From: an uncultured Bacteroidales bacterium
GTDB lineage: Bacteria; Bacteroidota; Bacteroidia; Bacteroidales; Bacteroidaceae
Length of the DNA stretch: 64,000 nt
Reading direction: 5' to 3'
Assembly: GCA_902788275.1 (NCBI GenBank)
Contig: CADAJV010000005.1
Span: 40,609-104,608, forward strand
The position numbers and the translations under genes were made by a program. Shown piece after piece: positions 1 to 64,000 of this stretch. Within the stretch, counting starts at the first letter, position 1. Each line of letters begins with the position of its first letter. Below the pieces are notes generated by a model that saw nothing but the letters and a program-made list of their open reading frames with translations, was not told the origin of the DNA and made no database searches.

Positions 1-1149
1 GGAATACCCAAGGAGATTATGCACGACGAGGCTCGTGTAGCAGCAACGCCCGAAACAGTGGGCAAGTTTGTAAAGGATGGTTTTGAGGTGCTTGTAGAGT
101 GCCATGCCGGCGATGGTGCCCTCTTTCATGACGAGGACTACGTAAGCGAAGGTGCCACTATGGTCAGCGACCCGCAGGAAATATACGATCGTGCCGAGAT
201 GATACTGAAGGTGAAGGAGCCGCTCTTCAATGAGCAGAAGCAGACGCACGAGGTCGATATGATGCACAGCGGGCAGGTGCTCATTACCTTTATCCACCCT
301 GCATCGCCCGTCAATCACGAGATGGTGCGCCTACTCACCGCCAAGGGAGTCACTGCCATCACCCTCGATGGTATTCCCCGCATCTCCCGCGCACAGAACA
401 TGGACGCCCTCACCTCTATGTCCACCTGCGCCGGCTACAAGGGTATCCTGATGGCTGCCAATCACCTGACCACCTTTGTGCCGTCGATGTTTACCGCCGT
501 AGGCCAGATCAAGCCTGCCAAGGTAATGGTTATCGGAGTGGGTGTGGCAGGCCTGCAGGCCCTGGCCACCGCCAAGCGTCTGGGTGCCATCACCTACGCT
601 GCCGACATACGTCCTATGGCAGTAGAGAACGCTTCCTCGCTCGGTGCCAAGACCGTTGACACCACCGTACCCCCCGAGCTGGCAGTGGCTGAGGGCGGCT
701 ACGCCAACCGATTGCCGGCCGATGTGCTCATCAAGGAGCAGGAGGCCCTGTGCGAGACCATCCAGCAGATGGATATCGTCTTCTGCTCAGCCCTCATTCC
801 GGGCAAGGTGGCCCCCATCATCATCACCGAGCAGATGGTCAAGGGCATGAAGAAGGGCTCCGTCATAGTGGATATCTCCATCGACCAGGGTGGCAACTGC
901 GAGCTTACCCCCAAGGGCGGCATCGAGACCAAGTACGGCGTTACCCTGATGGGCGTAAAGAATATTCCTGGCCTGCTGCCTACCAGCTCTACGTGGATGT
1001 TCTCTAACAACATGTACAATCTTGTGAACTATCTGGTGAAGGACGGCACACTCGTCCTTGACCGCAGCGACGAGATAGTCCAGAAGTCGCTAGTCTGCAT
1101 CGACGGACAGCTCGTTCACCAGGGAGCCCGTGAGGCAATGGGCTTGTAG
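1..1149 (+). CDS. pntAA: NAD(P) transhydrogenase alpha subunit, dI domain (5' end cut by window edge)
   Basis: Frame is open from base 1 (GIPKEIMHDEARVAATPE...), so the ATG at 19 is internal. AlaDH/PNT fold with VIGVGVAGLQA Rossmann motif. Followed by pntAB and pntB. Confidence 0.9.
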   Translation, partial: GIPKEIMHDEARVAATPETVGKFVKDGFEVLVECHAGDGALFHDEDYVSEGATMVSDPQEIYDRAEMILKVKEPLFNEQKQTHEVDMMHSGQVLITFIHPASPVNHEMVRLLTAKGVTAITLDGIPRISRAQNMDALTSMSTCAGYKGILMAANHLTTFVPSMFTAVGQIKPAKVMVIGVGVAGLQALATAKRLGAITYAADIRPMAVENASSLGAKTVDTTVPPELAVAEGGYANRLPADVLIKEQEALCETIQQMDIVFCSALIPGKVAPIIITEQMVKGMKKGSVIVDISIDQGGNCELTPKGGIETKYGVTLMGVKNIPGLLPTSSTWMFSNNMYNLVNYLVKDGTLVLDRSDEIVQKSLVCIDGQLVHQGAREAMGL

Positions 1150-1152
1150 GTA

Positions 1153-1257
1153 AGAATTGAAGAATGGAAGAATTGAAGAATTGAAGAATGGAAGAATGGA
1201 AAAGTTGAAAAGTTGAAAAATTGCAATTTCAATCCTTCCGTTCTTCAACTTTTTAAA
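1153..1257. repeat. GAATTGAA/GAATGGAA tandem array folding back on its own reverse complement (centre TTGCAA at 1221-1226)
   Basis: Direct reading: gaattgaagaatggaagaattgaagaattgaagaatggaa...ttgcaa...ttcaatccttccgttcttcaac. Confidence 0.85.
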
Positions 1258-1267
1258 CTCTGTAATA

Positions 1268-1585
1268 ATGCTTAGTCCAGTCATTCTCATATTAGTCTTT
1301 GTGGCCAGCACCGTTGTAGGCTACTTCATTATCCGCCAGGTGCCGAGCCTGCTGCATACGCCGTTAATGTCGGGCATGAATGCCCTGTCGGGAGTTACCA
1401 TCGTGGGGGCCATAGCCGCCACGGGCATAGCCCTGCTCAGCGGCGACGGAGTGCTGGCGCAGGTGGCCGGCGGACTGGCCATAGTGCTGGCGGCCGTCAA
1501 TGTGTTTGGCGGCTTCGGTGTTACCCACCGCATGCTGATGATGTTTCATAAAAAAGGTAAGAAACCGTTAGCCAGTAACAGTTAA
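1268..1585 (+). CDS. pntAB: NAD(P) transhydrogenase alpha subunit part 2 (small membrane subunit)
   Basis: 105-aa hydrophobic protein with 3 predicted TM helices between pntAA and pntB, the typical split-alpha arrangement. Confidence 0.85.
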   Translation: MLSPVILILVFVASTVVGYFIIRQVPSLLHTPLMSGMNALSGVTIVGAIAATGIALLSGDGVLAQVAGGLAIVLAAVNVFGGFGVTHRMLMMFHKKGKKPLASNS

Positions 1586-1592
1586 AAAAGTA

Positions 1593-1713
1593 GTTAAGAA
1601 GTTAAGCCAATAGTCAGATTTCTGAAAAATTTTTGGTAACTCCTAACTCCTAACTCCTAACTCCTAACTCCTAACTCCTAACTCCTAACTCCTCACTCCT
1701 CACTCCTCACTCC
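1593..1713. repeat. GTTAAGAA short array plus junction (1593-1615), then 8x TAACTCC + 3x TCACTCC heptamer array (1637-1713) ending 6 nt before the pntB ATG
   Basis: Counted directly: 11 consecutive heptamers, 77 bp. Confidence 0.9.
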
Positions 1714-1719
1714 TTAGTC

Positions 1720-3243
1720 ATGGACATCTATCAAGTAATTATTAGCAGCATCCTTGCTCTCACTGTCTTGCTGGGCATCTCGATGATGAGCCGCGTCAAG
1801 ACCGCCGTGGCTGGCAACTTCCTGTCGGCGGTAGCCCTCCTTACGGGAGTCGGCGTTACCCTGCTGTTCAATGAAGTTATCTCCGCCTGGACCGTATGGG
1901 TGGCCCTCATCATCGGAGCCCTTATTGGCAGCGTCATGGCCCGGCGTGTCAAGATGATACAGATGCCGCAGACCGTGGCACTCTTCAATGGCCTGGGCGG
2001 CGGGGCCTCCGCACTGGTGGGCCTGCTCTCCGTTATGGGCATAGGTTTCAGCGGCACACAGCTGGCCGCCATCGAGGCCGGCGGCTACTGGCCTTTTGTG
2101 CGGCTCACCGGGTTGCTGGCCATTGCCGTGGGCGTCATCACGCTGGTAGGCTCGCTGGTGGCTGCCGGCAAGCTTCACCGCCTGTTGCCGCAGCGCCCCA
2201 TCGTGTGGCCCTTCCATTCCGTGCTTACGCTAGTCTTCCTGTTGCTTACCCTGGCAGGCATAGTCGTTGGGACCCTCAATTATCCATTTGCTCCTCTTGC
2301 CACCGCCTTGGCTTCGGCCCTCTTCGGCCTCTACTTCTCCGTCAGGGTGGGTGGGGCCGACATGCCCATCACCATCTCGCTGCTCAACTCGCTCTCAGGA
2401 GTGGCCGGCTCCATAGCCGGCATGGCCATAGGTGATGTCTTCCTGGTGGCCGTGGGCGGCATAGTGGGAGCCTCCGGCCTGCTGCTCACGCAGATAATGA
2501 GTCGCGCCATGAACCGCAGCCTCCTCAGCATACTGGCAGGAGGAAAAGAGCAGAAGGCCAATAAACATATTGTCGATTCAGAAAAATACATACAACGCAT
2601 TATGGACTTGGAAAAGAAAATAAAAGAACTCGAGGAGATGGTCAAGAACCTTGAGGGGCGTGTGCAGACCCTCACGCTGCAGGTGGATAAGGCAGAGGAA
2701 AAGAATGCGCCAACCACCGCCCCCCAATCTCCAGCCAAGACAGCAGCCTCCGTACTCTCTGAGGCTAAGGATGTCATCATAGTGCCTGGCTACGGCATGG
2801 CCTTGGCCCAGGCGCAGCACCAGGTGCGCCAGCTGGCCGACAAGCTGGAAAGCCGCGGTGCCCGCGTGCGCTACGCCATCCATCCCGTGGCAGGCCGTAT
2901 GCCTGGCCACATGAACGTGCTGCTGGCCGAGGCCGATGTGGACTATGAGCAGCTCTACGAGATGGAGGCCATCAACGATGACTTCAAGAGCTGCGATGCT
3001 GCCGTGGTCATCGGTGCCAACGACGTGCTCAACCCCGCCGCCCGCAATGCCGAGGGCACGCCCATCTACGGCATGCCCGTGCTCAGCGTTGACGAAGCCC
3101 CCGAGGTGATAGTGTGCAACTACGACCTCAAGCCCGGCTATGCCGGAGTGGAGAATCCCCTCTACAAGCGCCAGCAGGGCGTTTACCTGGAGCTCGGCGA
3201 TGCCAAGGAGACCCTTATGCGCCTGATAGGCGAGATAGGGTAG
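1720..3243 (+). CDS. pntB: NAD(P) transhydrogenase beta subunit with extended coiled-coil linker
   Basis: Multi-TM dII domain followed by dIII (VIIVPGYGMALAQAQH, HPVAGRMPGHMNVLLAEA). About 45 extra residues lie in the dII-dIII linker. Confidence 0.9.
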   Translation: MDIYQVIISSILALTVLLGISMMSRVKTAVAGNFLSAVALLTGVGVTLLFNEVISAWTVWVALIIGALIGSVMARRVKMIQMPQTVALFNGLGGGASALVGLLSVMGIGFSGTQLAAIEAGGYWPFVRLTGLLAIAVGVITLVGSLVAAGKLHRLLPQRPIVWPFHSVLTLVFLLLTLAGIVVGTLNYPFAPLATALASALFGLYFSVRVGGADMPITISLLNSLSGVAGSIAGMAIGDVFLVAVGGIVGASGLLLTQIMSRAMNRSLLSILAGGKEQKANKHIVDSEKYIQRIMDLEKKIKELEEMVKNLEGRVQTLTLQVDKAEEKNAPTTAPQSPAKTAASVLSEAKDVIIVPGYGMALAQAQHQVRQLADKLESRGARVRYAIHPVAGRMPGHMNVLLAEADVDYEQLYEMEAINDDFKSCDAAVVIGANDVLNPAARNAEGTPIYGMPVLSVDEAPEVIVCNYDLKPGYAGVENPLYKRQQGVYLELGDAKETLMRLIGEIG

Positions 3244-3299
3244 GCGTCAGAAGCTCAGCACAAATTTCTACGGGCTCAGTATTATTTTCCTTGGGTCTT

Positions 3300-3356
3300 A
3301 GATAGAGGGGGGGAAGTATTACACGAAAAAATGTAATACTTCCCCCCCCTCTATCT
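3300..3356. repeat. Long perfect-like hairpin AGATAGAGGGGGGGAAGTATTACA / TGTAATACTTCCCCCCCCTCTATCT
   Basis: About 24-bp arms with one G/C bulge and an 8-9 nt A-rich loop. Shares the CCCCCTCTA/TAGAGGGGG word with other elements in the window. Confidence 0.85.
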
Positions 3357-3357
3357 G

Positions 3358-3505
3358 AGAGCCTTGAAAAAAAATTTAACTCCGTGGAAAAATAATCTAA
3401 CTCCGTGGAAAAAAAATCTAAGAGCCTTGAGCCGTCATTTTCAAGGCTCTTAGATTTCATTTCGAGGCTCTTAGTTTGCGTTTCGAGGCTCTTAGTTTGC
3501 GTTTC
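3358..3505 (+). repeat. 'TCTAAGAGCC word' element, copy 1
   Basis: 2x CTAACTCCGTGGAAAAA, a central palindrome TCTAAGAGCCTTGAGCCGTCATTTTCAAGGCTCTTAGA, and 2x TTTCGAGGCTCTTAGTTTGCG (3460-3480, 3481-3501). About 85% identical by eye to the reverse complement of 54192-54313. Confidence 0.85.
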
Positions 3506-3510
3506 CTTGG

Positions 3511-3563
3511 GGTTAGTTTAGAAGTTTAGAAGTTAAGAAGTTAAGCCGTTAGTCAAGACTATG
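3511..3563. repeat. GAAGTTWA array plus junction motif GCCGTTAGTCAAGACTATG
   Basis: ggttagtttagaagtttagaagttaagaagttaagccgttagtcaagactatg. Confidence 0.85.
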
Positions 3564-3640
3564 TCGCTTCGCTCTCACCTCCGCTTTTCGTGCTCCGCTT
3601 CGCGACAGCACTGCTTCGGTTCGCGATACCTTCGGCATTC
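3562..3640 (+). repeat. GCTTCGCTCTC...CCTTCGGCATT core element, copy A (candidate structured RNA)
   Basis: Shares its 5' end TGYCGCTTCGCTCTC and 3' end TCGCGATRCCTKCGGCATT with 14954-15141 and 54881-54962. Contains CTTCGG and GCTTCGC motifs. Confidence 0.75.
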
Positions 3641-3644
3641 GTCC

Positions 3645-3765
3645 TCTATCTCCTTCTATCTCCTTCTATCTCCCTCTATCTCCTTCTATCTCCTTCTATC
3701 TCCTTCTATCTCCTTCTATCTCCTTTTATCTCCTTTTATCTCCTTAACTTCTTAACTACTAAACT
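3645..3765. repeat. About 10x TCTATCTCCT decamer array (3645-3745), then CTTAACTTCTTAACTACTAAAC, which is the inverse of the 3511-3546 array
   Basis: Counted directly. The outer arms 3511-3546 and 3744-3765 are reverse complements and enclose the core element. Confidence 0.9.
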
Positions 3766-3866
3766 TTTTTCTTGGATTGCCATGTAAGGTTGCTGAAAAT
3801 TGCACATCTTTGGCGGTAAATGTGTAATTCCTTGGTGTTTTTTACGTGTGTATGAGAATTTATTCC

Positions 3867-3874
3867 TATTTTTG
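3867..3874 (+). promoter_or_regulatory. Candidate Bacteroidota -7 box TATTTTTG (TAnnTTTG) upstream of etfB
   Basis: Exact match to the TAnnTTTG consensus, 79 nt before the etfB ATG. Confidence 0.4.
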
Positions 3875-3952
3875 CACTTCATGGTGCGTGTACGCGCGCG
3901 TAATATGATAATGTGGTAAAAATTATTAACCTTAAATAAACTATAGAAGATT

Positions 3953-4834
3953 ATGAGTTTGAAAATCGTTGTCTTAGCCAAGCAGGTGCCCGACACGCGC
4001 AATGTGGGCCCCGACGCTATGACCCCTGAGGGCACTGTCAACCGTGCTGCCCTGCCCGCTGTGTTCAATCCCGAGGACCTCAACGCCCTTGAGCAGGCCC
4101 TGAGGCTGAAGGAGCAGTTCCCCGGCTCCACCATCAGTGTGCTGACTATGGGTCTGCCCAAGTCGGCCGAGGTTATCCGCGAGGCTCTCTACAGGGGTGC
4201 CGACCAGGGCTATGTGGTTACGGACCGTCCGCTGGGTGGTGCCGACACGCTGGCTACGAGTTACACTCTTTCGCAGGCCATAAAGAAGATTGGCGATTAT
4301 GACATTATCCTCGGTGGCCGTCAGGCTATCGACGGTGATACTGCTCAGGTGGGTCCGCAGATTGCCGAGAAGCTGGGCTTGACGCAGGTGACTTACGCTG
4401 AGGAGATTCTCAGCCTGGATCCCGAGAAGAAAAAGATTGTGGTGAAGCGTCATATTGACGGTGGCGTGGAGACTGTTGAGGCTCCGCTGCCGCTGGTGGT
4501 AACGGTCAACGGTTCTGCTGCCCCCTGCCGTCCGCGCAATGCCAAGCGTGTGATGAAGTATAAGAACGCCACTGCCGCTGCTGAGCGTACTCCTGAGCAG
4601 GCTGAGGCGCTGGCACCGCTATTGGAGAAGAAGCCTTACCTTGACATCACCCAGTGGGGTGCTGCCGATATTGATGCCGACCCGGCCCAGATAGGCAAGA
4701 CGGGCTCGCCTACCAATGTAAAGGCTGTGCAGAACATTGTGTTCAAGGCGAAGGAGAGCCGCACCATGACTGGCAGCGACGAGGAGATAGACTCCCTGAT
4801 TCAGGAATTGTTGAACGAAAAGATTATTGGCTAA
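3953..4834 (+). CDS. etfB: Electron transfer flavoprotein beta subunit
   Basis: MSLKIVVLAKQVPDT N-terminus and GGRQAIDGDTAQVGP motif. Immediately followed by etfA. Confidence 0.9.
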   Translation: MSLKIVVLAKQVPDTRNVGPDAMTPEGTVNRAALPAVFNPEDLNALEQALRLKEQFPGSTISVLTMGLPKSAEVIREALYRGADQGYVVTDRPLGGADTLATSYTLSQAIKKIGDYDIILGGRQAIDGDTAQVGPQIAEKLGLTQVTYAEEILSLDPEKKKIVVKRHIDGGVETVEAPLPLVVTVNGSAAPCRPRNAKRVMKYKNATAAAERTPEQAEALAPLLEKKPYLDITQWGAADIDADPAQIGKTGSPTNVKAVQNIVFKAKESRTMTGSDEEIDSLIQELLNEKIIG

Positions 4835-4840
4835 ACGACT

Positions 4841-5881
4841 ATGAATAACGTATTTGTATATTGCGAGATTGAGGGCCAGACGGTGGCTGATGTTAGTCTG
4901 GAGCTCCTCACTAAGGGCCGCAAGTTGGCTAATACCTTGGGCGTGCAGTTGGAGTGCATCTGCGCCGGCAGCGGGCTTGACGGGGTGGAGAGGCAGGTGC
5001 TGCCTTACGGTGTTGACAGGGTTCACGTGTTTGACGCTGAGGGTCTGTTCCCTTACACTTCCAATCCCCACACGGCTCTGGTGGTAAACCTCTTTAAGGA
5101 GGAGAAACCGCAGATTTGTCTGCTGGGCGCCACGGTGATTGGCCGCGACCTCGGTCCGCGTGTCAGCTCTGCCCTGTTCAGCGGCCTTACTGCCGACTGC
5201 ACTGAGTTGGAGATTGGCGACTTTGATATGAACGTAAAGAATGCCGACGGTCAGATGGAGAAGAAGCACTACGTGAATCAGCTCTATCAGATTCGTCCTG
5301 CATTCGGCGGCAACATCGTGGCTACCATCGTCAATCCCGAGCATCGTCCGCAGATGGCTACCGTCCGCGAAGGCGTTATGAAGAAGGAGGTGCTCGACCC
5401 CAACTATAAGGGCGAGGTTATCCGTCATGACGTGGCCAAGTATGTGCCCGAGACGGAGTATGTGGTCAAGGTGCTTGACCGCCATATTGAGAAGGCCAAG
5501 CACAACCTCAAGGGTGCTTCCATCGTGGTGGCCGGCGGCTACGGCATGGGCAGCAAGGAGGGCTTTGACATGCTCTTCGACCTGGCCAAGGAGCTGCACG
5601 CCGAGGTAGGTGCCAGCCGCGCTGCCGTGGATGCAGGCTTTGCCGACCATGACCGCCAGATTGGCCAGACGGGTGTTACCGTAAGGCCCAAGGTGTATAT
5701 CGCCTGCGGTATCTCCGGCCAGATTCAGCACATAGCCGGTATGCAGGACTCTGGCATCATCATCTCTATCAACAGTGACCCCAATGCCCCCATCAACACC
5801 ATTGCCGACTATGTCATCAATGGCACCGTGGAGGAGGTTGTTCCGAAGCTAATTAAGTATTACAAGAAAAACAGCAAGTAA
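4841..5881 (+). CDS. etfA: Electron transfer flavoprotein alpha subunit
   Basis: C-terminal FAD-binding region (VVAGGYGMGS, YIACGISGQIQHIAGM). Confidence 0.9.
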   Translation: MNNVFVYCEIEGQTVADVSLELLTKGRKLANTLGVQLECICAGSGLDGVERQVLPYGVDRVHVFDAEGLFPYTSNPHTALVVNLFKEEKPQICLLGATVIGRDLGPRVSSALFSGLTADCTELEIGDFDMNVKNADGQMEKKHYVNQLYQIRPAFGGNIVATIVNPEHRPQMATVREGVMKKEVLDPNYKGEVIRHDVAKYVPETEYVVKVLDRHIEKAKHNLKGASIVVAGGYGMGSKEGFDMLFDLAKELHAEVGASRAAVDAGFADHDRQIGQTGVTVRPKVYIACGISGQIQHIAGMQDSGIIISINSDPNAPINTIADYVINGTVEEVVPKLIKYYKKNSK

Positions 5882-5885
5882 AATG

Positions 5886-5917
5886 TAGTTAAGAAGTTAA
5901 GAAGTTAAGCCGATAGT
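5886..5917. repeat. GTTAAGAA x3 array plus junction GCCGATAGTA abutting the four-helix-bundle gene start
   Basis: gtagttaagaagttaagaagttaagccgatagt. Its inverse partner is at 6301-6400. Confidence 0.85.
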
Positions 5918-5918
5918 A

Positions 5919-6296
5919 ATGACTAACCAATTTCAGAATATTGTTGCATGGCAGAAGGCGCATGAATTTGTTCTTGTTGTGTATAAGACAACTGGCGCTT
6001 TTCCTGACAGTGAGCGTTTCGGGCTTTGTTCGCAGTTCCAGCGTGCAGCTGTCTCCATAGCAGCGAATATCGCTGAAGGGTACAAAAAACTAAGTAGGCA
6101 AGACAAGTTGCGTTTTTATAATATTGCACAAGGTAGTCTGGAGGAATGCCGATACTATATTATTCTTTCCAAAGACCTTGGTTATGTCAACGAATCAACT
6201 TACCTCTGTTTGTATACGACTCTTGAAGAGTGCAGCAAAACTCTCAATGCGTATTGCAAAGGTGTTGTTGACAATAATTTCAGCAATATTTTATAA
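5919..6296 (+). CDS. Four helix bundle protein (23S rRNA intervening-sequence protein / Avd-like family), copy 1
   Basis: AWQKAHEFV..., QFQRAAVSIAANIAEGY, GSLEECRYY motifs typical of TIGR02436/PF05635. Visibly more AT-rich than its neighbours. About 65% identical by eye to 22716-23084. Confidence 0.85.
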   Translation: MTNQFQNIVAWQKAHEFVLVVYKTTGAFPDSERFGLCSQFQRAAVSIAANIAEGYKKLSRQDKLRFYNIAQGSLEECRYYIILSKDLGYVNESTYLCLYTTLEECSKTLNAYCKGVVDNNFSNIL

Positions 6297-6300
6297 TTTT

Positions 6301-6400
6301 GACTAACTTCTCAACTTCTTAACTTCTAAAATCTCAAGCCTCAAACATAAAAACGGTAATGGCTTAACTTCTTAACTACTTAACTTCTTAACTTCTAAAC
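6301..6400. repeat. TTAACTTC arrays (two blocks) with CTCAAGCCTCAAAC spacer; inverse of 5886-5917
   Basis: gactaacttctcaacttcttaacttctaaaatctcaagcctcaaac...ggcttaacttcttaactacttaacttcttaacttctaaac. Confidence 0.85.
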
Positions 6401-6421
6401 TTTAAAAAAACCCAACCAACT

Positions 6422-8128
6422 ATGGCCAACTATTATAACGATGAGATAAAGTTTCAGCTTAACCACCCGCTGATGAAGCGTATCGTGGAGCTGAAGGAGC
6501 GCAACTTCGCTGACAAGGACCAGTTTGACTATGCTCCGCAGGACTTTGAAGACACTATGGACAGCTACGACCGCGTCATTGACCTGGCCGGCGACATAGC
6601 TGAGAATATCATTGCCCCCAACGCTGAGGACGTGGACGCTGAAGGCCCCCACTGTGAGAACGGTGGCGTGCGCTATGCCAGCAAGACCTACGAGAACCTT
6701 GACGCCACCGTCAAGGCTGGCCTCAACGGTGTGACTATGCCGCGTCGCTACGGCGGTCTCAACTTCCCGTGTACTCCCTACACAGCTATCAACGAGATCA
6801 TCGCCGCTGCCGATGCCGGCTTTGAGAATATCTGGTCGCTGCAAGACTGCATCGAGACTCTCTATGAGTTTGGCGACGAGGACCAGCGTCAGCGCTTCAT
6901 CCCCCGTGTATGCCAGGGCGAGACGATGTCTATGGACCTCACCGAGCCTGATGCCGGCAGTGACCTGCAGAGCGTGATGCTCAAGGCTACCTTCGACGAG
7001 AAGGAGAACTGCTGGCGCCTGAACGGCTGCAAGCGTTTCATCACCAATGGTGACAGCGATATTCACCTGGTGCTTGCTCGCTCGGAAGAGGGTACCAAGG
7101 ACGGCCGCGGCCTCTCCATGTTTATCTACGACAAGCGTCAGGGCGGTGTAACAGTACGCCGTATAGAGAATAAGCTCGGCATCCACGGCTCACCTACCTG
7201 CGAACTTGTATATAAGAATGCCAAGGCAGAGCTCTGCGGCGACCGCAAGCTTGGTCTTATCAAGTATGTGATGGCACTGATGAACGGCGCACGTCTAGGC
7301 ATCGCTGCCCAGAGTGTGGGTATCAGCCAGGCAGCCTACAACGAGGCTCTCGCCTATGCCAAGGACCGCAAGCAGTTTGGTCAGGAGATTATCAAGTTCC
7401 CTGCCGTCTATGAGATGCTGGCCAACATGAAGGCCAAGCTTGACGCCGGCCGTTCGCTGCTCTATATGACAGCCCGCTACGTAGATATCTATAAGGCACT
7501 GGAGGACATTGCCCGTGAGCGCAAACTCACTCCCGAGGAGCGTCAGGAGCAGAAGAAGTACTCCCGTATGGCTGACGCTTTCACTCCGCTGGCCAAGGGT
7601 ACCAACTCCGAGTATGCCAACCAGAACGCTTACGACTCTATCCAGATACACGGCGGCAGCGGCTTCATGCTGGAGTATGCCTGCCAGCGTCTCTACCGCG
7701 ACGCCCGTATCACCTCCATCTATGAGGGTACCACCCAGCTGCAGGTAGTGGCTGCCATCCGCTACATCACCAACGGCACCTACCTTAATATTATACGCGA
7801 GCTGGAGCAGGAGAGCGTAAGCGCTGAGATGCAGCCGCTGTTTGACCGCGCCAAGACTCTTGCCGACAAGCTGGAGGCATGCGTCAACGCTGTCAAGGAG
7901 GCTCAGAACCAGGAGCTGCAGGACCTTGCTGCACGCCACCTCTACGACATCACTGCCAACGCTATGATGGCTCACCTCATCACCCTCGATGCCAGCCGCG
8001 CACCCGAGCTCTTTGGCAAGAGCGCTCAGGTGTTCCTCAACCTGGCAGAGGCAGAGGTAGCAAAGAATGAGAAGTATATTGCCAACCTCAGCATTGAGAA
8101 GGTAGAACTGTATAAGCAGGAGGCTTAA
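6422..8128 (+). CDS. Acyl-CoA dehydrogenase (long form with C-terminal helical extension)
   Basis: ACAD N, middle and C domains (TEPDAGSDL, IYEGTTQLQ). Its conserved partners etfBA are upstream. Confidence 0.85.
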   Translation: MANYYNDEIKFQLNHPLMKRIVELKERNFADKDQFDYAPQDFEDTMDSYDRVIDLAGDIAENIIAPNAEDVDAEGPHCENGGVRYASKTYENLDATVKAGLNGVTMPRRYGGLNFPCTPYTAINEIIAAADAGFENIWSLQDCIETLYEFGDEDQRQRFIPRVCQGETMSMDLTEPDAGSDLQSVMLKATFDEKENCWRLNGCKRFITNGDSDIHLVLARSEEGTKDGRGLSMFIYDKRQGGVTVRRIENKLGIHGSPTCELVYKNAKAELCGDRKLGLIKYVMALMNGARLGIAAQSVGISQAAYNEALAYAKDRKQFGQEIIKFPAVYEMLANMKAKLDAGRSLLYMTARYVDIYKALEDIARERKLTPEERQEQKKYSRMADAFTPLAKGTNSEYANQNAYDSIQIHGGSGFMLEYACQRLYRDARITSIYEGTTQLQVVAAIRYITNGTYLNIIRELEQESVSAEMQPLFDRAKTLADKLEACVNAVKEAQNQELQDLAARHLYDITANAMMAHLITLDASRAPELFGKSAQVFLNLAEAEVAKNEKYIANLSIEKVELYKQEA

Positions 8129-8147
8129 TACGCCGAGCTGTATAGAC

Positions 8148-8185
8148 TTAGCCGCGGCTTCACTCTGACGTGAAGCCGCGGCTAA
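8148..8185 (+). terminator. GC-rich hairpin after the acyl-CoA dehydrogenase gene
   Basis: TTAGCCGCGGCTTCAC-loop-GTGAAGCCGCGGCTAA, a 16-bp stem. The downstream T tract is weak. Confidence 0.5.
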
Positions 8186-8190
8186 TTCAA

Positions 8191-8306
8191 TATAGAGGGA
8201 GATAGAAGGAGATAGAGGGAGATAAAGGGAGATAGAGGGAGATAGAGGACGATAGTCATGACTAACGGCTTAACTTCTTAACTTCTTAACTACTTAACTT
8301 CCAGAC
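8191..8306. repeat. About 6x GGAGATAGAG array, junction GATAGTCATGACTAACGGC (8251-8269), then TTAACTWC array ending CCAGAC
   Basis: Direct reading. 8251-8306 is the reverse complement of 8538-8575. Confidence 0.9.
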
Positions 8307-8308
8307 TA

Positions 8309-8501
8309 ACTCATACATCTCCGACTACGTTATCATACGCCCCCGCCCTTTCAGGGCACCCCCTCTATAGAGGGGGTGCCGCAAGCCGTTCTGCTCTTAG
8401 TTTGCCGGGAGCCGACTCCCCCTCTAAGATAGAGGGGGTGGCCCATCGGGCCGGGGGCGTATGATAACACAGGAGTATGATAACGAGGGGCGTATGATAA
8501 A
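8309..8501. repeat. MITE-like palindromic element with TATCATACGCCCCCG / CGGGGGCGTATGATA termini, copy 1
   Basis: Terminal inverted repeats are reiterated 2-3 times. Internal hairpins CCCCCTCTATAGAGGGGG and CCCCCTCTAAGATAGAGGGGG. Related copies at 10272-10487 and 43729-43908. Confidence 0.8.
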
Positions 8502-8520
8502 TCTCAAAGTTCAAATGAAT

Positions 8521-8636
8521 GGAGATAGAGGGAGATAGTCTGGAAGTTAAGAAGTTAAGTAGTTAAGCCGTTAGTCTTTCTTCTTTCGAACATTTCAAAT
8601 CTGTAAACGGTAAACGGTAAACTGTAAGCCGTAAAC
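8521..8636. repeat. GGAGATAGAG x2, GAAGTTAA array + GCCGTTAGTC junction, TTTCTTCTTTCGAAC spacer, 5x GTAAACG array
   Basis: Direct reading. 8563-8602 recurs as its reverse complement at 49598-49636. Confidence 0.9.
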
Positions 8637-8657
8637 TAAACTCCTAGTTTTCTATTT

Positions 8658-9044
8658 TCATTTGCGTTTCCCCTGTATGTCCTGCACGATGTTGGTGACG
8701 GCTATGATGCCCCAAGCCATGAGAGAGGATGTGATGGCGAGGGCAATCATGCGGCTGTTCTCCTCCAGCAGGCGGAGCGGCATGATGTTGCTGTTGAAGG
8801 AAAAGAGTCTTACCCCTTCGGGCAGTGCGCTGACGATGGCGAAGAGAGCCAGACCTGCCAGTACGCTGAGGCATATGGTCAGGGTCATCACTATGCGGCA
8901 GCGGCGCAACTGTGCCTGCTGTTTGCGCTTGATAAACTCCACGGCTTCGAGTTTGCGCTCCAGGGTGGTCATGAAGTTGGTGCTGTCGTTCAGTGACGGA
9001 TGGTAGTCGCTGAAGAGTTGTTGGAGTTCGGTGTCTTTATCCAT
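8658..9044 (-). CDS. Putative anti-sigma factor (single-pass membrane protein)
   Basis: Overlaps the stop of the upstream ECF sigma gene by 8 nt. One central TM helix. No recognisable domain beyond context. Confidence 0.5.
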   Translation of the reverse strand: MDKDTELQQLFSDYHPSLNDSTNFMTTLERKLEAVEFIKRKQQAQLRRCRIVMTLTICLSVLAGLALFAIVSALPEGVRLFSFNSNIMPLRLLEENSRMIALAITSSLMAWGIIAVTNIVQDIQGKRK

Positions 9045-9522
9045 GGTGCTGTAGTTTTTGCTTGAGGTGCAGTCGTCCGCGTGAGAGCTGTTGTCTTACA
9101 GCGGCTTCCGTAGTGTCGATTATCTGGGCTATCTCCTTGGTAGAGCGGTCGTCCATATAGAAGAGCACAAGGGCTGTGCGCTCCTTGGGCTGCAGTTCGC
9201 GCAGTGCGGCATAGAGATGCTGGTAGCGGTAGTTGCGGTCGGGGGACAGCGAGGTGTCGGGTCTGTCGGTCAGCTCGTCAAGGCTGGTGGTCTGGCTGGC
9301 TTGACGGCGCGAGCTTATAAAGGTATTATAGGCGATTTTGTAGAGCCAGGAGTGGAACTTGCCTTTGTCCTTGTAGTCGGCAGATGAGAGATAGGCCTTG
9401 ACCAGAGATTCCTGTGCCAGGTCGTCGGCCTCGTCTGCATTGCCGCAACAGAGGGTAAGCAGAAAGCGGCGTAGTGCTTCCTGCTCGGCCTTGACAAGTT
9501 CGATGAATTGCTCGCGGGTCAT
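9037..9522 (-). CDS. RNA polymerase ECF-type sigma-70 factor
   Basis: Region 2 (FHSWLYKIAYNTFIS) and region 4 (ERTALVLFYMDDRSTKEIAQIIDTTEAAVRQQLSRGR). Confidence 0.85.
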   Translation of the reverse strand: MTREQFIELVKAEQEALRRFLLTLCCGNADEADDLAQESLVKAYLSSADYKDKGKFHSWLYKIAYNTFISSRRQASQTTSLDELTDRPDTSLSPDRNYRYQHLYAALRELQPKERTALVLFYMDDRSTKEIAQIIDTTEAAVRQQLSRGRLHLKQKLQHHG

Positions 9523-9655
9523 CTGATGCAGATAAAGGGGACTGTATAGAGGCAGGACGAAAGAGGGGGAGTAAGGATTGTGATGTCTTTGTGCTTAAAC
9601 ATTGTGATCATGAGTACATTATTCCTCCTCTGCTCCTCCCTCCTGTAAGGTGATG

Positions 9656-10120
9656 CTATTCGTGGTCTTCCTCCGTCTTTGCCAGTGACTTCTTGGCTGC
9701 CCTGTAGGCCAGCAGCATGCCTATGCCGAAGGCCAGGGCGGGCACGCCAAGGAAGCAGATAACATTTATAGCTTGGAAGATGACGATATATCCCATGATG
9801 GCGGATATCAGGTAGGCTGTTATGATGGCTGCACCTATTACCGTGAGTGCCGTGCCACACATAAGGTTGCTCTGCATCCTTCTCTTAGCTTTTTGCTCGG
9901 GGCTTTCCTGCGGGGGAGTCAACCCTTTGAGGATTTCCTCCATGTTGCCTACGTCGGCGTTTTTCTCTATTGCCGCCAGCATGATTTCTGTCTTGCGGTT
10001 GGTCTCGTTCTTCTTTCTCTTGTTGACTATCCACACCACCATGACGGGCAGGACTACGCATGTTCCGATGGTGATAATCCACGACGTGATGATGCCTAAT
10101 GCGGGAATTAACTGTTCCAT
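9656..10120 (-). CDS. Hypothetical membrane protein
   Basis: Two hydrophobic segments flank a charged linker. Sits upstream of the sigma/anti-sigma pair on the same strand. Confidence 0.5.
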   Translation of the reverse strand: MEQLIPALGIITSWIITIGTCVVLPVMVVWIVNKRKKNETNRKTEIMLAAIEKNADVGNMEEILKGLTPPQESPEQKAKRRMQSNLMCGTALTVIGAAIITAYLISAIMGYIVIFQAINVICFLGVPALAFGIGMLLAYRAAKKSLAKTEEDHE

Positions 10121-10271
10121 ATTCTTTTGTTTTTAGATGTTAGACTGCGTGTTTTCTGAGCTCGCTCATATATATAACGCGTAAACAGGGCAAAATGTGA
10201 CATAGGTGTCTTACTTTTTTTCGGACATCCTTATACCTTTATATATTATTATAGGTTTTTGGGGGAAGTTA

Positions 10272-10487
10272 GTATCATACGCTCCGTTTATTTTATCATA
10301 CATCCCCGTCTACGTTATCATACGCCCCCGGCAGCAAGCTGCCACCCCCTCTATCTTAGAGGGGGAGTCGTCTCCCTGCTTACCTTAAAGGCAGAATGGC
10401 GTGTCAGGCAAATAGGCAGAATGGCGTGTCAGGCTCCCCCTCTAAGATAGAGGGGGTGCCCTGAAAGGGCGGGGGCGTATGATGGTG
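10272..10487. repeat. MITE-like TATCATACGCCCCCG-terminus element, copy 2
   Basis: Three left-end reiterations, GCAGCAAGCTGC and CCCCCTCTATCTTAGAGGGGG hairpins, an internal 2x GGCAGAATGGCGTGTCAGGC direct repeat, and right end CGGGGGCGTATGATGG. Confidence 0.8.
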
Positions 10488-10521
10488 ACTATTATTTTCA
10501 GCGGCCGGGCAGATAAAGCAA

Positions 10522-10549
10522 GCCCGCAGTGAGCGTACTCACTGCGGGC
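10522..10549 (-). terminator. Hairpin GCCCGCAGTGAG-loop-CTCACTGCGGGC downstream of the LRR gene
   Basis: 12-bp GC-rich stem 35 nt after the stop codon. On the minus strand it is followed by TTGCTTTAT. Confidence 0.5.
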
Positions 10550-10583
10550 CTTGTCTGTCAGACAGGTGTCTGAGGTTATTCTC

Positions 10584-13577
10584 TTACTCTTCGCTGAGGA
10601 TGATGTTGCTCAGTACAAGGCGAAGACCGAGATAGTTATAAGGGTAGGACGGGAGTGATGCACCACGGTTACTTGGCCTAAACCGAAGGGCAGGATTAAT
10701 ATAACTACCTCCGCGTGCTACTTTCTGAGATTCTGTGGCAGGTCCAGTGGGGTCGGTCTGTGAGGTTGAGGGATAATCGCCGTACCAGTCCCAGCACCAC
10801 TCCCAAACATTGCCGGCCATGTCGTATATGCCAAGCTCGTTGGGCTTCTTCTGGGCAACGGGGTGAGTTTCATAATTACCATTAGTGTCATACCACGCCA
10901 CCTCGTCAGGATCATCACCACCTATATATTTATATTCCTTGCTCTGCTGGCCGCCGCGGGCTGCATACTCCCACTCAGCCTCGGTGGGCAGGCGGAACTG
11001 CTTGTCGCCGAGCTTGTCGCCAAAGTCCTCGTTGAGTTTCTTGATAAACTTCTGGCAATCGTCCCAGTTTACCATTTCTACAGGATTGTCTTCTCCTTCA
11101 AAGTAGCTGGGATTGCTGCCCATCACGGCAGTCCAGAGCTTCTGCGTTACCTCGGTGGCGCCGATGGCGAAGGGGCTGAGGGTTACGCGGTGCTGCGGCT
11201 TTTCGTAGTCATAGGAATCGCTGTCGTCATCGGGAGAACCCATGATGAAGGGACCGCCCTCTACATTGACCATCGGAATCTCGATTCCGTCGTAGGAGAA
11301 CTGATAGTTGGCGCCGTCGATGATATAGTTGTAGATAGCCACCACGTCGGCAGAGTTAACGTTGCCGTCGGTATCGCCGTCCACATTGGCAGCGGTCTTG
11401 TCAACGCCGCTTGCATCGCCATCGATGATATAGTTGTAAACACTTACCACGTCGGCAGAGTTGAGCAGGCCGTTGCCGTCAACATCGCCGTCGGGAGTAG
11501 CCTTGGTGATGTGGAAAGTGTAGCTGATGGTAGCCTCGTGGCAGCGGCCGGTGGCATCGGTCTCGCCTCGGATGAGCTGAGCGCTCTTGCCGTTGACGGT
11601 AGGCACGAGGTCCTCGCTGAAAGTGTAGTCCTCGCCGCAGGAAACCTTAATCTTGGCAGTGTAGACAACGTCCTCGCGGAAGCTGACGTGGAGCGGAGTC
11701 CAGGTAATCTGGCCGCCATACTTGCCGAAGTAGGTGCGGGCAAAGTATCTGCCGGAGGGATTGGGATAGGTGATATAGTCTGCCGGTACCTCGCCAACCA
11801 CTGGAGCGGGCAGCTCGCAGCTCAGGCTCTCCACGGGCACACCGTCGGCGGGGATAATCGGCGTGGCTTGCCAGCCAAAATGCTGCTCGTCATCGCGTCC
11901 GCTGCGGGTGATTCGAACGTCCTGTATTTTTCCGTCGATATAGGTTTGGGGCAGTTCAAACACATAGCCGTTGTCGAGAAATACATCCATCCTTACAAGC
12001 CATGACTCGCTGGGAGCGAACTTCTCGTCATGCATGTCAAGCACTCTGCTGAACATGATATACTTTACTGCCACATTCTTCACGCCAGTGGTGGTGGAGG
12101 TTACGTCGTAGTCGCCTACCTTGCCTGCCGTGGGCCACTCGTAGTCGGTGATGTCAACGCGATTGACAACGGTGTAGGTCTTGACATTGGCAAAGAAGGA
12201 GCTCATGGCCTTGGTGTCGTCGCTATAGAAGGTCTGGTTATACCATTGTACGGAAGGTACATAGAGTGTAACCTTTTCCATGCCTACGAAGGAGCTGGCA
12301 AGGGTGGTCCTTGGCGGATACTGGTGATGTATATGGATGGCCAGCTTGGTGTCTACTCCCGGGCTAAGGTGGAAGGCCTTTATGCCGAGCTTGAGGTTAT
12401 GGCCGTCGCCGTAGATGTCAACGCGCTCAAGGCTGTCGCAGTACTCGAAGGCGGAATTCTCTATGGAGGTTACATTCTCGGGGATGAGCAGATGCTTGAT
12501 GCTGGTGCCCTGGAAAGCGCCTGCTCCGATGGTTGTGAGGTCGGAATAGAAGTACAGCTGCTTGCTAAAGGCGGAGATGTCTGTAAAAGCCCACATGCCA
12601 ATCTTTACGGTAGAGGAGGGAATGGCTGAGTTCTTGCATCCCGCCACGAGGGTGTTGGTGGTGGCATCGTAGATTACATTGCAATTCATGTCTGAGTATG
12701 TGGTGTTGGCAGCATCCACCTTGATTACGCTGAGGTTGTTGCACCCTTGGGTAAGGCCTTCGCCTATGGAAGTTACATTGGCGGGAATGTTGAGGGTGTC
12801 GATATTGGTATAGGCAAATGCATTTCCTCCGATGGTCTGGAGTGCGTCAGGCAGTTTGATCTTGCTTATGCCAGTCTTGTAGAAAGCCGCAGTGCCGATT
12901 TTGGTAAGGCCGTTGGGCAGGTTAATCTCGGTGAGGGGCGTCTGGTAGAAGGCATTGCTATATATCTCGGTGAGAGTGGAGGGCAGTTTTACTTCGGTAA
13001 TCTTGGTGTTCTTGAAGGCGAAGTCGCCTATTGTAGTCAGACCTTCGGCCAGTTCGATGGCAGAGAGTGTACTGCCACTGAAAGCAGAGACTTGGATTGC
13101 AGTAACGCTGCCGGGCAGCACTACCTTGTTGACCCGGGAGTTGGCAAAGGACTGAGACTGAATAGCCGTCATGGTTGCCGGAATCTGCAGCACGTCGACA
13201 AAGACGGGCTTGGAGTTGGCTTCGCTTTGCGAAACAAAGGCGAAGTTCCTGATGTACTCCAGGTGCTCGGGCAGCTTCGCAATCCTGCACCGGGTGTTGG
13301 TAAAGGCGTAGCGTTCAATGCCCGTCACGGTGTAGCCGTCAATCTCCGAAGGCAGGTCAATGTCGCCGCCAAACGTATAGGGCACCGTGCCCTTGGCATC
13401 GGCCTGGTCCTGGGCTACGAGCGAGCAGGTCTTGTCTGTTTCACTCAGCACCTTGTAGCTGATCGTGACATTGCCCCCATAACCGGTGGGTACACTGGCA
13501 GACTTCACTGTCTGCGCCATCGTCTTGCCGCCTGCCGTCAGCAGGGCAGCAACCATAAGGAATAAAAACTTTTTCAT
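10584..13577 (-). CDS. Secreted BspA-type leucine-rich-repeat protein with dockerin-like repeats and a C-terminal FGE-sulfatase (SUMF1-like) domain
   Basis: Signal peptide. About 10 LRR_5-type repeats (IPxxVTSIGxxAF). Two DVDGNGxxNSADVVxxYNYII calcium-loop repeats. C-terminus contains GGPFIMGSP...HRVTLSPFAIGATEVTQ...NVWEWCWDWY. Confidence 0.8.
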   Translation of the reverse strand: MKKFLFLMVAALLTAGGKTMAQTVKSASVPTGYGGNVTISYKVLSETDKTCSLVAQDQADAKGTVPYTFGGDIDLPSEIDGYTVTGIERYAFTNTRCRIAKLPEHLEYIRNFAFVSQSEANSKPVFVDVLQIPATMTAIQSQSFANSRVNKVVLPGSVTAIQVSAFSGSTLSAIELAEGLTTIGDFAFKNTKITEVKLPSTLTEIYSNAFYQTPLTEINLPNGLTKIGTAAFYKTGISKIKLPDALQTIGGNAFAYTNIDTLNIPANVTSIGEGLTQGCNNLSVIKVDAANTTYSDMNCNVIYDATTNTLVAGCKNSAIPSSTVKIGMWAFTDISAFSKQLYFYSDLTTIGAGAFQGTSIKHLLIPENVTSIENSAFEYCDSLERVDIYGDGHNLKLGIKAFHLSPGVDTKLAIHIHHQYPPRTTLASSFVGMEKVTLYVPSVQWYNQTFYSDDTKAMSSFFANVKTYTVVNRVDITDYEWPTAGKVGDYDVTSTTTGVKNVAVKYIMFSRVLDMHDEKFAPSESWLVRMDVFLDNGYVFELPQTYIDGKIQDVRITRSGRDDEQHFGWQATPIIPADGVPVESLSCELPAPVVGEVPADYITYPNPSGRYFARTYFGKYGGQITWTPLHVSFREDVVYTAKIKVSCGEDYTFSEDLVPTVNGKSAQLIRGETDATGRCHEATISYTFHITKATPDGDVDGNGLLNSADVVSVYNYIIDGDASGVDKTAANVDGDTDGNVNSADVVAIYNYIIDGANYQFSYDGIEIPMVNVEGGPFIMGSPDDDSDSYDYEKPQHRVTLSPFAIGATEVTQKLWTAVMGSNPSYFEGEDNPVEMVNWDDCQKFIKKLNEDFGDKLGDKQFRLPTEAEWEYAARGGQQSKEYKYIGGDDPDEVAWYDTNGNYETHPVAQKKPNELGIYDMAGNVWEWCWDWYGDYPSTSQTDPTGPATESQKVARGGSYINPALRFRPSNRGASLPSYPYNYLGLRLVLSNIILSEE

Positions 13578-13613
13578 ACGCGTATAGTATTGGTTTTGTT
13601 AATATTTCCAGAG

Positions 13614-13621
13614 CAAAATTA
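13614..13621 (-). promoter_or_regulatory. Candidate -7 box TAATTTTG for the LRR gene
   Basis: The reverse complement of caaaatta matches TAnnTTTG, 37 nt upstream of the ATG at 13577. Confidence 0.5.
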
Positions 13622-13667
13622 CACATTTGTGCAAAAATGCCAAAGAATTACATAAAAAAAACGGGTC

Positions 13668-13867
13668 CTCTATCTCCTTCTATCTCCTTTTATCTCCTTT
13701 TAACTCCCTCTATAACCTATAACCAATAACCTATAACCAATAACCTATAACCTTTCATCTATCTCCTTTTAACTCCCTCTATAACCTATAACCAATAACC
13801 TATAACCTTTCATCTATTTCCATAATTATCTATAATTTCATTTCTCAAATTTCAAGTTTCAAATTTA
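13668..13867. repeat. Composite array block: TCTATCTCCT, two tandem copies of a 55-69 bp module (13691-13759, 13760-13814), then AAATTTC-type array
   Basis: The module TATCTCCTTTTAACTCCCTCTATAACCTATAACCAATAACCTATAACCTTTCATC is read twice in tandem. Related copies at 49821-49857, 51989-52032, 52060-52089 and 55636-55672 (reverse complement). Confidence 0.9.
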
Positions 13868-13873
13868 TTTGTG

Positions 13874-13881
13874 TAATTTTG
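13874..13881 (+). promoter_or_regulatory. Candidate -7 box TAATTTTG for the lyase gene
   Basis: Exact TAnnTTTG overlapping the TTG at 13879 that opens the tracked ORF. This argues the real start is the ATG at 13909. Confidence 0.5.
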
Positions 13882-13908
13882 CACAAATTTTTTAACTTGT
13901 CTGTTACC

Positions 13909-14880
13909 ATGGAAAGAATTCACGGACTTATTGATGCCCCGTTTACGCCGTTTCTTCCTGACGGCGAAGTTAACTATGAGATTATCCCCCGCTATGCCGA
14001 GCTGCTGGCTCGCAATGGCCTGAAGGGGGTGTTTATCAACGGCTCCTCGGGCGAGGGCTATATGCTGACTGAGCATGAGCGCATGAGCCTGACCGAGGCT
14101 TGGGTGAAGGCTGCCAAGGAGGTCAAGACCCTCGACGGCGAGCCCTTCAAGGTGATAGTACACGTAGGCAGCTGCTGCGTGAAGAACAGTCGCATGCTGG
14201 CAGAGCACGCCCAGAGCCGCGGTGCCTGGGGCATAGGCGCCATGGCCAGTCCGTTCCCAAAGATAGGACGCGTGGAGGAGCTGGTGAAGTATTGCGAGGA
14301 GATTGCCTGCGGCGCTCCGGACTTGCCGTTTTATTTCTACCATATCCCGGCCTTCAACGGTGCTTATATCTCGATGTATGACTTCCTTAAGGCTGTGGAT
14401 GAGAGCGGCCGCATTCCCAACCTGGCGGGCATCAAATATACTTTTGAGAGTCTCTACGAGTTTAACCGCTGCCGCCGCTATAAGGACGGCAAGTATGATA
14501 TGCTGCACGGCCAGGACGAGACTATCTTGCCCTGTCTCTCCATGGTGGGCAGCCCCGAAGAGTTTGCTCAGGGCAAGGTTGCGCTGGGCGGCATTGGCGG
14601 CACTACTAACTATAACGGCAGGGTGCTGACGGGCATCATTGATGCCTGGAAGGCCGGCGACATGGAGGGCGCACGCCGCCTGCAGAACTATGCGCAGGAC
14701 GTAATTGACGTGATCTGCTGCTTCCGTGGCAACATTGTGGGCGGCAAGCGCATCATGAAACTCATCGGCTACGATATGGGTCGCAACCGAACTCCGTTCC
14801 AGAACATGACTGACGAGGAGGAGGTACAGCTCCGACAGAAGCTGGAGGCTATCGATTTCTTCAACCATTGCAACCGTTAA
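13909..14880 (+). CDS. nanA: N-acetylneuraminate lyase (DHDPS/NAL family)
   Basis: GVFINGSSGEGYMLT, YHIPAFNG and AGIKYT (Schiff-base Lys) motifs. Neighbours are sialic-acid genes. Start moved to the ATG at 13909. Confidence 0.75.
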   Translation: MERIHGLIDAPFTPFLPDGEVNYEIIPRYAELLARNGLKGVFINGSSGEGYMLTEHERMSLTEAWVKAAKEVKTLDGEPFKVIVHVGSCCVKNSRMLAEHAQSRGAWGIGAMASPFPKIGRVEELVKYCEEIACGAPDLPFYFYHIPAFNGAYISMYDFLKAVDESGRIPNLAGIKYTFESLYEFNRCRRYKDGKYDMLHGQDETILPCLSMVGSPEEFAQGKVALGGIGGTTNYNGRVLTGIIDAWKAGDMEGARRLQNYAQDVIDVICCFRGNIVGGKRIMKLIGYDMGRNRTPFQNMTDEEEVQLRQKLEAIDFFNHCNR

Positions 14881-14882
14881 CA

Positions 14883-14947
14883 ATTGATAGTTGATAGTTG
14901 ATAATTGATAGTTGATATTGATAGTTAGCGTTTCCTCCGGACTTGGC
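14883..14947. repeat. TTGATAG array followed by half-site TCCGGACTTGGC
   Basis: attgatagttgatagttgataattgatagttgatattgatagtta...tccggacttggc. Confidence 0.9.
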
Positions 14948-14953
14948 TAAATT

Positions 14954-15141
14954 TGCCGCTTCGCTCTCAAAGGCTCCTGCAAGTTTCGCTCCGGCTTCGC
15001 CGACGGCAAAAGAGCCGCTCTCTCAAAGAGAGCATTGATCAAGAGCAATTTTTCGCTCAAAGAGAACATTGCTCGAAGAGCAACTTCTCGCTCAAAGAGA
15101 ACATTGCTCGAAGAGCAACTTCTCGCGATGCCTGCGGCATT
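14954..15141 (+). repeat. GCTTCGCTCTC...GCCTGCGGCATT core element, copy B, expanded by about 3 copies of a 35-bp internal tandem repeat
   Basis: The ends match copies A and C. TCGCTCAAAGAGAACATTGCTCGAAGAGCAACTTC occurs at 15053-15087 and 15088-15122, with a diverged copy at 15019-15052. Confidence 0.8.
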
Positions 15142-15172
15142 CAAATTTCAAATTTCAAATTTCAAATTTCAA
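15142..15172. repeat. CAAATTT heptamer array abutting the ATG at 15173
   Basis: tcaaatttcaaatttcaaatttcaaatttcaa ATG. Confidence 0.9.
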
Positions 15173-17764
15173 ATGAAATCAGTTGTCCGCCTTTTTTTGA
15201 TTGCTGTTTTTGCGCTGTTGTGCCTCGGCATGCAGGCTGCTGCCGACAGGACTTTCAACAGTGCCAGGTTTGGAGCGCTGCCGCAGTTGCAGGTCAACGG
15301 TTCGCAGGGCGTGTCAGCCCCCTTTGCCGGGGTAAGCAACGGTCATGTGCTTGTGGCCGGTGGCTGCAATTTTCCCGGTGTGCCGGCTGCCGAAGGCGGC
15401 AGGAAGGTGTTCTATAGTGATGTTTATCTGCTTCAGGGCGACAGGGGATGGCAAAAGGTAGGCTCTCTGGCCGACAGCGTAGCCTACGGCGTAAGCGTGA
15501 GTGTGCCGGAGGGCGTGGTGATGATTGGCGGCACTAATGGCCGACAGAGCCTGTCGGCGGTTACCCTGCTCAGCTATGACGGCAGCAGGGTGGTGACGGC
15601 TGCGCTGCCCAAGCTGCCTGTGGCTCTCGACAATATGGCCGGTGCCTACGGCGGAGGCTACATCTATGTGGCTGGCGGCCAGACAGACGGTGTGGCTGCT
15701 AACAGGGCTTACCGCCTCAGGTATCCTGATGGCGGGCAGTGGGAGCGGCTGCCCGATTTTCCGGGCAAGCCCAGGCTGCAGCCGGTGGCTACGGTGCAGA
15801 ACGGCAGCGAGCGAGCACTCTTCTACCTGCTTGGCGGATACAGCGCTGACGGCACTGACGACGGCGGGGTTTGCTATGACCCGCTCTATAATACATGGCG
15901 CACCACGGCCCCTATCGTGGCTGGCGGTAAGCCGGTGGCTCTGGTGGGTGCCAATGCTGTGAATAGCGGCACGTCGTTTGTTGTCTGCATAGGCGGTGTT
16001 GACAAGGGCATCTTCGACCAGGCTCTTAAGGGCGCTGAGGCTGACTATATGACTCATGAGCCGTCGTGGTATAAGTTCCGTACTACCTTATTAATATATA
16101 ATACCATCACCGATACCTGGAGCGAGATGGAGGGTGACACTGCCCTGGCCCGCGCCGGCAGTGCCGTGGTGGACTATGTCAGCAACGGCAAGCACCGCTG
16201 GCTGGTGATTGACGGCGAGAGTAAGCCGGGTGTGCGCTCTGCTGAGGCTACCGAGGTGAGCGTAGATTATGATGCCAGCTTCGGGTGGCTCAACTGGGTG
16301 GTGCTCATTGTCTATCTGCTGGCTATGCTCGGACTGGGTTTCTACTTTATGCACCGCGAGAAGAACTCCGACGATTTCTTCACCGGCGGTGGCCGCATAC
16401 CGTGGTGGGCTGCGGGCATGAGCATCTTTGCCACCATGCTAAGCGCTATCACCTATATGTCCATCCCCGCCAAGGCTTACGCTACCGACTGGAAGTATTA
16501 TCCTATGCAGATTTTTATCCTCATAGTGGCCTTCCCCGTGATTACCTACTTCCTGCCCTTCTTCCGCAGACTTAAGATCAGCACGGCTTACGCCTACCTG
16601 GAGCAGCGTTTCTGCTACGGGGTGAGGGCTATGGCCAGTGCACTGTTTATCATCTTCATGGTAGCCCGTATGGCTCTGGTGCTCTTTCTGCCGTCGTTGG
16701 CTATGTCGGCAGTTACTGGCATAGACATCTTTGTGTGCATCATCCTTATGTCAGTCATCACCATAGCCTACTGCACCATGGGCGGTATGGAGGCTGTGGT
16801 GTGGGGCGACGTGGTGCAGGGCTTCATATTGATAGGCGGTGCATTGTTGGCAGCGGTCTTCCTTGTTACCCAGACGGAGGGCGGCTTCTCCGGATTCTGG
16901 GATATCGGTATGGCCAACGATAAGTTTGTGCTCTTTGATTTCAGCTTCGACTTCCGCTCAGCCACATTCTGGGTAATCGTGCTGGGCGGACTGGCCAACA
17001 ACCTCATCTCCTACACCTCCGACCAGACGGTAATACAGCGCTATATGACCACCAGCAGCGAGAAGGCTGCCTCCAAGAGTATTATCACAAACGGATTTCT
17101 GAGCATCTTCGTGAGCATCATCTTCTACACCATCGGCACGGGTCTCTACACCTTCTTCAAGACCCACCCGGAGTCTGTGGACATCACCATGCAGAAGACA
17201 GATGCCATCTTCCCCTTCTTCATGATGAGCCAGTTGCCCGCCGGATTGGCCGGACTGCTCATTGCAGCTCTCTTTGCCGCCACCATGAGCACTATCTCAA
17301 GCAATATCAACTCCATATCCACAGCCTTCACGATGGATATGTACAAGAAGATGCGCCCCAATATCAGCGACAAGAAAACCCTCAGCGTAGCCCGCTGGAC
17401 TGGTATCGTGTCAGGCCTTATAGGCACATTGATAGCCATCGTAATGGCGGTAGTGGATATCCAGTCGCTGCTCGACTACTTCAACACTATCCTCGGCCTG
17501 CTGACCGGAGCCATAGGCGGTCTCTTTATCATGGGTATCTTCTTCAAGCGCATCAATGCCACCACGTCGCTCATTGGCTTTATTGCCGGCACACTGGCGG
17601 TATTCTATATGAACTACTTTACCGATGCCAACTTCCTGCTGTTCGGATTTATCAGCATGTTTGTGTCGGTAGTGGTTGCACTGGTGCTCTCCCTCTTCTG
17701 GCATAACAAGAAAGACATCAACGGACTTACCTGGAAGACACTCGAAAAGGAAGCCGATGAATAA
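15173..17764 (+). CDS. Fusion protein: Kelch-repeat sialic acid mutarotase-like domain (NanM/YjhT-like) + sodium:solute symporter
   Basis: Start set at MKSVVRLFLIAVFALL (signal peptide). The 46 upstream codons of the tracked ORF are translated repeat DNA. The N-terminal ~370 aa carry Kelch-like GG/W repeats; the C-terminal ~490 aa form a multi-TM SSS fold. Confidence 0.75.
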   Translation: MKSVVRLFLIAVFALLCLGMQAAADRTFNSARFGALPQLQVNGSQGVSAPFAGVSNGHVLVAGGCNFPGVPAAEGGRKVFYSDVYLLQGDRGWQKVGSLADSVAYGVSVSVPEGVVMIGGTNGRQSLSAVTLLSYDGSRVVTAALPKLPVALDNMAGAYGGGYIYVAGGQTDGVAANRAYRLRYPDGGQWERLPDFPGKPRLQPVATVQNGSERALFYLLGGYSADGTDDGGVCYDPLYNTWRTTAPIVAGGKPVALVGANAVNSGTSFVVCIGGVDKGIFDQALKGAEADYMTHEPSWYKFRTTLLIYNTITDTWSEMEGDTALARAGSAVVDYVSNGKHRWLVIDGESKPGVRSAEATEVSVDYDASFGWLNWVVLIVYLLAMLGLGFYFMHREKNSDDFFTGGGRIPWWAAGMSIFATMLSAITYMSIPAKAYATDWKYYPMQIFILIVAFPVITYFLPFFRRLKISTAYAYLEQRFCYGVRAMASALFIIFMVARMALVLFLPSLAMSAVTGIDIFVCIILMSVITIAYCTMGGMEAVVWGDVVQGFILIGGALLAAVFLVTQTEGGFSGFWDIGMANDKFVLFDFSFDFRSATFWVIVLGGLANNLISYTSDQTVIQRYMTTSSEKAASKSIITNGFLSIFVSIIFYTIGTGLYTFFKTHPESVDITMQKTDAIFPFFMMSQLPAGLAGLLIAALFAATMSTISSNINSISTAFTMDMYKKMRPNISDKKTLSVARWTGIVSGLIGTLIAIVMAVVDIQSLLDYFNTILGLLTGAIGGLFIMGIFFKRINATTSLIGFIAGTLAVFYMNYFTDANFLLFGFISMFVSVVVALVLSLFWHNKKDINGLTWKTLEKEADE

Positions 17765-17788
17765 TATGTAAAACAAACCTCAAAACTT

Positions 17789-18961
17789 ATGATAGATTTC
17801 AAGCAACTGGCTCAGCAGTATAAGAGCGAGCTACTCGACAAAGTGTTGCCTTTCTGGCTCAACAACTCTCAGGACCGTCAGTTTGGCGGCTACTTCTCCT
17901 GCCTCGACCGTGACGGAAGTGTATATGACACCGACAAGTTTATATGGCTGCAGTGTCGCGAGGTGTGGATGTTTGCCAAACTCTACAATACTGTGGAGAA
18001 GCGTCAGGAGTGGCTTGACTGTGCCGTGCAGGGAGCCGGGTTCCTCAAGAAGTACGGTCACGACGGCAACTACAACTGGTACTTCGCCATTGACCGCGAG
18101 GGTCGTCCGCTGGTGGAGCCTTACAATATCTTTTCCTACACCTTTGCCGTCATAGCCTATGGCCAGTTGAGCATTGCCACCGGCTCGCAGGAGTATGCCG
18201 ACATTGCCCGCAAGACTTTTGACATCGTCCTTTCCAGGGTAGATAATCCCAAGGGACGCTGGAACAAAGCCGCTTCCGGAGCACGCGCCCTCAAGACCTT
18301 TGACCTGCCGATGATACTCTGCAATGTGTCGCTTGAGATAGAGCCGCTTATCGACCCCGATTTCCTACAGAAGACCATCGACGACTGCATCCATGAGGTG
18401 CTGGATGTGTTCTATCGCCCCGAACTCGGACTCATCGTGGAGGCTCTTGGTAAGGATGGTCAGCTTGTGGACTGCCTTGACGGTCGCAAGATGAACCCCG
18501 GTCACGCCATTGAGTCCACTTGGTTCCTTATGGACCTCGGCAAGCGTCTCAACCGCCCCGAACTTATCCAGAAAGCAGTAGAGATATCCTTGGCAGAGGT
18601 TAAGTATGGTTGGGACGAGAAGTACGAAGGCATCTTCTATTTCATGGACCGTCTGGGCAAACCGCGCCATGAGCTGGAGTTTGACCAGAAACTCTGGTGG
18701 GTGCATATTGAGACACTCATCTCGATGCTCAAGGGTTATCAGCTTACCGGCAACAAGGAGTGCCTAGAGTGGTTTGAGCGTATCCATGACTACACTTGGA
18801 GCCATTTTGCTGATCCCGAATATCCCGAATGGTACGGATATCTCAACCGTCAAGGCGAGGTGCTGCTGCCCCTTAAGGGCGGTAAGTGGAAGGGCTGCTT
18901 CCATGTGCCCCGTGGTCTGATGAACTGCTGGCTGATGCTTGAAGAAATAGCAAACAGATAA
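17789..18961 (+). CDS. N-acylglucosamine 2-epimerase (AGE/renin-binding-protein family)
   Basis: Alpha/alpha-barrel AGE motifs (FWLNNSQDRQFGGYF, HAIESTWFL, GKWKGCFHVPR) in a sialic-acid locus. Confidence 0.8.
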   Translation: MIDFKQLAQQYKSELLDKVLPFWLNNSQDRQFGGYFSCLDRDGSVYDTDKFIWLQCREVWMFAKLYNTVEKRQEWLDCAVQGAGFLKKYGHDGNYNWYFAIDREGRPLVEPYNIFSYTFAVIAYGQLSIATGSQEYADIARKTFDIVLSRVDNPKGRWNKAASGARALKTFDLPMILCNVSLEIEPLIDPDFLQKTIDDCIHEVLDVFYRPELGLIVEALGKDGQLVDCLDGRKMNPGHAIESTWFLMDLGKRLNRPELIQKAVEISLAEVKYGWDEKYEGIFYFMDRLGKPRHELEFDQKLWWVHIETLISMLKGYQLTGNKECLEWFERIHDYTWSHFADPEYPEWYGYLNRQGEVLLPLKGGKWKGCFHVPRGLMNCWLMLEEIANR

Positions 18962-18964
18962 GTT

Positions 18965-19426
18965 ATGATTATTGCAAGAATAGACGATGCCGAACGCTAT
19001 AATGCGCTCCATCCGTTGCTTAAGCCATTGTTTGACTATGTGCGGGAGCATGATTTGTTACACGCTCCGGCAGGGCGCATAGAGTTGCGGGGCGACGATC
19101 TCTTTATCAATGTTAACGACTCAGTACTTGTCAGTCGTGAGGAACAGAAACTGGAGGTGCACCGCCGCTATATCGACGTGCACTTCCCCCTCAGCAGTGC
19201 CGAGGACTTCGGCTGGCGCCACCTCTCCACATTGGGAGAGAGCGATGCGCCTTTTGACGAAACCAACGACTTTGCGCTTTACACTGCTCCTGCCGACAAG
19301 TGGTTTACGCTTTGTCCTGGTGAGTTCTGTATGGTGTGGCCTGATGATGCCCATGCCCCGGTGGTCAAGCCAGCTGATGCTGCTGGCTCAGACATCCGCA
19401 AGCTGGTGGCCAAGATACGCATCTGA
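18965..19426 (+). CDS. YhcH/YjgK/YiaL family protein (sialic acid anomerase-like, DUF386)
   Basis: 153-aa beta-barrel family signature (HRRYIDVHFPL..., PGEFCMVWPDDAHAP) and nan context. Confidence 0.7.
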   Translation: MIIARIDDAERYNALHPLLKPLFDYVREHDLLHAPAGRIELRGDDLFINVNDSVLVSREEQKLEVHRRYIDVHFPLSSAEDFGWRHLSTLGESDAPFDETNDFALYTAPADKWFTLCPGEFCMVWPDDAHAPVVKPADAAGSDIRKLVAKIRI

Positions 19427-19442
19427 TAACTCCCAATTCCAA

Positions 19443-19519
19443 GCCTCTCCCTAACCCTCCCCTCAAGGGAGGGAACCCTGGCGCCAGAGTTCTCCCCTTG
19501 AGGGGGAGTTAGAGGGGGC
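19443..19519. repeat. Triple-hairpin element with CTGGCGCCAG core, copy 1
   Basis: Outer arms GCCTCTCCCTAAC / GTTAGAGGGGGC enclose CCTCCC-CTCAA-GGGAGG, CTGGCGCCAG and CTCCCC-TTGA-GGGGAG. Related copies at 54082-54158 and 59973-60049. Confidence 0.8.
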
Positions 19520-19551
19520 CCTCCTAACTCCTAACTCGTAACTCCTAACTC
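19520..19551. repeat. TAACTCC heptamer array directly upstream of the AraC-family gene ATG
   Basis: cctcctaactcctaactcgtaactcctaactcaa ATG. Confidence 0.85.
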
Positions 19552-19553
19552 AA

Positions 19554-20402
19554 ATGACACTTGACCCGCGCAGTGTGGTGATGGCCGACACCCTTGAGGG
19601 GTTAGGCACTGATGCCTTATCTCGTTATTATGTCTTGATTCTTTGTCTTAAAGGCACTGCCTGCTTTATGTTTAACAAAAGCAAGTACGTCATCCGCAAG
19701 GGTGATGCCGTTGCCATCGTGGTGGGAGAGATGGTGCATGATGTGACATGGAGTGCCGACCTCATGGTCAAGGTGGCGTATATCAGTCCTGAGCTGATAG
19801 CCCTCAGTACACCGTCGCAAACCAATTTTGGCATGAGTGGTTTTGTGACCCTTTTCCATCACCCTGTGGCCCATCTGATGGAGAGAGAGCAGAAATCATG
19901 CCTCCGGCAATTCATGGAGCTGGAGCGCCGGTTGAAGATGACCTATCACTACTTCTACTGGGAGTGTGTGATAATGGTTCTTCAGGGATTCTATTACGAT
20001 ATCTACAATGTGCAGTACAGAATTTACGGCGATGAAATGATGCCGCTGCAGAGTGCCAATATAGTCGGGCAGTTCATCGATATGTTGCGCAACGGCGATT
20101 ACCGTAAGTATCGCCAGATGGCCTATTATGCCGACAAGTTGAACATATCTTCCAGGCATCTGTCGGAGGTGGTTAGCAAAAACACCGGCATCACCCCAAA
20201 CCGCTGGATAAACATGATGGTAAGTCTTGACATCTCCCACGAACTGCGCAATTCCACCATTTCCATTAGTGAAATAGCATATAAGTTTCATTTCTCTTCG
20301 CTGTCTTACTTCGTTCGTTTTGTGCAGAAGAATCTCGGTGCAACTCCCACGGATATCAGGGGGCGCCATCATGTAAAACAGGAGGAAAAATATTGCAAAT
20401 AA
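19554..20402 (+). CDS. AraC family transcriptional regulator
   Basis: N-terminal cupin-like region and a C-terminal double HTH (YADKLNISSRHLSEVV..., IAYKFHFSSLSYFVRFVQK). Confidence 0.8.
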   Translation: MTLDPRSVVMADTLEGLGTDALSRYYVLILCLKGTACFMFNKSKYVIRKGDAVAIVVGEMVHDVTWSADLMVKVAYISPELIALSTPSQTNFGMSGFVTLFHHPVAHLMEREQKSCLRQFMELERRLKMTYHYFYWECVIMVLQGFYYDIYNVQYRIYGDEMMPLQSANIVGQFIDMLRNGDYRKYRQMAYYADKLNISSRHLSEVVSKNTGITPNRWINMMVSLDISHELRNSTISISEIAYKFHFSSLSYFVRFVQKNLGATPTDIRGRHHVKQEEKYCK

Positions 20403-20490
20403 GACTCTTGACAGTATTAAAAAATCTTAAGCGGTCAAAAAATGAAATAAAAACCGAAAAATGTGAAAATTCGCTTAGGCAAAATTTAGG

Positions 20491-20498
20491 TACTTTTG
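20491..20498 (+). promoter_or_regulatory. Candidate -7 box TACTTTTG
   Basis: Exact TAnnTTTG 33 nt before the ATG at 20531. Supports the shorter start. Confidence 0.5.
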
Positions 20499-20530
20499 CA
20501 CCGAAAGTTCTTTTTTTATCAAATACAACC

Positions 20531-20929
20531 ATGAATACTTTCGGAAAATTGCCGCACGGTCTTGAGCCGGAGAGCAGAAATAGCGTCTTGGAAGAGAGGC
20601 TCGACAAGCTCGCTAAGGAAACGGATTTTTATTTGCAGCCAGACATTAACATGGACGAGGTGGCTCTTCGTCTTGCCACTAATCGCACCTATCTGTCGCG
20701 CATGATTAATCAGAAGAAAGGATGCAGTTTCAGTGACTACATCAACGAACTTCGTTTGGAAAAGGCCTATAGCCTCTTCTCTACGCCCGGCTATATGCGT
20801 AGCCACAGCATTGGTGACCTGGCAGAGGGTAGCGGCTTTGCATCGGTGGCTACGTTCCGTCGTGCCTTTGTTAAGAAGTATGACGAGACACCGCTTTTCT
20901 ATATAAACAAATACGGTTTCAAGAAATAG
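20531..20929 (+). CDS. AraC-type HTH domain protein (no sensor domain)
   Basis: MNTFGKL... start. AraC HTH motifs (VALRLATNRTYLSRMI, DLAEGSGFASVATFRRAFVKKY). Confidence 0.65.
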   Translation: MNTFGKLPHGLEPESRNSVLEERLDKLAKETDFYLQPDINMDEVALRLATNRTYLSRMINQKKGCSFSDYINELRLEKAYSLFSTPGYMRSHSIGDLAEGSGFASVATFRRAFVKKYDETPLFYINKYGFKK

Positions 20930-20962
20930 CGTGGTGCAGGTTTAGGCCTGTGTATGCCGAAA

Positions 20963-21006
20963 CGGCGAGGGAGTACCCGTACACGGTGCGCCTTCGCTGT
21001 TTTTTC
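20963..21006 (+). terminator. Imperfect hairpin plus T7 tract
   Basis: CGGCGAGGG ... CCTTCGCTG (7 of 9 positions pair) with an inner CCGT-ACA-CGG, followed by TTTTTTC. Confidence 0.45.
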
Positions 21007-21098
21007 TTTCTCTGTGTAATATTTTGCCAGCAAGGGTTTTATTGCTAACTTCGCACCTGCAATGTATATAGCATGACACATGTTAATAATTTGCCATT

Positions 21099-22289
21099 AT
21101 GAAAAAGAATGCAGTTAAAGTGCGAAAGAGATTACTCCTTGTTTTTTTGTCGCTCTTTCTGTCCATCGGTGCTACGGCGCAGCAGTCTTTGGTCAGTCCG
21201 CTGCGTATGATAGAGGCAGACAGCGTGGAGCTGTATGACTTTTTCTGGTGCGATGCCGCCAGGTGGGCTGACACCGTAGCATGCGACAGCGTTAGGGCTT
21301 GGCCGTGGCAGCCTGCAAAGTTGGACTCCGTGCAGCTTACAGCCAGAGTGGCAGAGTGGGAAGGTAGGCTTCGTACTATGAGACTGCAGGGCACTATGAC
21401 TGACACATTGCGCAGTGTGAATGATGTCTTGCCGATGCTGTGCGAAAGTGTAGAGCTGGGCCTGCAAACCCGCGAGGCACGTTTTTTTGACGTGGCGGAG
21501 AGGATTCTGGCAAATCCCGTGATGAGAATGAAGAATTTCTACGAGTCGTGGAAAACCGGCCATAGTGAGTTGGCTGGTGTGCTGCGTTCGGTGGGCAGCG
21601 TGGCCTACGCCACTCAGGCTCACGATGTATATATAAATATGTTTGTGCGTAGCAATGTCCATGTGGTTAACGACGACATAGATTTCTATATGCAGGTGTT
21701 CAACGGAAGCCCGTGGTATAACGACACTAGCATCCGCATCACCAAAGATATGAACCCCATTGAGGCGACTGCTGACACGGTGCTGTCGCACTATCAGCGT
21801 CTGATAGTGAGAGAGGAGGCCGCCCCTGACAGTGTTGACATCAATTTCCACATACGCATACCCTCATGGGCTAACAGCCAGAACATGCTGCCCCGTTACA
21901 CGGTCAGGGCAAAGAGGCAACCGGTGATCTTCTATGTCAACGGCTCAGTGGTAATGCCCCAGATGGAGAAAGGCTATGCCGTCATTCGTGGTCGCTGGGC
22001 TGTGCATGATCTTATCACTATCAAGATGCCCACCCCCATATTGCGAGTGTCAGACCGTGAGACTCCCGGTATGGTAGCCTTGCAGCGGGGACCGATAGTG
22101 TATAACTCCACTAGCATGTTAAGCGACATAGTGTTTGATGCCGCCAGTCCTGTCAGACATTATTTTGACCGTGACGTCAACGCTATCGTGCTTCAGGGTA
22201 ACATTGAAAGCCGATATGGTAAGGTAAAGAACGACTTCGTTCCTTACTACGGGATATTACATGACAGAATTTTTGTGCAAGCTAAATAG
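21099..22289 (+). CDS. Secreted protein resembling the C-terminal beta-sandwich part of DUF1680/GH127 enzymes
   Basis: Signal peptide. VYINMFVRSNV, HIRIPSWA, GYAVIRGRWAVHDLITIKMP and VALQRGPIVY resemble the GH127 C-terminal pattern. The N-terminal catalytic barrel appears short or absent. Confidence 0.4.
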   Translation: MKKNAVKVRKRLLLVFLSLFLSIGATAQQSLVSPLRMIEADSVELYDFFWCDAARWADTVACDSVRAWPWQPAKLDSVQLTARVAEWEGRLRTMRLQGTMTDTLRSVNDVLPMLCESVELGLQTREARFFDVAERILANPVMRMKNFYESWKTGHSELAGVLRSVGSVAYATQAHDVYINMFVRSNVHVVNDDIDFYMQVFNGSPWYNDTSIRITKDMNPIEATADTVLSHYQRLIVREEAAPDSVDINFHIRIPSWANSQNMLPRYTVRAKRQPVIFYVNGSVVMPQMEKGYAVIRGRWAVHDLITIKMPTPILRVSDRETPGMVALQRGPIVYNSTSMLSDIVFDAASPVRHYFDRDVNAIVLQGNIESRYGKVKNDFVPYYGILHDRIFVQAK

Positions 22290-22313
22290 GTTTGGCATAC
22301 TTCTTGCTTAAAG

Positions 22314-22346
22314 TTTGTTTGCAGCGTTGAGTTCGCTGCAAACAAA
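22314..22346 (+). terminator. Hairpin TTTGTTTGCAGCG-loop-CGCTGCAAACAAA between the GH127-like gene and groES
   Basis: 13-bp perfect stem with no clear T tract. Does not match CIRCE. Confidence 0.35.
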
Positions 22347-22380
22347 TGGAAAAACTTATAAACCTAAAAAACAATAAGCA

Positions 22381-22653
22381 ATGAAACTAAAACCATTAGC
22401 AGACAGAGTTCTGATTAGTCCGGCTCCCGCTGAGACCCAGACTGCAAGCGGTATCATCATTCCCGATACTGCAAAAGAGAAACCCCTTCAGGGCACGGTA
22501 GTTGCCGCCGGTGAAGGCAAGGAAGACGAGAAGATGATTCTCAAGGCAGGTGACCAGGTGCTTTATGGCAAGTACGCCGGCACCGAGATAGAATTTGAGG
22601 GCGAGAAATACCTCATCATGCGCCAGAGTGACGTAGTGGCAGTAATTGAATAG
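22381..22653 (+). CDS. groES: Co-chaperonin GroES
   Basis: MKLKPLADRVLI...GIIIPDTAKEKP... Confidence 0.95.
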   Translation: MKLKPLADRVLISPAPAETQTASGIIIPDTAKEKPLQGTVVAAGEGKEDEKMILKAGDQVLYGKYAGTEIEFEGEKYLIMRQSDVVAVIE

Positions 22654-22704
22654 AAGAGAAGTAAGGAAAAAAGGAGAAAAAGGAGTAAGGAGTAAGGGAG
22701 TAAG
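22654..22704. repeat. GGAGTAAG-type array (SD-like UAAGGAG reiterated) upstream of the four-helix-bundle gene
   Basis: gaagagaagtaaggaaaaaaggagaaaaaggagtaaggagtaagggagtaag. Its inverse partner is at 23112-23160. Confidence 0.9.
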
Positions 22705-22715
22705 TTATTTAGTCA

Positions 22716-23084
22716 ATGACTAGTTCTTTCAAAGATATCATCGCGTGGCAGAAGGCTCACCAGTTTGTCCTGCTTGTTTACAAGGCAACAGCGTGCTTTC
22801 CCGATTGCGAGAAGTTTTCTTTGGTCTCTCAGTTTCAGCGTGCCGCGGTTTCAATACCTGCCAATATTGCAGAGGGATACCGCAAGGATGGTGTGGGAGA
22901 CAAACTCCGTTTCCTTAATATATCTCAAGGTAGCCTTGAAGAGTGTCGCTATTATATTTTGCTTTCCAAAGACTTGGGATACATCTCCGAAGAAACTTAT
23001 AATATTCTACAGGAAAACATAGAAGAGACAAGCAAACTACTAAACGCCTATTATACTGCAATACGCAGTAATCATGGAAGATAA
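22716..23084 (+). CDS. Four helix bundle protein (23S rRNA IVS protein / Avd-like family), copy 2, inserted between groES and groEL
   Basis: AWQKAHQFV, QFQRAAVSIPANIAEGY and GSLEECRYY motifs. AT-rich relative to groES and groEL. Confidence 0.85.
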   Translation: MTSSFKDIIAWQKAHQFVLLVYKATACFPDCEKFSLVSQFQRAAVSIPANIAEGYRKDGVGDKLRFLNISQGSLEECRYYILLSKDLGYISEETYNILQENIEETSKLLNAYYTAIRSNHGR

Positions 23085-23097
23085 TCAATCAACTTTG

Positions 23098-24807
<1,710 letters not shown>

Positions 24808-24811
24808 ATGA

Positions 24812-24878
24812 TAAGGAGTAAAGGAGTAAGGAGTAAAGGAGTAAAGGAGTAAGGGAGTAAGGGAGTAAAGGAGTTAAG
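24812..24878. repeat. GGAGTAAR array (about 8 units) immediately after the groEL stop
   Basis: taaggagtaaaggagtaaggagtaaaggagtaaaggagtaagggagtaagggagtaaaggagttaag. Confidence 0.9.
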
Positions 24879-24931
24879 TCGATACTCCGCGACTCCGCAA
24901 CTTTGCAACAATAAAAAACTCTGAGTCGAGT

Positions 24932-24971
24932 CCCCTCTATCCCCCCTCACGGGGAGGCAGAGGGGGCTTTT
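24932..24971 (+). terminator. CCCCTCT...AGAGGGGGC hairpin + TTTT (partial member of the triple-hairpin family)
   Basis: cccctctatcccccctcacggggaggcagagggggctttt. Plausible groEL terminator. Confidence 0.45.
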
Positions 24972-25145
24972 GTTCTCTTTTCTCTTTTCTCTGTTATCTG
25001 ACTCAGACAGGAACCCCTGCGGAGCCGGGTTAGGGACGGGGCTTGGAGTCAGAGGGGCTTCCCTTCCAAAAGAGTGCCGGCAAGAAAAATTAAACAGTGT
25101 AGATTAATTTTGGCTGTAAGACTGCGGAGTTATGAAAATAATCCG

Positions 25146-25153
25146 TATCTTTG
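25146..25153 (+). promoter_or_regulatory. Candidate -7 box TATCTTTG about 200 nt upstream of rubrerythrin
   Basis: Exact TAnnTTTG. If it is used, the two 48-bp CTTACTCC modules lie in the 5' leader. Confidence 0.35.
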
Positions 25154-25196
25154 CCCAAAGTTAATCACTGTTTTAATCCTCGGGTAGGGCAGTATC

Positions 25197-25327
25197 GGAG
25201 CAGCGAGTAATCAACTTACTCCTAACCTCCTTACTCCTTACTCCTAAAAAATAAGAACCAACTGGAGTTGAAGTCAGGAATTGCAGCGAGTAATCAACTT
25301 ACTCCTAACCTCCTTACTCCTTACTCC
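25197..25327. repeat. Two further copies of the 48-bp GGAGCAGCGAGTAATCAACTTACTCCTAACCTCCTTACTCCTTACTCC module (25197-25244, 25283-25327)
   Basis: Near-identical to each other and to 23112-23159. Confidence 0.9.
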
Positions 25328-25355
25328 AATAACTAATCACTAACCCCTAACAACT

Positions 25356-25904
25356 ATGAACAAGAAATTTATTTGCACCGTGTGCGGCTATGTACACGAA
25401 GGACCCACCCCCCCCGAGCGCTGCCCCCAGTGCGGCGTGCCCGCAGCCAAGTTTAAGGAACTCAAGGAAGACGCCGTCAACTATGCTGCAGAGCATACTT
25501 TGGGCGTAGCTAAGGGTTGCGATGATGAGATGATTACTGATCTCAATGCCCATTTCAAGGGCGAGTGCAGTGAGGTAGGCATGTATCTGGCCATGTCGCG
25601 CCAGGCCGACCGCGAGGGCTATCCCGAGATTGCCGAGGCTTTCAAGCGCTACGCTTTTGAGGAAGCCGAGCATGCTGCCAAGTTTGCCGAGCTGCTGGGC
25701 GATGTCGTTTGGGACACAAAGACCAACCTGGAGAAGCGTGCCGCTGCTGAGGCCGGAGCTTGCGAGGACAAGACCCGCATCGCCAAGCGTGCCAAGGCTC
25801 TCAATCTCGATGCCATCCACGACACCGTACACGAAATGGCCCGCGATGAGGCACGTCACGGACAGGGCTTTGCCGGCCTCCTCAAACGCTACTTCGGCAA
25901 GTAA
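25356..25904 (+). CDS. Rubrerythrin family protein with N-terminal rubredoxin-like domain (reverse rubrerythrin layout)
   Basis: CTVCGY...CPQCG at the N-terminus, then a ferritin-like four-helix domain with EEAEHA and DEARHG motifs. Confidence 0.85.
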
Positions 25905-25930
25905 GAGACAGGGAGAGACATACACTTGGG

Positions 25931-27169
25931 ATGAAACATCTGCTTGCTATAATAACAATGGCCGTGACTATCCTGGCCCAGGCAGATGATATCTACAGGG
26001 AAGACGTAAATGCTGACAATGCGGTTAACAGTGCCGACATTGTCAGCATTTATAATTATATTCTCAGTGGTGAGGGGCTCACCTTCGATGCCGCCGATGT
26101 TAACGGCGATGGCAGTGTCAATAGCGCCGACGTGGTCAGCATATATAATGGTATCATCTCCGGCCGCAAGATAGTCAATGACTTTAAGCCCCATTATGAG
26201 ACCGCCGCTGCCACCCTGGCTCCAGGCGGACGGTTGCGGCTCTCCGAGCACTATGTGCGCAAAAACTCCCATATCCATGCCACCCTGCGCCTCACTGAGG
26301 GCTGCCTTTCTGAAGGGACAGTCACCGTAGGGCGAGGCTACGATGCATGGTATGGTGCTTACCTGCAGATAGATGCCGACAGTGTGCGTCTCTTTCGTCG
26401 CACTGAGAGCGAGGAAATACGGGTGCGCACAGAGGCCCACGGCCTGATACTGGCCGATAGTCTCAGTGTCAGCATTGACTGCATAGACACCAAGGCGACC
26501 ATAGTCCTGAGTGCCGGAGGCCGCACCTACACTTTCACCCATAGCTGGAATGGCGGCGGCGCCCCCTTTCTGCTCAACCAGACCGGCCACCCTCTGCAGG
26601 CAACCATCCTCTATGCCAACCCCGACTTCCTCTGCGATATCTGGCTGCTGGGCGACAGTTACCTTACCACCTCTGGCAACCGCTGGATTTATTATATCGG
26701 GCAGCATGGCTTCGGCCCTTGGCTGGCTGATCACTGTGCCGCCAACACCGGCGAAAAGGCGCTGCGCGACTTCAAGGCTGCCCTCCGTATGGGCACACCC
26801 CGCTATGCCCTCTGGCTGATAGGTATCAACGACCGCGGCGACATTGACGCTCCCACCAGCCGCTGGCTTGCTGCAACAAAGGAGTTTATCTCCATCTGTG
26901 AGGCCAACGGCATTACCCCCGTGCTCCAGACCATTCCCAATACCTTTATCACCAGTCTCCAGCAGCTAAAGACTCATCAGTATAAGACAGACTGGATTCG
27001 TTCCAGCGGCTACCGCTATATTGATATCGCCGCCGCCATAGGTTCAAAGCCCGATGGCACTTGGGCAGAGGGCATGCAGGGTCCCGACGGCATCCATCCC
27101 ACAGCTGAGGGTGCCATGGTCATGGCGGAGCAGGTGCTCAAGGATTTTCCCGAAATCGTTAACCAATAA
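25931..27169 (+). CDS. Secreted SGNH/GDSL hydrolase with N-terminal dockerin-like repeats
   Basis: Signal peptide. DVNADNAVNSADIVSIYNYIL and DVNGDGSVNSADVVSIYNGII repeats. SGNH blocks LLGDSY, GINDRG, DGIHPT. Confidence 0.75.
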   Translation: MKHLLAIITMAVTILAQADDIYREDVNADNAVNSADIVSIYNYILSGEGLTFDAADVNGDGSVNSADVVSIYNGIISGRKIVNDFKPHYETAAATLAPGGRLRLSEHYVRKNSHIHATLRLTEGCLSEGTVTVGRGYDAWYGAYLQIDADSVRLFRRTESEEIRVRTEAHGLILADSLSVSIDCIDTKATIVLSAGGRTYTFTHSWNGGGAPFLLNQTGHPLQATILYANPDFLCDIWLLGDSYLTTSGNRWIYYIGQHGFGPWLADHCAANTGEKALRDFKAALRMGTPRYALWLIGINDRGDIDAPTSRWLAATKEFISICEANGITPVLQTIPNTFITSLQQLKTHQYKTDWIRSSGYRYIDIAAAIGSKPDGTWAEGMQGPDGIHPTAEGAMVMAEQVLKDFPEIVNQ

Positions 27170-27230
27170 CCGTTAACCATTGACCATTGACTATTGACCA
27201 TTGACCGTTAGCCGTTAACCGTTAATCGTT
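27157..27230. repeat. CGTTAACC/CATTGACC array overlapping the last 4 codons and stop of the SGNH gene
   Basis: cgttaaccaataaccgttaaccattgaccattgactattgaccattgaccgttagccgttaaccgttaatcgtt. Confidence 0.9.
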
Positions 27231-27258
27231 TGCCGGTGGATTTCCTTACTTGGCGTGT

Positions 27259-27455
27259 GGCCGTAATCTGATCGCGTGCAAGTTTGTGCTGAGCCCGTCA
27301 AAGCAAAAACTAATCGCGTCGAGCCGTAATCTAATTGCGCTGAAATGAAATCTAATCGCGCTGAAATGAAATCTAATCGCGCCGAAACTGACCATTTCTG
27401 CGCGATTAAAATTTTTGTCTGCGGATTTATTTGCTTTTTTTGTGTGATTAAAATA
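27259..27455. repeat. 'TAATCGCG word' element, copy 1
   Basis: At least 5 forward TAATCGCG-like words, including a 21-bp tandem CTGAAATGAAATCTAATCGCG x2 (27340-27381), followed by the inverted GCGCGATTAAAAT and GTGTGATTAAAAT. Related block at 62593-62745. Confidence 0.8.
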
Positions 27456-27695
27456 AGTATCGCCAGTTTTCTTACACTTTATTGACGTTAGATTAGCTTT
27501 TGTGATATCTTGGTTCAGAGGGATATTGCTATCCGTTTTTGATTTCTTTGCCTAATAATCAACAAGCCCATGCGAGTAGCAAAAGTTTGCTCGCTGATGT
27601 GCATCTTTCCCCGACAAATCGACGTGGGGGAGCGGAAAAAAGGATGAAAACGAAAAAAAAATATAAAGAAATACCTTTGAAACAGAAAAATGACG

Positions 27696-27703
27696 TAATT
27701 TTG
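27696..27703 (+). promoter_or_regulatory. Candidate -7 box TAATTTTG for the T9SS cargo locus
   Basis: Exact TAnnTTTG 92 nt before the ATG at 27795. Confidence 0.45.
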
Positions 27704-27794
27704 CAAAAATGTTTCTGCTAATAAAGTCTCAGTGCGTGACGGGGGTGTAATGAAAAGCCGCTAACCGGTTACTCGCTGGGTCAACCGTCAAACT

Positions 27795-29312
27795 ATGAGA
27801 AAAAATCTATTTTGCCTGAAGATTTCAGCCGTTCTTTTTGTTCTCGCTCTTATGTCACAGTGGGGTAGGGCTGAGATTGTTACTTCCATCGACTCTAAGG
27901 CAGCCCTGTTAGCTTTTGCCGCCTCTGTCAATGGCGGTGAAGATTATGGGAATGTCAATGTCTATATGGCTGCCGATGTTGATTTGAATAATGAGTCGTG
28001 GACTCCCATCGGCACCCCCTCCCATCCTTTCAAGGGCCATTTTGAGGGGTGGGGGCATAAGGTCAGCAATCTGACTGTCAGTGGTGGTGTCACCGATTAT
28101 GTGGGGTTGTTCGGCTATGTTGACGGCGGCAGCATCCGCGATGTGGCGGTAGTGTCAGGCGCAGTCAGCGGCGGCAGTTACATAGGCGGTATCTGCGGCT
28201 ATGTTGCCAACAGCGGCGAGATCAGCAGCTGCTACAGCGAGGCCAGCGTCAGCGGCTCTCAGTATGTGGGCGGCATCTGCGGCTATTTTGCCGGCTATGA
28301 GATTAGCGACTGCTATAGCACCGGCGATGTTAAGGCCAGCGTCAGCGGCTCTCAGTATATGGGCGGTCTTGTAGGTCAGGTTTATCTGGGTGATGTAAGG
28401 TTCTGCTATTTTTCCGGTAGTATAGATTACCGTCCCAGTGTTCAATACTACGGCTCCTTGGTGGGTGATGTGAAGAATTCCAACGCTTCTACGATAGATG
28501 TTGAGAACTGTGCGTACAAGACTGACGACGCAAACCCTGACTATACCCCGCTTGCCATTGGGTGCAATGAAGCCGAGTCCCCCACCGATGGCGACAACAA
28601 GCAATTTGACGCCACCCAGATGCAGAAGGCAGAGAGCTGGGCAGGGATACTGAACACCGTGACATACAACGCGGCATGGAAGATTGCCGACGGCAGCTAT
28701 CCGCAGCTAAGCTCTTTCCTTAAGAACGAGCCTATTACCTTTAACTTTACCAGCGAGAAGAAATGGCTGACCATCGTGCCCAATGGCAACTATGCCGTGC
28801 CTGCTGGCATGAAGGCGTATATCGTGACCGGCGTTGATGTGGCAAGCAGCACAGTTTCGCTGCGCAGTGTGAGCACTCTCAACGAGGGACGTGCGGCGCT
28901 GGTGTGGAGCGACGGCGGTGAAAGCATCACGGTCAGCAGCACCCAGGGTGCTCTGTCTGACTACAGCGCCGACCAGTGGCTGAAAGGGTCCCACGTGAGC
29001 CCCGTCGTGTTGAAAGGCGACAAGACTGAGTATGTGCTGAGCGGCGGAATTTTCCAGAGGGCAAAATCCGGCACCCTCGCCCGCGGCAAGGCCTACCTGA
29101 AGGTGGGCGCCAGCGTCAGCGGCAGCAGCAGCCTCAAGGTAACCATCGAGGATGACGACCCCACAGGTGTAAGTCAAGAATCAATGGTCAATGGTCAATG
29201 GTCAATGGTCAATGGTCAATCAATTTACGACCTCAGCGGACGCAAAGTCAGTGGCCAGCCGGCAAAGGGCCAGGTATATATCAAGAACGGAAAGAAAATC
29301 ATAATACGATGA
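27795..29312 (+). CDS. GLUG-motif repeat protein with T9SS-type C-terminal sorting tail
   Basis: Signal peptide. Reiterated GSQYVGGICGY / YMGGLVGQ GLUG-like repeats. C-terminus IYDLSGRKVSGQPAKGQVYIKNGKKIIIR. Confidence 0.75.
   Translation: MRKNLFCLKISAVLFVLALMSQWGRAEIVTSIDSKAALLAFAASVNGGEDYGNVNVYMAADVDLNNESWTPIGTPSHPFKGHFEGWGHKVSNLTVSGGVTDYVGLFGYVDGGSIRDVAVVSGAVSGGSYIGGICGYVANSGEISSCYSEASVSGSQYVGGICGYFAGYEISDCYSTGDVKASVSGSQYMGGLVGQVYLGDVRFCYFSGSIDYRPSVQYYGSLVGDVKNSNASTIDVENCAYKTDDANPDYTPLAIGCNEAESPTDGDNKQFDATQMQKAESWAGILNTVTYNAAWKIADGSYPQLSSFLKNEPITFNFTSEKKWLTIVPNGNYAVPAGMKAYIVTGVDVASSTVSLRSVSTLNEGRAALVWSDGGESITVSSTQGALSDYSADQWLKGSHVSPVVLKGDKTEYVLSGGIFQRAKSGTLARGKAYLKVGASVSGSSSLKVTIEDDDPTGVSQESMVNGQWSMVNGQSIYDLSGRKVSGQPAKGQVYIKNGKKIIIR
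29181..29220 (+). repeat. 5.7x TCAATGG heptamer array in frame inside the CDS (encodes SMVNGQWSMVNGQ)
   Basis: Codon phase checked: 29181 is a codon start. The same unit forms intergenic arrays at 27157-27230 and 54972-54990 (reverse complement). Confidence 0.9.
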
Positions 29313-29464
29313 AAAGGAAATATTTCACCCCCTCGGCAGAGGAAGTTAAGATACAGGCATTGTCTTACCTCGCTGCGTCGGGAGAGACTATACGAATGAA
29401 GACTTACACCCAGGCAGAAGACGATGATGATCAATCATGGTTTAACCCCAATTTCGCCGACTGA
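29309..29464 (+). CDS. Hypothetical 51-aa acidic protein, start overlapping upstream stop (ATGA)
   Basis: MKRKYFTPSAEEVKIQALSYLAASGETIRMKTYTQAEDDDDQSWFNPNFAD. The ATG at 29309 overlaps the TGA at 29310-29312. No family recognised. Confidence 0.35.
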   Translation: MKRKYFTPSAEEVKIQALSYLAASGETIRMKTYTQAEDDDDQSWFNPNFAD

Positions 29465-29538
29465 CGGCGGCGCTCCGACTCCTTCTGCCCCGACAATAAC
29501 AGAATAACAGGAAAAAAGAAATAAAAAACAATAACATC

Positions 29539-32500
29539 ATGAGACATTTCAGACATTTGCTGTGGCTATGGCTGCCTCTGCTGCTGGCCGCCCCTAAGAG
29601 TGCCCAGGCATCCGACGGATTTGAGACGGATGCCAACTTCATGGTTACCTACATGGGCAACGGAGTGATTCACTTCCGACTCCTGTTCCTCGACTGCGGT
29701 AAACTCAACTACTACATGACACGCAAGGACGGCGTGCGCAACGACGGTGTGCTGGTATATATGACCTACAACGACGCCAACGGCACTGCAAGAACAGTCA
29801 ACGCGTTTCAGCTCTATTGTCCGTCAAACCCCTCCGACGATAACAGCTATGCGAACATGAAGATTAAGAACATCCAGAAGGATGCCGTCTTGGTGATGAC
29901 TAACCCCCACTCTGGCAACCAAGACGCATACGGCGGATGTCCTATCACGGCCGACAACCAGCCTCACGACTATCAGGTGAAGAAGAGCACGGGCTACGGA
30001 CTGAAATACATAGAGTTTGATTACTACCTGCCCCCCTCGTATGCAGGACTTAGCATCAACTTCAACATCGACGGACCTACCGCCTCGTATGGCAAAGACC
30101 TGACCTACCAGCCATTGGTGGGCAATCCCGTGGTTATGCCCCATCTGCCCGACACATACATCAGCGACCCCGTGTTTATGCCCAGCGGAAAGAACATGGG
30201 ATACTACCAGATGATAGCATCCAACTCCACGGGCGAGAAAATGAAAATCACCAGTGTGACGGAGCTCGACAAAAACGGTAACACAGTGAAGGACATCACC
30301 AGCCAATGCCAAGCCGATGAAGATGGCTACGGCATACTGCTGCCCGCCAGATACTACACCTACTGGGCACAGGTGGATGCGCAGATACCATACAGCAAAT
30401 TCCATTTTGTCAACGTGAGGACTCAGCGCGTGACGCTGCAGGCATTCCACAACCCCGCCGACTTCAACCTAAGAGCCAACTGGGGCAACAACGGTTCATC
30501 GGTACTTACATGGAGTGTGCCCCACCCCGAAGAAGATGACGCCCTCTCTACCGACGTGCTCGCCGTAGAGCGACAGCTATATGACAGCAACACAGGCAAG
30601 GTAGACGACTGGGAGGTGCTCGACCAGGTAGTGATGGAGAAAAACAAGAGCAACTACCAATACACCGACTCCACCACGGGCTGCTACGGCACACCCGACT
30701 TTAACAGCGTGCGCTACCGCCTATACCGATACAGCATAGGCCCCGAGGAGAAATACATCTCCACTGCCGATATGGGCAGAAAGAGCACGCAGGTCAGCTA
30801 CAGGCCCATCAAGATAACATCTGCCACAGGCAGGGAAGGCAAGGTGACCATCAAATGGAGTGAGACAGGCAACGAATACGACGGCGTGAAGCGATTCCTG
30901 CCCAAGGATGCCAGGCTCACGCTTATACGCACAGCCCACTACTTCCGCAACGGGCAGAGAGAGAGTATTGAGACAGAGAAAGACATCACCGACAGCCTGA
31001 AAGCCGGGGCGCACACCATCATCGACATGGGCTTTGCGCCATGCGCGCAGTATGAATACGCCATGGTCATTACGCCCAACGACCCCGCCAGAGTGATGAA
31101 GCCCGATACCGTGAGGGTGCCCACCGTGATGGAACCCGTGACAGAGGTATACTCTTTAGGCAACTTCGAGGCTTCGATAGGCTATCAGGACAAGATACAC
31201 CTGACGTGGGACATCGACCGCACGGCATTCAGCGACGTGAAGCTGTACCGCAACACAGCCAACAGCAACTTTGACAATAACGACGAATGGGAGGAGATAC
31301 CGTTTGACAACAAGCTGATGTACTACGACGACTTCAGCGTCACTGCCGGCCTGACCTACCAGTATAAGTTGTCAGCCACATACGAGTGCACCAACGGAAT
31401 ACACACCCTCTCAGTCAAAGCCAAGGGCTCGCGCCGCACCACAGGCCGCATCTCTGGCTACGTTACGTATACCGACGGCACGGCACTCAGCGGCCGTACC
31501 GTATTGCTGCTCAACAACTACGGCACTACCGTAGGCAGGATGACCACCGACGATGCCGGCTTCTACGAATTCCCTGACGTGGAATACAGCAACAAGGCTT
31601 ACACCGTCAGTGTGCAGGGCAACAGCTCCGACTACATTCAGTCCTCCTTCAAGGTGTTTGTGAACGCCGACGAGCCGTTCCACACCGAGAAGAACTTTAT
31701 CTACACCAACTCCGTTGACATTGACGGATATGTATATTTCGAAAAGACCACAGTGCCTGTGTATGGCGCCGTGTTCAAGGCCGACGGCAAGGTAATCACC
31801 GACAAGAGTGGCAAGCCCGTCACCTCCGACAACGACGGCCATTTCACCTTCAAGGTTATCCCGGGCACCAAGAAACTGGAGGCATCTAAAGAAGGACACA
31901 TCTTCATGTTTGACGGCGTATACTCCGACAACAAGGGCAATGCCATCACCATCAAGGAGAACGTGGCAAGCCTCTACTTCTGGGACCAGACCAAGGTACG
32001 CACCGTAGGACGAGTGGTGGGCGGCCAAGACCAGGGCGACAAGCCGTTGCTGCTTGGCAAGTCGCAGAATAACCTCGGCGACGAGCTGCGCATAGTGCTG
32101 GAGCTGGAAGGCAACCAGCGTTCGTGGATGGTGAAAGACCCGCTGGATGCCACCTACGTCATTAAGCGCGACACCTTCCAGCACGAGGCAGCCGGCGCCG
32201 ACCATCTCAGCCGCATGATTACCGAGCGCCACCGCGTGGTGATAGAGCCCGACAAGCAGACAGGCGAATATATCGCCGACCTGCTGCCCACTCGCTACAA
32301 GGTGATAGAGGTATCGGCCAACGGCTATCCATCACTCTTCCAGGGCGGCAAGGTGTCGGAGATACTCGACCTCACCGACAGTCTCACCACACGCCAGATA
32401 GACGGCGACGCCAAGCGACCCTACCGCGCCATCTACTCGCGCATTTACAGATGCGAGCCCTCGGTGAGCATCTGCGAGACTACAGCCAAAAACGAGACGC

Positions 32501-35500
32501 TGCCCTATGTGGGCCGCAGCTCCTACGTGGAGAGCACTGAGCAGGGCGGCACAGTCACCGTGCCCATCTACGACGCTGCCACCAAGACCTATACCTTCGG
32601 CTATCCCGTGCTCGACGTAGGCAACCACTACTTCCGCATCAAGGCAACTGAGAACTATTACTACAACGGCATAGCCTCCGGAGTGTGCGACTCAGTGCCA
32701 CTGCGCGGCGGCAAGGTGAAGATATACGACGACTTCGCCGCTGAGCAAAGCGACACCCTCTGCGACCTCGCCCAGGACGGCACCGTAACGCTGCTCATCG
32801 ACGTGGCCAACACCGTGTATGACGTGGAGGGCACCAACGCCCTGCGCCACCTCGATGTTACTCTCGAGCATGACGGCCAGTTCATCGACGGCCAGAGTCT
32901 CAAGGCATTCGTGATGGGCTCTCAGAGCGTCACCGACGACGTGGTGAGTGCCGACTGCGTGCTGCAGCTGCAGGGAGTGCTGCGCGACCCACCGGGTAGC
33001 AAGAGCTACTCGTGGATTGACAGCGAGACAACCTACACCAGCGACTTCAAGTATGAAGCCTACGGCAAGATAAACCTCTCGATAGGCGTTGACATCACCA
33101 AGGGCGTCGACCTCATGAACGGTGCATACGCATCAAGCATCTGGACGGGCACGCAGAACAGCAGCGGCACAGCCATATCCATTTCGCCTAAGACAATACC
33201 CATCATCGGCGTAGGACGCACCTACGAGGGACACTCTCAGTTCACCCTCAATGAGCGGCTCCAGACAAGCGACGAGCCCGACCACGTGGGCGCAGGTGCC
33301 GACATCTACTACGGCTACGAACTCGTGGCAGCAGCCCGCTGCATACGCAATGTGAGGGCTGTCAACGAGACAACGTATAAGTATCTGAACAGCCTCGGCC
33401 TGTTCGACGGCTCAGAGGGAGCATGCCATCTCATACAGAAAGGCCAGAACGCCAACGGCATACCCTACTACCTCATCAGCGACTACGACTACTCGATAGG
33501 CCCCAAGGCAAAGTCCAACTTCCACTACACGCAGGACTACATCCTCAACACCCTCATACCCAAGCTGACGCAGATACGCAACAGTTATATATATAAAGGT
33601 ACGCGCGCGGAGGCTCAGGCCAAGGCCAACGCCACTATGAGCAATGTGTTCCTCTCGCTGCGCGACGAGAGCGACCCGCGCTTTGCACAGGACAACCTCG
33701 ACGACACGCTGCAGTATATCTCCATCGACCGCTACGACCAGTATCGCGACCGCCTCAACTACGAGGTCATCACTCCGGAGTATGTGCAGATACTCGGTCT
33801 GCAGAGCCAGCTGGCCGACAGGGCTATGATGCAAGACTCGGTGCGCATCATGAACCGCAAGATTACTCAGTGGCAGTATCTCATCGCACTCAACGAATAC
33901 GAGAAACTCAATGCCATCCAGACCATCGACCGCGTTGACCGCAGCACCATGGACTACACTTCCGGCACTCCCTACGAGGTGAAGGACAACAACTTCTATC
34001 TGGAGAACCACAGCGTATCGGGCGGCACAATGATTAACCACAGCGAGTCGCTCGCCACCCAGGTCATCGACGACTGGCAGGTGCCGCTGTTTGGATACGA
34101 CATCACCAATGTGGGGCAGGAAGAGAGCGACAAGTTTATCAGCAACCTGGTGAGCGGCATCATGAGTGTCGGCTCCGACGCCACCAACTCGATGGCTAAG
34201 AATATCAAGGCTATCGAGAAGAAGTTTGGCAGCGACCAGATAGCGCTCTATAATCAGGATACGATGAAGGTGTCGTTCAATCGCGACGACCTAGGCAAGC
34301 TCGACAAGATGAAAGACCTTGCCGAAAGCCTCAGCGGCAAGACTGACGTGCATGTCAAGGCGGGAGGCTTTGTGCTGAACGTGAAGATTTACCCGCAGGT
34401 AGAAGCTAACTACAATGTCACCAACAACGAGAACACCAGCACCACCGTCCACCGCGGTTATCAGCTGCAGACAGGTCCCGACGAACACCTAAGTGTCGAT
34501 GTATATCACGACGTGACGTCCATAGTGAGCTCCACCACCACTTCGGGCAAGGCGAAGGCGTCCAGAAAACTATCGTGCGGCAACTATATCTTCCGCACCC
34601 TCGGCGGCGCCACCCGATGTCCGCATGAAGCACAAGAGGTGACTCACTTCTACGTCCAGGGCAGCCCCATATCCAATGCCACGGCACAGGTGGAGAAGCC
34701 ACGTATCACCGTGGAGAAACATATCATCAGCGGCGTGCCCTACGGCGAGACTGCCAAGTTTAACCTCGTGCTCAGCAACGAGGGCACCGTGAGGGATGAG
34801 GGCAGCTTCGACCTCGTGCCTATCGACGCCACCAACCAGCTCGGTGCCTCGCTCTACATCGACGGTGCACCGCTGGGCAGCGGACGCTCGGTAGTAGTGC
34901 CTTTCGGCACCGGTATGGTGAAGGTGCTCGAGGTAGCCACAGGCCTTGTAGATGACTACGAGAACATACGTCTGGCGCTGCGCTCACAGTGCGACCCCTC
35001 GGTGGCCGACACTGTAAGTCTGTCTGTGCACTTTACACCCATTGCAAGCCCCATAGCCGTGATAACACCGCAAAACAAATGGGTGCTCAACACCAACTCC
35101 GCTCAGGACAGCCGCGGACGCTACTACCTGCCTGTGAGCCTCAATGGATTTGACGTCAACTTCCGCAACTTCGACCACGTGGAGTTGCAGTATAAGCAGA
35201 CCAACGAGCCCGAGGCCAGATGGACCAACCTCTGCAGCTACTATAGTAACGACAGCCTCTTTGCCAAAGCCGCGGGCACCAAGGCAATGATTGACGGCGG
35301 CACCATCACTACGTCGTTCTTCGGCGATAGCGACCCCGTGGAGCTCAACTACGACCTCAGAGCCGTGACATACAGCCGCCTGGGCAATGACTTCGTTACC
35401 AACAGTTCCGCTGTGCTCTCAGGCATCAAGGACACTCGCCGACCTGACATATTCGGCTCGCCACTGCCTGCCAATGGCATCCTCGGCGTAGGCGATGACC

Positions 35501-38500
35501 TCAAGCTGGTGTTCAGCGAGCCTATCAATGCTAACCGACTGCTCAGCACCAATAACTTCCGCGTGACGGGCGTGCCTAACAATACGGACATCAATATATC
35601 TACCTCCGTGGTGTTCACATCCACCGGCGGCTACCTCACCACCGAGGCCGAGCGTAACTTCGCCGGCGGCGACTTCACCGTTGATATGATGGTGAGGCCC
35701 GTCCTCAGGGAGAATACGCCCATGGAGCTGTTCCACTACGGCCCCGAGGATGACGGGTTCTCCTTCTTCCTGAACAAGAACGGGGCTCTGGCGGCCAGAT
35801 TCTACAATATCACCAGCGGCAAGACTGAGAGCAAAGTATTCACCGCCAGTGGACCGAAGGTTGACTGGAGCGTGTTCCGCCGAGTGGTGATGACCTACAA
35901 GGCCGAGGAGGGCGCGCCCCGCTTCTATATCGACGGGGTGGAGCAGAAGCTGACCGCCGCCGACCGCATTGAGACCTATACGGGTAAGGGTGTGCTCACC
36001 TTCGGCAAGGGCAACCGCTATGCCGTACCCTATGAGGGTAGCATGGTAGAGGCACGCCTGTGGACCAAGGCGCTGACGGACGAGGAGATAGCCGTCACCG
36101 ACAAGACGCTCTACGGCTACGAGGTGGACCTCTGTGACTACTATCCCATGAACGAGGGCATCGGCGAAGAGATAGAGGACAAGGCGCAGGGTGCCACACT
36201 CATCATGAAGAACGGCGTAAGCTGGGCTACACCCGAGGGACGCTCCCTCTATGTCAACGGCCGCAGCAACGTCCGACTCAAGCCCGAGATATTTGAAAAC
36301 TGCACCGCCACCAAGAGTTACACCCTGGGTCTCTGGTTCAGGGCAAACGAAAGCCTCAACAGCAACTTCGCCATCATGGCCTCAGGCATCGGCGACACCA
36401 CTGAGGTGGAGCCTGTCGACAAGCTCTTTATCGGTGTGAAGGACCATAAGCTCACGGTCAGCAACAATACTACTGCAATAACGATGGACCGCAGCTACTG
36501 CGACGACCAGTGGCACCAGCTCACCCTCGTGGTGGACCGCCCCGCCAACCTCGCCTCAGTGTACGTGGACGGTCAGCTCACCGGACAGGCGGCGGCCGCC
36601 AATATTGGCAACCTCTTCGGCAGCTTCTATCTCGGCTCATGCCAGTATCAGACCGACAGCACCTCCACCAATATCTACCGCATGATGGGCTATATCGACG
36701 AGATAACCCTGTGGGATATGGCCCTGCCGCAGAATATCGTGCGCCAGCGGTTCAACGAGGGCTGCGACGGCACCGAGCCCGGGCTGCTGGTCTACATTCC
36801 GTTTAGCGTGCAGGAAGACCAAATCATGGGCGGCGGCACCCGCATGGAGTTCTCCTCCAACTATTACCGCAACGCGTGGGACACCGAGACCCGGCAATAT
36901 ATGGTGGTAAGCAAGCCTGCCCTCATGGAGGAACCTGACGAGTTCATGAGATCCACCGCTACTTATGCTCCCGTCAAGGAGAAGGGCAAGGTGCGCGATC
37001 TCCGCTATAAGTTCATCACCAAGGACAACGAACTGATAATAGCCCTTGCCGAGCCAGCCAAGGACATCGAGCGCACCACCGTCAACATCACCGCTATGGG
37101 CATAGAGGACCTCAACGGCAATGAGATGTTGCAGCCCGTGCAGTGGTCAGCATTCATCAATCGCAACATGGTGCGCTGGTCGCAGCCCAGGAAGCGCGTG
37201 GAGATACCAAGCGGTATGGAAGAGGACTATGTGTTCACCGTCGATGTCCGCAACCAGGGCGGCTCCTATAAGAGCTATACCATCGAAGGCCTTCCTTCAT
37301 GGATAACCATCGACGAGGGTACCGAGGGCGACCTGGAGCCTGAGGAGGAGCAGACCTTCACCATCAGCATAAGCAAGGATATCAACTACGGCACATACGA
37401 TGAGGTGCTATATATCCGCAATGACGAGGGCCTCGTTGACCCCCTTGCCATCACCGTAGTCAAGAGCCCCGAGTCGCCCGACTGGACATTCAAGAAGGGG
37501 CAGCTGCGCAATATGCAGCTCTGCGCCCAAATAAAGATGGGCGATGCACTGGTAACCGACAAAAACAATATCATTGCCGCCTTCGACTATAACAACAACT
37601 GCCTCGGCACCGGCCATATCACCACCGACCGTGAGGGCAAGCCGATACTCTACCTCACCATATACGGTCAGGTGGATCAGGAGAACTACCTCCGCTTCCG
37701 CATGTGGGATTCGCAGAGTGGCATCACCTACCGGCTGCATACGCCCGAGCAGATATATTATATGCCCGACACCATCTGCGGCACTTACAAGGAGCCACTG
37801 ATATTCACCACCACGCCAGGCATCACGCAGAGCCTCACTCTCGTGCCTACATGGTCATGGATATCACTTAACGTGCGCAGTGAAAAGGCGGGCGACATCA
37901 ACCAGCTGTTCAAGCGCGGCAAGTGGCTAGGTGGCGACCAGCTCAAAGACCCCGAGAGCAAGGAGTTCTACAACTACGACCGCGGCACATGGTTCTACAG
38001 CAAGCCCGACAAGCCTGACTCGCTCACCTGTGAGCGCATGTACTTCCTCAAGAGTCAGAATGCCCAGACACTGCAAATAGAGGGTGAGGTGCTGACAGAG
38101 CCTGCCGACCGCACCATCGACATACACCCCGAGTGGAATTATATCGGATTCACGCCCGTGGTCAATGTGCCGCTGGAGGAAGCGCTGGCTGACTTCCTCA
38201 GCAAGGCGTCGGAGGGCGATATCATCAAGTCGCAGGACGAGTTTGCCTACTTCCACAAGGGTACCGGCTGGAAAGGCAATCTGCAGTACATGAAGCCCGG
38301 CAAGGGATATATGCTCTACCACACCCGCACCGCCGCCAGTCCCGACAGCCTCGTAACCTTTACCTATCCTAACAAGAACGCAACCGCTGGAGTAAAGTCC
38401 AAGGCATTCAATTCAGAGGACAGGGAACAGAGGAAAGACGATGCTCCGCTATTCTCCTGCCACAAGCTCACCACCATGAATATGATACTGCGTGCTGAGG

Positions 38501-38883
38501 GAGTGACTGCCGAGCCGGGCGACTTGCTATACGCCTATGCCGACGGTGAACTCTGCGGCTTGGCAGAGGCCGAGGCAGATGATGCGCTGGAGCAGACAGT
38601 ATTCTACATGTCGGTAGGGTGCGATAAGCCGTCACCCATCACCTTCACCCTGGAGCGCAACGGCCAGCTGCTGGGCACCGCTGCCGAGGCAGCCACCTAT
38701 CAGGCCAATGCGGTGGAGGGAACTCCCGACAGTCCCGCTACGCTGCGATTCGGTATCACGGCAGCCGCCTCTGCCTATGAACCCGATGTTTGGTATACTG
38801 TGAGCGGCATTCGCCTCGGTGAGAGCCGTCCTGCCACTCCAGGCATCTATCTGCGCAATGGCCAGAAAATCGTGGTAAGGTAA
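29539..38883 (+). CDS. Giant (3114 aa) secreted protein with carboxypeptidase-regulatory-like and two LamG-like jellyroll domains and a T9SS-type C-terminal tail
   Basis: Signal peptide. GRISGYVTYTDGTALSGRTVLL...DDAGFYEF (CarboxypepD_reg-like). FTVDMMVRP...MVEARLWTKALTDEEI and YTLGLWFRAN...IDEITLWDMALPQNIV (LamG-like). C-terminus WYTVSGIRLGESRPATPGIYLRNGQKIVVR. Confidence 0.8.
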   Translation: MRHFRHLLWLWLPLLLAAPKSAQASDGFETDANFMVTYMGNGVIHFRLLFLDCGKLNYYMTRKDGVRNDGVLVYMTYNDANGTARTVNAFQLYCPSNPSDDNSYANMKIKNIQKDAVLVMTNPHSGNQDAYGGCPITADNQPHDYQVKKSTGYGLKYIEFDYYLPPSYAGLSINFNIDGPTASYGKDLTYQPLVGNPVVMPHLPDTYISDPVFMPSGKNMGYYQMIASNSTGEKMKITSVTELDKNGNTVKDITSQCQADEDGYGILLPARYYTYWAQVDAQIPYSKFHFVNVRTQRVTLQAFHNPADFNLRANWGNNGSSVLTWSVPHPEEDDALSTDVLAVERQLYDSNTGKVDDWEVLDQVVMEKNKSNYQYTDSTTGCYGTPDFNSVRYRLYRYSIGPEEKYISTADMGRKSTQVSYRPIKITSATGREGKVTIKWSETGNEYDGVKRFLPKDARLTLIRTAHYFRNGQRESIETEKDITDSLKAGAHTIIDMGFAPCAQYEYAMVITPNDPARVMKPDTVRVPTVMEPVTEVYSLGNFEASIGYQDKIHLTWDIDRTAFSDVKLYRNTANSNFDNNDEWEEIPFDNKLMYYDDFSVTAGLTYQYKLSATYECTNGIHTLSVKAKGSRRTTGRISGYVTYTDGTALSGRTVLLLNNYGTTVGRMTTDDAGFYEFPDVEYSNKAYTVSVQGNSSDYIQSSFKVFVNADEPFHTEKNFIYTNSVDIDGYVYFEKTTVPVYGAVFKADGKVITDKSGKPVTSDNDGHFTFKVIPGTKKLEASKEGHIFMFDGVYSDNKGNAITIKENVASLYFWDQTKVRTVGRVVGGQDQGDKPLLLGKSQNNLGDELRIVLELEGNQRSWMVKDPLDATYVIKRDTFQHEAAGADHLSRMITERHRVVIEPDKQTGEYIADLLPTRYKVIEVSANGYPSLFQGGKVSEILDLTDSLTTRQIDGDAKRPYRAIYSRIYRCEPSVSICETTAKNETLPYVGRSSYVESTEQGGTVTVPIYDAATKTYTFGYPVLDVGNHYFRIKATENYYYNGIASGVCDSVPLRGGKVKIYDDFAAEQSDTLCDLAQDGTVTLLIDVANTVYDVEGTNALRHLDVTLEHDGQFIDGQSLKAFVMGSQSVTDDVVSADCVLQLQGVLRDPPGSKSYSWIDSETTYTSDFKYEAYGKINLSIGVDITKGVDLMNGAYASSIWTGTQNSSGTAISISPKTIPIIGVGRTYEGHSQFTLNERLQTSDEPDHVGAGADIYYGYELVAAARCIRNVRAVNETTYKYLNSLGLFDGSEGACHLIQKGQNANGIPYYLISDYDYSIGPKAKSNFHYTQDYILNTLIPKLTQIRNSYIYKGTRAEAQAKANATMSNVFLSLRDESDPRFAQDNLDDTLQYISIDRYDQYRDRLNYEVITPEYVQILGLQSQLADRAMMQDSVRIMNRKITQWQYLIALNEYEKLNAIQTIDRVDRSTMDYTSGTPYEVKDNNFYLENHSVSGGTMINHSESLATQVIDDWQVPLFGYDITNVGQEESDKFISNLVSGIMSVGSDATNSMAKNIKAIEKKFGSDQIALYNQDTMKVSFNRDDLGKLDKMKDLAESLSGKTDVHVKAGGFVLNVKIYPQVEANYNVTNNENTSTTVHRGYQLQTGPDEHLSVDVYHDVTSIVSSTTTSGKAKASRKLSCGNYIFRTLGGATRCPHEAQEVTHFYVQGSPISNATAQVEKPRITVEKHIISGVPYGETAKFNLVLSNEGTVRDEGSFDLVPIDATNQLGASLYIDGAPLGSGRSVVVPFGTGMVKVLEVATGLVDDYENIRLALRSQCDPSVADTVSLSVHFTPIASPIAVITPQNKWVLNTNSAQDSRGRYYLPVSLNGFDVNFRNFDHVELQYKQTNEPEARWTNLCSYYSNDSLFAKAAGTKAMIDGGTITTSFFGDSDPVELNYDLRAVTYSRLGNDFVTNSSAVLSGIKDTRRPDIFGSPLPANGILGVGDDLKLVFSEPINANRLLSTNNFRVTGVPNNTDINISTSVVFTSTGGYLTTEAERNFAGGDFTVDMMVRPVLRENTPMELFHYGPEDDGFSFFLNKNGALAARFYNITSGKTESKVFTASGPKVDWSVFRRVVMTYKAEEGAPRFYIDGVEQKLTAADRIETYTGKGVLTFGKGNRYAVPYEGSMVEARLWTKALTDEEIAVTDKTLYGYEVDLCDYYPMNEGIGEEIEDKAQGATLIMKNGVSWATPEGRSLYVNGRSNVRLKPEIFENCTATKSYTLGLWFRANESLNSNFAIMASGIGDTTEVEPVDKLFIGVKDHKLTVSNNTTAITMDRSYCDDQWHQLTLVVDRPANLASVYVDGQLTGQAAAANIGNLFGSFYLGSCQYQTDSTSTNIYRMMGYIDEITLWDMALPQNIVRQRFNEGCDGTEPGLLVYIPFSVQEDQIMGGGTRMEFSSNYYRNAWDTETRQYMVVSKPALMEEPDEFMRSTATYAPVKEKGKVRDLRYKFITKDNELIIALAEPAKDIERTTVNITAMGIEDLNGNEMLQPVQWSAFINRNMVRWSQPRKRVEIPSGMEEDYVFTVDVRNQGGSYKSYTIEGLPSWITIDEGTEGDLEPEEEQTFTISISKDINYGTYDEVLYIRNDEGLVDPLAITVVKSPESPDWTFKKGQLRNMQLCAQIKMGDALVTDKNNIIAAFDYNNNCLGTGHITTDREGKPILYLTIYGQVDQENYLRFRMWDSQSGITYRLHTPEQIYYMPDTICGTYKEPLIFTTTPGITQSLTLVPTWSWISLNVRSEKAGDINQLFKRGKWLGGDQLKDPESKEFYNYDRGTWFYSKPDKPDSLTCERMYFLKSQNAQTLQIEGEVLTEPADRTIDIHPEWNYIGFTPVVNVPLEEALADFLSKASEGDIIKSQDEFAYFHKGTGWKGNLQYMKPGKGYMLYHTRTAASPDSLVTFTYPNKNATAGVKSKAFNSEDREQRKDDAPLFSCHKLTTMNMILRAEGVTAEPGDLLYAYADGELCGLAEAEADDALEQTVFYMSVGCDKPSPITFTLERNGQLLGTAAEAATYQANAVEGTPDSPATLRFGITAAASAYEPDVWYTVSGIRLGESRPATPGIYLRNGQKIVVR

Positions 38884-38916
38884 CTGTTAACCGTTAACCA
38901 ATAACCGTTAAACGTT
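38881..38916. repeat. CCGTTAAC array starting at the stop codon of the giant gene
   Basis: taactgttaaccgttaaccaataaccgttaaacgtt. Confidence 0.9.
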
Positions 38917-38942
38917 CTAAATAGTACATAAATCGTACATTG

Positions 38943-39006
38943 TAAATAGCGAAAGCGTGTTAAGAGTAAAAAGGCTTTACTCCTTTACTCCTTACTCTTA
39001 AAAAAC
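38943..39006. repeat. TAAATAGCGAAAGCGTGTTAA word plus TAAGAGTAAA / CTTTACTCC...TTACTCTTA hairpin array
   Basis: The 20-nt word recurs at 54046-54066. The CTTTACTCC units belong to the GGAGTAAG family. Confidence 0.8.
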
Positions 39007-39041
39007 TTGACTCGTCAACTTAAAACTAATAGATTATTAAT

Positions 39042-39848
39042 ATGAAAAGGTCGTCTTCAATACTTCGATACTTCAATATCTCAATATTGACAGCAGTGTG
39101 CGCGCTGGCAATGGGCAGCTGCAGCTCGTCCGATGATGATAATACGGGCCCCGTTCCGTTTGGTGGAGAGGCTCCCGACTGGAAGGTAGAGTTCAGTATG
39201 CCCAAGGGAGATATCCAAGGCTGTCCCAACTGGCAGGAAGAGAACTTCTTTGAGTTTGAAAATACCATGACCGCCATGATATTCTTGCCGGATGAGATGG
39301 GCCCCTATGTCAGCCAGGATGATCGCCTCGCCTCCATCATCGACGGAGAGGTGCGCGACATAGCCGTGCCCGTAAAGTATCTTAACGACGAGTATATCTT
39401 CATGGCCATGGTTCCCTTTGAGAGCGATGATCAGATGGTGGAACTGCAGTATTATAACGCCAAGGCCAATCAGACCTACGTGTTTAAGGATGCCTTCAAT
39501 GTATGGGATGATACTGTGGGCAGTCAGGACACCGGGATATACGTGCTGATGATGAAGCGTTTCTGCAGTATGTATATAGATCTGGCACTAAATCAGCCCT
39601 TCCCCCTCGACAGCGGCGATATGCTTGCCATCTTTAATGGCGATGCATGCTGCGGCGTGGGCGAGGCGGGCCCCGGAGGTCAGTGGGTTGTGGATGGCGT
39701 CATTCCATGGGATTGGAAGAGTCCCTCCACTGACTGGCCCAAGCTCAGTCTGCGCTACTACAGCGCAAAGAAGAAGGCCATCTATACCATTTCCGACCTT
39801 ATCGATCTCGGGGTAGATGACTCTACCTACAGCAACATTCAGTTCTAA
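39042..39848 (+). CDS. Hypothetical lipoprotein
   Basis: Lipobox LAMGSC followed by SSSDDDN. No recognised domain. Last gene of the T9SS cargo locus. Confidence 0.6.
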   Translation: MKRSSSILRYFNISILTAVCALAMGSCSSSDDDNTGPVPFGGEAPDWKVEFSMPKGDIQGCPNWQEENFFEFENTMTAMIFLPDEMGPYVSQDDRLASIIDGEVRDIAVPVKYLNDEYIFMAMVPFESDDQMVELQYYNAKANQTYVFKDAFNVWDDTVGSQDTGIYVLMMKRFCSMYIDLALNQPFPLDSGDMLAIFNGDACCGVGEAGPGGQWVVDGVIPWDWKSPSTDWPKLSLRYYSAKKKAIYTISDLIDLGVDDSTYSNIQF

Positions 39849-39968
39849 GGCGCTTTGCGTGATAGGAAGGTCAGGGCCCGCATTGCCCGGAGGCCGTTTG
39901 CGCATTGCTGTTTAGAGCTCGCACTTCACGGCTGATAGCTGACATTCACTTCAACCATCAATAATAGT

Positions 39969-40018
39969 GCCGGACACTCTGCATGAAGAGAGTGTCCGGC
40001 GCTATCTTCTTTCTTTGC
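39969..40018 (+). terminator. Hairpin GCCGGACACTCT-loop-AGAGTGTCCGGC followed by a T-rich tract
   Basis: 12-bp perfect stem, then gctatcttctttctttgc. Confidence 0.6.
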
Positions 40019-40311
40019 AAGTAAAGAGAATCTCTGCCGGGAAAACGATGGAAGTCGGTTTCATACAAAAAAATGAAGGAATAACATCATGGATAATGTT
40101 AAATGGATAGTAAATTGCGTCGGGAAGATGGCTTCTCTACGCGCGGAGTCCTCTTTTTGATGTGGAGGCTTGGCCTTTGCTCTGAATAAGACAGGTATAT
40201 AGCTCCCATAAGACAATGCGCACATCATAAGACGGGAGCTGTGCGCGCATTGTTGATCGGCTAAAAAAGAATTAAAAGATTGAAAAATAGAAAAGGATAA
40301 TAAGGTATTGT

Positions 40312-40935
40312 CTATTTTATGCTGTACCTTGCGTTGTACCCGTGGGTGCTGAGTCGGCTGAGCAGTTGGTCTATTTGTGGTGTGAGGGGCGTGATGCCGT
40401 CGTTGGTGATGGTGTGGTCGGCGAGGTCTGCTTTTTCTTCTTGGGGCATCTGGAGGCCAATCCACTCGAGGGCTTTGTCGCGGGTTATATGGTCGCGGCG
40501 CATGATGCGGCTGACGCGTACCTCAAGGGGGGCGACGACGGCGAGTGTGGCGGTGCAGTCGGTATTGAAGCCTGATTCAAAGAGCAGGGCGCTCTCGACG
40601 GCGAGCAAAGGCGAAGCTCCCTCTGACTCTCTTTTTATCCAGCGGCGCATACGCTCGCGTACACGCGGGTGTACTATTTTATTTATATTGTCGGCATACT
40701 CCGGGCCACGGCAGATATAGTCGGCGAGCACTGCCTTGACAGGACGGCCGTCTGGGCTGATGGCCTCGGGACCGAGCAGGGCGATGAGTTCGCGGTGGAT
40801 GTCGGCGTTGTCGCGCATCTCAGCCTTGGCTTCGTCATCGGTGTAGAAGACGGGGATGCCGCGCTCCTCAAGCAGGGCGCAGACGAGGCTCTTGCCGCTA
40901 CCAATGCTGCCAGTAATGCCGAGAACGTGTTTCAT
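40312..40935 (-). CDS. coaE: Dephospho-CoA kinase
   Basis: GITGSIGSGKS P-loop at the N-terminus and the usual length. Confidence 0.9.
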   Translation of the reverse strand: MKHVLGITGSIGSGKSLVCALLEERGIPVFYTDDEAKAEMRDNADIHRELIALLGPEAISPDGRPVKAVLADYICRGPEYADNINKIVHPRVRERMRRWIKRESEGASPLLAVESALLFESGFNTDCTATLAVVAPLEVRVSRIMRRDHITRDKALEWIGLQMPQEEKADLADHTITNDGITPLTPQIDQLLSRLSTHGYNARYSIK

Positions 40936-40937
40936 TA

Positions 40938-41060
40938 GAATTGAAGAATTGAAGAATTGAAAAACTAAAGAATTAAAAATTGAAGAATTAAAGAGTTGAA
41001 AAATTGAAGAATTTAAGGATTTAAGAATTGAAGTTCATTTTTCCATTCTTCAACTTTCCT
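40938..41060. repeat. GAATTGAA/GAATTAAA array with short inverted 3' arm (TTCCATTCTTCAAC)
   Basis: agaattgaagaattgaagaattgaaaaactaaagaattaaaaattgaagaattaaagagttgaaaaattgaagaatttaagg... Confidence 0.9.
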
Positions 41061-42040
41061 TAAAAGTCGCTGTCCTCGATGATAAACTCTACCTCGTCGG
41101 GCTGGATGCGGACATGGCTGATGCCCTCAGGCTTGGTCTTGAGGGTAAGGTGGAGGCGGCCGGTGTTGTTGTTGGCCACTTCGTCGTAGCTGACGACGAT
41201 GGCAAATTTGTCAGCCGTGATGTCGCGATATTGCTTGAGGCCTACTTGGAAGACAACGTTGACTATGCCGGGGAATGTCTTGAGGGTTTTGCCTGCGGGG
41301 AAGTTGATGTGGTCAACGCGCACGGGCAGTGTCTTCTCGGTCATCTGGTCAACATTGATGGTGGCCTTGACTTTGGCGGGCATGGCTTTCGCTCCGCGTA
41401 TTGGGGCGAGGTCTGCGCTGACGGTCTTGCGTTCGCTGAGGTTTTCAAGGGTGAGGGGCTTGGTATAGACGGCACGCAGGGTGTCGAGTATCTCCTTGGC
41501 GGCATATACCTTGACGGTGGCAGGGGAGGCGGTGATGCCTGTGATGCAGTAGAGTGAGTCGGCGGTGATGTCGCCAGTGACTCTGACAGGCACGCTCTTG
41601 TTGAGACCGAAGTTGTAAAAGTATTCCACGGTGTCGGGGCTGAAACCTGCCACGCTGGTGGTGCCCTGCAGACGGCTGATGATGTTGCGTGTGAGGTCGC
41701 TGGTGAGCAGGGCTACGTGGCCGGAGCGGGTGTCGTAGTCCTTAAAGTCGAGGGTGATGCTGCCCAGGCTGTGGGTGTATTTGTAGCGCAGCAGCAGTCC
41801 GCCGTGGTCGCGGACGCGGATTTTTATCTCCTTGGGCGGCGGGGTGGTGAGCACCACGTTGTCAGGCACGTTTTTGAGCTTGACGGGCACGGGTATCTCT
41901 ACCTCATATACATCTTCTAGGGTGAGGAAGAGCCAGAAGCCTGCCGAGAGGGTCAGAAAAAACAGAAAAGCCCAAAAGTTTCTGTTGAGCTGACTCCTCA
42001 GAAACTTCAGGGATTTTCCTATCTTGCCTGATGTGGACAC
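41060..42040 (-). CDS. YbbR-like domain-containing protein
   Basis: N-terminal TM helix plus repeated YbbR-type beta domains. Conserved position between yajC and coaE. Confidence 0.7.
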   Translation of the reverse strand: MSTSGKIGKSLKFLRSQLNRNFWAFLFFLTLSAGFWLFLTLEDVYEVEIPVPVKLKNVPDNVVLTTPPPKEIKIRVRDHGGLLLRYKYTHSLGSITLDFKDYDTRSGHVALLTSDLTRNIISRLQGTTSVAGFSPDTVEYFYNFGLNKSVPVRVTGDITADSLYCITGITASPATVKVYAAKEILDTLRAVYTKPLTLENLSERKTVSADLAPIRGAKAMPAKVKATINVDQMTEKTLPVRVDHINFPAGKTLKTFPGIVNVVFQVGLKQYRDITADKFAIVVSYDEVANNNTGRLHLTLKTKPEGISHVRIQPDEVEFIIEDSDF

Positions 42041-42052
42041 GAGGCTTTTTTT

Positions 42053-42147
42053 ATTTCACGATTTGACAATTTCACGATTTGACAATTTGGCCAAGTCCAG
42101 AATAATAAACAGGACTTCGCTAAACCTCAAATCTCAAACCTAAAATC
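42053..42147. repeat. 2x ATTTCACGATTTGACA, split palindrome GCCAAGTCCAG...CAGGACTTCGC, then CTCAAAC array
   Basis: Direct reading: 42053-42068 and 42069-42084 are identical. Confidence 0.85.
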
Positions 42148-42497
42148 TACTTGCCTTGCTGTGCCTCGGCAGCACTGCCGGCGTTGGCGTAGATGGAGGA
42201 CTTCTCGATGGTTATCTTGACGTTTTGGGCAATCTCCAGTACGACGGTGTTGTTGGCATCGTTGACCTCGCGGATAGTGCCGTGGAGGCCGCCTGCGGTG
42301 ACTACCTGGTTGCCTACGCCGAGGTTGCGGCGGAATTCCTCGATTTTTTTCTGCCTATTCTTCTGCGGGCGAATCATGAAGAAGTACATGATGGCGAAGA
42401 TGGCGATAATCATGATCCAGAAGCTCCACTGGCTTCCCTGGGGATTCTGCTGGGCTGCTCCCTTGGCTGCCTGCAGTAATGTGATTGAAAGTAACAT
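42147..42497 (-). CDS. yajC: Preprotein translocase subunit YajC
   Basis: Single TM helix followed by MIRPQKNRQKK...GNQVVTAGGLHGTI. Confidence 0.9.
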   Translation of the reverse strand: MLLSITLLQAAKGAAQQNPQGSQWSFWIMIIAIFAIMYFFMIRPQKNRQKKIEEFRRNLGVGNQVVTAGGLHGTIREVNDANNTVVLEIAQNVKITIEKSSIYANAGSAAEAQQGK

Positions 42498-42501
42498 TTT
42501 T

Positions 42502-42592
42502 TATTTGAAATTTGAAATTTGAAATTTGAAATTTAGCCAAGTCCGGACTTGGGGAGTATAATACCTCTAACCTATAACCTATAACCTATAAC
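42502..42592. repeat. TTTGAAA array, perfect 16-bp palindrome CCAAGTCCGGACTTGG (42536-42551), CTATAACC array
   Basis: Direct reading. Confidence 0.9.
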
Positions 42593-42610
42593 CATTTACA
42601 CGTTTATTGC

Positions 42611-43540
42611 TTATTTCAGCAGCTTGCCCTGGGCGCGCAGTTCGCGAACGATGCTGTCGAGGGTGCCGTTGATGAACCTGACGCTTTTGATGGCGCAGTA
42701 TAGCTTGGCTATGTTGATGTACTCATTGAGTGAGACGTTGACGCTGATTTCGGGGAAGCGCGTTATCTCGGCCAGTGCTGTAAGCATGACGGCTACGTCC
42801 ATCTTGGCCAGGCGGTCGAAGTCCCAGTTGCGTATGTGGTCGGTGATGAGCTGCTGGTTGGCCTCGCGGTCGCTCAGGGCGCGGAGCAGCAGGTCGGTGC
42901 CGAAGCGGTGGTCGTCGTCGTTGTTGTACTGCTCCAGCAGTGGCTGCTTGTCGCCGTTGGCTTCCTCAAAGCGTTTGATGGTCTTGAGCACGAAGGTGTC
43001 GATGACGTAGCGGTCGCAGTTCCAGTAGATGCTCCACTCCTCAAGGGCCTCGTCCACCATGTCATTGTCGAGGATGAACTTCTTGTATGCTGTGCGCCAG
43101 AACTCGCGGTCGGCCTCATAGCTGTCGTCGTCGCTGGCCATGTATGCTTCGTACTCGGGGCTTGCCACAATCAGGTTGTAGATGTTGTGGACCACGTCCT
43201 CATGGTCAGTCCACTGCAGGTCCTTGTGGTTGAGAGTGAATGTCTCCAGTTTGCGGTTGCTCTCCAGCTGGGAGACGAAGCGGTTTCTTACGAAGCGGTC
43301 ACTGGGCAGCTTGGCATGCTTGTTTCGCTCCAGCAGCTGCTGGCAGGTAATCTCATACTGGCGGTCGGCGTAGTCGGTGACCTCGCAGATGAGATTGAGC
43401 ATATGGTGGTACAGATAATACGCCTGGGAGAGGCTCTCGTCCATCTCCTTGAGCACGTCGTCAAGATCCTTGCCTCCGTTGACGAGGTTGGCATAAACCA
43501 ACTGTACCGCCTTAATCCTTATCAATTCTCTGTTAATCAT
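42611..43540 (-). CDS. nusB: Transcription antitermination factor NusB (long Bacteroidota form)
   Basis: MINRELIRIKAVQLVYA start. The C-terminal NusB fold includes FPEISVNVSLNEYINIAKLY. The tracked ORF start at 43585 overlaps the predicted -7 box. Confidence 0.85.
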   Translation of the reverse strand: MINRELIRIKAVQLVYANLVNGGKDLDDVLKEMDESLSQAYYLYHHMLNLICEVTDYADRQYEITCQQLLERNKHAKLPSDRFVRNRFVSQLESNRKLETFTLNHKDLQWTDHEDVVHNIYNLIVASPEYEAYMASDDDSYEADREFWRTAYKKFILDNDMVDEALEEWSIYWNCDRYVIDTFVLKTIKRFEEANGDKQPLLEQYNNDDDHRFGTDLLLRALSDREANQQLITDHIRNWDFDRLAKMDVAVMLTALAEITRFPEISVNVSLNEYINIAKLYCAIKSVRFINGTLDSIVRELRAQGKLLK

Positions 43541-43582
43541 GCATATATAGCTTTGGCGGCTCCGCATGAGCCGAATGGTATG

Positions 43583-43590
43583 CAAAAATA
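43583..43590 (-). promoter_or_regulatory. Candidate -7 box TATTTTTG for nusB operon
   Basis: The reverse complement of caaaaata matches TAnnTTTG, 43 nt upstream of the ATG at 43540. Confidence 0.5.
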
Positions 43591-43728
43591 GGAATAAAAA
43601 ATGAATTATGAGGATTGTGGCTGCCGAAATCTGCTATTTGGCAGTTAAAACAGGCGGTCTTGGCAGCATAATCTGCTAAAATTGGCAATGATATAGATGT
43701 TGGCACAGATTACACCACCTGCGAAATG

Positions 43729-43908
43729 GTCATACGCACCTGTTACTGTTAAGTTTGTATCATACGCCCCCGGCAGCAAGCTGCCACCCCCTCTATCTTA
43801 GAGGGGGAGCCGTCTCCTTGCCATCAAAAGCCTCGCGGAGCGAGGGAGTACCCCGAAGGGGGGAGGGCGTATGAAAGTAACTATGACCGACAGGGGCGTA
43901 TGAAATAA
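43729..43908. repeat. MITE-like TATCATACGCCCCCG-terminus element, copy 3 (right end degenerate)
   Basis: The left half GTATCATACGCCCCCGGCAGCAAGCTGCCACCCCCTCTATCTTAGAGGGGGAG is nearly identical to copy 2. Flanked by 20-bp inverted repeats at 43686-43705 and 43927-43946. Confidence 0.75.
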
Positions 43909-43946
43909 CAGTGATTGCCATATTAATGCCAACTGCTATATCATTG

Positions 43947-44321
43947 TCAAATTTTATATAAATTGTAAGCTATGCTGCATACGACATAAATGTATATAAT
44001 AGTTCCTATATGCCGTTCTATGAAAGTCCGGTCGTATGCGCTGTTGTCATGCACTGCAATGACAAGGTCGTGAATTTCTTTCTTTGCTTCCTCTGCCGGC
44101 AATGATGTTATGGCAGTCAGTTCTTCGTCAGTGAAGTCGTACATCCCTAATAGTTTTCGAGGGAATCTGCGGAATCTCCCCATAAGTCTTATGACAGCCT
44201 GCTCTTTCAGCTCTTGGTCGTCGAAGACAAACGCAATGTGCAGTTTTTCAATGCTGTATCGCTTTATCCATTGGTTAATACGCCCTCTAAATCTTTTCAG
44301 TTTTCGTAGGAAGTTGTTCAT
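43947..44321 (-). CDS. Hypothetical protein (AT-rich gene)
   Basis: 124-aa ORF overlapping the 3' end of the GNAT gene by 35 nt. No recognised motif. Composition differs from the neighbours. Confidence 0.4.
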   Translation of the reverse strand: MNNFLRKLKRFRGRINQWIKRYSIEKLHIAFVFDDQELKEQAVIRLMGRFRRFPRKLLGMYDFTDEELTAITSLPAEEAKKEIHDLVIAVHDNSAYDRTFIERHIGTIIYIYVVCSIAYNLYKI

Positions 44322-44775
44322 TGCTGGTCGTAATTTGTTGTTTGGTAATATTAGGATGCAGCTGATAGACGTTGGTCTGCTTGGTTTCCATCAGCTGTGA
44401 GTAGATGTGGTTGGCAGCGTGGCGCGAGGGCCGCGAGGTGAGCATCAGCTTGGCGGTGGGGTAGAGGTGGTGGGCTTCGCTGATGGCGGCCTTCACCAGC
44501 TGGCGGCCGAGCCCCTGCCCCTGGTGGCTGTGGGCAATGACCACGTCCTCCAGCCATACGGTGAGGCCGCAGGGGTGGAGGGTGGTGCAGAGGGTGAACA
44601 TGCCGATGGCTTCGTCGCCCTCGCGTATTATATAAAGGTGGGTGTGGCTGTCGCTGACTATCTGGCTCAGCTGTCCGATGGTGAGGGGTTGAGCGGTGGC
44701 GCTGAGCCCGGGCAGCAGCCTGTTGACGGCGGCAAGAGCCTCGGTGGTGGCGGTGGTCTGTTCGGTTATCTGCAT
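44287..44775 (-). CDS. GNAT family N-acetyltransferase
   Basis: Acetyl-CoA motif VIAHSHQGQGLGRQLV. Start set at MQITEQ, 24 nt downstream of a -7 box. Confidence 0.75.
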   Translation of the reverse strand: MQITEQTTATTEALAAVNRLLPGLSATAQPLTIGQLSQIVSDSHTHLYIIREGDEAIGMFTLCTTLHPCGLTVWLEDVVIAHSHQGQGLGRQLVKAAISEAHHLYPTAKLMLTSRPSRHAANHIYSQLMETKQTNVYQLHPNITKQQITTSNEQLPTKTEKI

Positions 44776-44798
44776 GGCATGGGCCTTATTACGTGGTG

Positions 44799-44806
44799 CA
44801 AAGTTA
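44799..44806 (-). promoter_or_regulatory. Candidate -7 box TAACTTTG for the GNAT gene
   Basis: The reverse complement of caaagtta matches TAnnTTTG. Confidence 0.5.
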
Positions 44807-44919
44807 GTGAAAAAGATGCATATGTCTGCCAATATGGCAGACTGTTTCTTTGGTACAAGAGTTGAAAATAGGGTAGTCAGACACACACGAAGACAATAAC
44901 AAATTAAAAAAGAGATACT

Positions 44920-47523
44920 ATGAACTTAGACAAATTTACAATCAAAGCAAGCGAGGCCCTGCAGAAGGCTGTGCGCAAGGCGCAGCAGATGGGCCAGCAG
45001 GCCGTGGAGCCTGAGCACCTCTACTGGGGCATCCAGGAGGAGGGCGACAATGTGCTGGGCTTTGTCTATGGCAAGCTCGGCGTTAACGGCGACGGCCTGC
45101 GTCGTGCCGTGGAGGCACAGATCAGCTCGCTGCCCAAGGTCAGCGGCGGCGAGCCTTACCTGAGCCGCGACACCCAGAAGGTGGTGGAGCAGGCTGAGAC
45201 TCTGGCCCAGAAGATGGGTGATGAGTTTGTGGGCATCGAGGTGCTGCTGCTGGCTATCATCGACACCGGCTGCACCATGAGCCGCCTGATGAAGGATGCC
45301 GGCATCACCCGCGACGGACTGTTGAAGGCCGTGCAGGAACTCCGTGGCGGCGAGAGCGTCAAGTCGGCCAGTGCCGAAGAGAACTACCAGTCGCTGGAGA
45401 AATACGCCCGCGACCTTGTGAAGGCTGCCCGTGAAGGTAAGCTCGACCCGGTCATCGGCCGCGATGAGGAGATAAGGCGTGTGCTCCAGATACTGAGCCG
45501 CCGCACCAAGAACAATCCTATCCTTCTTGGAGAGCCTGGCACCGGCAAGACTGCCATTGTGGAGGGCCTGGCCGAGCGTATCATGAAGGGTGATGTGCCC
45601 GAGAACCTTAAGAACAAGCGTCTGCTTTCGCTCGACATGGGTGCGCTGCTGGCCGGCGCCAAGTATAAGGGCGAGTTTGAGGAGAGGCTCAAGAGCGTAG
45701 TCAAGGAGGTGGAGCGCAGCAACGGTGAGATAATCCTCTTTATTGACGAGATTCACACCCTGGTAGGTGCCGGTGGTGGTCAGGGTGCCATGGATGCGGC
45801 CAACATACTGAAGCCGGCCCTCAGTCGAGGCGAACTGCGCAGCATCGGCGCCACTACCCTCGATGAGTATCAGAAATACTTTGAGAAGGACAAGGCCCTG
45901 GAGCGCCGATTCCAGATGGTGATGGTTGACGAGCCGTCGGCAGAGGACAGCATCTCCATCCTCCGCGGACTGAAGGAACGATACGAGAACCACCACAAGG
46001 TGAGGATACAGGACGATGCCGTCATAGCCGCCGTAACACTGAGTGAGCGCTATATCACCAACCGCTTCCTGCCCGACAAGGCCATCGACCTGATGGATGA
46101 GGCTGCCGCCATGCTGCGCATAGAGCGCGACTCGATGCCGCAGGAGCTGGACGAGGTAAAGCGTCGTCTGGGTCAGCTGGAGATTGAGCGCGAGGCCATC
46201 AAGCGCGAGAATGATGAGGCCAAGCTGCGTCAGCTCTCTGCCGAGATTAGCAACCTGCAGGAGCAGGCCAGCTCGATGCAGGCCAAGTGGCAGCATGAGA
46301 AGGACCTGGTGAATAAGATTCAGCAGAACAAGCAGCAGATAGAGACCTTGCGCTTTGAGGCCGACCGCGCTGAGCGCGAGGGTAACTACGCCCAGGTGGC
46401 TGAGATTCGCTACGGCAAGCTCAAGGCCCTGGAGGACGAGATACACAGCGTGCAGGCTGAGCTGGCTACGGCCCAGGGCGGCCAGGCCATGATCAAGGAG
46501 GAAGTGACCGCCGACGATATTGCCGAGGTGGTGAGCCGCTGGACCGGAGTGCCCGTGCAGCGCATGCTGCAGAGTGAGCGTGAAAAGCTGCTGCATATGG
46601 AGGAAGAACTGCACCGCCGCATTGTGGGACAGGACGAGGCCATCCAGGCAGTGAGCGATGCCGTAAGGCGCAGCCGTGCCGGAGTGCAGGACCCCAAGCG
46701 ACCGATTGGCTCCTTCATCTTCATGGGCACCACCGGCGTGGGTAAGACCGAGCTGGCCAAGGCACTGGCTGACTACCTCTTTAACGACGAGACAATGATG
46801 ACCCGTATCGATATGAGCGAGTATCAGGAGAAGTTCAGCGTGAGCCGACTGATTGGTGCGCCTCCGGGCTATGTGGGCTATGATGAGGGCGGTCAGCTGA
46901 CCGAGGCCGTAAGGCGCAAGCCCTATAGCGTGGTGCTCTTCGATGAGATAGAGAAAGCCCATCCCGATGTGTTTAACATCCTGTTGCAGGTGCTCGACGA
47001 CGGCCGTCTTACCGACAACAAGGGTCGCACCGTCAATTTCAAGAATACCATTATCATAATGACCAGCAACCTGGGCAGCCACTATATCCAGGAGCGCATG
47101 GCCGAGATGGAGGGTAAGAGCGACACCGAGCGAGCCAATATTATGGATCAGACGCGCCAGAAGGTGCTGGAGATGCTGAAGCAGCAGATAAGGCCTGAGT
47201 TTATCAATCGTATTGACGACATTATCCTATTCCAGCCGCTCACCCGTCAGCAGGCTGACGACATAGTGCGTCTGCAGGTGGCTGCTGTCAACAGGAATCT
47301 CAAGGAGAACGGCATAGAGCTCCGCGTCAGCGATGCTGCCGTCCATGCCCTTGGCGAGCTGGGCTTCGACCCCGAGTTTGGTGCCCGTCCTATCAAGAGG
47401 GCCATCCAGCGCTACCTGCTCAATGACCTGAGCAAGAGTCTGCTGGCTAACACTGAGCTGGATAAGACTAAGCCTATCCTTGCAGACTGGCAGGAAGGCA
47501 AGATAGTGTTTAGCAATGAGTAA
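44920..47523 (+). CDS. clpB: ATP-dependent chaperone ClpB
   Basis: Clp N domain, two AAA+ modules ([26 protein letters not shown]) and a middle coiled-coil domain. Confidence 0.97.
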
Positions 47524-47548
47524 AACTTTTGAAAGACTATATTTGATT

Positions 47549-47595
47549 AGGGCCTTTCCGTGATAAAAAACGGAAGGGCCCTTTTCTTTTTTTTG
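47549..47595 (+). terminator. Intrinsic terminator after clpB
   Basis: AGGGCCTTTCCG-loop-CGGAAGGGCCCT followed by TTTTCTTTTTTTT. Confidence 0.85.
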
Positions 47596-47660
47596 TATGA
47601 GTTTGGATGACAAGGAACAGTTTTTTCAGTGAGAAAGTTGGTCGTTTCGTGAAAATGTGC

Positions 47661-47668
47661 TAATTTTG
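47661..47668 (+). promoter_or_regulatory. Candidate -7 box TAATTTTG for the L25-pth operon
   Basis: Exact TAnnTTTG 86 nt upstream of the ATG at 47754. Confidence 0.45.
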
Positions 47669-47753
47669 CACCCGCTTTTTAGGCTACATATACGTGTGAT
47701 GGCAGATTAAGCTAGAGAAAACCTTAATTTAGAGTAACACAAAACTTAAAGAA

Positions 47754-48356
47754 ATGAAGACTTTTGAACTCAAGGGCACAGCCCGTGTTGCCGGCGGCAA
47801 GAGAGCTGCCAAGATTCTTCGCGCCACTGGCGCAATCCCCTGCAACCTCTACGGAGTAGAGAAGGATGCTGACGGCAAGGCCGTAGCTAAGAGCTTCAGC
47901 GTAACCTTCGAGGCTGTACGCAAGCTCATCTACACTCCTGAGATTTACGTTGTCAACCTTGACATCGACGGCAAGGTATGCAAGGCCGTTATGAGGGAGC
48001 TGCAGTTCCACCCCGTTAAGGACAATGTGCTGCACATCGATTTCTACCAGATTACCGACGACAAGCCCATCGTGATGGCAGTGCCTGTTACCTTCAGCGG
48101 TCACGCTGTCGGTGTTCGCGAGGGTGGTGCTTTCCGCTCACTCATCCGCAACCTCAAGGTTAAGGCCACTTACGACAAGATTCCCGAGCGTCTGGATATC
48201 GACATCACCGAGCTGGGTATTGGCAAGTCTATCATCGTTGGCGACCTGGAGTTTGAAGGTCTCGAGATAGTTACCCCCAAGCAGGCATTGGTTTGCACCG
48301 TCAAGGCTACCCGCAACTCCAAGGCTGCTGAGGAGGAGGAGACTGCTGAGGCATAG
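47754..48356 (+). CDS. rplY: 50S ribosomal protein L25 / general stress protein Ctc
   Basis: Long Ctc form: LRATGAIPCNLYG, LQFHPVKDNVLHIDF, and an acidic C-terminal tail. Confidence 0.9.
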   Translation: MKTFELKGTARVAGGKRAAKILRATGAIPCNLYGVEKDADGKAVAKSFSVTFEAVRKLIYTPEIYVVNLDIDGKVCKAVMRELQFHPVKDNVLHIDFYQITDDKPIVMAVPVTFSGHAVGVREGGAFRSLIRNLKVKATYDKIPERLDIDITELGIGKSIIVGDLEFEGLEIVTPKQALVCTVKATRNSKAAEEEETAEA

Positions 48357-48456
48357 TAACCACTCCCTGTTGACAAGGATCAGGACTATGTTGAGCTTTC
48401 TGAAGAAGCTGTTTTCCTGTCCCTGCCATAAGGAGGAAACCTCTAATCCCCAAGAG

Positions 48457-49020
48457 ATGAACTATTTGGTTGTTGGGCTCGGCAATATCGGCAACGAGTA
48501 TGCGGGCACACGCCACAATATTGGATTTATGGTATTGGATGCCCTTGCCGGGGCATCCAATACTGCTTTTGAGGATAAGCGTTACGGTTTCGTGGCAGAG
48601 ATGAGGCTGAGGGGGCACAGGGTGACTCTCCTCAAGCCCTCCACATATATGAACCTCAGCGGCAATGCCGTGCGCTACTGGGTGAAGCAGAAGAAGATAG
48701 AGCCCGAACGCCTGCTGATAGTCAGCGACGACCTTGCCCTGCCTTTTGGTACACTGCGTATGAAGCCCTCCGGCAGTGAGGGCGGCCACAACGGGCTTAA
48801 GAGTATCACCCAGTGCCTGGGCTCCAATCATTATGCCCGCCTGCGCTTTGGCATCGGCAATGAGTTTGCCAGAGGCCATCAGGTAGATTTTGTGCTCAGC
48901 AAGTTTACCGATGAGGAGAATGCAGCCATGGCCGAGCGGCTGCAGCAGGCTGGCGAGGCCATAAAGGCCTTTGTGCTCAGCGGCGTACAGTTTGCCATGA
49001 ACAATTTCAATGGAAAGTAA
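48457..49020 (+). CDS. pth: Peptidyl-tRNA hydrolase
   Basis: MNYLVVGLGNIGNEYAGTRHNIGF start is typical of Pth. The upstream 29 codons of the tracked ORF are probably untranslated. Confidence 0.85.
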   Translation: MNYLVVGLGNIGNEYAGTRHNIGFMVLDALAGASNTAFEDKRYGFVAEMRLRGHRVTLLKPSTYMNLSGNAVRYWVKQKKIEPERLLIVSDDLALPFGTLRMKPSGSEGGHNGLKSITQCLGSNHYARLRFGIGNEFARGHQVDFVLSKFTDEENAAMAERLQQAGEAIKAFVLSGVQFAMNNFNGK

Positions 49021-49039
49021 AAGATAGGGGGCATTTACT

Positions 49040-49101
49040 CCTTCAATTTTTCAACTTTTCAACTTTTCAATTCTTTAACTTTTTAATTTTTTAATTCTTC
49101 A
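49040..49101. repeat. TTCAAYTT array between pth and the S4-domain gene
   Basis: ccttcaatttttcaacttttcaacttttcaattctttaactttttaattttttaattcttca. Confidence 0.9.
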
Positions 49102-49103
49102 CA

Positions 49104-49511
49104 GTGGAGGCAAGAATAGACAAATGGTTGTGGGCAGCGCGCATATTCAAGACGCGCACCATTGCTGCCGACGCCTGCAAGAACGGGCGTGTCACCAAGG
49201 ATGGTGCGCGCCTTAAGGCCTCCCATATGGTGAAGGAGGGCGATGTTATAGATGTGCGCAAGCCGCCCATCACCTACTCCTTCCGCATACTCAGGGCCAT
49301 TGAGAAAAGGGTAGGGGCGAAGGTGCTGCCTGAGATTCTGGAGAATGTGACAGCGCCCGAGCAGTATGAGCTGCTGGAGATGAGCCGCATGAGCGGATTT
49401 ATCGATAGGGCGCGGGGTACCGGCCGTCCTACCAAGAAAGATCGTCGTGCCCTTGACGATTTCAATACCCCAATATTTATTGACACAGACTTCGATTTTG
49501 ATGAAGATTAG
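49104..49511 (+). CDS. hslR: RNA-binding S4 domain protein (Hsp15-like)
   Basis: GTG start. RIDKWLWAARIFKTRTIAADACKNGRV S4 motif. Confidence 0.75.
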   Translation: MEARIDKWLWAARIFKTRTIAADACKNGRVTKDGARLKASHMVKEGDVIDVRKPPITYSFRILRAIEKRVGAKVLPEILENVTAPEQYELLEMSRMSGFIDRARGTGRPTKKDRRALDDFNTPIFIDTDFDFDED

Positions 49512-49541
49512 CCGGAGATTCTTGAAATTTCCGGCTTTTTT
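49511..49541 (+). terminator. Intrinsic terminator after the S4-domain gene
   Basis: GCCGGAGATT-loop-AATTTCCGGC followed by TTTTTT. Confidence 0.8.
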
Positions 49542-49543
49542 GT

Positions 49544-49551
49544 TACTTTTG
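49544..49551 (+). promoter_or_regulatory. Candidate -7 box TACTTTTG about 315 nt upstream of the ABC-ATPase gene
   Basis: Exact TAnnTTTG directly after the terminator. The whole repeat block 49570-49849 would then be leader RNA. Confidence 0.4.
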
Positions 49552-49569
49552 CAAACGGAATTGAAAATT

Positions 49570-49849
49570 GTTTACAGTTTATAGTTTACAGTTTACGGTT
49601 TGAAAAGTTCGAAAGAAGAAAGACTAACGGCTTAACTTCTTAACTACTTAACTTCTTAACTACTAAAACGTTTACGGTTTACCGGACTTGGCTTCTATAA
49701 CCAATAACCAATAACCAGTTGATAATTGAAAGTTGATAATTGAGAATTACTTTCCGGACTTGGCTTCTATAACCTATAACCAATAACCTATAACCTTTTT
49801 ATTTTGTCAAGGTATAATATCTATAACCTATAACCAATAACCTATAACC
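49570..49849. repeat. 280-bp concatenation of six array types with two CCGGACTTGGC half-sites
   Basis: GTTTACR (49570-49601), junction + TTAACTWC (49631-49669), CCGGACTTGGC (49682-49692, 49754-49764), ATAACCAA (49695-49716), GTTGATAAT (49718-49748), CTATAACC (49767-49795, 49821-49849). Confidence 0.9.
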
Positions 49850-49864
49850 TTTCATTCATCACCC

Positions 49865-50701
49865 ATGGTTGCCAATTACATAGAGCAAATAGAGATTGAT
49901 AGTCTCTGGAACGGGCGCCGCCACATATGCTGGCAGTTGAAACCCGATGTCAACATCCTTAGCGGAGTTAACGGCATGGGCAAGACCACCATCCTCAATC
50001 GCGTGGTCGGCGAGCTCAAGGCCATCAACAATGCCGTGCCCAGCACCTCGCTAAGGGAGCCGCGCACCTCAACGGTGCATATCACCCTTGCTCCGCACGA
50101 AGCTACCGAGGTGAGGTTTGACGTGGTACGCAGTTTCGACAACACCATGATACCCACTTCGCTGGCCGCCAAGATTACCGATGGCTTCATCCGCTCGGAG
50201 CTCGACTGGCATCTTTATGAGTTGCAGCGTCGCTATCTGGACTATCAGGTCAATGTCGGCAACCGCATGATAGAGATACTCACTGCCGGCGGCGCCAATG
50301 CCCAGCAGGAAGCAATGCAGGCTAGCAGCGCCAAGACGGAGTTCCACGATATAATCGACTCCCTCTTCAGCGAGACGCTCAAGACCATCGACCGCAGCAG
50401 CAACGAACTGGCCTTTGTGCAGTATGGTGAGCGCCTGTCGCCCTACCGACTCTCCTCGGGCGAGAAGCAGATGCTCATCATCCTGCTTACCGTGCTCCTG
50501 CAAAACCAGCAGCCCTACATCCTGCTGATGGACGAGCCCGAGGCCAGTCTCCACGTGGAATGGCAGCAGCGGCTGGTGAGCATCATACGCAAGATGAACC
50601 CCAAGGTGCAGATAATCCTAACCACCCACTCGCCGGCCCTCATCATGGACGGATGGCTCGACTCCGTGACCGAGGTAAGCGATATAGTCGTGGACCAGTA
50701 G
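49865..50701 (+). CDS. Compact ABC-type (SMC/AAA_21-like) ATPase
   Basis: Walker A GVNGMGKTT, signature LSSGEKQ, Walker B ILLMDEPEASLH, H-loop TTHSP. Only 278 aa. Confidence 0.8.
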   Translation: MVANYIEQIEIDSLWNGRRHICWQLKPDVNILSGVNGMGKTTILNRVVGELKAINNAVPSTSLREPRTSTVHITLAPHEATEVRFDVVRSFDNTMIPTSLAAKITDGFIRSELDWHLYELQRRYLDYQVNVGNRMIEILTAGGANAQQEAMQASSAKTEFHDIIDSLFSETLKTIDRSSNELAFVQYGERLSPYRLSSGEKQMLIILLTVLLQNQQPYILLMDEPEASLHVEWQQRLVSIIRKMNPKVQIILTTHSPALIMDGWLDSVTEVSDIVVDQ

Positions 50702-50702
50702 A

Positions 50703-50850
50703 AAAAAATTAAAAAATTAAAAAGTTAAAAAATTAAAAAATTGAAGAACCATGAAAAATTGAAAAATTAAAAAATTGAAGGACTGAAGAGTTGTATTTTC
50801 GTTTTTTCTACTTTTCCGTTTTTCCGTTTTTCCATTCTTAAAATTCTTTT
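50703..50850. repeat. AAAAATTR/GAAAAATT array followed by its imperfect inverse (TTTTCCGTTTTTCC)
   Basis: Fills the 162-bp gap between the ATPase and DUF4435 genes. Confidence 0.85.
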
Positions 50851-50863
50851 TTTAGAAAAAGAA

Positions 50864-51856
50864 ATGTCTTCTCGTCTCAACAAATACGTAACCAGCAATT
50901 ATGTCAGCGCAATGCAGCGGCTGCGTGGTCAGAGCAAGCGGCGCAAGGTGGTGGCCTATGTGGAGAGCTACGACGATATCTACTTCTGGCGCACCCTGCT
51001 GAGTGAACTGGAGACCAGTCAGATGTACTTTGAGGTGATGCTCCCCTCGCGCACCACACTGCAGAAAGGCAAGAAGACTGCCCTGCTGGAGGGCCTTGCC
51101 AAGGGGCTCGGTCGCGACATGATAGTCTGCGTGGATGCCGACTACGACTATCTGCTGCAGGGTTGCACCCGTTCGTCGCAGGAGGTGTGCAGCAATTCCT
51201 ACGTATTCCACACCTACACCTACGCCATAGAGAATTACCAGTGTTACGCCCCCTCGCTGCACAGCGTGTGCGTGATGGCCACCCTTAACGACGACCATTC
51301 ATTGATTGACTTTGAGGCCTTCATGGAGGAATACTCGCGCATAATCCATCCCCTCTTTGTATGGAATGTGTGGGCCTACCGCTACGGCCGGTTCAAGGAG
51401 TTTTCAATGGCCGACTTTGCCACCGTCGTCACCCCCGGCAGTATAGACATTTTCAACCCCTCCGCAGCCCTGGGCAGGCTGCAGCACAAGGTCAACGTGA
51501 CCATTTCGCGGCTGCAGCAGAAGTTTCCCGAAGGCAAGGAAACATACAAGCCGTTTATGGACCGGCTGGCCGCCCTGGGCCTCACCCCCGAGACCACCTA
51601 TCTCTATATGCGCGGCCACGACCTGGTGGACAAGGTGGTAGCCCCCCTGCTGGATAACGTGTGCAACATACTGCGCCGCCGCCGTCAGAGAGAGATAAAG
51701 AGCCTGGCCGTCCACTCCACCCAGCGCCAGAACGAGCTGGCGGGCTATCAGCACTCCAGTGCCGAGCCCCTTGAGATGCTGCGCAAGCATTCCGACTATC
51801 GCCGCTGTGCACTGTACAAGCAGGTGCAGCAGGACATCAGGGAAAGAGTGATATAG
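50864..51856 (+). CDS. DUF4435 (Toprim/OLD-like) domain protein
   Basis: VAYVESYDDIYFW (Toprim Glu) and IVCVDADYDYLL (DxD), plus YTYAIENY. The family assignment comes from motif memory and is not searched. Confidence 0.65.
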   Translation: MSSRLNKYVTSNYVSAMQRLRGQSKRRKVVAYVESYDDIYFWRTLLSELETSQMYFEVMLPSRTTLQKGKKTALLEGLAKGLGRDMIVCVDADYDYLLQGCTRSSQEVCSNSYVFHTYTYAIENYQCYAPSLHSVCVMATLNDDHSLIDFEAFMEEYSRIIHPLFVWNVWAYRYGRFKEFSMADFATVVTPGSIDIFNPSAALGRLQHKVNVTISRLQQKFPEGKETYKPFMDRLAALGLTPETTYLYMRGHDLVDKVVAPLLDNVCNILRRRRQREIKSLAVHSTQRQNELAGYQHSSAEPLEMLRKHSDYRRCALYKQVQQDIRERVI

Positions 51857-51869
51857 GTAGTGAAAATTT

Positions 51870-52104
51870 GTTTACGGTTTACAGATTAGTAGTTAAGAAG
51901 TTAAGAAGTTAAGAAGTTAAGAAGTTAAGCCGTTACTCTGGAAGTTAAGAAGTTAGGTAGTTAAGTAGTTAAGCCGTTACTCTTGACTATCTCCCTCTAT
52001 AACCTATAACCAATAACCTATAACCTTTCATCTGTCCTCTATCTCCCTTTATCTCCCTCTATCTCCTTTTAACTCCCTCTATAACCTTTCCTCTATCTCC
52101 CTCT
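51870..52104. repeat. Concatenated arrays: GTTTACR, 2 blocks GTTAAGAA + GCCGTTACTC junctions, CTATAACC module, TCTATCTCCY array
   Basis: Direct reading. Shares modules with 13668-13867 and 55555-55725. Confidence 0.9.
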
Positions 52105-52217
52105 TTTTTGTAATCTCTACTTTTCATTTAGCGGTATATCCGGGCCGTTTGAAAATAAACTGCGTCAGTTATGTACGCTTTTTTCCTTGTAAGCATTACG
52201 GATTAAGCAAAAATGCT

Positions 52218-52225
52218 TACATTTG
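52218..52225 (+). promoter_or_regulatory. Candidate -7 box TACATTTG
   Basis: Exact TAnnTTTG 49 nt before the ATG at 52274. It overlaps the tracked ORF start at 52223, favouring the downstream start. Confidence 0.5.
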
Positions 52226-52273
52226 CAGATGTATTACAAAAAGCAATCAATTTTAATAAAACTAACAAGCAGA

Positions 52274-53914
52274 ATGAAGATTAACACATTGTTTAGGAGC
52301 GTAGTGATTGCCGCTTTGGCAGGCGGCATGTTCGCCTCATGTAACAGCGAGAGCGGCTATGATGAGCCAGTAGTAAACCCCAACAGCGCCATCAAGCTGG
52401 CCAAGGCCCCCGACTTTATCCTCTACTCAGGCGGCAACGTGCTGGCCAATACCAGCGCCGTCAAGACCAACGGCATGCGCGGCGTGGCCATCATGGTAGG
52501 TAGCAACTATTATAAGGTACAGGACTATAATGCCGACAAGAGCAAGTGGTCAGACTGGGAGAAGACCTACCGCGCCGTGCTCTATCAGTATATCGACAAC
52601 GCCCCCGCCAAGACCGACCGCGGCGAGCAGGTGTCGCAAGCAGAGTATGAGTATGTGATGAACTACCTCAAGAACCACCCCAACGAGGGCGGCACAGTCT
52701 GCAACCTCACCACCTACTACATACAGAACGTCGGCTCCAGCAAGGACGCCTACACCGTGGCCTTCACCAACGGCAGCTCCGTACACCACACCGCCACCAT
52801 CATCGGCGGCAACCAGATGGACTATTTCCAGATTGACGGAGTTCATGTCAACGACTACAACGCCAGCAACGGCCCCCGCGCCCTGCTGGTTGACATACCC
52901 ATGGTCAACCCCAGCTACCATGAGTCATGGGGCACCATCGATCAGATCAAGACCAATGCCTACCGCTACTACTACATAGAATATAACGGCAAGACAGCCT
53001 GCTACCTCTGCTTCGACTATCAGGTCAAGAAGTGGGACAACGGCAACCTCGACTTCCAGGGCGACGGCGTTTACAGTGACTGGGTCATCAAGCTCACCCC
53101 CGCCGACGGCACCGATGCCGTTGATCCCGACAAGAAGCCCGTTGACCCCATCGTGGAGCCCACAGAGCCCGGCTTGGGCAACATAGAGGTCAACCTCTCC
53201 GTCAATGAGGAGAAGACCACCGACGACTACATCGCCACCAAACTCTCCATCCACGTGCGCGACACCAGCGACGTAGAGGTCTTCATACCCGTCAGCTCAG
53301 AGTATTACTGCGACAAGGACGACATGTATATCGTCAAGTCACACCAGTATGACCAGTACCTCTACAACGAGAACGCCACCAGCAGCATGACCTACAACAT
53401 CAACGGCACCGATATCACCCTGACCGTCAAGTATGAGGCCGGCGGCATCCGCGTGACCACCCAGGGCATCAATGCCGACGTGCTCAAATACCTGCGCGAG
53501 AACTACAACGACGGCCTCACCTTTGAGGTATGGAACTATTTCAACAGCACCATAACCCGTCCGCAGCTCAAGACCCTCCTCGACCAGTCCACCGTCACCT
53601 TCACCGCCAACCCCGGCACCTATGTCAACGCCTTCGCTAAGATAGCCGACTATGAGAAAGACGGCATCGACGTTTGGGAGAAGGCCGGCGACGACGGCGT
53701 ATGGCGCCCCTACACCGATGAGGCATGCACCCAGCTCCTCGATCAGAAATACTGGCGCATATCGCCCGAGCTGGAGGACGGCCAGGCCATCTACTATTAC
53801 TTCACCGGCGAGGTCAACCCCTGGGACTGCACCGTGACACCCCCTGCAGCCTATGGCAACAAGACCACCGACGAGCTGGCCATCCGAAACTACAACGTCT
53901 ATTACACGATGTAG
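52274..53914 (+). CDS. Hypothetical lipoprotein
   Basis: MKINTLFRSVVIAALAGGMFASC lipobox. No confidently recognised domain. Confidence 0.6.
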   Translation: MKINTLFRSVVIAALAGGMFASCNSESGYDEPVVNPNSAIKLAKAPDFILYSGGNVLANTSAVKTNGMRGVAIMVGSNYYKVQDYNADKSKWSDWEKTYRAVLYQYIDNAPAKTDRGEQVSQAEYEYVMNYLKNHPNEGGTVCNLTTYYIQNVGSSKDAYTVAFTNGSSVHHTATIIGGNQMDYFQIDGVHVNDYNASNGPRALLVDIPMVNPSYHESWGTIDQIKTNAYRYYYIEYNGKTACYLCFDYQVKKWDNGNLDFQGDGVYSDWVIKLTPADGTDAVDPDKKPVDPIVEPTEPGLGNIEVNLSVNEEKTTDDYIATKLSIHVRDTSDVEVFIPVSSEYYCDKDDMYIVKSHQYDQYLYNENATSSMTYNINGTDITLTVKYEAGGIRVTTQGINADVLKYLRENYNDGLTFEVWNYFNSTITRPQLKTLLDQSTVTFTANPGTYVNAFAKIADYEKDGIDVWEKAGDDGVWRPYTDEACTQLLDQKYWRISPELEDGQAIYYYFTGEVNPWDCTVTPPAAYGNKTTDELAIRNYNVYYTM

Positions 53915-53957
53915 CCGCTCCGCGCTAACCAGACAAGAAACAAACACTCTTTAGAAC

Positions 53958-54012
53958 ATTCGTGGTAATTTGTGTTGTACCCTTACAACATGAGTTTCCA
54001 CGAATTTTTTTT
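53958..54012 (+). terminator. Compound hairpin + T8 tract
   Basis: ATTCGTGG ... CCACGAAT encloses TGTTGTA-CCCT-TACAACA and is followed by TTTTTTTT. Confidence 0.65.
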
Positions 54013-54081
54013 CATGTCGCTGCGCGACTTATGTCCAATGGCCTGCTAATAGCGAAAGCGTGTTAATCGTAAAATATCTGC

Positions 54082-54158
54082 GAGCCCCCCTCACCCCCTA
54101 AAGGGGAGGCCCCTGGCGCCAGAGTTCTCTCCCCTTTAGGGGGAGTTAGAGGGGGCTC
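54082..54158. repeat. Triple-hairpin CTGGCGCCAG element, copy 2
   Basis: gagcccccctcaccccctaaaggggaggcccctggcgccagagttctctcccctttagggggagttagagggggctc. Confidence 0.8.
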
Positions 54159-54191
54159 CTTCAATTTTTCAACTTTTCCATTCTTCAATTA

Positions 54192-54313
54192 TTCTGAGAG
54201 CCTTGGCGGCAATTCTAAGAGCCTTGAAACCAAATCTAAGAGCCTTGAAAATGACAGCTCGAGGCTCTTAGATTTTTTTTCCACGGAGTTAGTTTATTTT
54301 TCCACGGAGTTAG
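54192..54313 (-). repeat. 'TCTAAGAGCC word' element, copy 2 (inverted relative to copy 1)
   Basis: Its reverse complement aligns along the whole length with 3372-3478. Confidence 0.85.
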
Positions 54314-54368
54314 ACCACAGCTAAAAGTGTGGTCTTTTTGTATGTTTTTTTGCAGGCTGCCTTTTTTC

Positions 54369-55547
54369 CTACAGCAAATCGATGAGGCGGTCGATGTCTT
54401 CTGAGCGGGTGGCCCACGAGGTGGCGAAGCGTATGGTTACGCGGTCGCCATGTGGTGGTTCCCACTGGTCGTAGGTGAGGTGCTCCTTGAGCCGGGCGGC
54501 CTGCTCAAGGCTTACCTCTACGAACTGCTGGTTGGTGGGGGAGTGGTAGGGCAGCCGGTAGCCCTTGTCTATAAGGGCCTGCCTCAGGCGCATGGCTTCC
54601 ACTATGGCGTGGCGGCAGCCTTGGTAATAGGGGGTGGCGGTCAGGGTGTCGCCTTCCAACAATGTGTCGAACTGGAGGGCTGTAGTCCATCCCTTGGCGA
54701 TCAGGGCACCGTGACGCTTGATATGGGTGAAGAAGCGTGAGTCGGCCGCGGGACGCGGTATGATGGCTGCCTCGCCAAACATTGTGCCGCACTTGGTGCC
54801 TCCGATATAGAAGGCGTCACACAGGCGAGCAATGTCGGGCAGGGTGGGCAATTGAGAATTGATAGTTGATAGTTGATAATTGCCGCTTCGCTCTCGCGGC
54901 TCTTTGAAGTCGGCACCGGCTCCGCCGACAGCCGACGAGCCGCTCGCGATGCCTTCGGCATTGAGAATTGCCCATTGACCATTGACTGACACGCCTGAGG
55001 CTCCGAGGCCGTAGCCGAGGCGTGCGCCGTCGAGGTAGAGGGGTAGGTGGTGCTTGCGGCATACGGCGCTGATGGCCTCCATCTCGGAGAGGGTATAGAG
55101 GGTGCCGTACTCAGTGGGATGGGTGATATACACCATGCCGGGTGGCACGATGTGGGGCCAGTTGGGGTCGGTGTAGTAGGTGGTGACGTAGTTGTCCACC
55201 TGCTCAGCTGTTATCTTGCCTTGGGTGGAGGGCAGGGTGAGCACTTTGTGGCCGGTAAACTCTATGGCTCCCGACTCATGGATGGCTACGTGAGCGCTGT
55301 CGGCACTCAGCACTCCCTCAAAGCTGCGCAGGAGGTAGTTGACCATGACCATGTTGGTCTGTGTGCCGCCGCAGAGAAACTGTACCTCGGCATCGGGGCA
55401 CTGGCAGAGGCGGCGCACTTTCTCGCGTGCCGACTGGCTGATGGGGTCGGTGCCGTAGCCTGGCATCTGGCAATCCTGCATCTGCTGCATACGTTGCAGT
55501 ATGAGCGGATGGCAAATATTCATGTAGTCGCTGTCAAAATGTAGCAT
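54369..55547 (-). CDS. Threonine aldolase / beta-eliminating lyase family PLP enzyme carrying a ~48-aa in-frame repeat-element insertion
   Basis: DSDYMNICHP, GGTQTNM, LYLDGARLGYGL and FYIGGTKCG (PLP Lys) motifs. The residues GVSVNGQWAILNAEG...SGNYQLSTINSQ are encoded by repeat DNA. Confidence 0.8.
   Translation of the reverse strand: MLHFDSDYMNICHPLILQRMQQMQDCQMPGYGTDPISQSAREKVRRLCQCPDAEVQFLCGGTQTNMVMVNYLLRSFEGVLSADSAHVAIHESGAIEFTGHKVLTLPSTQGKITAEQVDNYVTTYYTDPNWPHIVPPGMVYITHPTEYGTLYTLSEMEAISAVCRKHHLPLYLDGARLGYGLGASGVSVNGQWAILNAEGIASGSSAVGGAGADFKEPRERSGNYQLSTINSQLPTLPDIARLCDAFYIGGTKCGTMFGEAAIIPRPAADSRFFTHIKRHGALIAKGWTTALQFDTLLEGDTLTATPYYQGCRHAIVEAMRLRQALIDKGYRLPYHSPTNQQFVEVSLEQAARLKEHLTYDQWEPPHGDRVTIRFATSWATRSEDIDRLIDLL
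54849..54990 (+). repeat. Core element copy C with TTGATAG and CATTGAC flanking arrays, located inside the aldolase CDS (antisense to it)
   Basis: 54881-54962 matches copies A and B at both ends. ATTGAGAATTG occurs as a direct repeat at 54851-54861 and 54960-54970. Confidence 0.85.
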
Positions 55548-55554
55548 GGTAAAA

Positions 55555-55725
55555 GGTTATTGGTTGTAAATGAAAGGTTATAGGTTATAGGTTATTGGTT
55601 ATAGATATTTTAGTCGGGTGAGTCTTCATATGAATGGTTATAGGTTATTGGTTATAGGTTATAGAGGGAGATAGTCATGAGTAACGGCTTAACTACTTAA
55701 CTACTTAACTTCTTAACTTCCAGAG
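55555..55725. repeat. GGTTATWG arrays (two blocks), AGAGGGAGATAGTCATGAGTAACGGC junction, TTAACTWC array
   Basis: Direct reading. It is the reverse complement of modules at 13691-13814 and 51989-52032. Confidence 0.9.
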
Positions 55726-55741
55726 CTCAAATCTCATTGGT

Positions 55742-56518
55742 TTACCTCAGTGCATTGGCTTTTATTCTTTTTATGAAGGCGTTGAGGCGGTCAGCGTCTT
55801 TGTGGTCAATGATGTCGATGAGGCTTTTTAGTTCCTCGCGTATCTTGCTCACCTGGGGCAGGGTGTGGGGATTGAAGAGTATCTCACGCAGCAGGGTCTC
55901 GTCTTCGTTGAGCACTCCCTTGGCTATGGCCATGTGGCGCTTGAAGGTGGTGCCGGGTGCATCCTGCGGCTTCATGACGGCTGCAAAGACGAAGGTGCTG
56001 ACAAAGGGTATGCTGAGTGAGTAAGCCACTATCTCGTCGTGCTCCTCAAAGGTGTACTCACAGATGTGGAGGCCGAGCTTTTGGTAGAGGTCTTTAAAGA
56101 ATATGCGCCCCATATAGTCGCCGTCAGAGATAATGATGGCGTTCTCATTGCTCAGCGCACCGAGGTTGGCAAAGGTGGGGCCGAACATGGGGTGGGTGCT
56201 GACGTAGGGGTGGCCGCACTGCTGATAGTAGGGGAAGAAGTCTGTCTTTACGGAGGCTATGTCGCTCAGTATGCAGTGGCTGGGCAGGTGGGGCTCCACC
56301 TGACGGAAGACGTCAAGGGTATGCTTGAGCGTAACGGCGTTTATGACGAGATCGGGCTGGAAGGCGTCTATCTCATCGAGTGAGGTGAAGCGCTGGGTGT
56401 TGTACATAAAGCGCAGCCTTTTGGCGTCGATGTCGAAGACTGCTGTCTCATGCTCAAAGCTGAGCAGGTCAACAAAGAATGAGCCCATCTTGCCGGCTCC
56501 AAGAATAAGGATTTTCAT
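55742..56518 (-). CDS. tyrA: Prephenate dehydrogenase
   Basis: MKILILGAGKMGSFF Rossmann start, HPMFGP motif, aromatic amino-acid operon context. Confidence 0.85.
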   Translation of the reverse strand: MKILILGAGKMGSFFVDLLSFEHETAVFDIDAKRLRFMYNTQRFTSLDEIDAFQPDLVINAVTLKHTLDVFRQVEPHLPSHCILSDIASVKTDFFPYYQQCGHPYVSTHPMFGPTFANLGALSNENAIIISDGDYMGRIFFKDLYQKLGLHICEYTFEEHDEIVAYSLSIPFVSTFVFAAVMKPQDAPGTTFKRHMAIAKGVLNEDETLLREILFNPHTLPQVSKIREELKSLIDIIDHKDADRLNAFIKRIKANALR

Positions 56519-56538
56519 GAAAGGATGTTAAGGGAAAA

Positions 56539-56584
56539 GGTCGGACAGGTCAGACAAGTCGGACAGGTCAGACGTGTCGGACAT
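56539..56584. repeat. 5x GTCRGACAR nonamer array
   Basis: ggtcggacaggtcagacaagtcggacaggtcagacgtgtcggacat. Ends at the stop codon of the DAHP synthase gene. Confidence 0.9.
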
Positions 56585-56585
56585 A

Positions 56586-57650
56586 TTATTTGTTTATTAT
56601 CTCCATCTGCTGACGTACACTCTCTTCGTGGATGTGCTCAAAGATATTCTTTACACACTCGGGGGCTATGCCGAGCAGCGAGCCCTGGGCACCGCGCTTG
56701 TCGAGGATCTCGGTGTAGCGCTTGGGCTGCACGATGGTCATACCTTTTTCTTTCTTATACTCGCCTATCTGGCGCGAGATGCGCATACGCTTGGCCAGAA
56801 GGTCGATGAGGTCGTTGTCCACTTCGTCGATATTCTTACGCAGGGAGGCAAGTGAGTCGGAGAGTTCTACCTTTTCGCGGATGACGAGCATGGAGAGGAT
56901 ATAGTCGAGTATGTCGGGTGTAACCTGCTGGGAAGCATCGCTCCAGGCATCATCGGGCGAGCAGTGGCTCTCTACGAGCAGTCCGTCGAAGCCGAGGTCC
57001 ATGGCCTGCTGGCAGAGCGGGGCTATGAGGTCGCGGCGTCCGCCTATGTGGCTGGGGTCGCAGAAGATGGGCAAGTGGGGCAGACGGCGGTGAAGCTCGA
57101 TGGGTATCTGCCACATGGGAGCGTTGCGGTAGAGCTTTTTTTCATAGCTGGAGAAACCGCGGTGGATGGCAGCGAGGCGCTGTATGCCTGCACCGTTGAT
57201 ACGCTCGAGGGCTCCTATCCATAGTTCAAGGTCAGGGTTGACAGGGTTTTTGACCAGCACAGGATTGGGTATGCCGCGCATGGCATCGGCCAGCAACTGC
57301 ATGGCGAAGGGGTTGGCGCTGGTGCGGGCACCTATCCAGAGTATATCAACATCGTATTTGAGGGCAAGTTCCACATGCTCGGGTGTGGCTACCTCGGTGG
57401 CAACGAGCATGCCGGTTTCTTCTTTTACGCGCTTGAGCCATGGCAGGGCTTTCTCGCCGTTGCCTTCAAAGCCGCCGGGCTTGGTGCGCGGTTTCCATAC
57501 TCCGGCTCGGAACATGTGGCAGCCCTTGCCGGCAAGCTGCATGGCGGTGGTAAGTGTCTGCTCCTCAGTCTCAGCGGAGCAGGGACCTGCAATTACGAAC
57601 GGACGAATATTGTCGCTGGGCAGGTTGAGGGGTTGTAATGTGAGTTCCAT
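56586..57650 (-). CDS. Bifunctional 3-deoxy-7-phosphoheptulonate synthase / chorismate mutase type II
   Basis: N-terminal KDO8P/DAHP synthase I-beta fold (FVIAGPCSAE, FCDPSHIGGRRD) and a C-terminal CM_2 helix bundle (LRKNIDEVDNDLIDLLAKRMRISRQIGEYK). Confidence 0.9.
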   Translation of the reverse strand: MELTLQPLNLPSDNIRPFVIAGPCSAETEEQTLTTAMQLAGKGCHMFRAGVWKPRTKPGGFEGNGEKALPWLKRVKEETGMLVATEVATPEHVELALKYDVDILWIGARTSANPFAMQLLADAMRGIPNPVLVKNPVNPDLELWIGALERINGAGIQRLAAIHRGFSSYEKKLYRNAPMWQIPIELHRRLPHLPIFCDPSHIGGRRDLIAPLCQQAMDLGFDGLLVESHCSPDDAWSDASQQVTPDILDYILSMLVIREKVELSDSLASLRKNIDEVDNDLIDLLAKRMRISRQIGEYKKEKGMTIVQPKRYTEILDKRGAQGSLLGIAPECVKNIFEHIHEESVRQQMEIINK

Positions 57651-57658
57651 ATATGAAT

Positions 57659-57925
57659 ATAGTTGATAGTTGATAGTTGATAATTGATAATTGTTTACGG
57701 TTTACGGATTTGAAATTGAACATTTAGGAGATAGAGGGAGATAGAGGGAGATAGAAGGAGATAGAAGGAGATAGAGGACGTTAGTCTTGACTATTTAGAA
57801 GTTAACTTCTTAACTTCTTAACTACTAAAACGTTTACGGTTTACCGGACTTGGCTAAATCTCAAACCTCAAACTATTCATTTAATTTTTTCAATTTTTTA
57901 ATTTTTTAATTTTTCAATTTTTTGC
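57659..57925. repeat. Concatenated arrays: GTTGATAR, GTTTACG, GGAGATAGAR x5, junction, TTAACTWC, GTTTACG + CCGGACTTGGC, CTCAAAC, TTTTTYAAT
   Basis: Direct reading. The last array (57877-57925) extends into the 3' end of the aminotransferase CDS (QKIEKLKN*). Confidence 0.9.
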
Positions 57926-59088
57926 AGTGCTTCTTGCATTTTTTCCTTCTTGGCGCAGAGCGAGATGCGTATGTAGCGTTGTCCGTTGCTGCCAAAGATA
58001 AAGCCTGGAGTGATGAAGACGTGGGCTTCGTTGAGCACACGCTCAGTCAGCTCCTCACAGTCCTTATAGTGGTCGGGTATGCGTCCCCAGAGGAACATGC
58101 CTGCCTGATTGGGATTGAATGTGCAGCCGAGGGTGCGCATAATCTGCTCGGCTATATTGCGGCGCTCTTGGTAGAGGGTTATGTTGGCCTGCCGATGCCA
58201 TTCGGCACTGTTGGCGTAGGCCTGAGCAGCGGCCAGCTGCAGGGGGCGGAAGGTGCCGGAGTCGATATTGGACTTCACTTTGAGAATCCACTGCACGAAC
58301 TGGCTGTTGGTGGCCAGCATTCCCACTCGCCAGCCGGGCATGTTGTGGCTCTTGCTCATCGAGTTGAACTCAATGCAGCAGTCCTTGGCACCGTCCACCT
58401 GCAAGAGGCTGAGTGGACAGTCATTGAGTATGAAGGAGTAAGGATTGTCGTTGACAACGACTATATTGTGGTCTTGTGCAAAGCGTACGAGCCGTTCGTA
58501 AGTCCGCATTTGGGCCTTGGCTCCGGTAGGCATGTTGGGATAGTTGGTCCACATCAGCTTGACACCGCTGAGGTCCATCTGCTCCAGTTGGTCGAAGTCG
58601 GGCTGGTAGTCGTCGGCCTCGCGTAAGTCGTAGTTGACTACCTGGCAACCCAGCAGGCGGGTGAGCGAGGTGTAGGTGGGGTAGCCGGGGTTGGGTACCA
58701 GCACCTTGTCGCCCACGTTGGCCAAGGCCAGGGTGACATGCAGGATGCCTTCCTTGGAGCCTATGAGGGGCTGAATTTCGGTCTTGGGGTCGAGGGTAAC
58801 TCCATACCACCGTTTATACCATGCGGCCATGGCCTCCCTGAGTTCGGCAATACCTACCGTGGGCTGATAGCCGTGAGCGTCGGCGCGCTGTGCTTCGCGG
58901 CAGAGAGTCTGGATTGTCTCCGGTGATGGTGGCATGTCGGGGCTGCCAATGGCCAGACTGATGATATTCTCGCCCTCGGCATTGCGTCGGGCAACCTCCT
59001 TGAGCTTGCGGCTGAAGTAGTATTCGCTGACCAGGTTGAGGCGGTCGGCGGGTATGAACTCAAATGTTTTATTATTTGTAGGCTTCAT
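57898..59088 (-). CDS. Class I/II PLP-dependent aminotransferase (aromatic/prephenate aminotransferase candidate)
   Basis: NPGYPTY, WTNYPNMPTG and SMSKSHNMPGWRVG (PLP Lys) motifs. Overlaps the pheA stop by 17 nt. Confidence 0.85.
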   Translation of the reverse strand: MKPTNNKTFEFIPADRLNLVSEYYFSRKLKEVARRNAEGENIISLAIGSPDMPPSPETIQTLCREAQRADAHGYQPTVGIAELREAMAAWYKRWYGVTLDPKTEIQPLIGSKEGILHVTLALANVGDKVLVPNPGYPTYTSLTRLLGCQVVNYDLREADDYQPDFDQLEQMDLSGVKLMWTNYPNMPTGAKAQMRTYERLVRFAQDHNIVVVNDNPYSFILNDCPLSLLQVDGAKDCCIEFNSMSKSHNMPGWRVGMLATNSQFVQWILKVKSNIDSGTFRPLQLAAAQAYANSAEWHRQANITLYQERRNIAEQIMRTLGCTFNPNQAGMFLWGRIPDHYKDCEELTERVLNEAHVFITPGFIFGSNGQRYIRISLCAKKEKMQEALQKIEKLKN

Positions 59089-59905
59089 ATTCTCCGAGGA
59101 TTTTGATTTGTTTGATTAATGGACGTATGGCGTTGATGCTCTGCTGATAGCGGCTGTAGTTGTCGTAGGTGAGGTCAACGTAGAAAAGGTATTCCCATTC
59201 GTGTCCTATGATGGGCAGCGACTGGATCTTGGTCAGGTTGATATGGTAGAACGAGAAGATGCTCAGCACTTGGCTCAGGCTGCCGCTCTCATGGGGTACG
59301 GAGAATACCAGACTGCTCTTGTTGGAGTGGTATTTGTCTCTAAGGTTGTCGGCTACGTAGGGGTCTGCCAGTACCAGGAAACGGGTGAAGTTGTGTTTGT
59401 TATCCTCAATGGCTTCCTCCAGCACCTTCATGCCGTAGATGGGGGCGGCGTGCTTTGAGCAGATGGCGGCGTGGCCCTTGAGCTGCTGGCGACTGATGTC
59501 GGCGGCGGCACCGGCGGTGTCGTCAGTCTCCACAACCTTCCAGTTCGGATGCTTTTGCAGGAAAGAACGGCACTGCATCAGTGCCACGGGGTGGGAGTTG
59601 ACCTCAGTGATGTCGGCAATGGTCTCGCCCGGCAGGGTTAGCAAGCTGTGTTCTATGTGCAGTTTGTGCTCACCCACAATGGTCATGTTGCTGTCGCGCA
59701 GTAGCTCATAGTTATGCAGCAGACTGCCGGCAATGGTGTTCTCTATGGCCACCACGGCCAGCATCTCCGGGTCTTTCCTTGCAGCTTCAAAAACCTGTTC
59801 AAAGGTATCGCAGCAGGTTAGGCTTATCTCTTCATCTTTAAAATAAAGGTGGGAGGCAATATCATGGAATGACCCTTCGATTCCTTGTATGGCGATATTC
59901 TTCAT
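59072..59905 (-). CDS. pheA: Prephenate dehydratase
   Basis: PDT domain (IENTIAGS) and a C-terminal ACT domain (GSLSQVLSIF, ESRP-like region). Confidence 0.9.
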   Translation of the reverse strand: MKNIAIQGIEGSFHDIASHLYFKDEEISLTCCDTFEQVFEAARKDPEMLAVVAIENTIAGSLLHNYELLRDSNMTIVGEHKLHIEHSLLTLPGETIADITEVNSHPVALMQCRSFLQKHPNWKVVETDDTAGAAADISRQQLKGHAAICSKHAAPIYGMKVLEEAIEDNKHNFTRFLVLADPYVADNLRDKYHSNKSSLVFSVPHESGSLSQVLSIFSFYHINLTKIQSLPIIGHEWEYLFYVDLTYDNYSRYQQSINAIRPLIKQIKILGEYEAYK

Positions 59906-59972
59906 GATTTTATCTGAAATTTAAGGTTTGATGTTTGAGCGTAACGGCTTCGCCGTGGTAGTTAAGCTGGAA

Positions 59973-60049
59973 GACCCCTATAACTCCCCTAAGGGAGGAC
60001 ACTGGCGTCGGGGATTAATTTTCCCCTTTAGGGGGATAAGAGGGGGCTC
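59973..60049. repeat. Triple-hairpin element, copy 3 (core degenerated to CTGGCGTCGG)
   Basis: gacccctataactcccctaagggaggacactggcgtcggggattaattttcccctttagggggataagagggggctc. Confidence 0.7.
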
Positions 60050-60061
60050 GTTATCTTAAAC

Positions 60062-60098
60062 CAAAAGTCCTGCTTCCTTATGTGAAGCAGGACTTTTG
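60062..60098 (-). terminator. Candidate attenuator terminator in the pheA leader
   Basis: CAAAAGTCCTGCTTC-loop-GAAGCAGGACTTTTG, a 15-bp perfect stem, followed on the minus strand by GTTT. The 5' arm CTGCTTC can alternatively pair with GAAGCAG at 60140-60146. Confidence 0.6.
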
Positions 60099-60144
60099 TT
60101 GTCTTTCTATTGTGTGTGTTAGGTTACTGCACAGCCTTACTGCT

Positions 60145-60207
60145 TCACTTCTTTGAGGAGGTAAAGTAATAAAAGTAAAAGCCGAAAAACTGTGACTGAG
60201 GATTCAT
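60145..60207 (-). CDS. Phe/Tyr-rich leader peptide MNPQSQFFGFYFYYFTSSKK
   Basis: Translated by hand codon by codon. 8 of 9 consecutive residues are Phe or Tyr. It lies between a -7 box and a terminator hairpin upstream of pheA. Confidence 0.6.
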   Translation of the reverse strand: MNPQSQFFGFYFYYFTSSKK

Positions 60208-60240
60208 ATTGATTTAATCTCGGATGTTTTGATTCGGCTG

Positions 60241-60248
60241 CAAAGTTA
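60241..60248 (-). promoter_or_regulatory. Candidate -7 box TAACTTTG for the pheA leader transcript
   Basis: The reverse complement of caaagtta matches TAnnTTTG, 34 nt upstream of the leader ATG at 60207. Confidence 0.5.
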
Positions 60249-60352
60249 AACAAATGTTCGTAAACGCAAGCCTTTTTCTGAAAAAAATCATACTTATGCC
60301 TCAAAAAAAATAATTCGTTGCCCCAAGTTTGCCAGTTATGCTCCAAAATATG

Positions 60353-60360
60353 TACATTTG
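60353..60360 (+). promoter_or_regulatory. Candidate -7 box TACATTTG for the CDP-alcohol phosphatidyltransferase gene
   Basis: Exact TAnnTTTG 132 nt before the ATG at 60492. Confidence 0.45.
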
Positions 60361-60388
60361 CACCCCAATATCAACAGATCTGAAATTT

Positions 60389-60424
60389 GTTTACGGTTTC
60401 AGTTTACGATTTACCGGACTAGGC
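60389..60424. repeat. GTTTACG array + degenerate half-site CCGGACTAGGC
   Basis: gtttacggtttcagtttacgatttaccggactaggc. Confidence 0.85.
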
Positions 60425-60491
60425 AGATTAGAAACAATAATTGTGAAATCGTTAAATATTGAGGCTTTCGAACTCTCGAACTTTTAAAATC

Positions 60492-61394
60492 ATGCCATCA
60501 CTCAAACAGCAGGTAATAGCCACCATGAAGTCGCGCGACACCGAGGGGCCCTTTGAGCTCTATGTAACGCGTACCCCCGGCTATCTGTGGGCCCTGCTGT
60601 TTCGCAGGCTCAGGGTGCACCCCATAGTGGTGACGGTCGTCTCCATGCTCATAGGTTGCGCCAGCGGCTACTTCTTCTACCTGCCTGAGCTGAAGTATAA
60701 CTTGGTAGGCATGCTGCTGCTCATCTGGGCCAACTGGTACGACTGTGCCGATGGCCAGCTGGCTCGCATGACAGGCAAGACCAGCCAGATAGGCCGGGTG
60801 CTCGACGGATTTGCAGGCGACCTCTGGTTCTTCTGTATCTATTCAGGCATAGCCGAACGTCTGCGTCCCGAGTGGGGATTGTGGAGCTGGCTGCTGGTGG
60901 TAGTGGCAGGAGTGTTTTTCCATGCCCGCCAATGTTCGCTGGCCGACTATTATCGCAATGCCCACCTCTACTTCATTGGCGCGGCAAACGAGCTGGAGCG
61001 TTCAGCTGACATTGAGGCCGAGTACCGCTCACTGCGATGGATTTCCAAGGACTGGTTTCACAAGCTCTACCTGATGTGCTACGCCAGCTACACCCGCGGA
61101 CAGGAAAACCCAACCCCGCAGTTTCAGAAACTATATAATAATGTTCGCGAGCGATACGGCCACAGCCTGCCATCCGAGCTGCGCACCCAATACCGCACTC
61201 TCAGCCTGCCGCTCATGCCGCTTTGCCAGATACTGACATTCGATGCCCGCGTAGGCGTACTCTTCCTCTCTATGGTGGTGGGTCTGCCGTGGTTATATCC
61301 CGTCCTTGAAATCACCGCCTTCGAGGCCCTGCGCATCTACGTCAACCGCCGCCACGAGAAAGGATGCAAGACAATCTTAGGATTGAAGGATTGA
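60492..61394 (+). CDS. CDP-alcohol phosphatidyltransferase family protein
   Basis: DCADGQLARMTGKTSQIGRVLDGFAGD matches D-x2-DG-x2-AR-x8-G-x3-D-x3-D. Multi-TM protein. Start set at MPSLKQQ. Confidence 0.8.
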   Translation: MPSLKQQVIATMKSRDTEGPFELYVTRTPGYLWALLFRRLRVHPIVVTVVSMLIGCASGYFFYLPELKYNLVGMLLLIWANWYDCADGQLARMTGKTSQIGRVLDGFAGDLWFFCIYSGIAERLRPEWGLWSWLLVVVAGVFFHARQCSLADYYRNAHLYFIGAANELERSADIEAEYRSLRWISKDWFHKLYLMCYASYTRGQENPTPQFQKLYNNVRERYGHSLPSELRTQYRTLSLPLMPLCQILTFDARVGVLFLSMVVGLPWLYPVLEITAFEALRIYVNRRHEKGCKTILGLKD

Positions 61395-61440
61395 AAAATT
61401 GAAAAATTGAAAAATTGAAAAACGGATTGAAAAATTGAAG
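61380..61440. repeat. GGATTGAA/AAATTGAA array; its first units encode the C-terminus (LGLKD*) of the upstream CDS
   Basis: ggattgaaggattgaaaaattgaaaaattgaaaaattgaaaaacggattgaaaaattgaag. Its inverse partner is at 61854-61888. Confidence 0.9.
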
Positions 61441-61451
61441 TTGAGACAGCG

Positions 61452-61808
61452 ATGAAGGATATTGTTATTGCAAATCTAAGCATTGAATTTGCCCTACGCA
61501 TAGTCAATCTATACAAAAACCTTTGCAACGAGAAAGGAGAATTTACGATGTCTAAGCAATTGCTTCGGTGCGGAACAAGTATTGGGGCAAACGTGGCAGA
61601 AAGCGAACATAGTCAAAGTAAAGCAGATTTCATAACAAAACTATATATCTCCCTCAAAGAAGCTAATGAAACAAAATATTGGCTCACACTTCTATCGAGA
61701 GCCCAGTATCTAACGGATACAGAATATGAGTCGCTGATGAAGGACTTGCGAATTATTATAGGTACATTAGTAAACACCATTAAGAAAACAAAAGAAAACC
61801 TGACTTGA
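61452..61808 (+). CDS. Four helix bundle protein (23S rRNA IVS protein / Avd-like family), copy 3 (divergent subfamily)
   Basis: SKQLLRCGTSIGANVAESEHSQSKADFITKLYISLKEANETKYWL is typical of TIGR02436. AT-rich. Confidence 0.85.
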   Translation: MKDIVIANLSIEFALRIVNLYKNLCNEKGEFTMSKQLLRCGTSIGANVAESEHSQSKADFITKLYISLKEANETKYWLTLLSRAQYLTDTEYESLMKDLRIIIGTLVNTIKKTKENLT

Positions 61809-61853
61809 CAAGGACTGAAGAACACAAGGAGTGAATAGATTGCCCATTTTAAC

Positions 61854-61888
61854 TCTTCAATTCTTCAATTTTTCAATTTTTCAATTTT
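61854..61888. repeat. TTCAATTY array, inverse of 61380-61440
   Basis: ctcttcaattcttcaatttttcaatttttcaatttt. Ends 4 nt before the next ATG. Confidence 0.9.
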
Positions 61889-61892
61889 AATC

Positions 61893-62591
61893 ATGCGAAA
61901 CATAGCACTCATTTTAGCCGGTGGCAGGGGCACACGCTTCAACTCCATGCGCCCCAAGCAGTACATAGAAGTGGACGGCAAGCCCGTCCTCTCCTACACC
62001 ATGCAGGCCTTTCAGCAGCACCCGCATGTAACTGACATCTACGTGGTATGCTCGCCCGAGTGGAACAGCTATGTCGAGGCCCAGGCCGGCCACAACAGGT
62101 TCACCAAGTTTCGCGCCTGCATATCCTCTGGCAACACCTCCTACCGCTCCATGTATAACGGCATAAAGGCCCTCACCACTATGGGAGTGGAGCCCGATAG
62201 TGTCATCATGGTGCACGATGCCGTGAGGCCCTTGGTCTCCGCCGACACCATCAGCAACAATATATCAGTGTGCCGTGAGTATGGCAACGCCATCACCGTC
62301 ATATACAGCAACGAGTCCTATATGCGCGTTGACGGCTCCATAGAAGCCGCCGGCTTTGCCATGCGTGAGGAGTACATGCGCGCACAAACACCCCACACCT
62401 TTCTGCTGGAGACACTCAGTGCACTCATCGACAAGGCCGACGGGCAGGGCATCGACTGCTCGCAGTCACTCTTCACCCTGGCCAATGAACTAGACTACAA
62501 GCCCCTCTACCTCGCCCAGGGCAACATGGAGAATTTCAAGATTACCCAGCCCCAGGATCTCAAATTTTTCCGGGCGCTGAAAAACCTGTAA
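61893..62591 (+). CDS. IspD/TarI-family cytidylyltransferase
   Basis: LILAGGRGTRF...PKQY N-terminal motif and the usual length. The substrate cannot be assigned from sequence alone. Confidence 0.7.
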   Translation: MRNIALILAGGRGTRFNSMRPKQYIEVDGKPVLSYTMQAFQQHPHVTDIYVVCSPEWNSYVEAQAGHNRFTKFRACISSGNTSYRSMYNGIKALTTMGVEPDSVIMVHDAVRPLVSADTISNNISVCREYGNAITVIYSNESYMRVDGSIEAAGFAMREEYMRAQTPHTFLLETLSALIDKADGQGIDCSQSLFTLANELDYKPLYLAQGNMENFKITQPQDLKFFRALKNL

Positions 62592-62592
62592 G

Positions 62593-62745
62593 AGAGAGAT
62601 TTACGGGAAGCCAAAAATAATCGCGAGAAGCCGAAATTTAATCGCGCAGGGACAGACCCTCCCTTCGATTATTTTTTGCCTCCTCGCAATAATGTCACGG
62701 CTCCTCGAAATATTGCGTTGGTTTCTTGCAATTATTATCCGTCTC
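62593..62745. repeat. 'TAATCGCG word' element, copy 2 (looser)
   Basis: AAAAATAATCGCGAGAAGCCGAAATTTAATCGCGCAGG, then TCGATTATTTTTT, CGCAATAATG and TTGCAATTATTAT inverted words. Confidence 0.6.
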
Positions 62746-62816
62746 TTCGCAGTGAAACGGGGGCCGGGGGGGTAACGAACGTTACCTCGTTGCCAGATGA
62801 ACTTTTCTGTGTGTTC

Positions 62817-63518
62817 CTACACGCCCTCGTAGTCGTCGATGGTGTCGTTGAGGAAGTCGATAAAAGGTTTGCCGCTCTCAAAGCGGCGGGCCAGCTGGTC
62901 GAGCCAGTCGGGGGCCTGGAAGAAGTCAACGGGCAGGGCGCATCCACTGGCGTACATTCGCGGCTGTAGATAGTGAGGGTAGGGGAAGTCCTTGGGAAAT
63001 CCCTTGGGCATGGTCTTGAGCAGATCGTAGCCAAGGGTGGGGAACGCCTTGCGGAAACGGGGCTCCTCGGCTATCTCGCGGAAGGTGGTGAGGTCTTCCA
63101 CGATGGACATGCGCACCTCGCGCAGGATGTTTGACGGCAGATACCATGTGCCGGCGGCCATGAACGGGCCGTTGAGTCCCTCCCATTGGTCGTCGGTGTC
63201 CGGCGAGGGCGGCTGCACGTGAAAGTAGTAGCCGGCGTGGAAGCTCTGCTTGCCCTTGGCGCTGATATAGCAGCCCAGGTGGGTCTTGTAGGGCGACTTG
63301 TCCTGCGAGAAGCGTACGTCGCGGTAGATGCGGTAGGTGCAGTCTTTTACGTCGAGGTGACTGACGGTGGGGTCAAACTGGCTGATGCGCACCAGCAGAG
63401 CTTTCACTATTTCGTTGAATTGCGAGCGCACTTGGTCGTACCAGGCGCGGTGGGACTGAAACCACTCTCTATTGTTGTTGGCTGCCAGCTCACGGAGGAA
63501 TTGGAATATTTCTTGCAT
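62817..63518 (-). CDS. DUF2461 (TIGR02453) family protein
   Basis: MQEIFQFLRELAANNNREWFQSHRAWY start, YRIYRDVRFSQDKSPYKTH motif. Confidence 0.8.
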   Translation of the reverse strand: MQEIFQFLRELAANNNREWFQSHRAWYDQVRSQFNEIVKALLVRISQFDPTVSHLDVKDCTYRIYRDVRFSQDKSPYKTHLGCYISAKGKQSFHAGYYFHVQPPSPDTDDQWEGLNGPFMAAGTWYLPSNILREVRMSIVEDLTTFREIAEEPRFRKAFPTLGYDLLKTMPKGFPKDFPYPHYLQPRMYASGCALPVDFFQAPDWLDQLARRFESGKPFIDFLNDTIDDYEGV

Positions 63519-63547
63519 GAATGTTGGGGTTTGCGGTTAACGCTCAG

Positions 63548-63682
63548 TCATGAGTCGAGAGTCAAGGGTCGTGAGTGTTAAACGGTTATTGTTTAACGAT
63601 TATTGGTCATTGGTTATCGGTTAACGGTTAACGGTTATGGGTTATAGAATTTCTCTAACCTCTAACCTATAACTTCTAACCT
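63548..63682. repeat. GTCRWGAGT short array, GGTTAWCG/GGTTATTG array, CTCTAACC array
   Basis: Direct reading. Lies between a candidate -7 box (63706-63713) and the DUF2461 start, so it is probably leader RNA. Confidence 0.85.
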
Positions 63683-63705
63683 TTCCGCGTTATTGGTCTG
63701 TGCTG

Positions 63706-63713
63706 CAAAGGTA
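63706..63713 (-). promoter_or_regulatory. Candidate -7 box TACCTTTG about 190 nt upstream of the DUF2461 gene
   Basis: The reverse complement of caaaggta matches TAnnTTTG. Confidence 0.35.
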
Positions 63714-63869
63714 GCAAAATTGTCGGTAGGCAAGAGCGAATCAAGGCAAAAAGAGACAAAAGGTTGCTGCGGGGCAATAATTGTGCGCCTATTATATAAG
63801 GTATTAGGAAAAAAATGTTTAATTTCGCGGCGCAAATTGATATATTTTAACTTTACTAATACCAGAGTT

Positions 63870-64000
63870 ATGAACTTTACTTTATTTTTGACCGTCTTGC
63901 TTACAGGCATCCTGTTTGTGGGGCTGGTGGTGGTACTGGCCGGCTGGCTGGCTCCCCGCTCGTTCAACAAGCAGAAACTGGAGGCTTACGAATGCGGTAT
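63870..64000 (+). CDS. nuoA: NADH-quinone oxidoreductase subunit A (3' end beyond window)
   Basis: MNFTLFLTVLLTGILFVGLVVVLAGWLAPRSFNKQKLEAYECG, hand-translated. Absent from the ORF track because it runs off the window. Confidence 0.8.
   Translation, partial: MNFTLFLTVLLTGILFVGLVVVLAGWLAPRSFNKQKLEAYECG

Follow-up and report, generated by a model that had tools for sequence, protein, structure and literature searches.

The question raised by this locus, a 64-kb stretch of DNA (hereafter the window) surveyed together with 6-22 kb loci from relatives, is what the short tandem arrays crowding its intergenic gaps are and how they came to lie there. The answer towards which we lean is that they are the arms of cassettes resembling 23S rRNA intervening sequences (IVS), together with ORF-less, rearranged derivatives of such arms (Table 1); in our best reading, such cassettes have spread into the UTRs and operon spacers of a rumen Bacteroidaceae (Prevotella-like) lineage, where they have hugely expanded.

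About 100 short-period arrays were located by TRF where the original prediction had placed them, and 52 of its 55 intervals contain at least two copies of the named unit with at most one mismatch. Counting 6-11 bp units in at least three copies at ≥80% identity, arrays make up 23.3% of non-coding bases (0.2% in Markov-simulated non-coding DNA) and 0.7% of coding bases, the latter being as nearly array-free as claimed; of the 41 gaps exceeding 30 bp, 28 carry an array, close to the predicted three quarters. The proposed shared vocabulary is real, since 55 of 61 arrays have an exact 10-mer in common with another array (mean 7.0 and maximum 17 of 61 in unit-shuffled controls), and the joining of modular blocks by junction motifs is borne out by motif counts (GACTAACGGCTTAAC, 9 matches vs 0.08 expected; CCGGACTTGGC, 9 vs 1.2); module duplication was also observed among array loci. 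Two units had been misread, 'GGTTATAG' and 'CGTTAACC' being in fact the 7-mers CTATAAC and CGTTAAC, and the two CGTTAAC arrays, at positions 27157 and 38881, repeat each other directly and not in inverted orientation. That assembly or sequencing errors in low-complexity DNA created the arrays, an idea suggested only by the fact that repeats are generally hard to assemble when reads are short, can be set aside with near certainty: the same gap lengths recur in independent assemblies, identical to the base in contigs of at least six samples and from different assemblers, the arrays obey gene boundaries and polarity rules, and finished cyanobacterial plasmids hold related arrays.

Some inverted array pairs enclose genes, as had been noticed; what had been missed is that the enclosed gene is, in three cases out of three, a PF05635/TIGR02436 four-helix-bundle gene, of the family named "23S rRNA intervening-sequence protein" (IVP, also called S23p; a relative is PDB 2GSC). 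All three genes lie within operons and inside inverted array pairs, whose arms pair over 24, 34 and 50 bp in MFE folds. A full cassette opens with a C-free, purine-rich array holding some 4 copies of a 7-8 nt unit; after a short junction come the IVP gene (a ~120-aa four-helix bundle), another junction and the complementary G-free array.

Table 1. Arrays, cassettes and associated elements in the window.
Feature	Position	Strand	Remarks
AAGAATTG x9 array	1152..1223		C-free on + strand; starts 2 nt past pntAA stop
AAGAAGTT x2.4 + junction (GTTAAGCCAATAGTC)	1588..1615		3' of pntAB stop
TAACTCC x11 array	1637..1714		G-free leader; pntB start 5 nt beyond its end
GAAGTTAA-type 5' arm + junction GTTAAGCCGTTAGTC	3515..3554		Partner is 3743-3766
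Core element GCTTCGCTCTCA...GATACCTTCGGCATTC	3555..3644		Flanked by the two arms
3' arm: TCTATCTCCT x10, then CTTAACTT x3	3645..3766		Both G-free
IVP1 5' arm	5887..5918	+	(GAAGTTAA)n + GCCGATAGTA, C-free array
IVP1 gene	5919..6296	+	PF05635/TIGR02436; between etfA and acyl-CoA dehydrogenase gene
IVP1 3' arms	6302..6402	+	(TTAACTTC)n, G-free; acyl-CoA dehydrogenase gene leader
ATAGAGGGAG x5.7, junction GATAGTCATGACTAACGG, CTTAACTT x4	8192..8312		
GGAGATAGAG, then GAAGTTAA x3 + junction	8521..8576		Pairs inverted with 8260-8312; one of two G-free-before-C-free exceptions
GTAAACG x4.9 array	8603..8636		
TCTATCTCCT x4.5, CTATAAC x14, AATTTCA x4.7	13669..13866		G-free on + strand; 5' of DHDPS
TTGATAG x6 + junction CCGGACTTGGC	14884..14947		TTGATAG C-free
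Nested core element GCTTCGCTCTCA...GCGGCATT	14955..15139		35-nt repeats; missing from strain L001
TTCAAAT x5	15140..15174		G-free; NANM-SSF gene leader
CTCCTAA x4.4	19521..19551		G-free leader; AraC-type gene 2 nt beyond its end
IVP2 5' arm	22663..22715	+	GGAGTAAG-type, C-free; 3' of groES stop
IVP2 gene	22716..23084	+	PF05635/TIGR02436; inserted, groES-IVP-groEL
IVP2 3' arm	23115..23160	+	GCAGTGAGTAATCAA + (CTTACTCC)n; G-free groEL leader
GGAGTAAA x8.4	24813..24878		3' of groEL stop; other strains 6.4 and 4.9 copies
IVP2 3'-arm module, two copies	25200..25327		rbr 5' UTR; L001 has three copies
CGTTAAC/CATTGAC x10.6	27157..27230		Overlaps GDSL gene end; directly repeated at 38881-38916
TAACCGT x5, then CTTTACTC x3	38881..38997		TAACCGT is direct partner of 27157
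AAAAGATTG x3.6 array	40265..40295		
AGAATTGA x12	40937..41033		coaE leader, G-free on - strand; 7.9 copies in L001
ATTTCACGATTTGACA x2.2 + AAACCTC x3.4	42053..42145		ybbR/yajC gap
ATTTGAA x4.6, palindrome CCAAGTCCGGACTTGG, ACCTATA x4.4	42503..42593		Entire element missing from L001, L003
TTCAATTT x7.5	49042..49101		G-free; S4-domain gene leader
Six arrays: GTTTACA, CTTAACTT, ATAACCA, TTGATAA, CTATAAC x2	49570..49850		Occupy ariA 5' UTR; both junction motifs present
AAAAAATT x9 + TTTTCCGT x2.8	50703..50833		ariA/ariB gap
GTTTACG, AGTTAAGA x10 (two junctions), CTATAAC x4.3, CCTCTATCTC x6.5	51870..52104		
Composite: TTGATAG array, GCTTCGCTCTC...GGCATT core, CATTGAC array	54846..55001		In-frame insertion, threonine aldolase gene
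AGGTTAT x4.3 twice, junction GATAGTCATGAGTAACGG, CTTAACTA x3.9	55575..55718		
AGGTCGGAC x5.1 array	56538..56583		
ATAGTTG x5, GTTTACG x2, GGAGATAGAG x5, TTAACTTC x2.8, junction CCGGACTTGGC, CTCAAAC x2, TTCAATTT x5.4	57659..57923		
IVP3 5' arm	61377..61451	+	GATTGAAA/AATTGAAA, C-free
IVP3 gene	61452..61808	+	PF05635/TIGR02436; between CDP-alcohol phosphatidyltransferase gene and ispD
IVP3 3' arm	61840..61892	+	TTCAATTT, G-free; ispD leader
CGGTTAT x9 + CTCTAAC x4.3	63583..63682		

The same anatomy is found in metagenomes and in other phyla. Across 80 metagenome loci, array cover within 150 nt of an IVP ORF amounts to 143.7 bases per kb vs 8.7 elsewhere, a 16-fold enrichment over the other parts of those loci; an array lies upstream at 52 and downstream at 47 of 73 IVP loci, with period 7 dominant, and G exceeds C in 42 of 46 upstream arrays while C exceeds G in 24 of 30 downstream ones. 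Plasmid IVPs of Nostocales and Picosynechococcus show the same array-IVP-array organisation. The two arms covary: in 21 of 31 cassettes, which among them use at least 25 different units, own arms are complementary at 12 or more of 14 positions, vs 7.5% of non-partner pairs, and the mean duplex energy is -62 for own flanks vs -48 for non-partners (p=1e-8). The etfA-IVP-acd arrangement is kept across Prevotella-like taxa at 60-85% protein identity, with arm units that differ among taxa yet stay complementary (GAAGTTAA, GGAGTAAG, AGTAGTTA, AGGAAGTTAAA). A sense-strand G.U excess was sought among the arm mismatches and none was seen (22 G.U-type vs 28 A.C-type), so that they do not demonstrate selection at the RNA rather than the DNA level.

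Over the arrays of the window as a whole, pairing is less regular than had been supposed. It does not hold that most arrays have their reverse complement close by: a related inverted array lies within 700 bp for only 16 of 61, and neighbouring related pairs are inverted in 9 cases and direct in 9. Some pairs do form long stems, whether around a gene, around a further repeat element or with nothing inside (24 to 69 bp of arm pairing in MFE folds), but inverted pairing is the minority pattern; many elements are flanked by non-complementary arrays (e.g. TTGATAG...AAATTTC, ATTTGAA...ACCTATA), and many array-rich gaps fold no more stably than shuffles. The strongest regularities, which had escaped notice, are instead those of composition and polarity: 45 of 61 arrays are written in three letters (lacking either C or G on a given strand), the C-free array comes before the G-free one within a gap 13:2 (p=0.007), and leaders are G-free 17:1 for non-IVP genes (p=1.4e-4) and C-free for the IVP genes (3/3). 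The TAnnTTTG -7 box is absent from most array gaps, which are therefore probably operon-internal.

Several of these properties, namely the G-free leaders, the sense RNA, which carries less structure than its antisense in 14 of 17 array gaps, and the unpaired majority, would also be expected of ordinary STRR- or TAACTGA-type simple-sequence repeats. These would arise by in-place slippage in a slippage-prone lineage independently of IVP, and would be kept or selected because they act as protein-binding sites or as unstructured, G-free leaders for translation; IVP genes would just tend to adjoin or insert into such sequences. The predominance of periods 7 and 8, as in the prokaryotic surveys cited in PMC4679880, the copy-number variation among strains and the likewise forward placement of TAACTGA repeats before start codons agree with this explanation, which we regard as a possible but rather unlikely one; independent slippage leaves unexplained the identical multi-unit vocabularies and non-repeat junctions shared across loci, the way arrays cluster beside IVP genes at loci that otherwise hold few, and the covariation of the arms. 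Nor does it explain the empty groES-groEL site of the sibling species L008 (98% GroEL identity), whose short groES-groEL and groEL-rbr spacers lack both arrays and IVP; among the relatives compared, high array density is limited to the window species, L007 and L009.

Strains differ both in copy number (8.4, 6.4 and 4.9 at one array; 12.2 vs 7.9 at another) and in the presence of whole elements, one of 86 bp and a nested one of 185 bp. Such presence/absence, the nesting, the conserved junctions on inverted arms and the in-frame insertion in the threonine aldolase gene recall mobile DNA; Rickettsia palindromic elements also insert in frame into genes. The arrays could accordingly be termini of MITE-like non-autonomous transposons moved by a transposase in trans, with IVP genes as passenger cargo, but we consider this improbable: no transposase occurs in the subset of window ORFs scanned against Pfam, the polymorphic sites carry no recognisable target-site duplication, element length and consensus are not fixed, the arms are frequently non-complementary, and conservation of the etfA-IVP-acd position over deep divergence points to vertical inheritance over frequent transposition. 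For the cassettes themselves, a search for a mobility mechanism, an enzyme or a target-site duplication found none.

In the cassette reading, most solo arrays would be cassette derivatives. Five of the unit families originally listed serve as IVP arms, three of them in the window (GAAGTTAA, GGAGTAAG and GAATTGAA) and two in relatives, namely GGAGATA (L195 and L186) and TAACTCC (L142, L155, L157 and L178). Non-array junctions are common to solo arrays and cassette ends (GATAGTNATGACTAAC, 7 matches vs 0.26 expected), and the rbr leader contains two exact occurrences of the 23-nt IVP2 3' module. Against this derivation count the window numbers, 3 IVP genes vs ~61 arrays; an IVP link was sought for each unit family, and none was found for CTATAAC, TTGATAG, GTTTACG, AAATTTC, CGTTAAC, CTCAAAC and GTCGGACAG. 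Between groEL and rbr a conserved promoter separates the two arms, so that a shared transcript is not required and the pair was not inserted as one piece.

In a polycistronic transcript, the paired arms would form a stem of 24-50 bp with the IVP gene looped out; purely by analogy with rRNA intervening sequences, this stem may be a substrate of RNase III, whose processing would let a cassette sit amid essential genes (groES, groEL) without disruption. Slippage would add or remove units, and entire modules would be copied to new sites, the surviving copies presumably being filtered by Bacteroidota translation, which makes no use of Shine-Dalgarno sequences and requires an unstructured leader (leaders are SD-less and structure-sensitive; PMC3155529, PMC6847099); such a filter would leave start-codon-adjacent arrays G-free.

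As to known systems, we agree that the arrays are not CRISPR, REP/BIME or ERIC; the original prediction of complete novelty was too strong, since both S23p-encoding IVS (PMC4990558) and TAACTGA repeats, heptamer arrays lying between genes just 5' of start codons (PMC4679880), are documented. The cassette reading connects several unexplained bacterial repeat families around a four-helix-bundle gene until now described mainly as an rRNA gene insert. In S23p-encoding rRNA intervening sequences, inverted repeats are accompanied by tandem heptamers 5' of the ORF; in Coxiella, such heptamers precede the S23p ORF and the IVS is excised by RNase III (PMC4990558). The window cassettes share with them the PF05635 gene, the inverted repeats and tandem arrays of short units (7-8 nt in the cassettes), here placed in operon spacers.

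The window is bacterial, with a G+C content of about 52%; the GroEL encoded in it shares 99% identity with the GroEL of RGIG8180, a water-buffalo rumen MAG labelled Bacteroidaceae, and further GroEL relatives are found in rumen and gut Prevotella, Prevotellamassilia and Alloprevotella-like MAGs. The gene list, curated from Pfam matches and from the gene calls of syntenic contigs, comprises 49 genes and leaves 15% of the window non-coding; a scan of the window for tRNA and tmRNA was negative, and no Rfam family (rRNA included) is matched there at gathering thresholds. Different groups have assembled many rumen metagenomes in which contigs with identical proteins are present, and these contigs match nearly every intergenic gap to the base; the suspicion that the repeats are an assembly artefact is thereby ruled out.

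By TRF, the window has about 100 arrays with a period of 7, 8 or 10, and 52 of the 55 intervals originally listed hold at least two copies of the unit assigned to them, even if two of the supposed 8-mers are actually 7-mers. When arrays are defined by a unit of 6-11 bp, at least three copies and at least 80% identity, they cover 23.3% of non-coding vs 0.7% of coding bases, compared to 0.2% in simulated non-coding DNA (second-order Markov), as expected from the predicted intergenic enrichment; an array is present in 28 of the 41 gaps longer than 30 bp, where roughly three quarters had been estimated. One of the few coding arrays, a perfect TCAATGG array of 5.7 copies, lies within the 3' end of the ORF of a GLUG-motif protein. 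Period 7 is found in 31 of the 61 window arrays; the idea of a shared vocabulary is also borne out, given that 55 of the 61 have an exact 10-mer in common with another array (7.0 in unit-shuffled controls) and that the junction motifs are strongly over-represented.

Inverted deployment as a rule, on the other hand, had to be abandoned: a related array in inverted orientation lies within 700 bp for only 16 of the 61, neighbouring relatives are split evenly between inverted (9) and direct (9) placement, and the CGTTAAC arrays at 27157 and 38881, listed as inverted, are direct repeats. Folding gave a mixed answer to the claim of long stems, since the arms of the gene-containing elements described below do pair, while in many gaps rich in arrays the predicted fold is no more stable than that of shuffles (z near 0); that arrays mainly form hairpins is rejected as a general rule on these same figures. 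Terminal inverted repeats occur at about 6 loci, unrelated arrays are found on the two sides of many elements, and for 14 of 17 array gaps the sense RNA is less structured than the antisense. Distinct from the arrays is a G+C-rich palindromic family (TTATCATACGCCCC ... CCCCCTCTATCTTAGAGGGGG), to which the strongest predicted structure in its gaps is due (z about -10 to -14) and of which one copy is located inside a CTTAACTT/GAAGTTAA stem; repeats with a 21-nt period (AATCTAAGAGCCTTGA and TCAAGGCTCTTAGATT, with TCTAACTCCGTGGAAAAA) are also present (see the table). As for the 11.7-kb segment enclosed by direct CGTTAAC/CAATAAC arrays, its left array overwrites the last GDSL codons, and strains L001 and L003 carry neither the segment nor its arrays.

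Composition and order follow stricter rules than orientation. Three-letter composition, that is, absence of C or of G on the given strand, characterizes 45 of the 61 arrays, and within a gap the order runs from C-free to G-free (13 transitions vs 2 in reverse, p=0.007), whichever strand is read. It follows from this order that, of 18 ordinary (non-IVP) genes with an array next to the start codon, 17 have one that lacks G in the sense orientation (p=1.4e-4), and this array often stops 2-6 nt before the ATG; arrays following stop codons are C-free or G-free in a ratio of 10:7, which is not significant. Most array gaps have no Bacteroidetes -7 box (TAnnTTTG) and so resemble spacers internal to operons; the gaps of rbr and ariA do contain the box, and there the arrays follow it, falling within the 5' UTR. 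The ariA gene belongs to a two-gene PARIS anti-phage system (AriA, E=1e-59; AriB, E=1e-56), whose 314-nt leader is packed with arrays and whose trailer is array-rich, the pair being flanked by inverted arrays (CTTAACTT on the left, AGTTAAGA on the right). In Bacteroidota translation no Shine-Dalgarno pairing is used and leader structure has a tuning effect (PMC3155529, PMC6847099); the G-free leader rule may be imposed by this mode of translation, and its strictness makes it a natural experiment on initiation without Shine-Dalgarno pairing. In four related metagenome loci (L012-L015), AAAGGAGGAAACAATCATG is found about 20 nt upstream of groEL, a strong Shine-Dalgarno-like sequence unexpected for Bacteroidales; their bins are inconsistently labelled Bacteroides, Anaerovoracaceae and Lactococcus.

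The genes located inside inverted array pairs are three, and every one encodes a four-helix-bundle protein of the PF05635/TIGR02436 family (PF05635 at E=1e-28 to 1e-38, TIGR02436 also matched), here named IVP and also known as S23p, with XCC0516 (2GSC) and 2RLD as relatives in the PDB. Each IVP gene has a C-free array ahead of its start and the complementary G-free array past its stop (GAAGTTAA/TTAACTTC for IVP1), the two arms and their junctions composing with the gene what we call a cassette; the IVP genes are the sole exceptions to the G-free leader rule. In minimum-free-energy folds the arms of the three cassettes are predicted to pair over 24, 34 and 50 bp. PADLOC returned no defence-system match for the IVPs, and a search of viral contigs, as a possible phage vector of the cassettes, gave only 5 distant matches.

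Coordinates of IVP genes and of other elements in the window
Feature	Position	Strand	Location or content	Family
IVP1	5919-6296	+	between etfA and acd	PF05635/TIGR02436
IVP2	22716-23084	+	between groES and groEL	PF05635/TIGR02436
IVP3	61452-61808	+	between CDP-alcohol phosphatidyltransferase (pgsA-like) gene and ispD	PF05635/TIGR02436
PARIS pair	49865-51856		AriA and AriB	
11.7-kb segment	27157-38916		GLUG-motif protein and 3114-aa protein	
TCAATGG array	29181-29220		3' end of GLUG-protein ORF	
Composite element	54846-55001		TTGATAG array, GCTTCGCTCTC...GGCATT core, CATTGAC array; in frame inside threonine aldolase gene 54369-55547 (- strand)	
Core element	3555-3644			
Core element	14955-15139			
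Core element	54883-54962			
G+C-rich palindrome	8329-8468			
G+C-rich palindrome	10273-10480			
21-nt repeat	3366-3505		mirror image of the 54191-54314 copy, hairpin-forming	
21-nt repeat	54191-54314		mirror image of the 3366-3505 copy, hairpin-forming	
21-nt repeat	27306-27387			

Cassettes of this kind are widespread. The commonest IVP homologue of gut Prevotella (more than 1000 contigs) occupies the same etfA-IVP-acd position with arms GGAGTAAG/CTTACTCC, and in L195, a locus of a related Prevotella, two cassettes occur in one operon (etfB-IVP-etfA-IVP-acd, at 995-1375 and 2501-2869) with different arm units, GGAGATAA/TTATCTCC in the first and GGAGTAAG in the other. Scanned metagenome contigs (rumen, gut, soil, sediment and sludge) yielded 80 IVP loci at 53-72% identity; in these loci arrays occupy 143.7 bases per kb up to 150 nt from the ORF, as opposed to 8.7 farther away; an upstream array is present in 52 of 73 loci and a downstream one in 47 of 73, period 7 being dominant, with a median of about 4 copies. 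G exceeds C in 42 of 46 upstream arrays, and C exceeds G in 24 of 30 downstream ones. At least 25 different arm units are used among these cassettes; nevertheless, in 21 of 31 cassettes the two arms are complementary to each other at 12 or more of 14 positions, vs 7.5% of non-partner combinations, and the duplex energy of own arms compared to non-partners agrees with unit complementarity (p=1e-8). Orthologous IVP proteins at the etfA locus are down to 60-85% identity, and their arm units vary with the taxon, the arms being still complementary. Plasmid IVP homologues belong mostly to Nostocales; in Trichormus, Nostoc and Aulosira the ATG of the IVP is preceded by 4-5 copies of TCAGGAG/TCAGAAG heptamers and a short complement follows the stop, and a Picosynechococcus IVP wedged between cmr2 and cmr3 has arms GGAGATA/TATCTCC.

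Several observations tie the solo arrays, those without an IVP gene, to the cassettes. The unit families of the three window cassettes also belong to the most frequent ones of solo arrays, IVP arms of other organisms consist of GGAGATA and TAACTCC, and five IVP-linked unit families cover 30 of the 55 intervals originally listed; seven unit families, however, are devoid of any IVP link, which counts against a cassette origin. Solo arrays and cassette ends have non-repeat junctions in common: GATAGTNATGACTAAC, which contains the IVP1 start, recurs at 5 other loci (7 matches vs 0.26 expected), and a 23-nt 3' module of IVP2 is present exactly twice in the rbr leader, three times in strain L001 and twice before groEL in strain L003.

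Turnover is rapid. Array copy number differs between strains, and an 86-bp element, composed of two arrays around the palindrome CCAAGTCCGGACTTGG, shows presence/absence polymorphism. In the sibling species L008 (98% GroEL identity) the groES-groEL and groEL-rbr spacers measure 30 and 130 nt and carry neither arrays nor IVP, and in more distant relatives the same spacers are short, A-rich and array-free; array density reaches 16-45 bases per kb only in the window species and in the related loci L007 and L009, being 0-5 in most of the 80 related loci. A core element beginning with GCTTCGCTCTC and ending with GAT(A/G)CCT(T/G)CGGCATT lies between a C-free and a G-free array at three sites; the 185-bp copy at 14955 interrupts an AAATTTC array and is confined to one strain; its absence from strain L001 marks it as a recent nested insertion. 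The composite element in the threonine aldolase gene adds about 52 residues (183-234) with respect to PDB 1SVV, an in-frame insertion that we take to recall Rickettsia palindromic elements. No target-site duplication was recognisable between filled and empty yajC-nusB and DHDPS-NANM sites, whose flanks are diverged or repetitive.

Could these repeats belong to a known class? REP units are imperfect palindromes of 20-40 nt tied to RAYT, a Y1 transposase; like REP/BIME, the window repeats are abundant and extragenic, occupy transcribed spacers and might form hairpins, and a perfect palindrome of 16 bp (CCAAGTCCGGACTTGG) makes up one junction, whereas the units themselves are 7-10 nt long, non-palindromic and tandem, and no RAYT gene was found among the window ORFs scanned. 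CRISPR repeats of 23-50 nt alternate with unique spacers of similar length, unlike these head-to-tail units without spacers; in both cases the original prediction was right to exclude the assignment. ERIC does not fit in unit size and organisation, nor does a classical MITE, there being no defined length or consensus and the blocks varying in order, number and length. The MITE BrickBuilt reportedly has an internal repeat of about 22 bp, bounded by terminal inverted repeats that are fixed, and duplicates its target, whereas in the window elements the 7-10 bp arrays themselves are the arms, and neither fixed ends nor duplications are seen. BrickBuilt is a minisatellite-containing MITE of Porphyromonas gingivalis (PMC4596501), comparable to the window elements in its Bacteroidales host, its intergenic location and its tandem repeats with inverted-repeat ends, such ends being present at some of the window loci.

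The anatomy of the cassettes, their breadth across phyla, the covariation of their arms, their rapid turnover and the polarity rules are direct observations; as to what the arrays are, we incline, with no great confidence, to see them as the arms and ORF-less derivatives of IVP cassettes, IVS-like elements (from the intervening sequences of 23S rRNA) residing in operon spacers. The arms would pair within the polycistronic RNA and then be cut by RNase III, by analogy with the IVS of rRNA; the predicted stem length of the window cassettes is compatible with this enzyme. Solo arrays may have come from cassettes via ORF loss, module duplication and recombination. An excess of G.U wobbles on the sense strand, sought in cassette arm mismatches as a sign of RNA-level selection, is absent (22 vs 28), so that pairing may be kept at the DNA level or through recent copying. 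Against this reading also count the two arms which straddle a conserved promoter at groEL-rbr, the unrelated arrays flanking many elements, and the fact that no mobility enzyme is known for these elements.

A broader joint reading, which we regard as doubtful, would make PF05635 genes phylum-spanning mobile "operon intervening sequences", each with its own 7-8 nt unit in complementary arms; a pentameric protein would recognise about 4-5 tandem cognate copies and drive arm processing, spread or expansion, the cyanobacterial STRR, the TAACTGA repeats and the arrays of this lineage being its footprints and the rRNA IVS no more than its best-known special case. If it were true, 23S rRNA IVS with S23p ORFs, multi-copy operon-wedged "four helix bundle protein" genes and heptamer arrays before start codons would be one element type, joining the heptamer arrays of cyanobacteria, giant sulfur bacteria and Bacteroidota, with predictions for each (stem cleavage, protein-to-repeat specificity, correlated copy numbers). 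About a quarter of the intergenic DNA of this rumen lineage consists of the element, which is present in essential operons such as groES-groEL; given also the strain variation and the in-frame enzyme insertion, it likely shapes operon expression, strain typing, and metagenome assembly or binning of abundant gut and rumen Prevotella relatives.

Cyanobacterial STRR heptamers were reportedly described by Mazel et al. in 1990. With these, and with the TAACTGA direct repeats of Beggiatoaceae, Cyanobacteria and some Bacteroidetes (MacGregor 2015, PMC4679880), the window arrays have in common the intergenic tandem heptamers and the patchy phylogenetic spread; as in the TAACTGA case, "forward" sets end a few nt before start codons, occasional reverse sets follow stops, and strain indels come in 7-nt steps. 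The downstream IVP arms CTACTGA, TTACTGA-like and CTCCTGA are similar to TAACTGA, and neither tandem TAACTGA nor STRR1-3 (CCCCAGT, TTGGTCA, CAACAGT) occurs in the window. Each TAACTGA or STRR genome has a single dominant unit, whereas the window has a dozen, with junction motifs, three-letter composition and fixed order. S23p/IVP genes are not mentioned in the TAACTGA paper, nor is any link drawn there (PMC4679880).

In the searchable literature, whose coverage is incomplete, array-flanked PF05635 cassettes in operon spacers, or a link of this family to heptamer arrays, are not described; the nearest accounts are a note on cas operons and the Coxiella IVS. In the former, 23S_rRNA_IVP genes wedged in cas operons were taken as candidate Cas-associated functions, their flanking arrays remaining undescribed (PMC3936711); like the window IVPs, they are squeezed into short gaps between operon genes that run in the same direction. 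The 23S rRNA IVS of Coxiella burnetii is regarded as a selfish element whose mode of mobility is unestablished; its S23p ORF has 2-3 strain-variable GACAGAT heptamers upstream, and the IVS has inverted-repeat flanks and is excised by RNase III (PMC4990558). The location differs, rRNA IVS being inserted in helix 25 or 45 of 23S rRNA and the window cassettes, which on this count are not S23p IVS proper, between protein-coding genes of operons; the arms of the latter are long arrays with many ORF-less copies, and RNase III excision, demonstrated for rRNA IVS, is proposed for them by analogy. Apart from this, the S23p IVS of Coxiella burnetii and Leptospira (PMC4990558) and the window cassettes have in common the PF05635/TIGR02436 family, an ORF within inverted repeats making a closing stem, and purine-rich tandem heptamers, variable in copy number, right before the start codon.

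Follow-up and report, generated by a model that had tools for sequence, protein, structure and literature searches.

The window analysed here is a stretch of 64,000 nucleotides from the genome of an uncultured Bacteroidales bacterium. Between etfA (4841-5881) and the gene for a 568-aa acyl-CoA dehydrogenase (acd, 6422-8128), metabolic genes that are normally neighbors, it holds a short open reading frame for a four-helix-bundle (4HB) protein bracketed by tandem repeat arrays (Table 1). The 125-aa protein matched the full PF05635 domain (E = 6e-37; 126.5 bits versus a Pfam cut-off of 33.8) and the TIGR02436 model 'four helix bundle protein' (E = 2e-34; 118.1 versus an NCBIfam cut-off of 24). 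Its nearest solved structure was PDB 2gsc (XCC0516; E = 6e-18), and the family falls into about 18,000 clusters at 50% identity. With tblastn, the protein was 65.8% identical over 120 aa to the product of the 4HB gene between groES and groEL (22716-23075), close to the roughly 65% of the original prediction. The location of the gene and its AT-richness also agreed with that prediction: its GC was 0.399 and its GC3 0.39, compared with a GC of 0.557 for etfA and 0.562 for acd and a GC3 of 0.72. Among cassette homologues, dN/dS values of 0.04-0.15 indicate purifying selection on the 4HB protein.

Table 1. Coordinates of the etfA-acd cassette and of related elements in the window.
Feature	Coordinates	Strand	Description
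4HB ORF, 125 aa	5919..6296	+	PF05635 23S_rRNA_IVP / TIGR02436; same strand as etfBA and acd
Left (5') arm	5882..5918	+	Purine-rich array GTAGTTAAG-AAGTTAAG-AAGTTAAG (5885-5909) and inner segment CCGATAGTA touching the ATG
Proximal right block	6297..6331	+	TTTTGACTAAC-TTCTCAAC-TTCTTAAC-TTCTAAAA; weaker, alternative partner of the left arm
Distal right (3') arm	6354..6402	+	CGGTAATGGC, then (CTTAACTT)n; pyrimidine-rich; preferred partner of the left arm
Leader before acd start codon	6403..6421	+	A-rich, G-free; cassette-borne; within the 5855-6441 tract common to L168
groES/groEL cassette	22654..23175	+	Left (GGAGTAAG)n; 122-aa 4HB gene at 22716-23084; right (CTTACTCC)-type repeats
Third cassette, CDP-alcohol phosphatidyltransferase gene / ispD	61377..61892	+	Left (ATTGAAAA)n; right (TTCAATTT)n
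Gene-less hairpin between two pnt (transhydrogenase) genes	1150..1267	+	(AAGAATTG)n, loop, complement; 27 bp
Gene-less hairpin, pntA-4TM / pntB	1586..1719	+	GTAGTTAAGAAGTTAAGCCAATAGTC, loop, (TAACTCC)n
Gene-less GAAGTTAA-type arm pair upstream of etfB	3515..3767	+	197 nt enclosed, including a (TCTATCTCCT)10 array
Region downstream of acd	8192..8576	+	(GGAGATAGAG)n and (TTAACTTC)n arrays head to head at 8247-8268
Gene-less GGAGTAAG-type arms downstream of groEL	24808..25330	+	43-bp helix

The left arm starts 1-4 nt past the etfA stop codon. The left flank at 5885-5918 (GTAGTTAAGAAGTTAAGAAGTTAAGCCGATAGTA) and the proximal right flank at 6297-6331 (TTTTGACTAACTTCTCAACTTCTTAACTTCTAAAA, the reverse complement of the string first quoted) were as originally described, as was a second (CTTAACTT)n block, which runs from 6363 to 6402. 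The left array is of the purine-rich (GAAGTTAA)n type with 8-base units, and the right array is complementary to it. An independent inverted-repeat search recovered two arm pairs, one of 29 nt with 83% complementarity (5889-5917/6302-6330) and one of 25 nt with 96% (5887-5911/6361-6385). The right side is complementary to the left, as had been claimed, and beyond chance, but the best partner of the left arm is the distal block, not the proximal one. The left/right duplex had an energy of -35 kcal/mol, versus -14.0 ± 2.7 for shuffles (z = -7.9). Folding the RNA of the whole cassette gave a z of -3.84, with the arms as the closing stem of the minimum-free-energy fold. With up to two mismatches allowed, the double unit GAAGTTAAGAAGTTAAG occurred 31 times in the window versus 0.01 expected. 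TAAAAA-rich leaders likewise lie 3' of the right arm in other cassettes. The ATG beside the left arm at etfA-acd was not repeated at other cassettes.

The same arrays occur at other places in the window. A third cassette adds to those named in the original prediction, and its 4HB gene (61452-61808; 118 aa) belongs to a distant subfamily. The GAAGTTAA unit recurs at about 11 intergenic sites, with the gene present only at the etfA-acd cassette. The proposal of an inserted, array-bracketed cassette was supported, with the qualification that the arrays that bracket the gene also form many gene-less hairpins. The hairpin between the two pnt genes has a purine fraction of 0.79 in its 5' arm and 0.21 in its 3' arm, and strains differ in its number of units. 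Downstream of acd, the head-to-head junction of GACGATAGTC with ATGACTAACGGC resembles the left junction of the cassette, GCCGATAGTA with ATGACTAAC, and a second GAAGTTAA arm is found at 8543-8576. The arms downstream of groEL match the groES/EL cassette in unit type and right-hand module. Across gene-less hairpins, the arm lengths of the two sides vary independently, a point against the explanation favored below. Such hairpins take up much of the genome's intergenic DNA, and some genomes contain about seven short-period arrays per 10 kb.

Cognate flanks paired at z scores of -4 to -12.6 in 11 of 11 cassettes. As a control we used non-cognate arms in place of fixed 120-nt flanks with mononucleotide shuffles, which were noisy. 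In 27 of 80 cassettes, the cognate right arm outperformed each of the 25 non-cognate ones, where about three such cassettes would be expected. Of 49 cassettes with 18 or more matched arm positions, 43 had a purine-rich 5' arm and none a pyrimidine-rich one. The number of units varied among strains with an identical protein, which had three, four or five GAAGTTAA units and spacers of 37, 45 or 53 bp. The original prediction held that the bracket principle is conserved while the bracket sequence is not. The principle was kept at nine loci with differing units, but arm units share AGGAGT or AGAAGT on the left and ACTCCT or ACTTCT on the right, so they are variations on one theme and not fully unrelated. 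It had also been suggested that genes and arms might move together. Arms from different cassettes were cross-compatible at 0.99 of the cognate value when their proteins were more than 80% identical, falling to 0.55-0.60 below 60% identity. Judged from these sequence comparisons, the arms co-diverge with the 4HB gene.

We also considered the level at which pairing is maintained. A strand-bias test for RNA-level pairing found 55 G-U mismatches on the sense strand versus 62 on the antisense strand (p = 0.58), and duplex energies were not consistently better for the sense strand. Given that the sense strand carries no RNA signature in these two comparisons, the complementarity could be upheld at the DNA level. 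About a quarter of cassettes, mostly from Bacteroidales, have an inner core, G(A/C)C(A/G)(A/T)TA in the left flank, with the complementary sequence in the right flank. We rejected this core (GmCrwTAs and complement) as a defining feature and regard it as lineage-specific because, among 80 cassettes, only about 19 left flanks and 13 right flanks had it.

Orthologous loci were compared to see whether the cassette is ancestral at this junction. The spacer between etfA and acd did not exceed 12 bp in 46 of 75 relatives, among them the five closest (EtfA identity 89-95%), and it was a single base pair in the sister genome L001 (95% EtfA identity). A 4HB gene was present at the junction in 11 loci scattered across the EtfA tree. 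At least 11 presence/absence changes were needed on this tree, with 'absent' as the inferred root state. The orthologous spacers gave no sign of an ancestral 4HB gene without arms, the outcome that the original prediction had named as its refutation. All nine junction loci with both flanks had a co-oriented 4HB gene between a purine-rich array and its complement, the units differing between loci; the other two, which were ended by a contig end, retained the left array only. On this comparative evidence, the cassette at 5882-6421 is an insertion. No arrays were found in the orthologous 7-9 kb of the five closest relatives, and 57 of 67 loci without a 4HB gene also had none.

The same architecture was found in operons of gut and rumen Bacteroidales, and carriers include a Phocaeicola vulgatus assembly (L046). 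Confirmed cassette junctions include gyrB-gyrA, gatA-gatB, adk-obg and aldehyde dehydrogenase-eutN, and the flanking genes were mostly co-oriented ('++' in 35 of 47 cassettes). Comparison of filled and empty junctions identified no consistent target-site duplication. Within the species, the cassette was present in all contigs with identical GroES, and presence/absence polymorphism was not seen among them.

Each of the three window cassettes had counterparts at 99.4-99.7% identity in hosts with 8-23% divergence in the flanking genes. As compared with L168, etfA and acd differed by about 10-13%, while the cassette differed by three substitutions and a 16-bp array indel. The tract of low divergence spanned 5855-6441. 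Similarly, the groES/EL cassette had counterparts in L178 and L179, where the 4HB gene differed by 0.5%, versus 19.6% for GH127, 8.4% for groES and 12% for groEL. For the third cassette, the 4HB gene differed by 0.6% from those of L187, L188, L191 and L194, while ispD differed by about 22% and the CDP-alcohol transferase gene, in those with the gene on the contig, by about 14%; the conserved tract was 61382-61896. Beyond the arms, divergence restarted within about 5-30 bases. This near-identity across species was observed in metagenome assemblies, encompassing three cassettes, several independent assemblies and one 242-kb contig. These results show that species exchange the cassette horizontally as a unit, and they point to recent transfer. 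It may reach the same junction in different hosts by site-specific homing or by recombination that replaces a resident cassette. A phage vector was considered unlikely, as only six distant relatives (34-47% identity) were present in 2.9 million viral contigs.

The rRNA intervening sequence (IVS) is a published precedent for this architecture that the original prediction did not mention. Intervening sequences are inserted at helix 9, 25 or 45 of 23S rRNA and are transcribed within the rRNA precursor. IVS with an S23p ORF occur in the 23S rRNA genes of Leptospira, Coxiella burnetii, Brucella and Xanthomonas (Ralph and McClelland 1993; Warrier et al. 2016, PMC4990558). The Coxiella element is 428 nt long and contains the S23p ORF; its ends form a 28-bp stem within which RNase III cleaves, and the ATG is preceded by an AG-rich tract and two to three tandem heptamers, the number of which varies among strains (PMC4990558).

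The cassette and the 23S rRNA IVS have several features in common. Both encode PF05635 proteins, a family whose name derives from the IVS, and in both the complementary ends pair to form a hairpin whose loop contains the ORF. In each, the ATG is preceded by an AG-rich tract and by short tandem repeats of strain-variable count. Neither has a recognizable promoter of its own, and both lie in sense orientation within a highly transcribed host unit, with a GC content below that of the host, a sporadic distribution and horizontal transfer. In contrast to the IVS, the host unit of the cassette is a protein operon (etfBA-acd, groESL and others) rather than an rRNA helix. At the gathering threshold, Rfam searches of the window and of 20 related loci matched neither rRNA nor any other known RNA family. 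The arms of the cassette are tandem arrays of three to more than 10 units of 7-12 nt, whereas the IVS has one 28-bp inverted repeat, and only the cassette supplies the downstream gene with a translation leader. Purifying selection on the cassette protein contrasts with the decay of the Coxiella ORF. Excision by RNase III without religation is known for the IVS and is predicted for the cassette from its substrate-like stem length. By analogy, the cassette looks like a protein-operon counterpart of rRNA intervening sequences.

We therefore favor, with moderate confidence, the explanation that 5882-6421 is a self-contained selfish hairpin cassette of the IVS type, residing in a protein-operon spacer instead of an rRNA gene. 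No terminator-like site was found within the cassette, and, lacking a recognizable promoter or terminator of its own, it is presumably transcribed with etfBA-acd. In this transcript, the arms would zip together around the 4HB message into a double-stranded stem of 25-45 bp, which RNase III may cut as it does the stem of the rRNA IVS. Cleavage would free the 4HB RNA and separate the etfBA message from that of acd, which would keep an unstructured leader, such that insertion probably costs the host little. In array arms, any unit could pair with any complementary unit; pairing would thereby outlast slippage and point mutations, and slippage might also homogenize each arm. A sigma-70-like hexamer pair with a 12/12 match (6268-6297) and a Bacteroidetes-type TAnnTTTG (6294) make an outward promoter for acd conceivable. 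These motifs fall in the last codons of the 4HB ORF (...VVDNNFSNIL and stop), and we take them as coincidence since neither is present in the other two cassettes.

A DNA-level mobile element resembling a transposon or MITE is a possible but doubtful alternative. The arrays would then be terminal inverted repeats that fold into a hairpin or cruciform in DNA or serve as binding sites for a recombinase whose gene lies elsewhere, with gene-less hairpins as non-autonomous forms and RNA folding as incidental. Polymorphic presence and absence, transfer as a unit with sharp boundaries and the many gene-less hairpins of the same unit types in the window are all consistent with such an element. So are the missing wobble bias on the sense strand, the inner core common to about a quarter of cassettes and the seemingly 'empty' junction at 8247-8268. 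However, a target-site duplication was absent at every junction examined, and a scan of about 45 window proteins turned up no transposase, integrase or reverse transcriptase. The three cassettes of this one genome also have three different arm types, making a shared sequence-specific transposase unlikely, and the purine-then-pyrimidine polarity of the arms (43 to 0) has no obvious reason at the DNA level.

Selfishness itself could be questioned if the cassette were an intercistronic regulatory module that benefits the host, which we consider quite unlikely. REP/BIME-like hairpins would stabilize the upstream mRNA or set the ratio of cistrons, G-poor 3' arrays would act as unstructured translation leaders, and the 4HB protein would bind the RNA of the hairpins and regulate them. 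Shine-Dalgarno pairing is rarely used in the host phylum. The arrays are almost wholly intergenic, G-poor pyrimidine-rich arrays lie directly 5' of many start codons, and hairpins separate functionally coupled genes. Strong purifying selection on the protein and the apparent fixation of the cassette in its species also fit a host function. Nonetheless, the array-free close relatives and 4HB-free loci imply that the hairpins are dispensable. The patchy distribution and foreign-looking composition argue against a module of the host, and horizontal spread limited to the cassette is what marks a selfish element, not a host regulator. It is highly improbable that the 4HB gene is ancestral to the etf-acd operon and vertically inherited, with the repeats being ordinary slippage-prone spacer DNA. 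Synonymous divergence is saturated in some deep junction lineages (dS = 2.7 for hb1 versus L081), which implies that some insertions are old and have been inherited vertically since. Vertical inheritance from an ancestral operon is contradicted by the inferred root state with its many changes, the nearly absent spacer of the sister genome, the GC3 gap to the neighboring genes and the near-identity of cassettes across diverged hosts.

Other known systems resemble the presumed IVS-type cassette in part. Avd, the accessory variability determinant of diversity-generating retroelements (DGRs), has a homologous four-helix-bundle fold that forms pentamers, and PDB 2gsc has been called Avd-like (PMC10053308). 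However, Avd models scored below threshold for the 4HB protein (31.3 versus 40 for PF22296 and 37.1 versus 80 for NF033474), and no template repeat or variable repeat lies near the cassette, nor any reverse transcriptase among the window proteins scanned. REP/BIME elements, intergenic palindromes and MITEs are likewise short, abundant hairpin repeats between co-transcribed genes, rich in copies in one lineage and absent from near relatives, and the gene-less hairpins resemble their non-autonomous derivatives. Unlike these, the cassette arms are tandem arrays of many unit sequences rather than one conserved palindrome, the full-length form bears a 4HB gene rather than a transposase, and no RAYT or other transposase was found among the window proteins scanned, nor any target-site duplication at the junctions compared. 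Group I and II introns and inteins also appear as near-identical elements at the same conserved site in different species. Integron cassettes are similarly promoter-less, expressed from the host unit and conserved in structure over sequence, as in attC sites. In contrast to homing elements and integrons, the 4HB cassette has no endonuclease, reverse transcriptase or integrase and involves no splicing or religation. Furthermore, 4HB cassettes are single and dispersed, have two arms each and do not lie beside intI. PADLOC returned no defense-system match for any of the three 4HB proteins.

A broader proposal, which we regard as speculative and rather improbable, is that 4HB cassettes and gene-less hairpins form one unrecognized class of mobile elements homing into stop-start junctions of highly expressed operons. 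The rRNA IVS would be one special case, the Avd-like 4HB pentamer a mobility or maintenance factor, and gene-less hairpins non-autonomous derivatives. The pentamer could act by binding the periodic repeats of the arms or as a chaperone for a hairpin intermediate of RNA or DNA. The full-text literature searched, with most subscription journals outside its scope, contained no account of such cassettes outside rRNA genes.

The nature of the rRNA IVS, and of the protein that some of them encode, has been a standing question since 1990-93. The question is long-standing partly because the known cases occupy rRNA genes, which are essential, in organisms that are awkward to work with, and because the Coxiella ORF is decaying. 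An intact protein under selection in ordinary operons of gut and rumen Bacteroidales makes it testable in tractable bacteria. If the proposed mobile class were real, it would answer a 30-year-old question on IVS elements and S23p proteins. There are also practical implications for genome analysis, as short-period arrays break assemblies, and many homologues lie on contigs only about 1 kb long. Among 'four helix bundle protein' genes annotated as ordinary, thousands may be selfish inserts, and insertions in groESL, gyrBA or gatAB may alter the expression of these operons.

The sequence between etfA and the acyl-CoA dehydrogenase gene (acd) agrees with the original prediction of a four-helix-bundle (4HB) ORF and its neighbours and flanks. 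Identity to the groES/groEL paralogue, put at about 65%, was 65.8% by tblastn, and the claimed AT-richness was borne out by a GC content of 0.399 (GC3 0.39) vs 0.56 (GC3 0.72) in both neighbours. The closest solved relative of the 125-aa protein was pentameric XCC0516 (PDB 2gsc, E 6e-18). The arms were also recovered by an independent repeat search, and the window contains 31 copies of their double unit vs 0.01 expected. The predicted duplex of left and right arms has a z-score of -7.9 relative to shuffles; the predicted RNA fold of the whole cassette has one of -3.84, with a closing stem pairing 5887-5911 with the distal right block. The 4HB ORF has two promoter-like motifs at its 3' end, facing acd; these could reflect coding coincidence or a promoter directed outward.

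Positions in the window of the cassette, its neighbours and other repeats
Feature	Position	Details
etfA, upstream neighbour	4841-5881	
Left flank		GTAGTTAAG-AAGTTAAG-AAGTTAAG-CCGATAGTA, then ATG
4HB ORF, 125 aa	5919-6296	+ strand; PF05635 ("23S rRNA-intervening sequence protein") E 6e-37; TIGR02436 ("four helix bundle protein") E 2e-34
Sigma-70-type match	6268-6297	TTGACA, 18 nt, TATAAT; perfect (12/12)
Bacteroidetes-type TAnnTTTG	6294-6301	
Right flank, proximal block	6297-6331	complementary unit
Right flank, distal block	6354-6402	complementary unit
acd (568 aa), downstream neighbour	6422-8128	
Variable groES/groEL stretch	23085-23130	4HB stop codon to right arm
Module copy 3' of groEL	25250-25330	
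Third cassette	61377-61892	between CDP-alcohol phosphatidyltransferase gene and ispD
pntA-4TM|pntB hairpin	1586-1719	
GC-rich nested palindrome	8329-8468, 10312-10483, 43755-43900	GTTATCATACGCCCC...CCCCCTCTA(N)TAGAGGGGG...GGGGCGTATGATAAC
Further hairpin family	19443-19519, 54094-54143, 59975-60050	CCCCTCAAGGGAGGG...CCCTTGAGGGG
21-bp tandem repeats	3366-3505, 54191-54314	units such as TCTAAGAGCCTTGA.., AATCTAACTCCGTGG..
35-bp tandem repeat	15018-15126	3.1 copies, 90% matches
3114-aa ORF	29539-38883	

The cassette is an insertion, and the etfA|acd junction is a hot spot. Scanning one genome per species for EtfA yielded 80 orthologous loci, with a measurable etfA-acd spacer in 75. Forty-six spacers were at most 12 bp long, including those of the five closest relatives (89-95% EtfA identity; aligned), and six measured 20-45 bp. 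A co-oriented 4HB gene occupied the nine spacers of 460-535 bp, with two more on contigs ending within; a Phocaeicola vulgatus assembly was among the carriers. Eleven spacers of about 100-225 bp contained arms only (5) or other fillers (6), and three of 860-900 bp held an unrelated ORF. On a neighbour-joining tree of EtfA, the 12 carriers require at least 11 changes from a root state of absence; hence the result named as counter-evidence by the original prediction, an ancestral 4HB gene without inverted arms in relatives' spacers, was sought among the 75 and not found.

The same junction also takes other kinds of insert, since some Phocaeicola and Bacteroides loci (L071, L074, L079 at 5017-5925, L031, L038) carry something other than a 4HB cassette: an unrelated signal-peptide ORF of ~280 aa, or else a small membrane ORF. 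Sisters on the EtfA tree can differ: the 4HB cassette of L016 has arms of the GGAAGTTA type, and the junction of L017 and L018 is occupied by a gene-less hairpin of 130 bp. The arms of that hairpin are of the AAGGTTGT type, a unit otherwise found with the 4HB gene of L021. At three further loci (L055, L062, L078) the junction is filled by GC-rich hairpins similar to the CCCCTCAAGGGAGGG...CCCTTGAGGGG type.

Every etfA|acd 4HB gene with both flanks available lay between a purine-rich array (left) and the complementary array (right), and two loci at contig ends showed the left array alone (including AAGGTTTTG). Units and periods varied by locus (GGAGTTA.., GAAGTTA.., GTAGTTAA, AGTAGTCA), and duplex z-scores ranged from -4 to -12.6 across the 11 cassettes with a correctly delimited ORF. 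A metagenome scan with the 4HB alignment added 80 cassettes (gut, rumen, soil, sediment and freshwater), most of them with this anatomy. In 27 of 80 cassettes, the cognate right arm outperformed all 25 non-cognate right arms vs ~3 expected, under a conservative control. Of 49 cassettes with 18 or more matched positions in the arms, 43 had a purine-rich 5' arm and none a pyrimidine-rich one. Flanking genes were mostly close and co-oriented ('++' in 35/47), and among the confirmed junctions are gyrB|gyrA, gatA|gatB, adk|obg and aldehyde dehydrogenase|eutN. That the bracket principle is conserved thus held, as did the difference in units among loci; the units are nonetheless variations on one theme (AGGAGT, AGAAGT and AGTTAA on the left; ACTCCT, ACTTCT and TTAACT on the right). 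Comparing genes with arms, as originally proposed, revealed that they co-diverge: cross-compatibility relative to cognate arms fell from 0.99 at >80% protein identity to 0.80 at 70-80% and 0.55-0.60 at <60% (rho 0.27).

A Pfam scan of low-GC3 ORFs detected a third array-bracketed cassette in the window, with a 118-aa protein from a distant subfamily missed by tblastn with the first 4HB protein. This cassette is bracketed by (ATTGAAAA)n and (TTCAATTT)n, with the stop codon of the upstream gene inside the left array.

The cassette is exchanged horizontally as one unit. Exact-protein look-ups recovered each of the three cassettes of the window on numerous independent contigs, and for each some hosts were strongly diverged with the cassette near-unchanged. 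On contig L168, etfA and acd differed from the window by about 10-13% vs three substitutions and a 16-bp array indel in the cassette (conserved tract 5855-6441). On L178 and L179, GH127, groES and groEL differed by 19.6%, 8.4% and 12% vs 0.5% in the 4HB gene. On L187, L188, L191 and L194, the CDP-alcohol transferase gene (where on the contig) differed by ~14% and ispD by ~22% vs 0.6% in the 4HB gene (tract 61382-61896). Beyond the arms, divergence returned within ~5-30 bases. This pattern could come from site-specific homing; recombination limited to cassette sequence, replacing a resident cassette, could equally produce it. The 4HB protein is under purifying selection (dN/dS 0.04-0.15) and is functional. 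Unit number was strain-variable in all three cassettes, with 3, 4 or 5 units at etfA|acd. Comparison with L177, L178 and L186 shows that the variable groES/groEL stretch comes in two modular forms, unrelated to each other, in different strains; L186 has the module twice.

Arrays are not confined to cassettes. The window holds 46 short-period arrays (7.2 per 10 kb), nearly all intergenic, with unit types grouped by locus; the orthologous region of the five closest relatives has none. At least seven build gene-less hairpins between co-directional genes, with a purine-rich 5' arm, a pyrimidine-rich 3' arm and strain-variable unit numbers, including at both transhydrogenase (pnt) operon junctions and 3' of groEL. 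The GAAGTTAA unit, originally assigned to the cassette, is therefore not specific to it, and the cassette resembles a gene-bearing version of a far more abundant hairpin population.

The window also contains other repeats. The GC-rich nested palindrome is a second intergenic family, unrelated to the AT-rich arrays. The two distant intergenic 21-bp repeat regions lie in opposite orientation, each with local hairpins, and the 35-bp repeat adjoins a (TTCAAAT)5 array just upstream of a NanM/SSF transporter gene. Separately, the first 1000 residues of the 3114-aa ORF gave CarboxypepD_reg as the sole domain.

We considered which known system the cassette might represent. A classical transposon or MITE was rejected, as there is neither a target-site duplication nor a common terminal repeat; reverse transcriptase, transposase and integrase were absent from the ~45 window proteins scanned. 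The DGR accessory protein Avd was likewise rejected (scores under both cut-offs, no reverse transcriptase), and the protein matches no known defence protein. The family is large (18,286 clusters at 50% identity, E <=1e-3). Intervening sequences (IVS) of 23S rRNA genes share the protein family; the cassette lies outside rRNA genes, the location that defines an IVS, and both of its arms consist of arrays. No description of operon-borne 4HB cassettes was found in the literature, of which coverage was incomplete.

The Coxiella IVS encodes a protein of this family and has a 28-bp terminal stem, inside which RNase III cuts; 5' of its ATG are an AG-rich tract and 2-3 tandem heptamers of strain-variable number (PMC4990558). 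By analogy, the cassette probably operates like an IVS. It would be co-transcribed with its flanking genes, given that it contains no terminator-like site; its arms would pair into an RNA stem of 25-45 bp, and cleavage by RNase III, as in that published IVS, would set the flanking messages free. A strand test found no sense-strand wobble bias in the arms (55 vs 62, p 0.58), so the arms may be maintained at the DNA level, which counts against a view based on RNA only. In one strain (L211, 1519-1626), homogenisation of the right arm of the pntA-4TM|pntB hairpin has replaced TAACTCC by TAATTTC. Paired with the left unit GAAGTTA, each repeat thereby has one A-U in place of an A-C mismatch and one G-U in place of a G-C pair; this single case hints at pairing in the sense-strand RNA. 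At its end the cassette has a leader for acd that is rich in A and free of G. The leader lies inside the transferred tract, which fits an insert that limits harm to its host operon.

Follow-up and report, generated by a model that had tools for sequence, protein, structure and literature searches.

The threonine aldolase gene analysed here, from an uncultured Bacteroidales bacterium, contains an in-frame insert that is very probably a passenger copy of an interspersed repeat, carried by an otherwise intact enzyme gene. The insertion itself, the membership of the inserted DNA in a repeat family, the covariation of its hairpin, the series of alleles of different length, the purifying selection on the gene and the recurrence of the element in other genes are all directly supported by the evidence given below. 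Positions refer to the window, i.e. the whole stretch of 64,000 nucleotides that was analysed, and the features are collected in Table 1.

Table 1. Features of the window, alleles at the aldolase site and copies of the element inside other genes.
Feature	Position or locus	Strand	Evidence or remark
Host gene, low-specificity threonine aldolase family (PLP fold type I)	54369..55547	-	392 aa including the insert; Pfam, PDB, Foldseek
Whole insert, 144 nt / 48 codons	54847..54990	+ (the element's own; antisense to the gene)	length relative to empty alleles
Left heptamer array, GGCAATT GAGAATT GATAGTT GATAGTT GATAATT	54847..54881	+	sequence; TRF period 7
Core, 81-nt GC-rich imperfect palindrome, ends GCCGCTTCGCTCTC ... 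TCGCGATGCCTTCGGCATT	54882..54962	+	covariance model 107 bits, E 1.6e-27
Right heptamer array, GAGAATT GCCCATT GACCATT GAC TGAC (about four heptamers)	54963..54990	+	sequence; TRF period 7
Intergenic core copy, between + ORFs 1720-3243 and 3953-4834	3561..3639	+	covariance model 58 bits, E 8.5e-14
Long intergenic core variant, upstream of a signal-peptide ORF	14953..15141	+	both ends match; covariance model 26 bits
Array-only case, 5.7 copies of TCAATGG, read as SMVNGQWSMVNGQ	29181..29220	+	TRF, 100% matching units
Aldolase allele, +0 nt	L010, L013		empty
Aldolase allele, +21 nt	L009 / P0005		in frame
Aldolase allele, +45 nt	L007, L008 / P0004		in frame; two samples
Aldolase allele, +49 nt (7 x 7)	L045 / P0127		frameshifted; gene split into two ORFs
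Aldolase allele, +87 nt	L006 / P0002		in frame; most of the core deleted
Aldolase allele, +144 nt	window, L001-L004 / P0001		in frame
Aldolase allele, +144 nt	L005 / P0003		in frame; other arrangement
Aldolase allele, +144 nt	L011, L012 / P0008		in frame; two samples
Aldolase allele, +165 nt	P0121		in frame; known from protein only
Aldolase allele, +186 nt	L047, L048 / P0123		in frame; two samples; 42 nt nested at the hairpin tip
Aldolase allele, truncated	L046 / P0043		gene ends directly after the core
carA	L027		copy between the CPSase and GATase domains; in frame, antisense
Glycerophosphodiesterase (GDPD)	L036		linker before the C-terminal tail IYDLQGRKI..., which resembles a secretion sorting domain; in frame, antisense
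Alpha-2-macroglobulin (A2M), 1864 aa	L037		before MG10; in frame, antisense
HemN-like radical SAM enzyme	L038		near the C-terminus; in frame, antisense
Secreted phosphoesterase	L015		directly after the signal peptide; in frame, antisense
aroA	L041		two tandem cores, then frame lost (real or assembly error)

The host ORF has no internal stop, and in Pfam it matched the family PF01212 (Beta_elim_lyase) with E 4.7e-20 and 72.5 bits, against a cut-off of 27; this match covers residues 30-186 only and breaks off at the insert. The closest solved structure was PDB 1svv, a threonine aldolase of Leishmania (E 5.9e-61). Its alignment falls into two pieces, residues 4-182 and 235-392, with the insert skipped, which indicates that about 50 residues have no counterpart. 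The invariant columns of a 78-sequence alignment are all kept in the window protein, including H90, D173, R176 and K252. The AlphaFold2 model obtained with this alignment had a mean pLDDT of 86.9 and a pTM of 0.85, with pLDDT values above 90 in the enzyme body, and Foldseek matched it to threonine aldolases (1svv with a probability of 1.00 and a target-normalised TM-score of 0.92-0.93). The sole stretch with pLDDT below 50 comprises residues 187-227, within the insert. The preliminary description of this DNA had suggested that a structural model be used to see whether the insert occupies a surface loop; in the model it forms a disordered excursion from a confident fold, between helices 177-181 and 236-242. 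Unrelated length variation is also found at this loop in the protein alignment with more distant orthologues, indicating that the insertion site is permissive; the insert would thus probably be tolerated at a putative surface loop.

The aldolase gene with the insert is under purifying selection. Outside the insert, the dN/dS values (Nei-Gojobori) were 0.056-0.185 between insert-bearing alleles, in the same range as the values of 0.06-0.11 obtained between alleles with no insert or with a short array only. The identical 392-aa protein is encoded on contigs of at least four independent rumen metagenome assemblies, which excludes an assembly artefact. The sample sets behind the contigs of this locus include STEW19, SHIW14 and LIUQ22.

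The size of the insert was established by comparing the DNA of ten alleles over the segment from DGARLGY to FYIGGTK. This segment comprises 96 nt in L010 and L013, which are empty, and 240 nt in the window; hence, the insert measures exactly 144 nt. Bounds of 54849-54990 had been proposed earlier, with about 48 extra residues; the insert and its approximate number of residues are real, but its left end lies at position 54847. The antisense orientation, the absence of stop codons and the preserved frame, also claimed before, were all confirmed. The expectation that orthologues without the repeat would lack the extra residues was borne out by the protein alignment, in which P0007, P0009, P0010 and P0012 read GAS-DITLAD, without the insert. 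Outside the insert P0007 is 95% identical to the window protein, and the other three are 81-83% identical. The inserted residues are missing from all the more distant orthologues too, as judged by protein search and alignment. The reading frame suggests that the insert is translated as part of the aldolase product; ILNAEGIASGSSAVGGAGADFK is an example of a peptide of this predicted insert-bearing product, at the insert junctions. No Pfam domain was found in residues 183-234 of the window protein. In Rfam, no family matched the whole window at the gathering threshold or the region 54780-55060 at E <= 1, and a blastn search of the insert against plasmids gave no match. On the mRNA strand, the insert folds as a strong hairpin with an energy of -53.9 kcal/mol and a z-score of only -1.78.

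The inserted DNA belongs to an interspersed repeat, as had been proposed, since its core has intergenic copies in the window and is identical to cores of another genome (see below). The 12-mer at the 5' end of the core occurs four times in the window at up to one mismatch, versus 0.49 expected, and the 18-mer at the 3' end three times at up to three mismatches, versus 0.06 expected. Both ends recur at 3565/3622 and 14957/15124, far above the expectation from shuffled sequences. A covariance model built from related copies found exactly three places in the window (54880-54962, 3561-3639 and 14953-15036). The unit of array, core and array described earlier was upheld, with heptamers on both sides of a core that begins at 54882 (previously placed at 54881). 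Both intergenic copies are oriented in the same way as their flanking genes, and the long variant holds about three copies of a 35-nt internal tandem repeat (15018-15126, TRF).

A pattern scan with both core ends, which covered one genome per species, returned 31 loci. Twenty-seven of them, with at least 30 copies, belong to one and the same rumen MAG, "uncultured Bacteroidales bacterium RUG13781" (CADAZW01); a Bacteroidaceae MAG from yak rumen contributes one, and three look like chance matches. The RUG13781 genome shares synteny with the window, with nucleotide identities of 88-91%, indicating that it represents a related species. The core in the window aldolase is 100% identical to both cores of the RUG13781 locus L041, which argues for recent spread. 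The ends of the core are invariant (TTGCCGCTTCGCTCTC and TCGCGATGCCTTCGGCATT), with TTGCCGCTTCGC and CGGCATT present in all 28 aligned copies, and the variable interiors pair as an extended hairpin. The RNAalifold consensus contains 21 pairs, 11 of them with compensatory double changes, as seen e.g. in the stems GCGGCTC/GAGCCGC, GCAGCTC/GAGCTGC and AGACTCT/AGAGTCT. The terminal pairing of the core comprises only 5 bp (TGCCG/CGGCA), plus TCGC/GCGA. A tblastn search for a Y1 transposase, a weak test with approximate queries (E. coli RAYT and IS200 TnpA), found none in 340 kb, a small part of the genomes, the best E value being 0.16.

The heptamers on the two sides of a core are related to each other. 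In half of the copies (16 of 32) they are identical or differ at a single position, compared with 8% of cross-copy pairs (permutation p < 1e-4). TT is the ending of the left unit in 26 of these copies, and ATT is that of every core, indicating that the core fills one slot of the heptamer array. The unit types are few (CCTAATT, CAAATTT, GACCATT/GATAGTT and GAGGTTT) and partly track the core subtype. The units of the left array of the window also flank the cores of L022 and L035, and GACCATT units flank those of L036, L038 and L041. The empty aldolase site has neither an array nor such a heptamer; at this site, the arrays either came with the core or grew later. They may have originated by a 7-bp target duplication, by insertion of the core into existing arrays, by joint mobility of array and core or by growth after insertion. 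As a general explanation, a 7-bp target duplication is favoured by the match of the flanks, but these run on as arrays and belong to few types, and the empty site is devoid of the heptamer. The 11-bp direct repeat ATTGAGAATTG, which had been reported to flank the element, is indeed present at 54851-54861 and 54960-54970, but it does not bracket the element, since its first copy falls within the left array and its second directly adjoins the core. It corresponds to an array unit, GAGAATT plus adjoining bases, and it switches side in the allele L005, so that it was discarded as a target duplication.

The most informative comparison among the alleles is that of the window with L005, which differ at 3% of the aligned coding nucleotide positions. 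Read in the direction of the gene, the core of the window allele is preceded by 27 nt and followed by 35 nt of array; the corresponding figures for L005 are 20 and 42 nt. One heptamer is thus on the opposite side of the core with the total length unchanged, as though the core had shifted by exactly one unit. As a result, the core is read one frame apart in the two alleles, as AILNAEGIASGSSAVGGAGADFKEPRERSG (NAEGIASGSS...) in the window and as AMPKASRAAHRLSAEPVPTSKSRESEAAI (MPKASRAAHR...) in L005. The same core DNA being read in different frames in sister alleles indicates that the insert peptide is not selected. From these sequences, selection on the insert is evidently limited to its length modulo three and to the absence of stops.

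The in-frame alleles came from a protein search, which favours intact ORFs, and their count is biased accordingly. The +49 and truncated alleles indicate that the arrays also yield loss-of-function variants; the former, L045, diverges by 1.9% of nucleotides from the window allele. A neighbour-joining tree of the gene places L010, which is empty, together with the +21 and +45 alleles, so that a single insertion followed by simple decay would need recombination or a poorly resolved tree. The alleles that contain only an array may be remnants or precursors, and the polarity may be either way. In L046 unrelated DNA follows the core, owing either to chimeric assembly or to rearrangement at the repeat.

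The suggestion that other genes be scanned for the element was fruitful, and in-frame antisense copies were found in the carA, GDPD, A2M, HemN-like and phosphoesterase genes of RUG13781. Of the 30 copies in that genome, seven are inside real genes, all of them antisense. Sense units such as TTGATAG, CATTGAC and GAGGTTT hold TGA or TAG in some phase, and their reverse complements are stop-free. An array of 7-nt units is read in all three phases, and hence any sense unit holding a stop halts translation; only antisense copies survive in genes because the sense-strand arrays hold TGA or TAG. The TCAATGG array of the window sits just before the C-terminal tail of the ORF 27795-29312, a tail that resembles a type IX secretion sorting domain. 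Several other candidates were discarded as coding or in-gene cases: the array at 15140-15174 is upstream of the real signal-peptide start, the arrays at 24804-25000 follow the groEL stop in an antisense-looking ORF, L025 (SppA) has a likely start codon downstream of the core, and the ORF of L035 looks like antisense noise.

In the explanation that we favour, a rumen Bacteroidales lineage harbours a non-autonomous interspersed repeat of which the segment would be one copy; the repeat is formed by an 81-nt imperfect-palindrome core with invariant termini that lies in register within short 7-nt arrays. The aldolase gene would have acquired the segment once the P0009 lineage had diverged, at the loop that separates D173, the PLP-binding Asp, from K252, the Schiff-base Lys. 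The gene would be read straight through the element, adding a 48-residue unstructured loop to an intact enzyme. The arrays would then vary in 7-nt steps, through slippage or a shift of the core by one unit, and selection would retain those variants that are stop-free and have a total length that is a multiple of three. Selection acting on length and stops only would leave sister alleles with wholly different insert peptides and a conserved enzyme.

One important question is whether the gene is a decaying pseudogene in which the open frame through the insert is a matter of luck. Chance alone goes some way, given that the GC-rich core is open in five of its six frames, the antisense arrays are stop-free and about one third of antisense insertions would be in frame and stop-free; L045 and L046 are disrupted, and the two-core aroA of RUG13781 loses its frame. 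Nevertheless, the dN/dS values between insert-bearing alleles, the conservation of every invariant residue, the seven length variants in frame and the finding of the same allele in at least four samples make this reading very unlikely. A frameshift or pseudogene at this place had been named beforehand as evidence that would count against the insertion being tolerated: the window allele is intact, although the two disrupted alleles do exist. Those alleles also bear on the idea that the locus is phase-variable, i.e. a contingency locus in which the element was co-opted and 7-nt slippage toggles the aldolase. Array copy number differs between nearly identical alleles, and L045 is out of frame by seven times seven nucleotides at little divergence. 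We consider such switching very unlikely, because the arrays are short (2-5 units) and imperfect and slip poorly, the host is a housekeeping-type enzyme, apparently in an aromatic amino-acid operon, and the element is also found in carA or A2M, where there is no obvious reason for switching. Most alleles are in frame as well, in a count that favours intact ORFs.

The strong hairpin of the mRNA strand might suggest that the mature enzyme is devoid of the insert, through splicing of an intron, excision of an intein or translational bypass. Removal is extremely improbable, since the fold is barely exceptional by its z-score, 48 residues are too few for an intein, and a length that is a multiple of three across alleles would have no reason; neither an intein nor a self-splicing intron was recognised by Pfam in residues 183-234 or by Rfam at E <= 1. 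It is also highly improbable that the extra residues form an adaptive loop, with selection favouring their sequence as a new linker or interaction surface. The insert does persist in several strains, with larger versions of +165 and +186 nt; however, sister alleles turn the same DNA into unrelated peptides by reading it in different frames, most or all of the insert is missing from others (+21, +45 and +87 nt), and the model assigns pLDDT values below 50 to this part.

How the element spreads is a more speculative matter. The core and its arrays might together constitute an undescribed composite mobile DNA of rumen Bacteroidales that moves, or is copied, in register with the 7-nt units, a proposal that we regard as doubtful. 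The core would then act like an oversized unit of the array, always with ATT at its end and preceded by a unit with terminal TT. If it were true, the proposal would point to a dedicated, phase-aware enzyme, e.g. a hairpin-recognising single-strand transposase cutting after ATT, and aldolase, carA, aroA and A2M would have been colonised without a frameshifted intermediate. The cyanobacterial STRR repeats are heptanucleotide arrays too, and small dispersed repeats nested in them were reportedly noted by Elhai et al. in 2008.

The preliminary description drew a parallel with the Rickettsia palindromic elements (RPE; Ogata et al. 2000; summaries in PMC10969869 and PMC3733652), of about 150 bp. As an analogy this is apt, and no known phenomenon comes closer. 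Both are multi-copy, hairpin-forming, non-coding repeats found between genes and in frame within unrelated housekeeping genes, at permissive loops or linkers of host proteins that apparently remain functional. Unlike the RPE, which reside in an intracellular alphaproteobacterium, the present element belongs to rumen Bacteroidales, has a core of 81 nt versus about 150 bp, and is embedded in register in heptamer arrays. It also lacks a conserved encoded peptide, the same DNA being read in at least two frames, and this variation of the reading frame between alleles argues against a conserved peptide of the RPE type. By these comparisons the element is probably best described as an RPE analogue and not as a member of the RPE family.

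Other short repeats share some of these traits. REP and BIME sequences (GTAG or CGTC tags, RAYT transposases; PMC3733652) are likewise short palindromes with one conserved end that form mosaics with other small modules and lie mostly downstream of or between genes, occasionally in ORFs. The core described here has 81 nt instead of 20-40, and the GTAG or CGTC tag that marks a REP was absent from the core ends in 28 aligned copies. MITEs have terminal inverted repeats of 15-30 bp (PMC3733652), in contrast to the 5-bp terminal pairing of this element. Heptanucleotide arrays are known as TAACTGA repeats in Beggiatoaceae, Cyanobacteria and a few Bacteroidetes (PMC4679880). As in the present case, 7-nt tandem arrays are abundant there in intergenic DNA, often directly upstream of start codons, and stop codons on one strand restrict their placement inside genes. 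Here, however, many units occur (GATAGTT, GACCATT, CCTAATT, CAAATTT, GAGGTTT and others), coupled to a structured core and found jointly with it within genes for conserved enzymes. Another small repeat of composite nature in Bacteroidota is BrickBuilt, a minisatellite-containing MITE of Porphyromonas gingivalis that was reported to be strictly intergenic (cited in PMC10969869). It likewise joins tandem repeats to unique parts that are conserved; its tandem repeats are internal, whereas in the element studied here the arrays flank the core and copies are also found in frame in genes.

The preliminary description had cited no precedent for Bacteroidota. No description of the element in Bacteroidales was found, and the family is undescribed in the literature searched, the coverage of which was incomplete. 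Palindromic repeats inside ORFs are not new as such, since in-ORF REPs have been reported in several bacteria besides Rickettsia (PMC3733652; review PMC10969869). The present case differs in the rumen Bacteroidales lineage, the composite architecture, the lack of a conserved peptide and a population series with frame compensation.

In-frame palindromic repeats are best documented in Rickettsia, where they led to the question of how selfish DNA is tolerated by proteins or can benefit them. The same phenomenon is now found in a free-living gut anaerobe of a different phylum, and with a natural series of alleles, from empty to +186 nt and including the same DNA in two frames, of which Rickettsia offered no equivalent. 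This provides a system for asking how much unstructured insertion a PLP enzyme tolerates near its active-site lysine, whether selection sees only frame and stops, and how arrays and cores move together. There is a practical side as well: such inserts split Pfam matches and make gene callers truncate MAG genes. L045 was called as two ORFs, and P0003 and P0008 were called from an internal Met, although the true ORF start of both is MLHFDS, as in the window.

Sequence comparison indicates that the threonine aldolase has been colonised by repeats repeatedly within this clade. The more distant orthologue P0025 (locus L049, 3316-3438) carries a different in-frame insert, GC-rich and 123 nt long, in another loop than that of the window; this insert folds strongly (-55 kcal/mol) and has near-identical GGGTGGGAGCCT repeats at its ends. 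Low-complexity inserts were found in other orthologues of alignment A1, either in the loop that holds the insert of the window gene or ahead of the C-terminal domain. The orthologues listed with inserts in this alignment, beside P0025, were P0019 and P0032-P0040.

In the window, the prephenate dehydrogenase-like gene and the aldolase gene are separated by 194 nt (55548-55741) made up of heptamer and octamer arrays; at the orthologous loci L013 and L049, which are more distant, these two genes overlap by 14 nt. Judged from the sequences, this spacer, located within an apparent aromatic amino-acid operon, seems to have been enlarged by the arrays. Upstream of the aldolase, L005 (1090-1500), an allele with 144 additional nt in another arrangement, has intergenic DNA wholly different from that of the window (55548-55741), while the coding sequences differ at only ~3% of aligned positions. 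This L005 region contains a core of the 3561-3639 type in reverse orientation, together with arrays unlike those of the window.

The whole window was searched for tandem repeats with TRF (minimum score 30), and 114 rows, part of them overlapping, were obtained. Most corresponded to arrays with units of 7-10 nt and highly diverse unit sequences (examples are collected in the table). Among those checked, many were located between genes, and several lay immediately upstream of start codons, as at the aldolase (55548-55720).

Repeat features of the window and of other loci
Feature	Sequence	Position	Strand	Description
TRF array region	window	1152-1223		
TRF array region	window	3645-3745		
TRF array region	window	13669-13870		
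TRF array region	window	40937-41033		
TRF array region	window	49570-49850		
TRF array region	window	51891-52104		
TRF array region	window	55575-55718		
TRF array region	window	57659-57923		
TRF array region	window	63583-63682		
Inverted repeat	window	54094-54143		perfect, 15 nt; arms CCCCCTAAAGGGGAG / CTCCCCTTTAGGGGG, 20 nt between; downstream of aldolase gene
TCCGGACTTGGCTAA module	window	14936-14950		
TCCGGACTTGGCTAA module	window	42533-42547		
TCCGGACTTGGCTAA module	window	57843-57857		
TCCGGACTTGGCTAA module	window	42087		
TCCGGACTTGGCTAA module	window	49753		
TCCGGACTTGGCTAA module	L021, L025, L039			
GLUG-motif protein gene	window	27795-29312	+	505 aa; heptamer array at 29181-29220

Between its conserved ends, the long core variant at 14953-15141 contains a 35-nt tandem repeat, CTCGCTCAAAGAGAACATTGCTCGAAGAGCAACTT, in ~3 copies. 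Two identical tandem cores, each read in a different frame, are present in the aroA (EPSP synthase) gene of the related rumen genome RUG13781 (L041, 5123-6319), and the frame is lost downstream of them. Either this gene of an essential pathway is truly a pseudogene, or the repeat was misassembled from short reads. On one metagenome contig (L046, 1630-1900) the aldolase gene ends straight after the core, which is followed by an opposite-oriented fragment of another core and then by unrelated DNA, a junction produced either by recombination between cores or by chimeric assembly.

Other repeat modules were also identified. A distinct set of 21-nt-period repeats occurs at 3366-3505 and 54191-54314, and also at 27306-27387 and 62607-62646; its modules TCTAAGAGCCTTGAAACCAAA and TTAGATTTTTTTTCCACGGAG were found again, in opposite orientation, at 3366-3505. 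The L001 locus is 100% identical to the window except that it is longer by ~40 nt at position 54312 of the window, a length difference that falls within the 54191-54314 repeat region. Downstream of the aldolase, the inverted repeat has the appearance of a further palindromic element, and a broadly similar C/G-rich palindrome, CTCCCCTCAAGGGAGGG, adjoins a core in L043. The conserved 15-nt module TCCGGACTTGGCTAA has five occurrences in the window with up to two mismatches, versus 0.12 expected. Since this module often adjoins cores or arrays, the repeat regions have a mosaic, BIME-like organisation.

In the GLUG-motif protein gene, where the core is absent, 5.7 perfect copies of the TCAATGG heptamer are present in frame and are translated as SMVNGQWSMVNGQ. 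This array directly precedes a C-terminal tail (SIYDLSGRKV...) that resembles a type IX secretion sorting domain, and it shares its TCAATGG unit with the aldolase insert.
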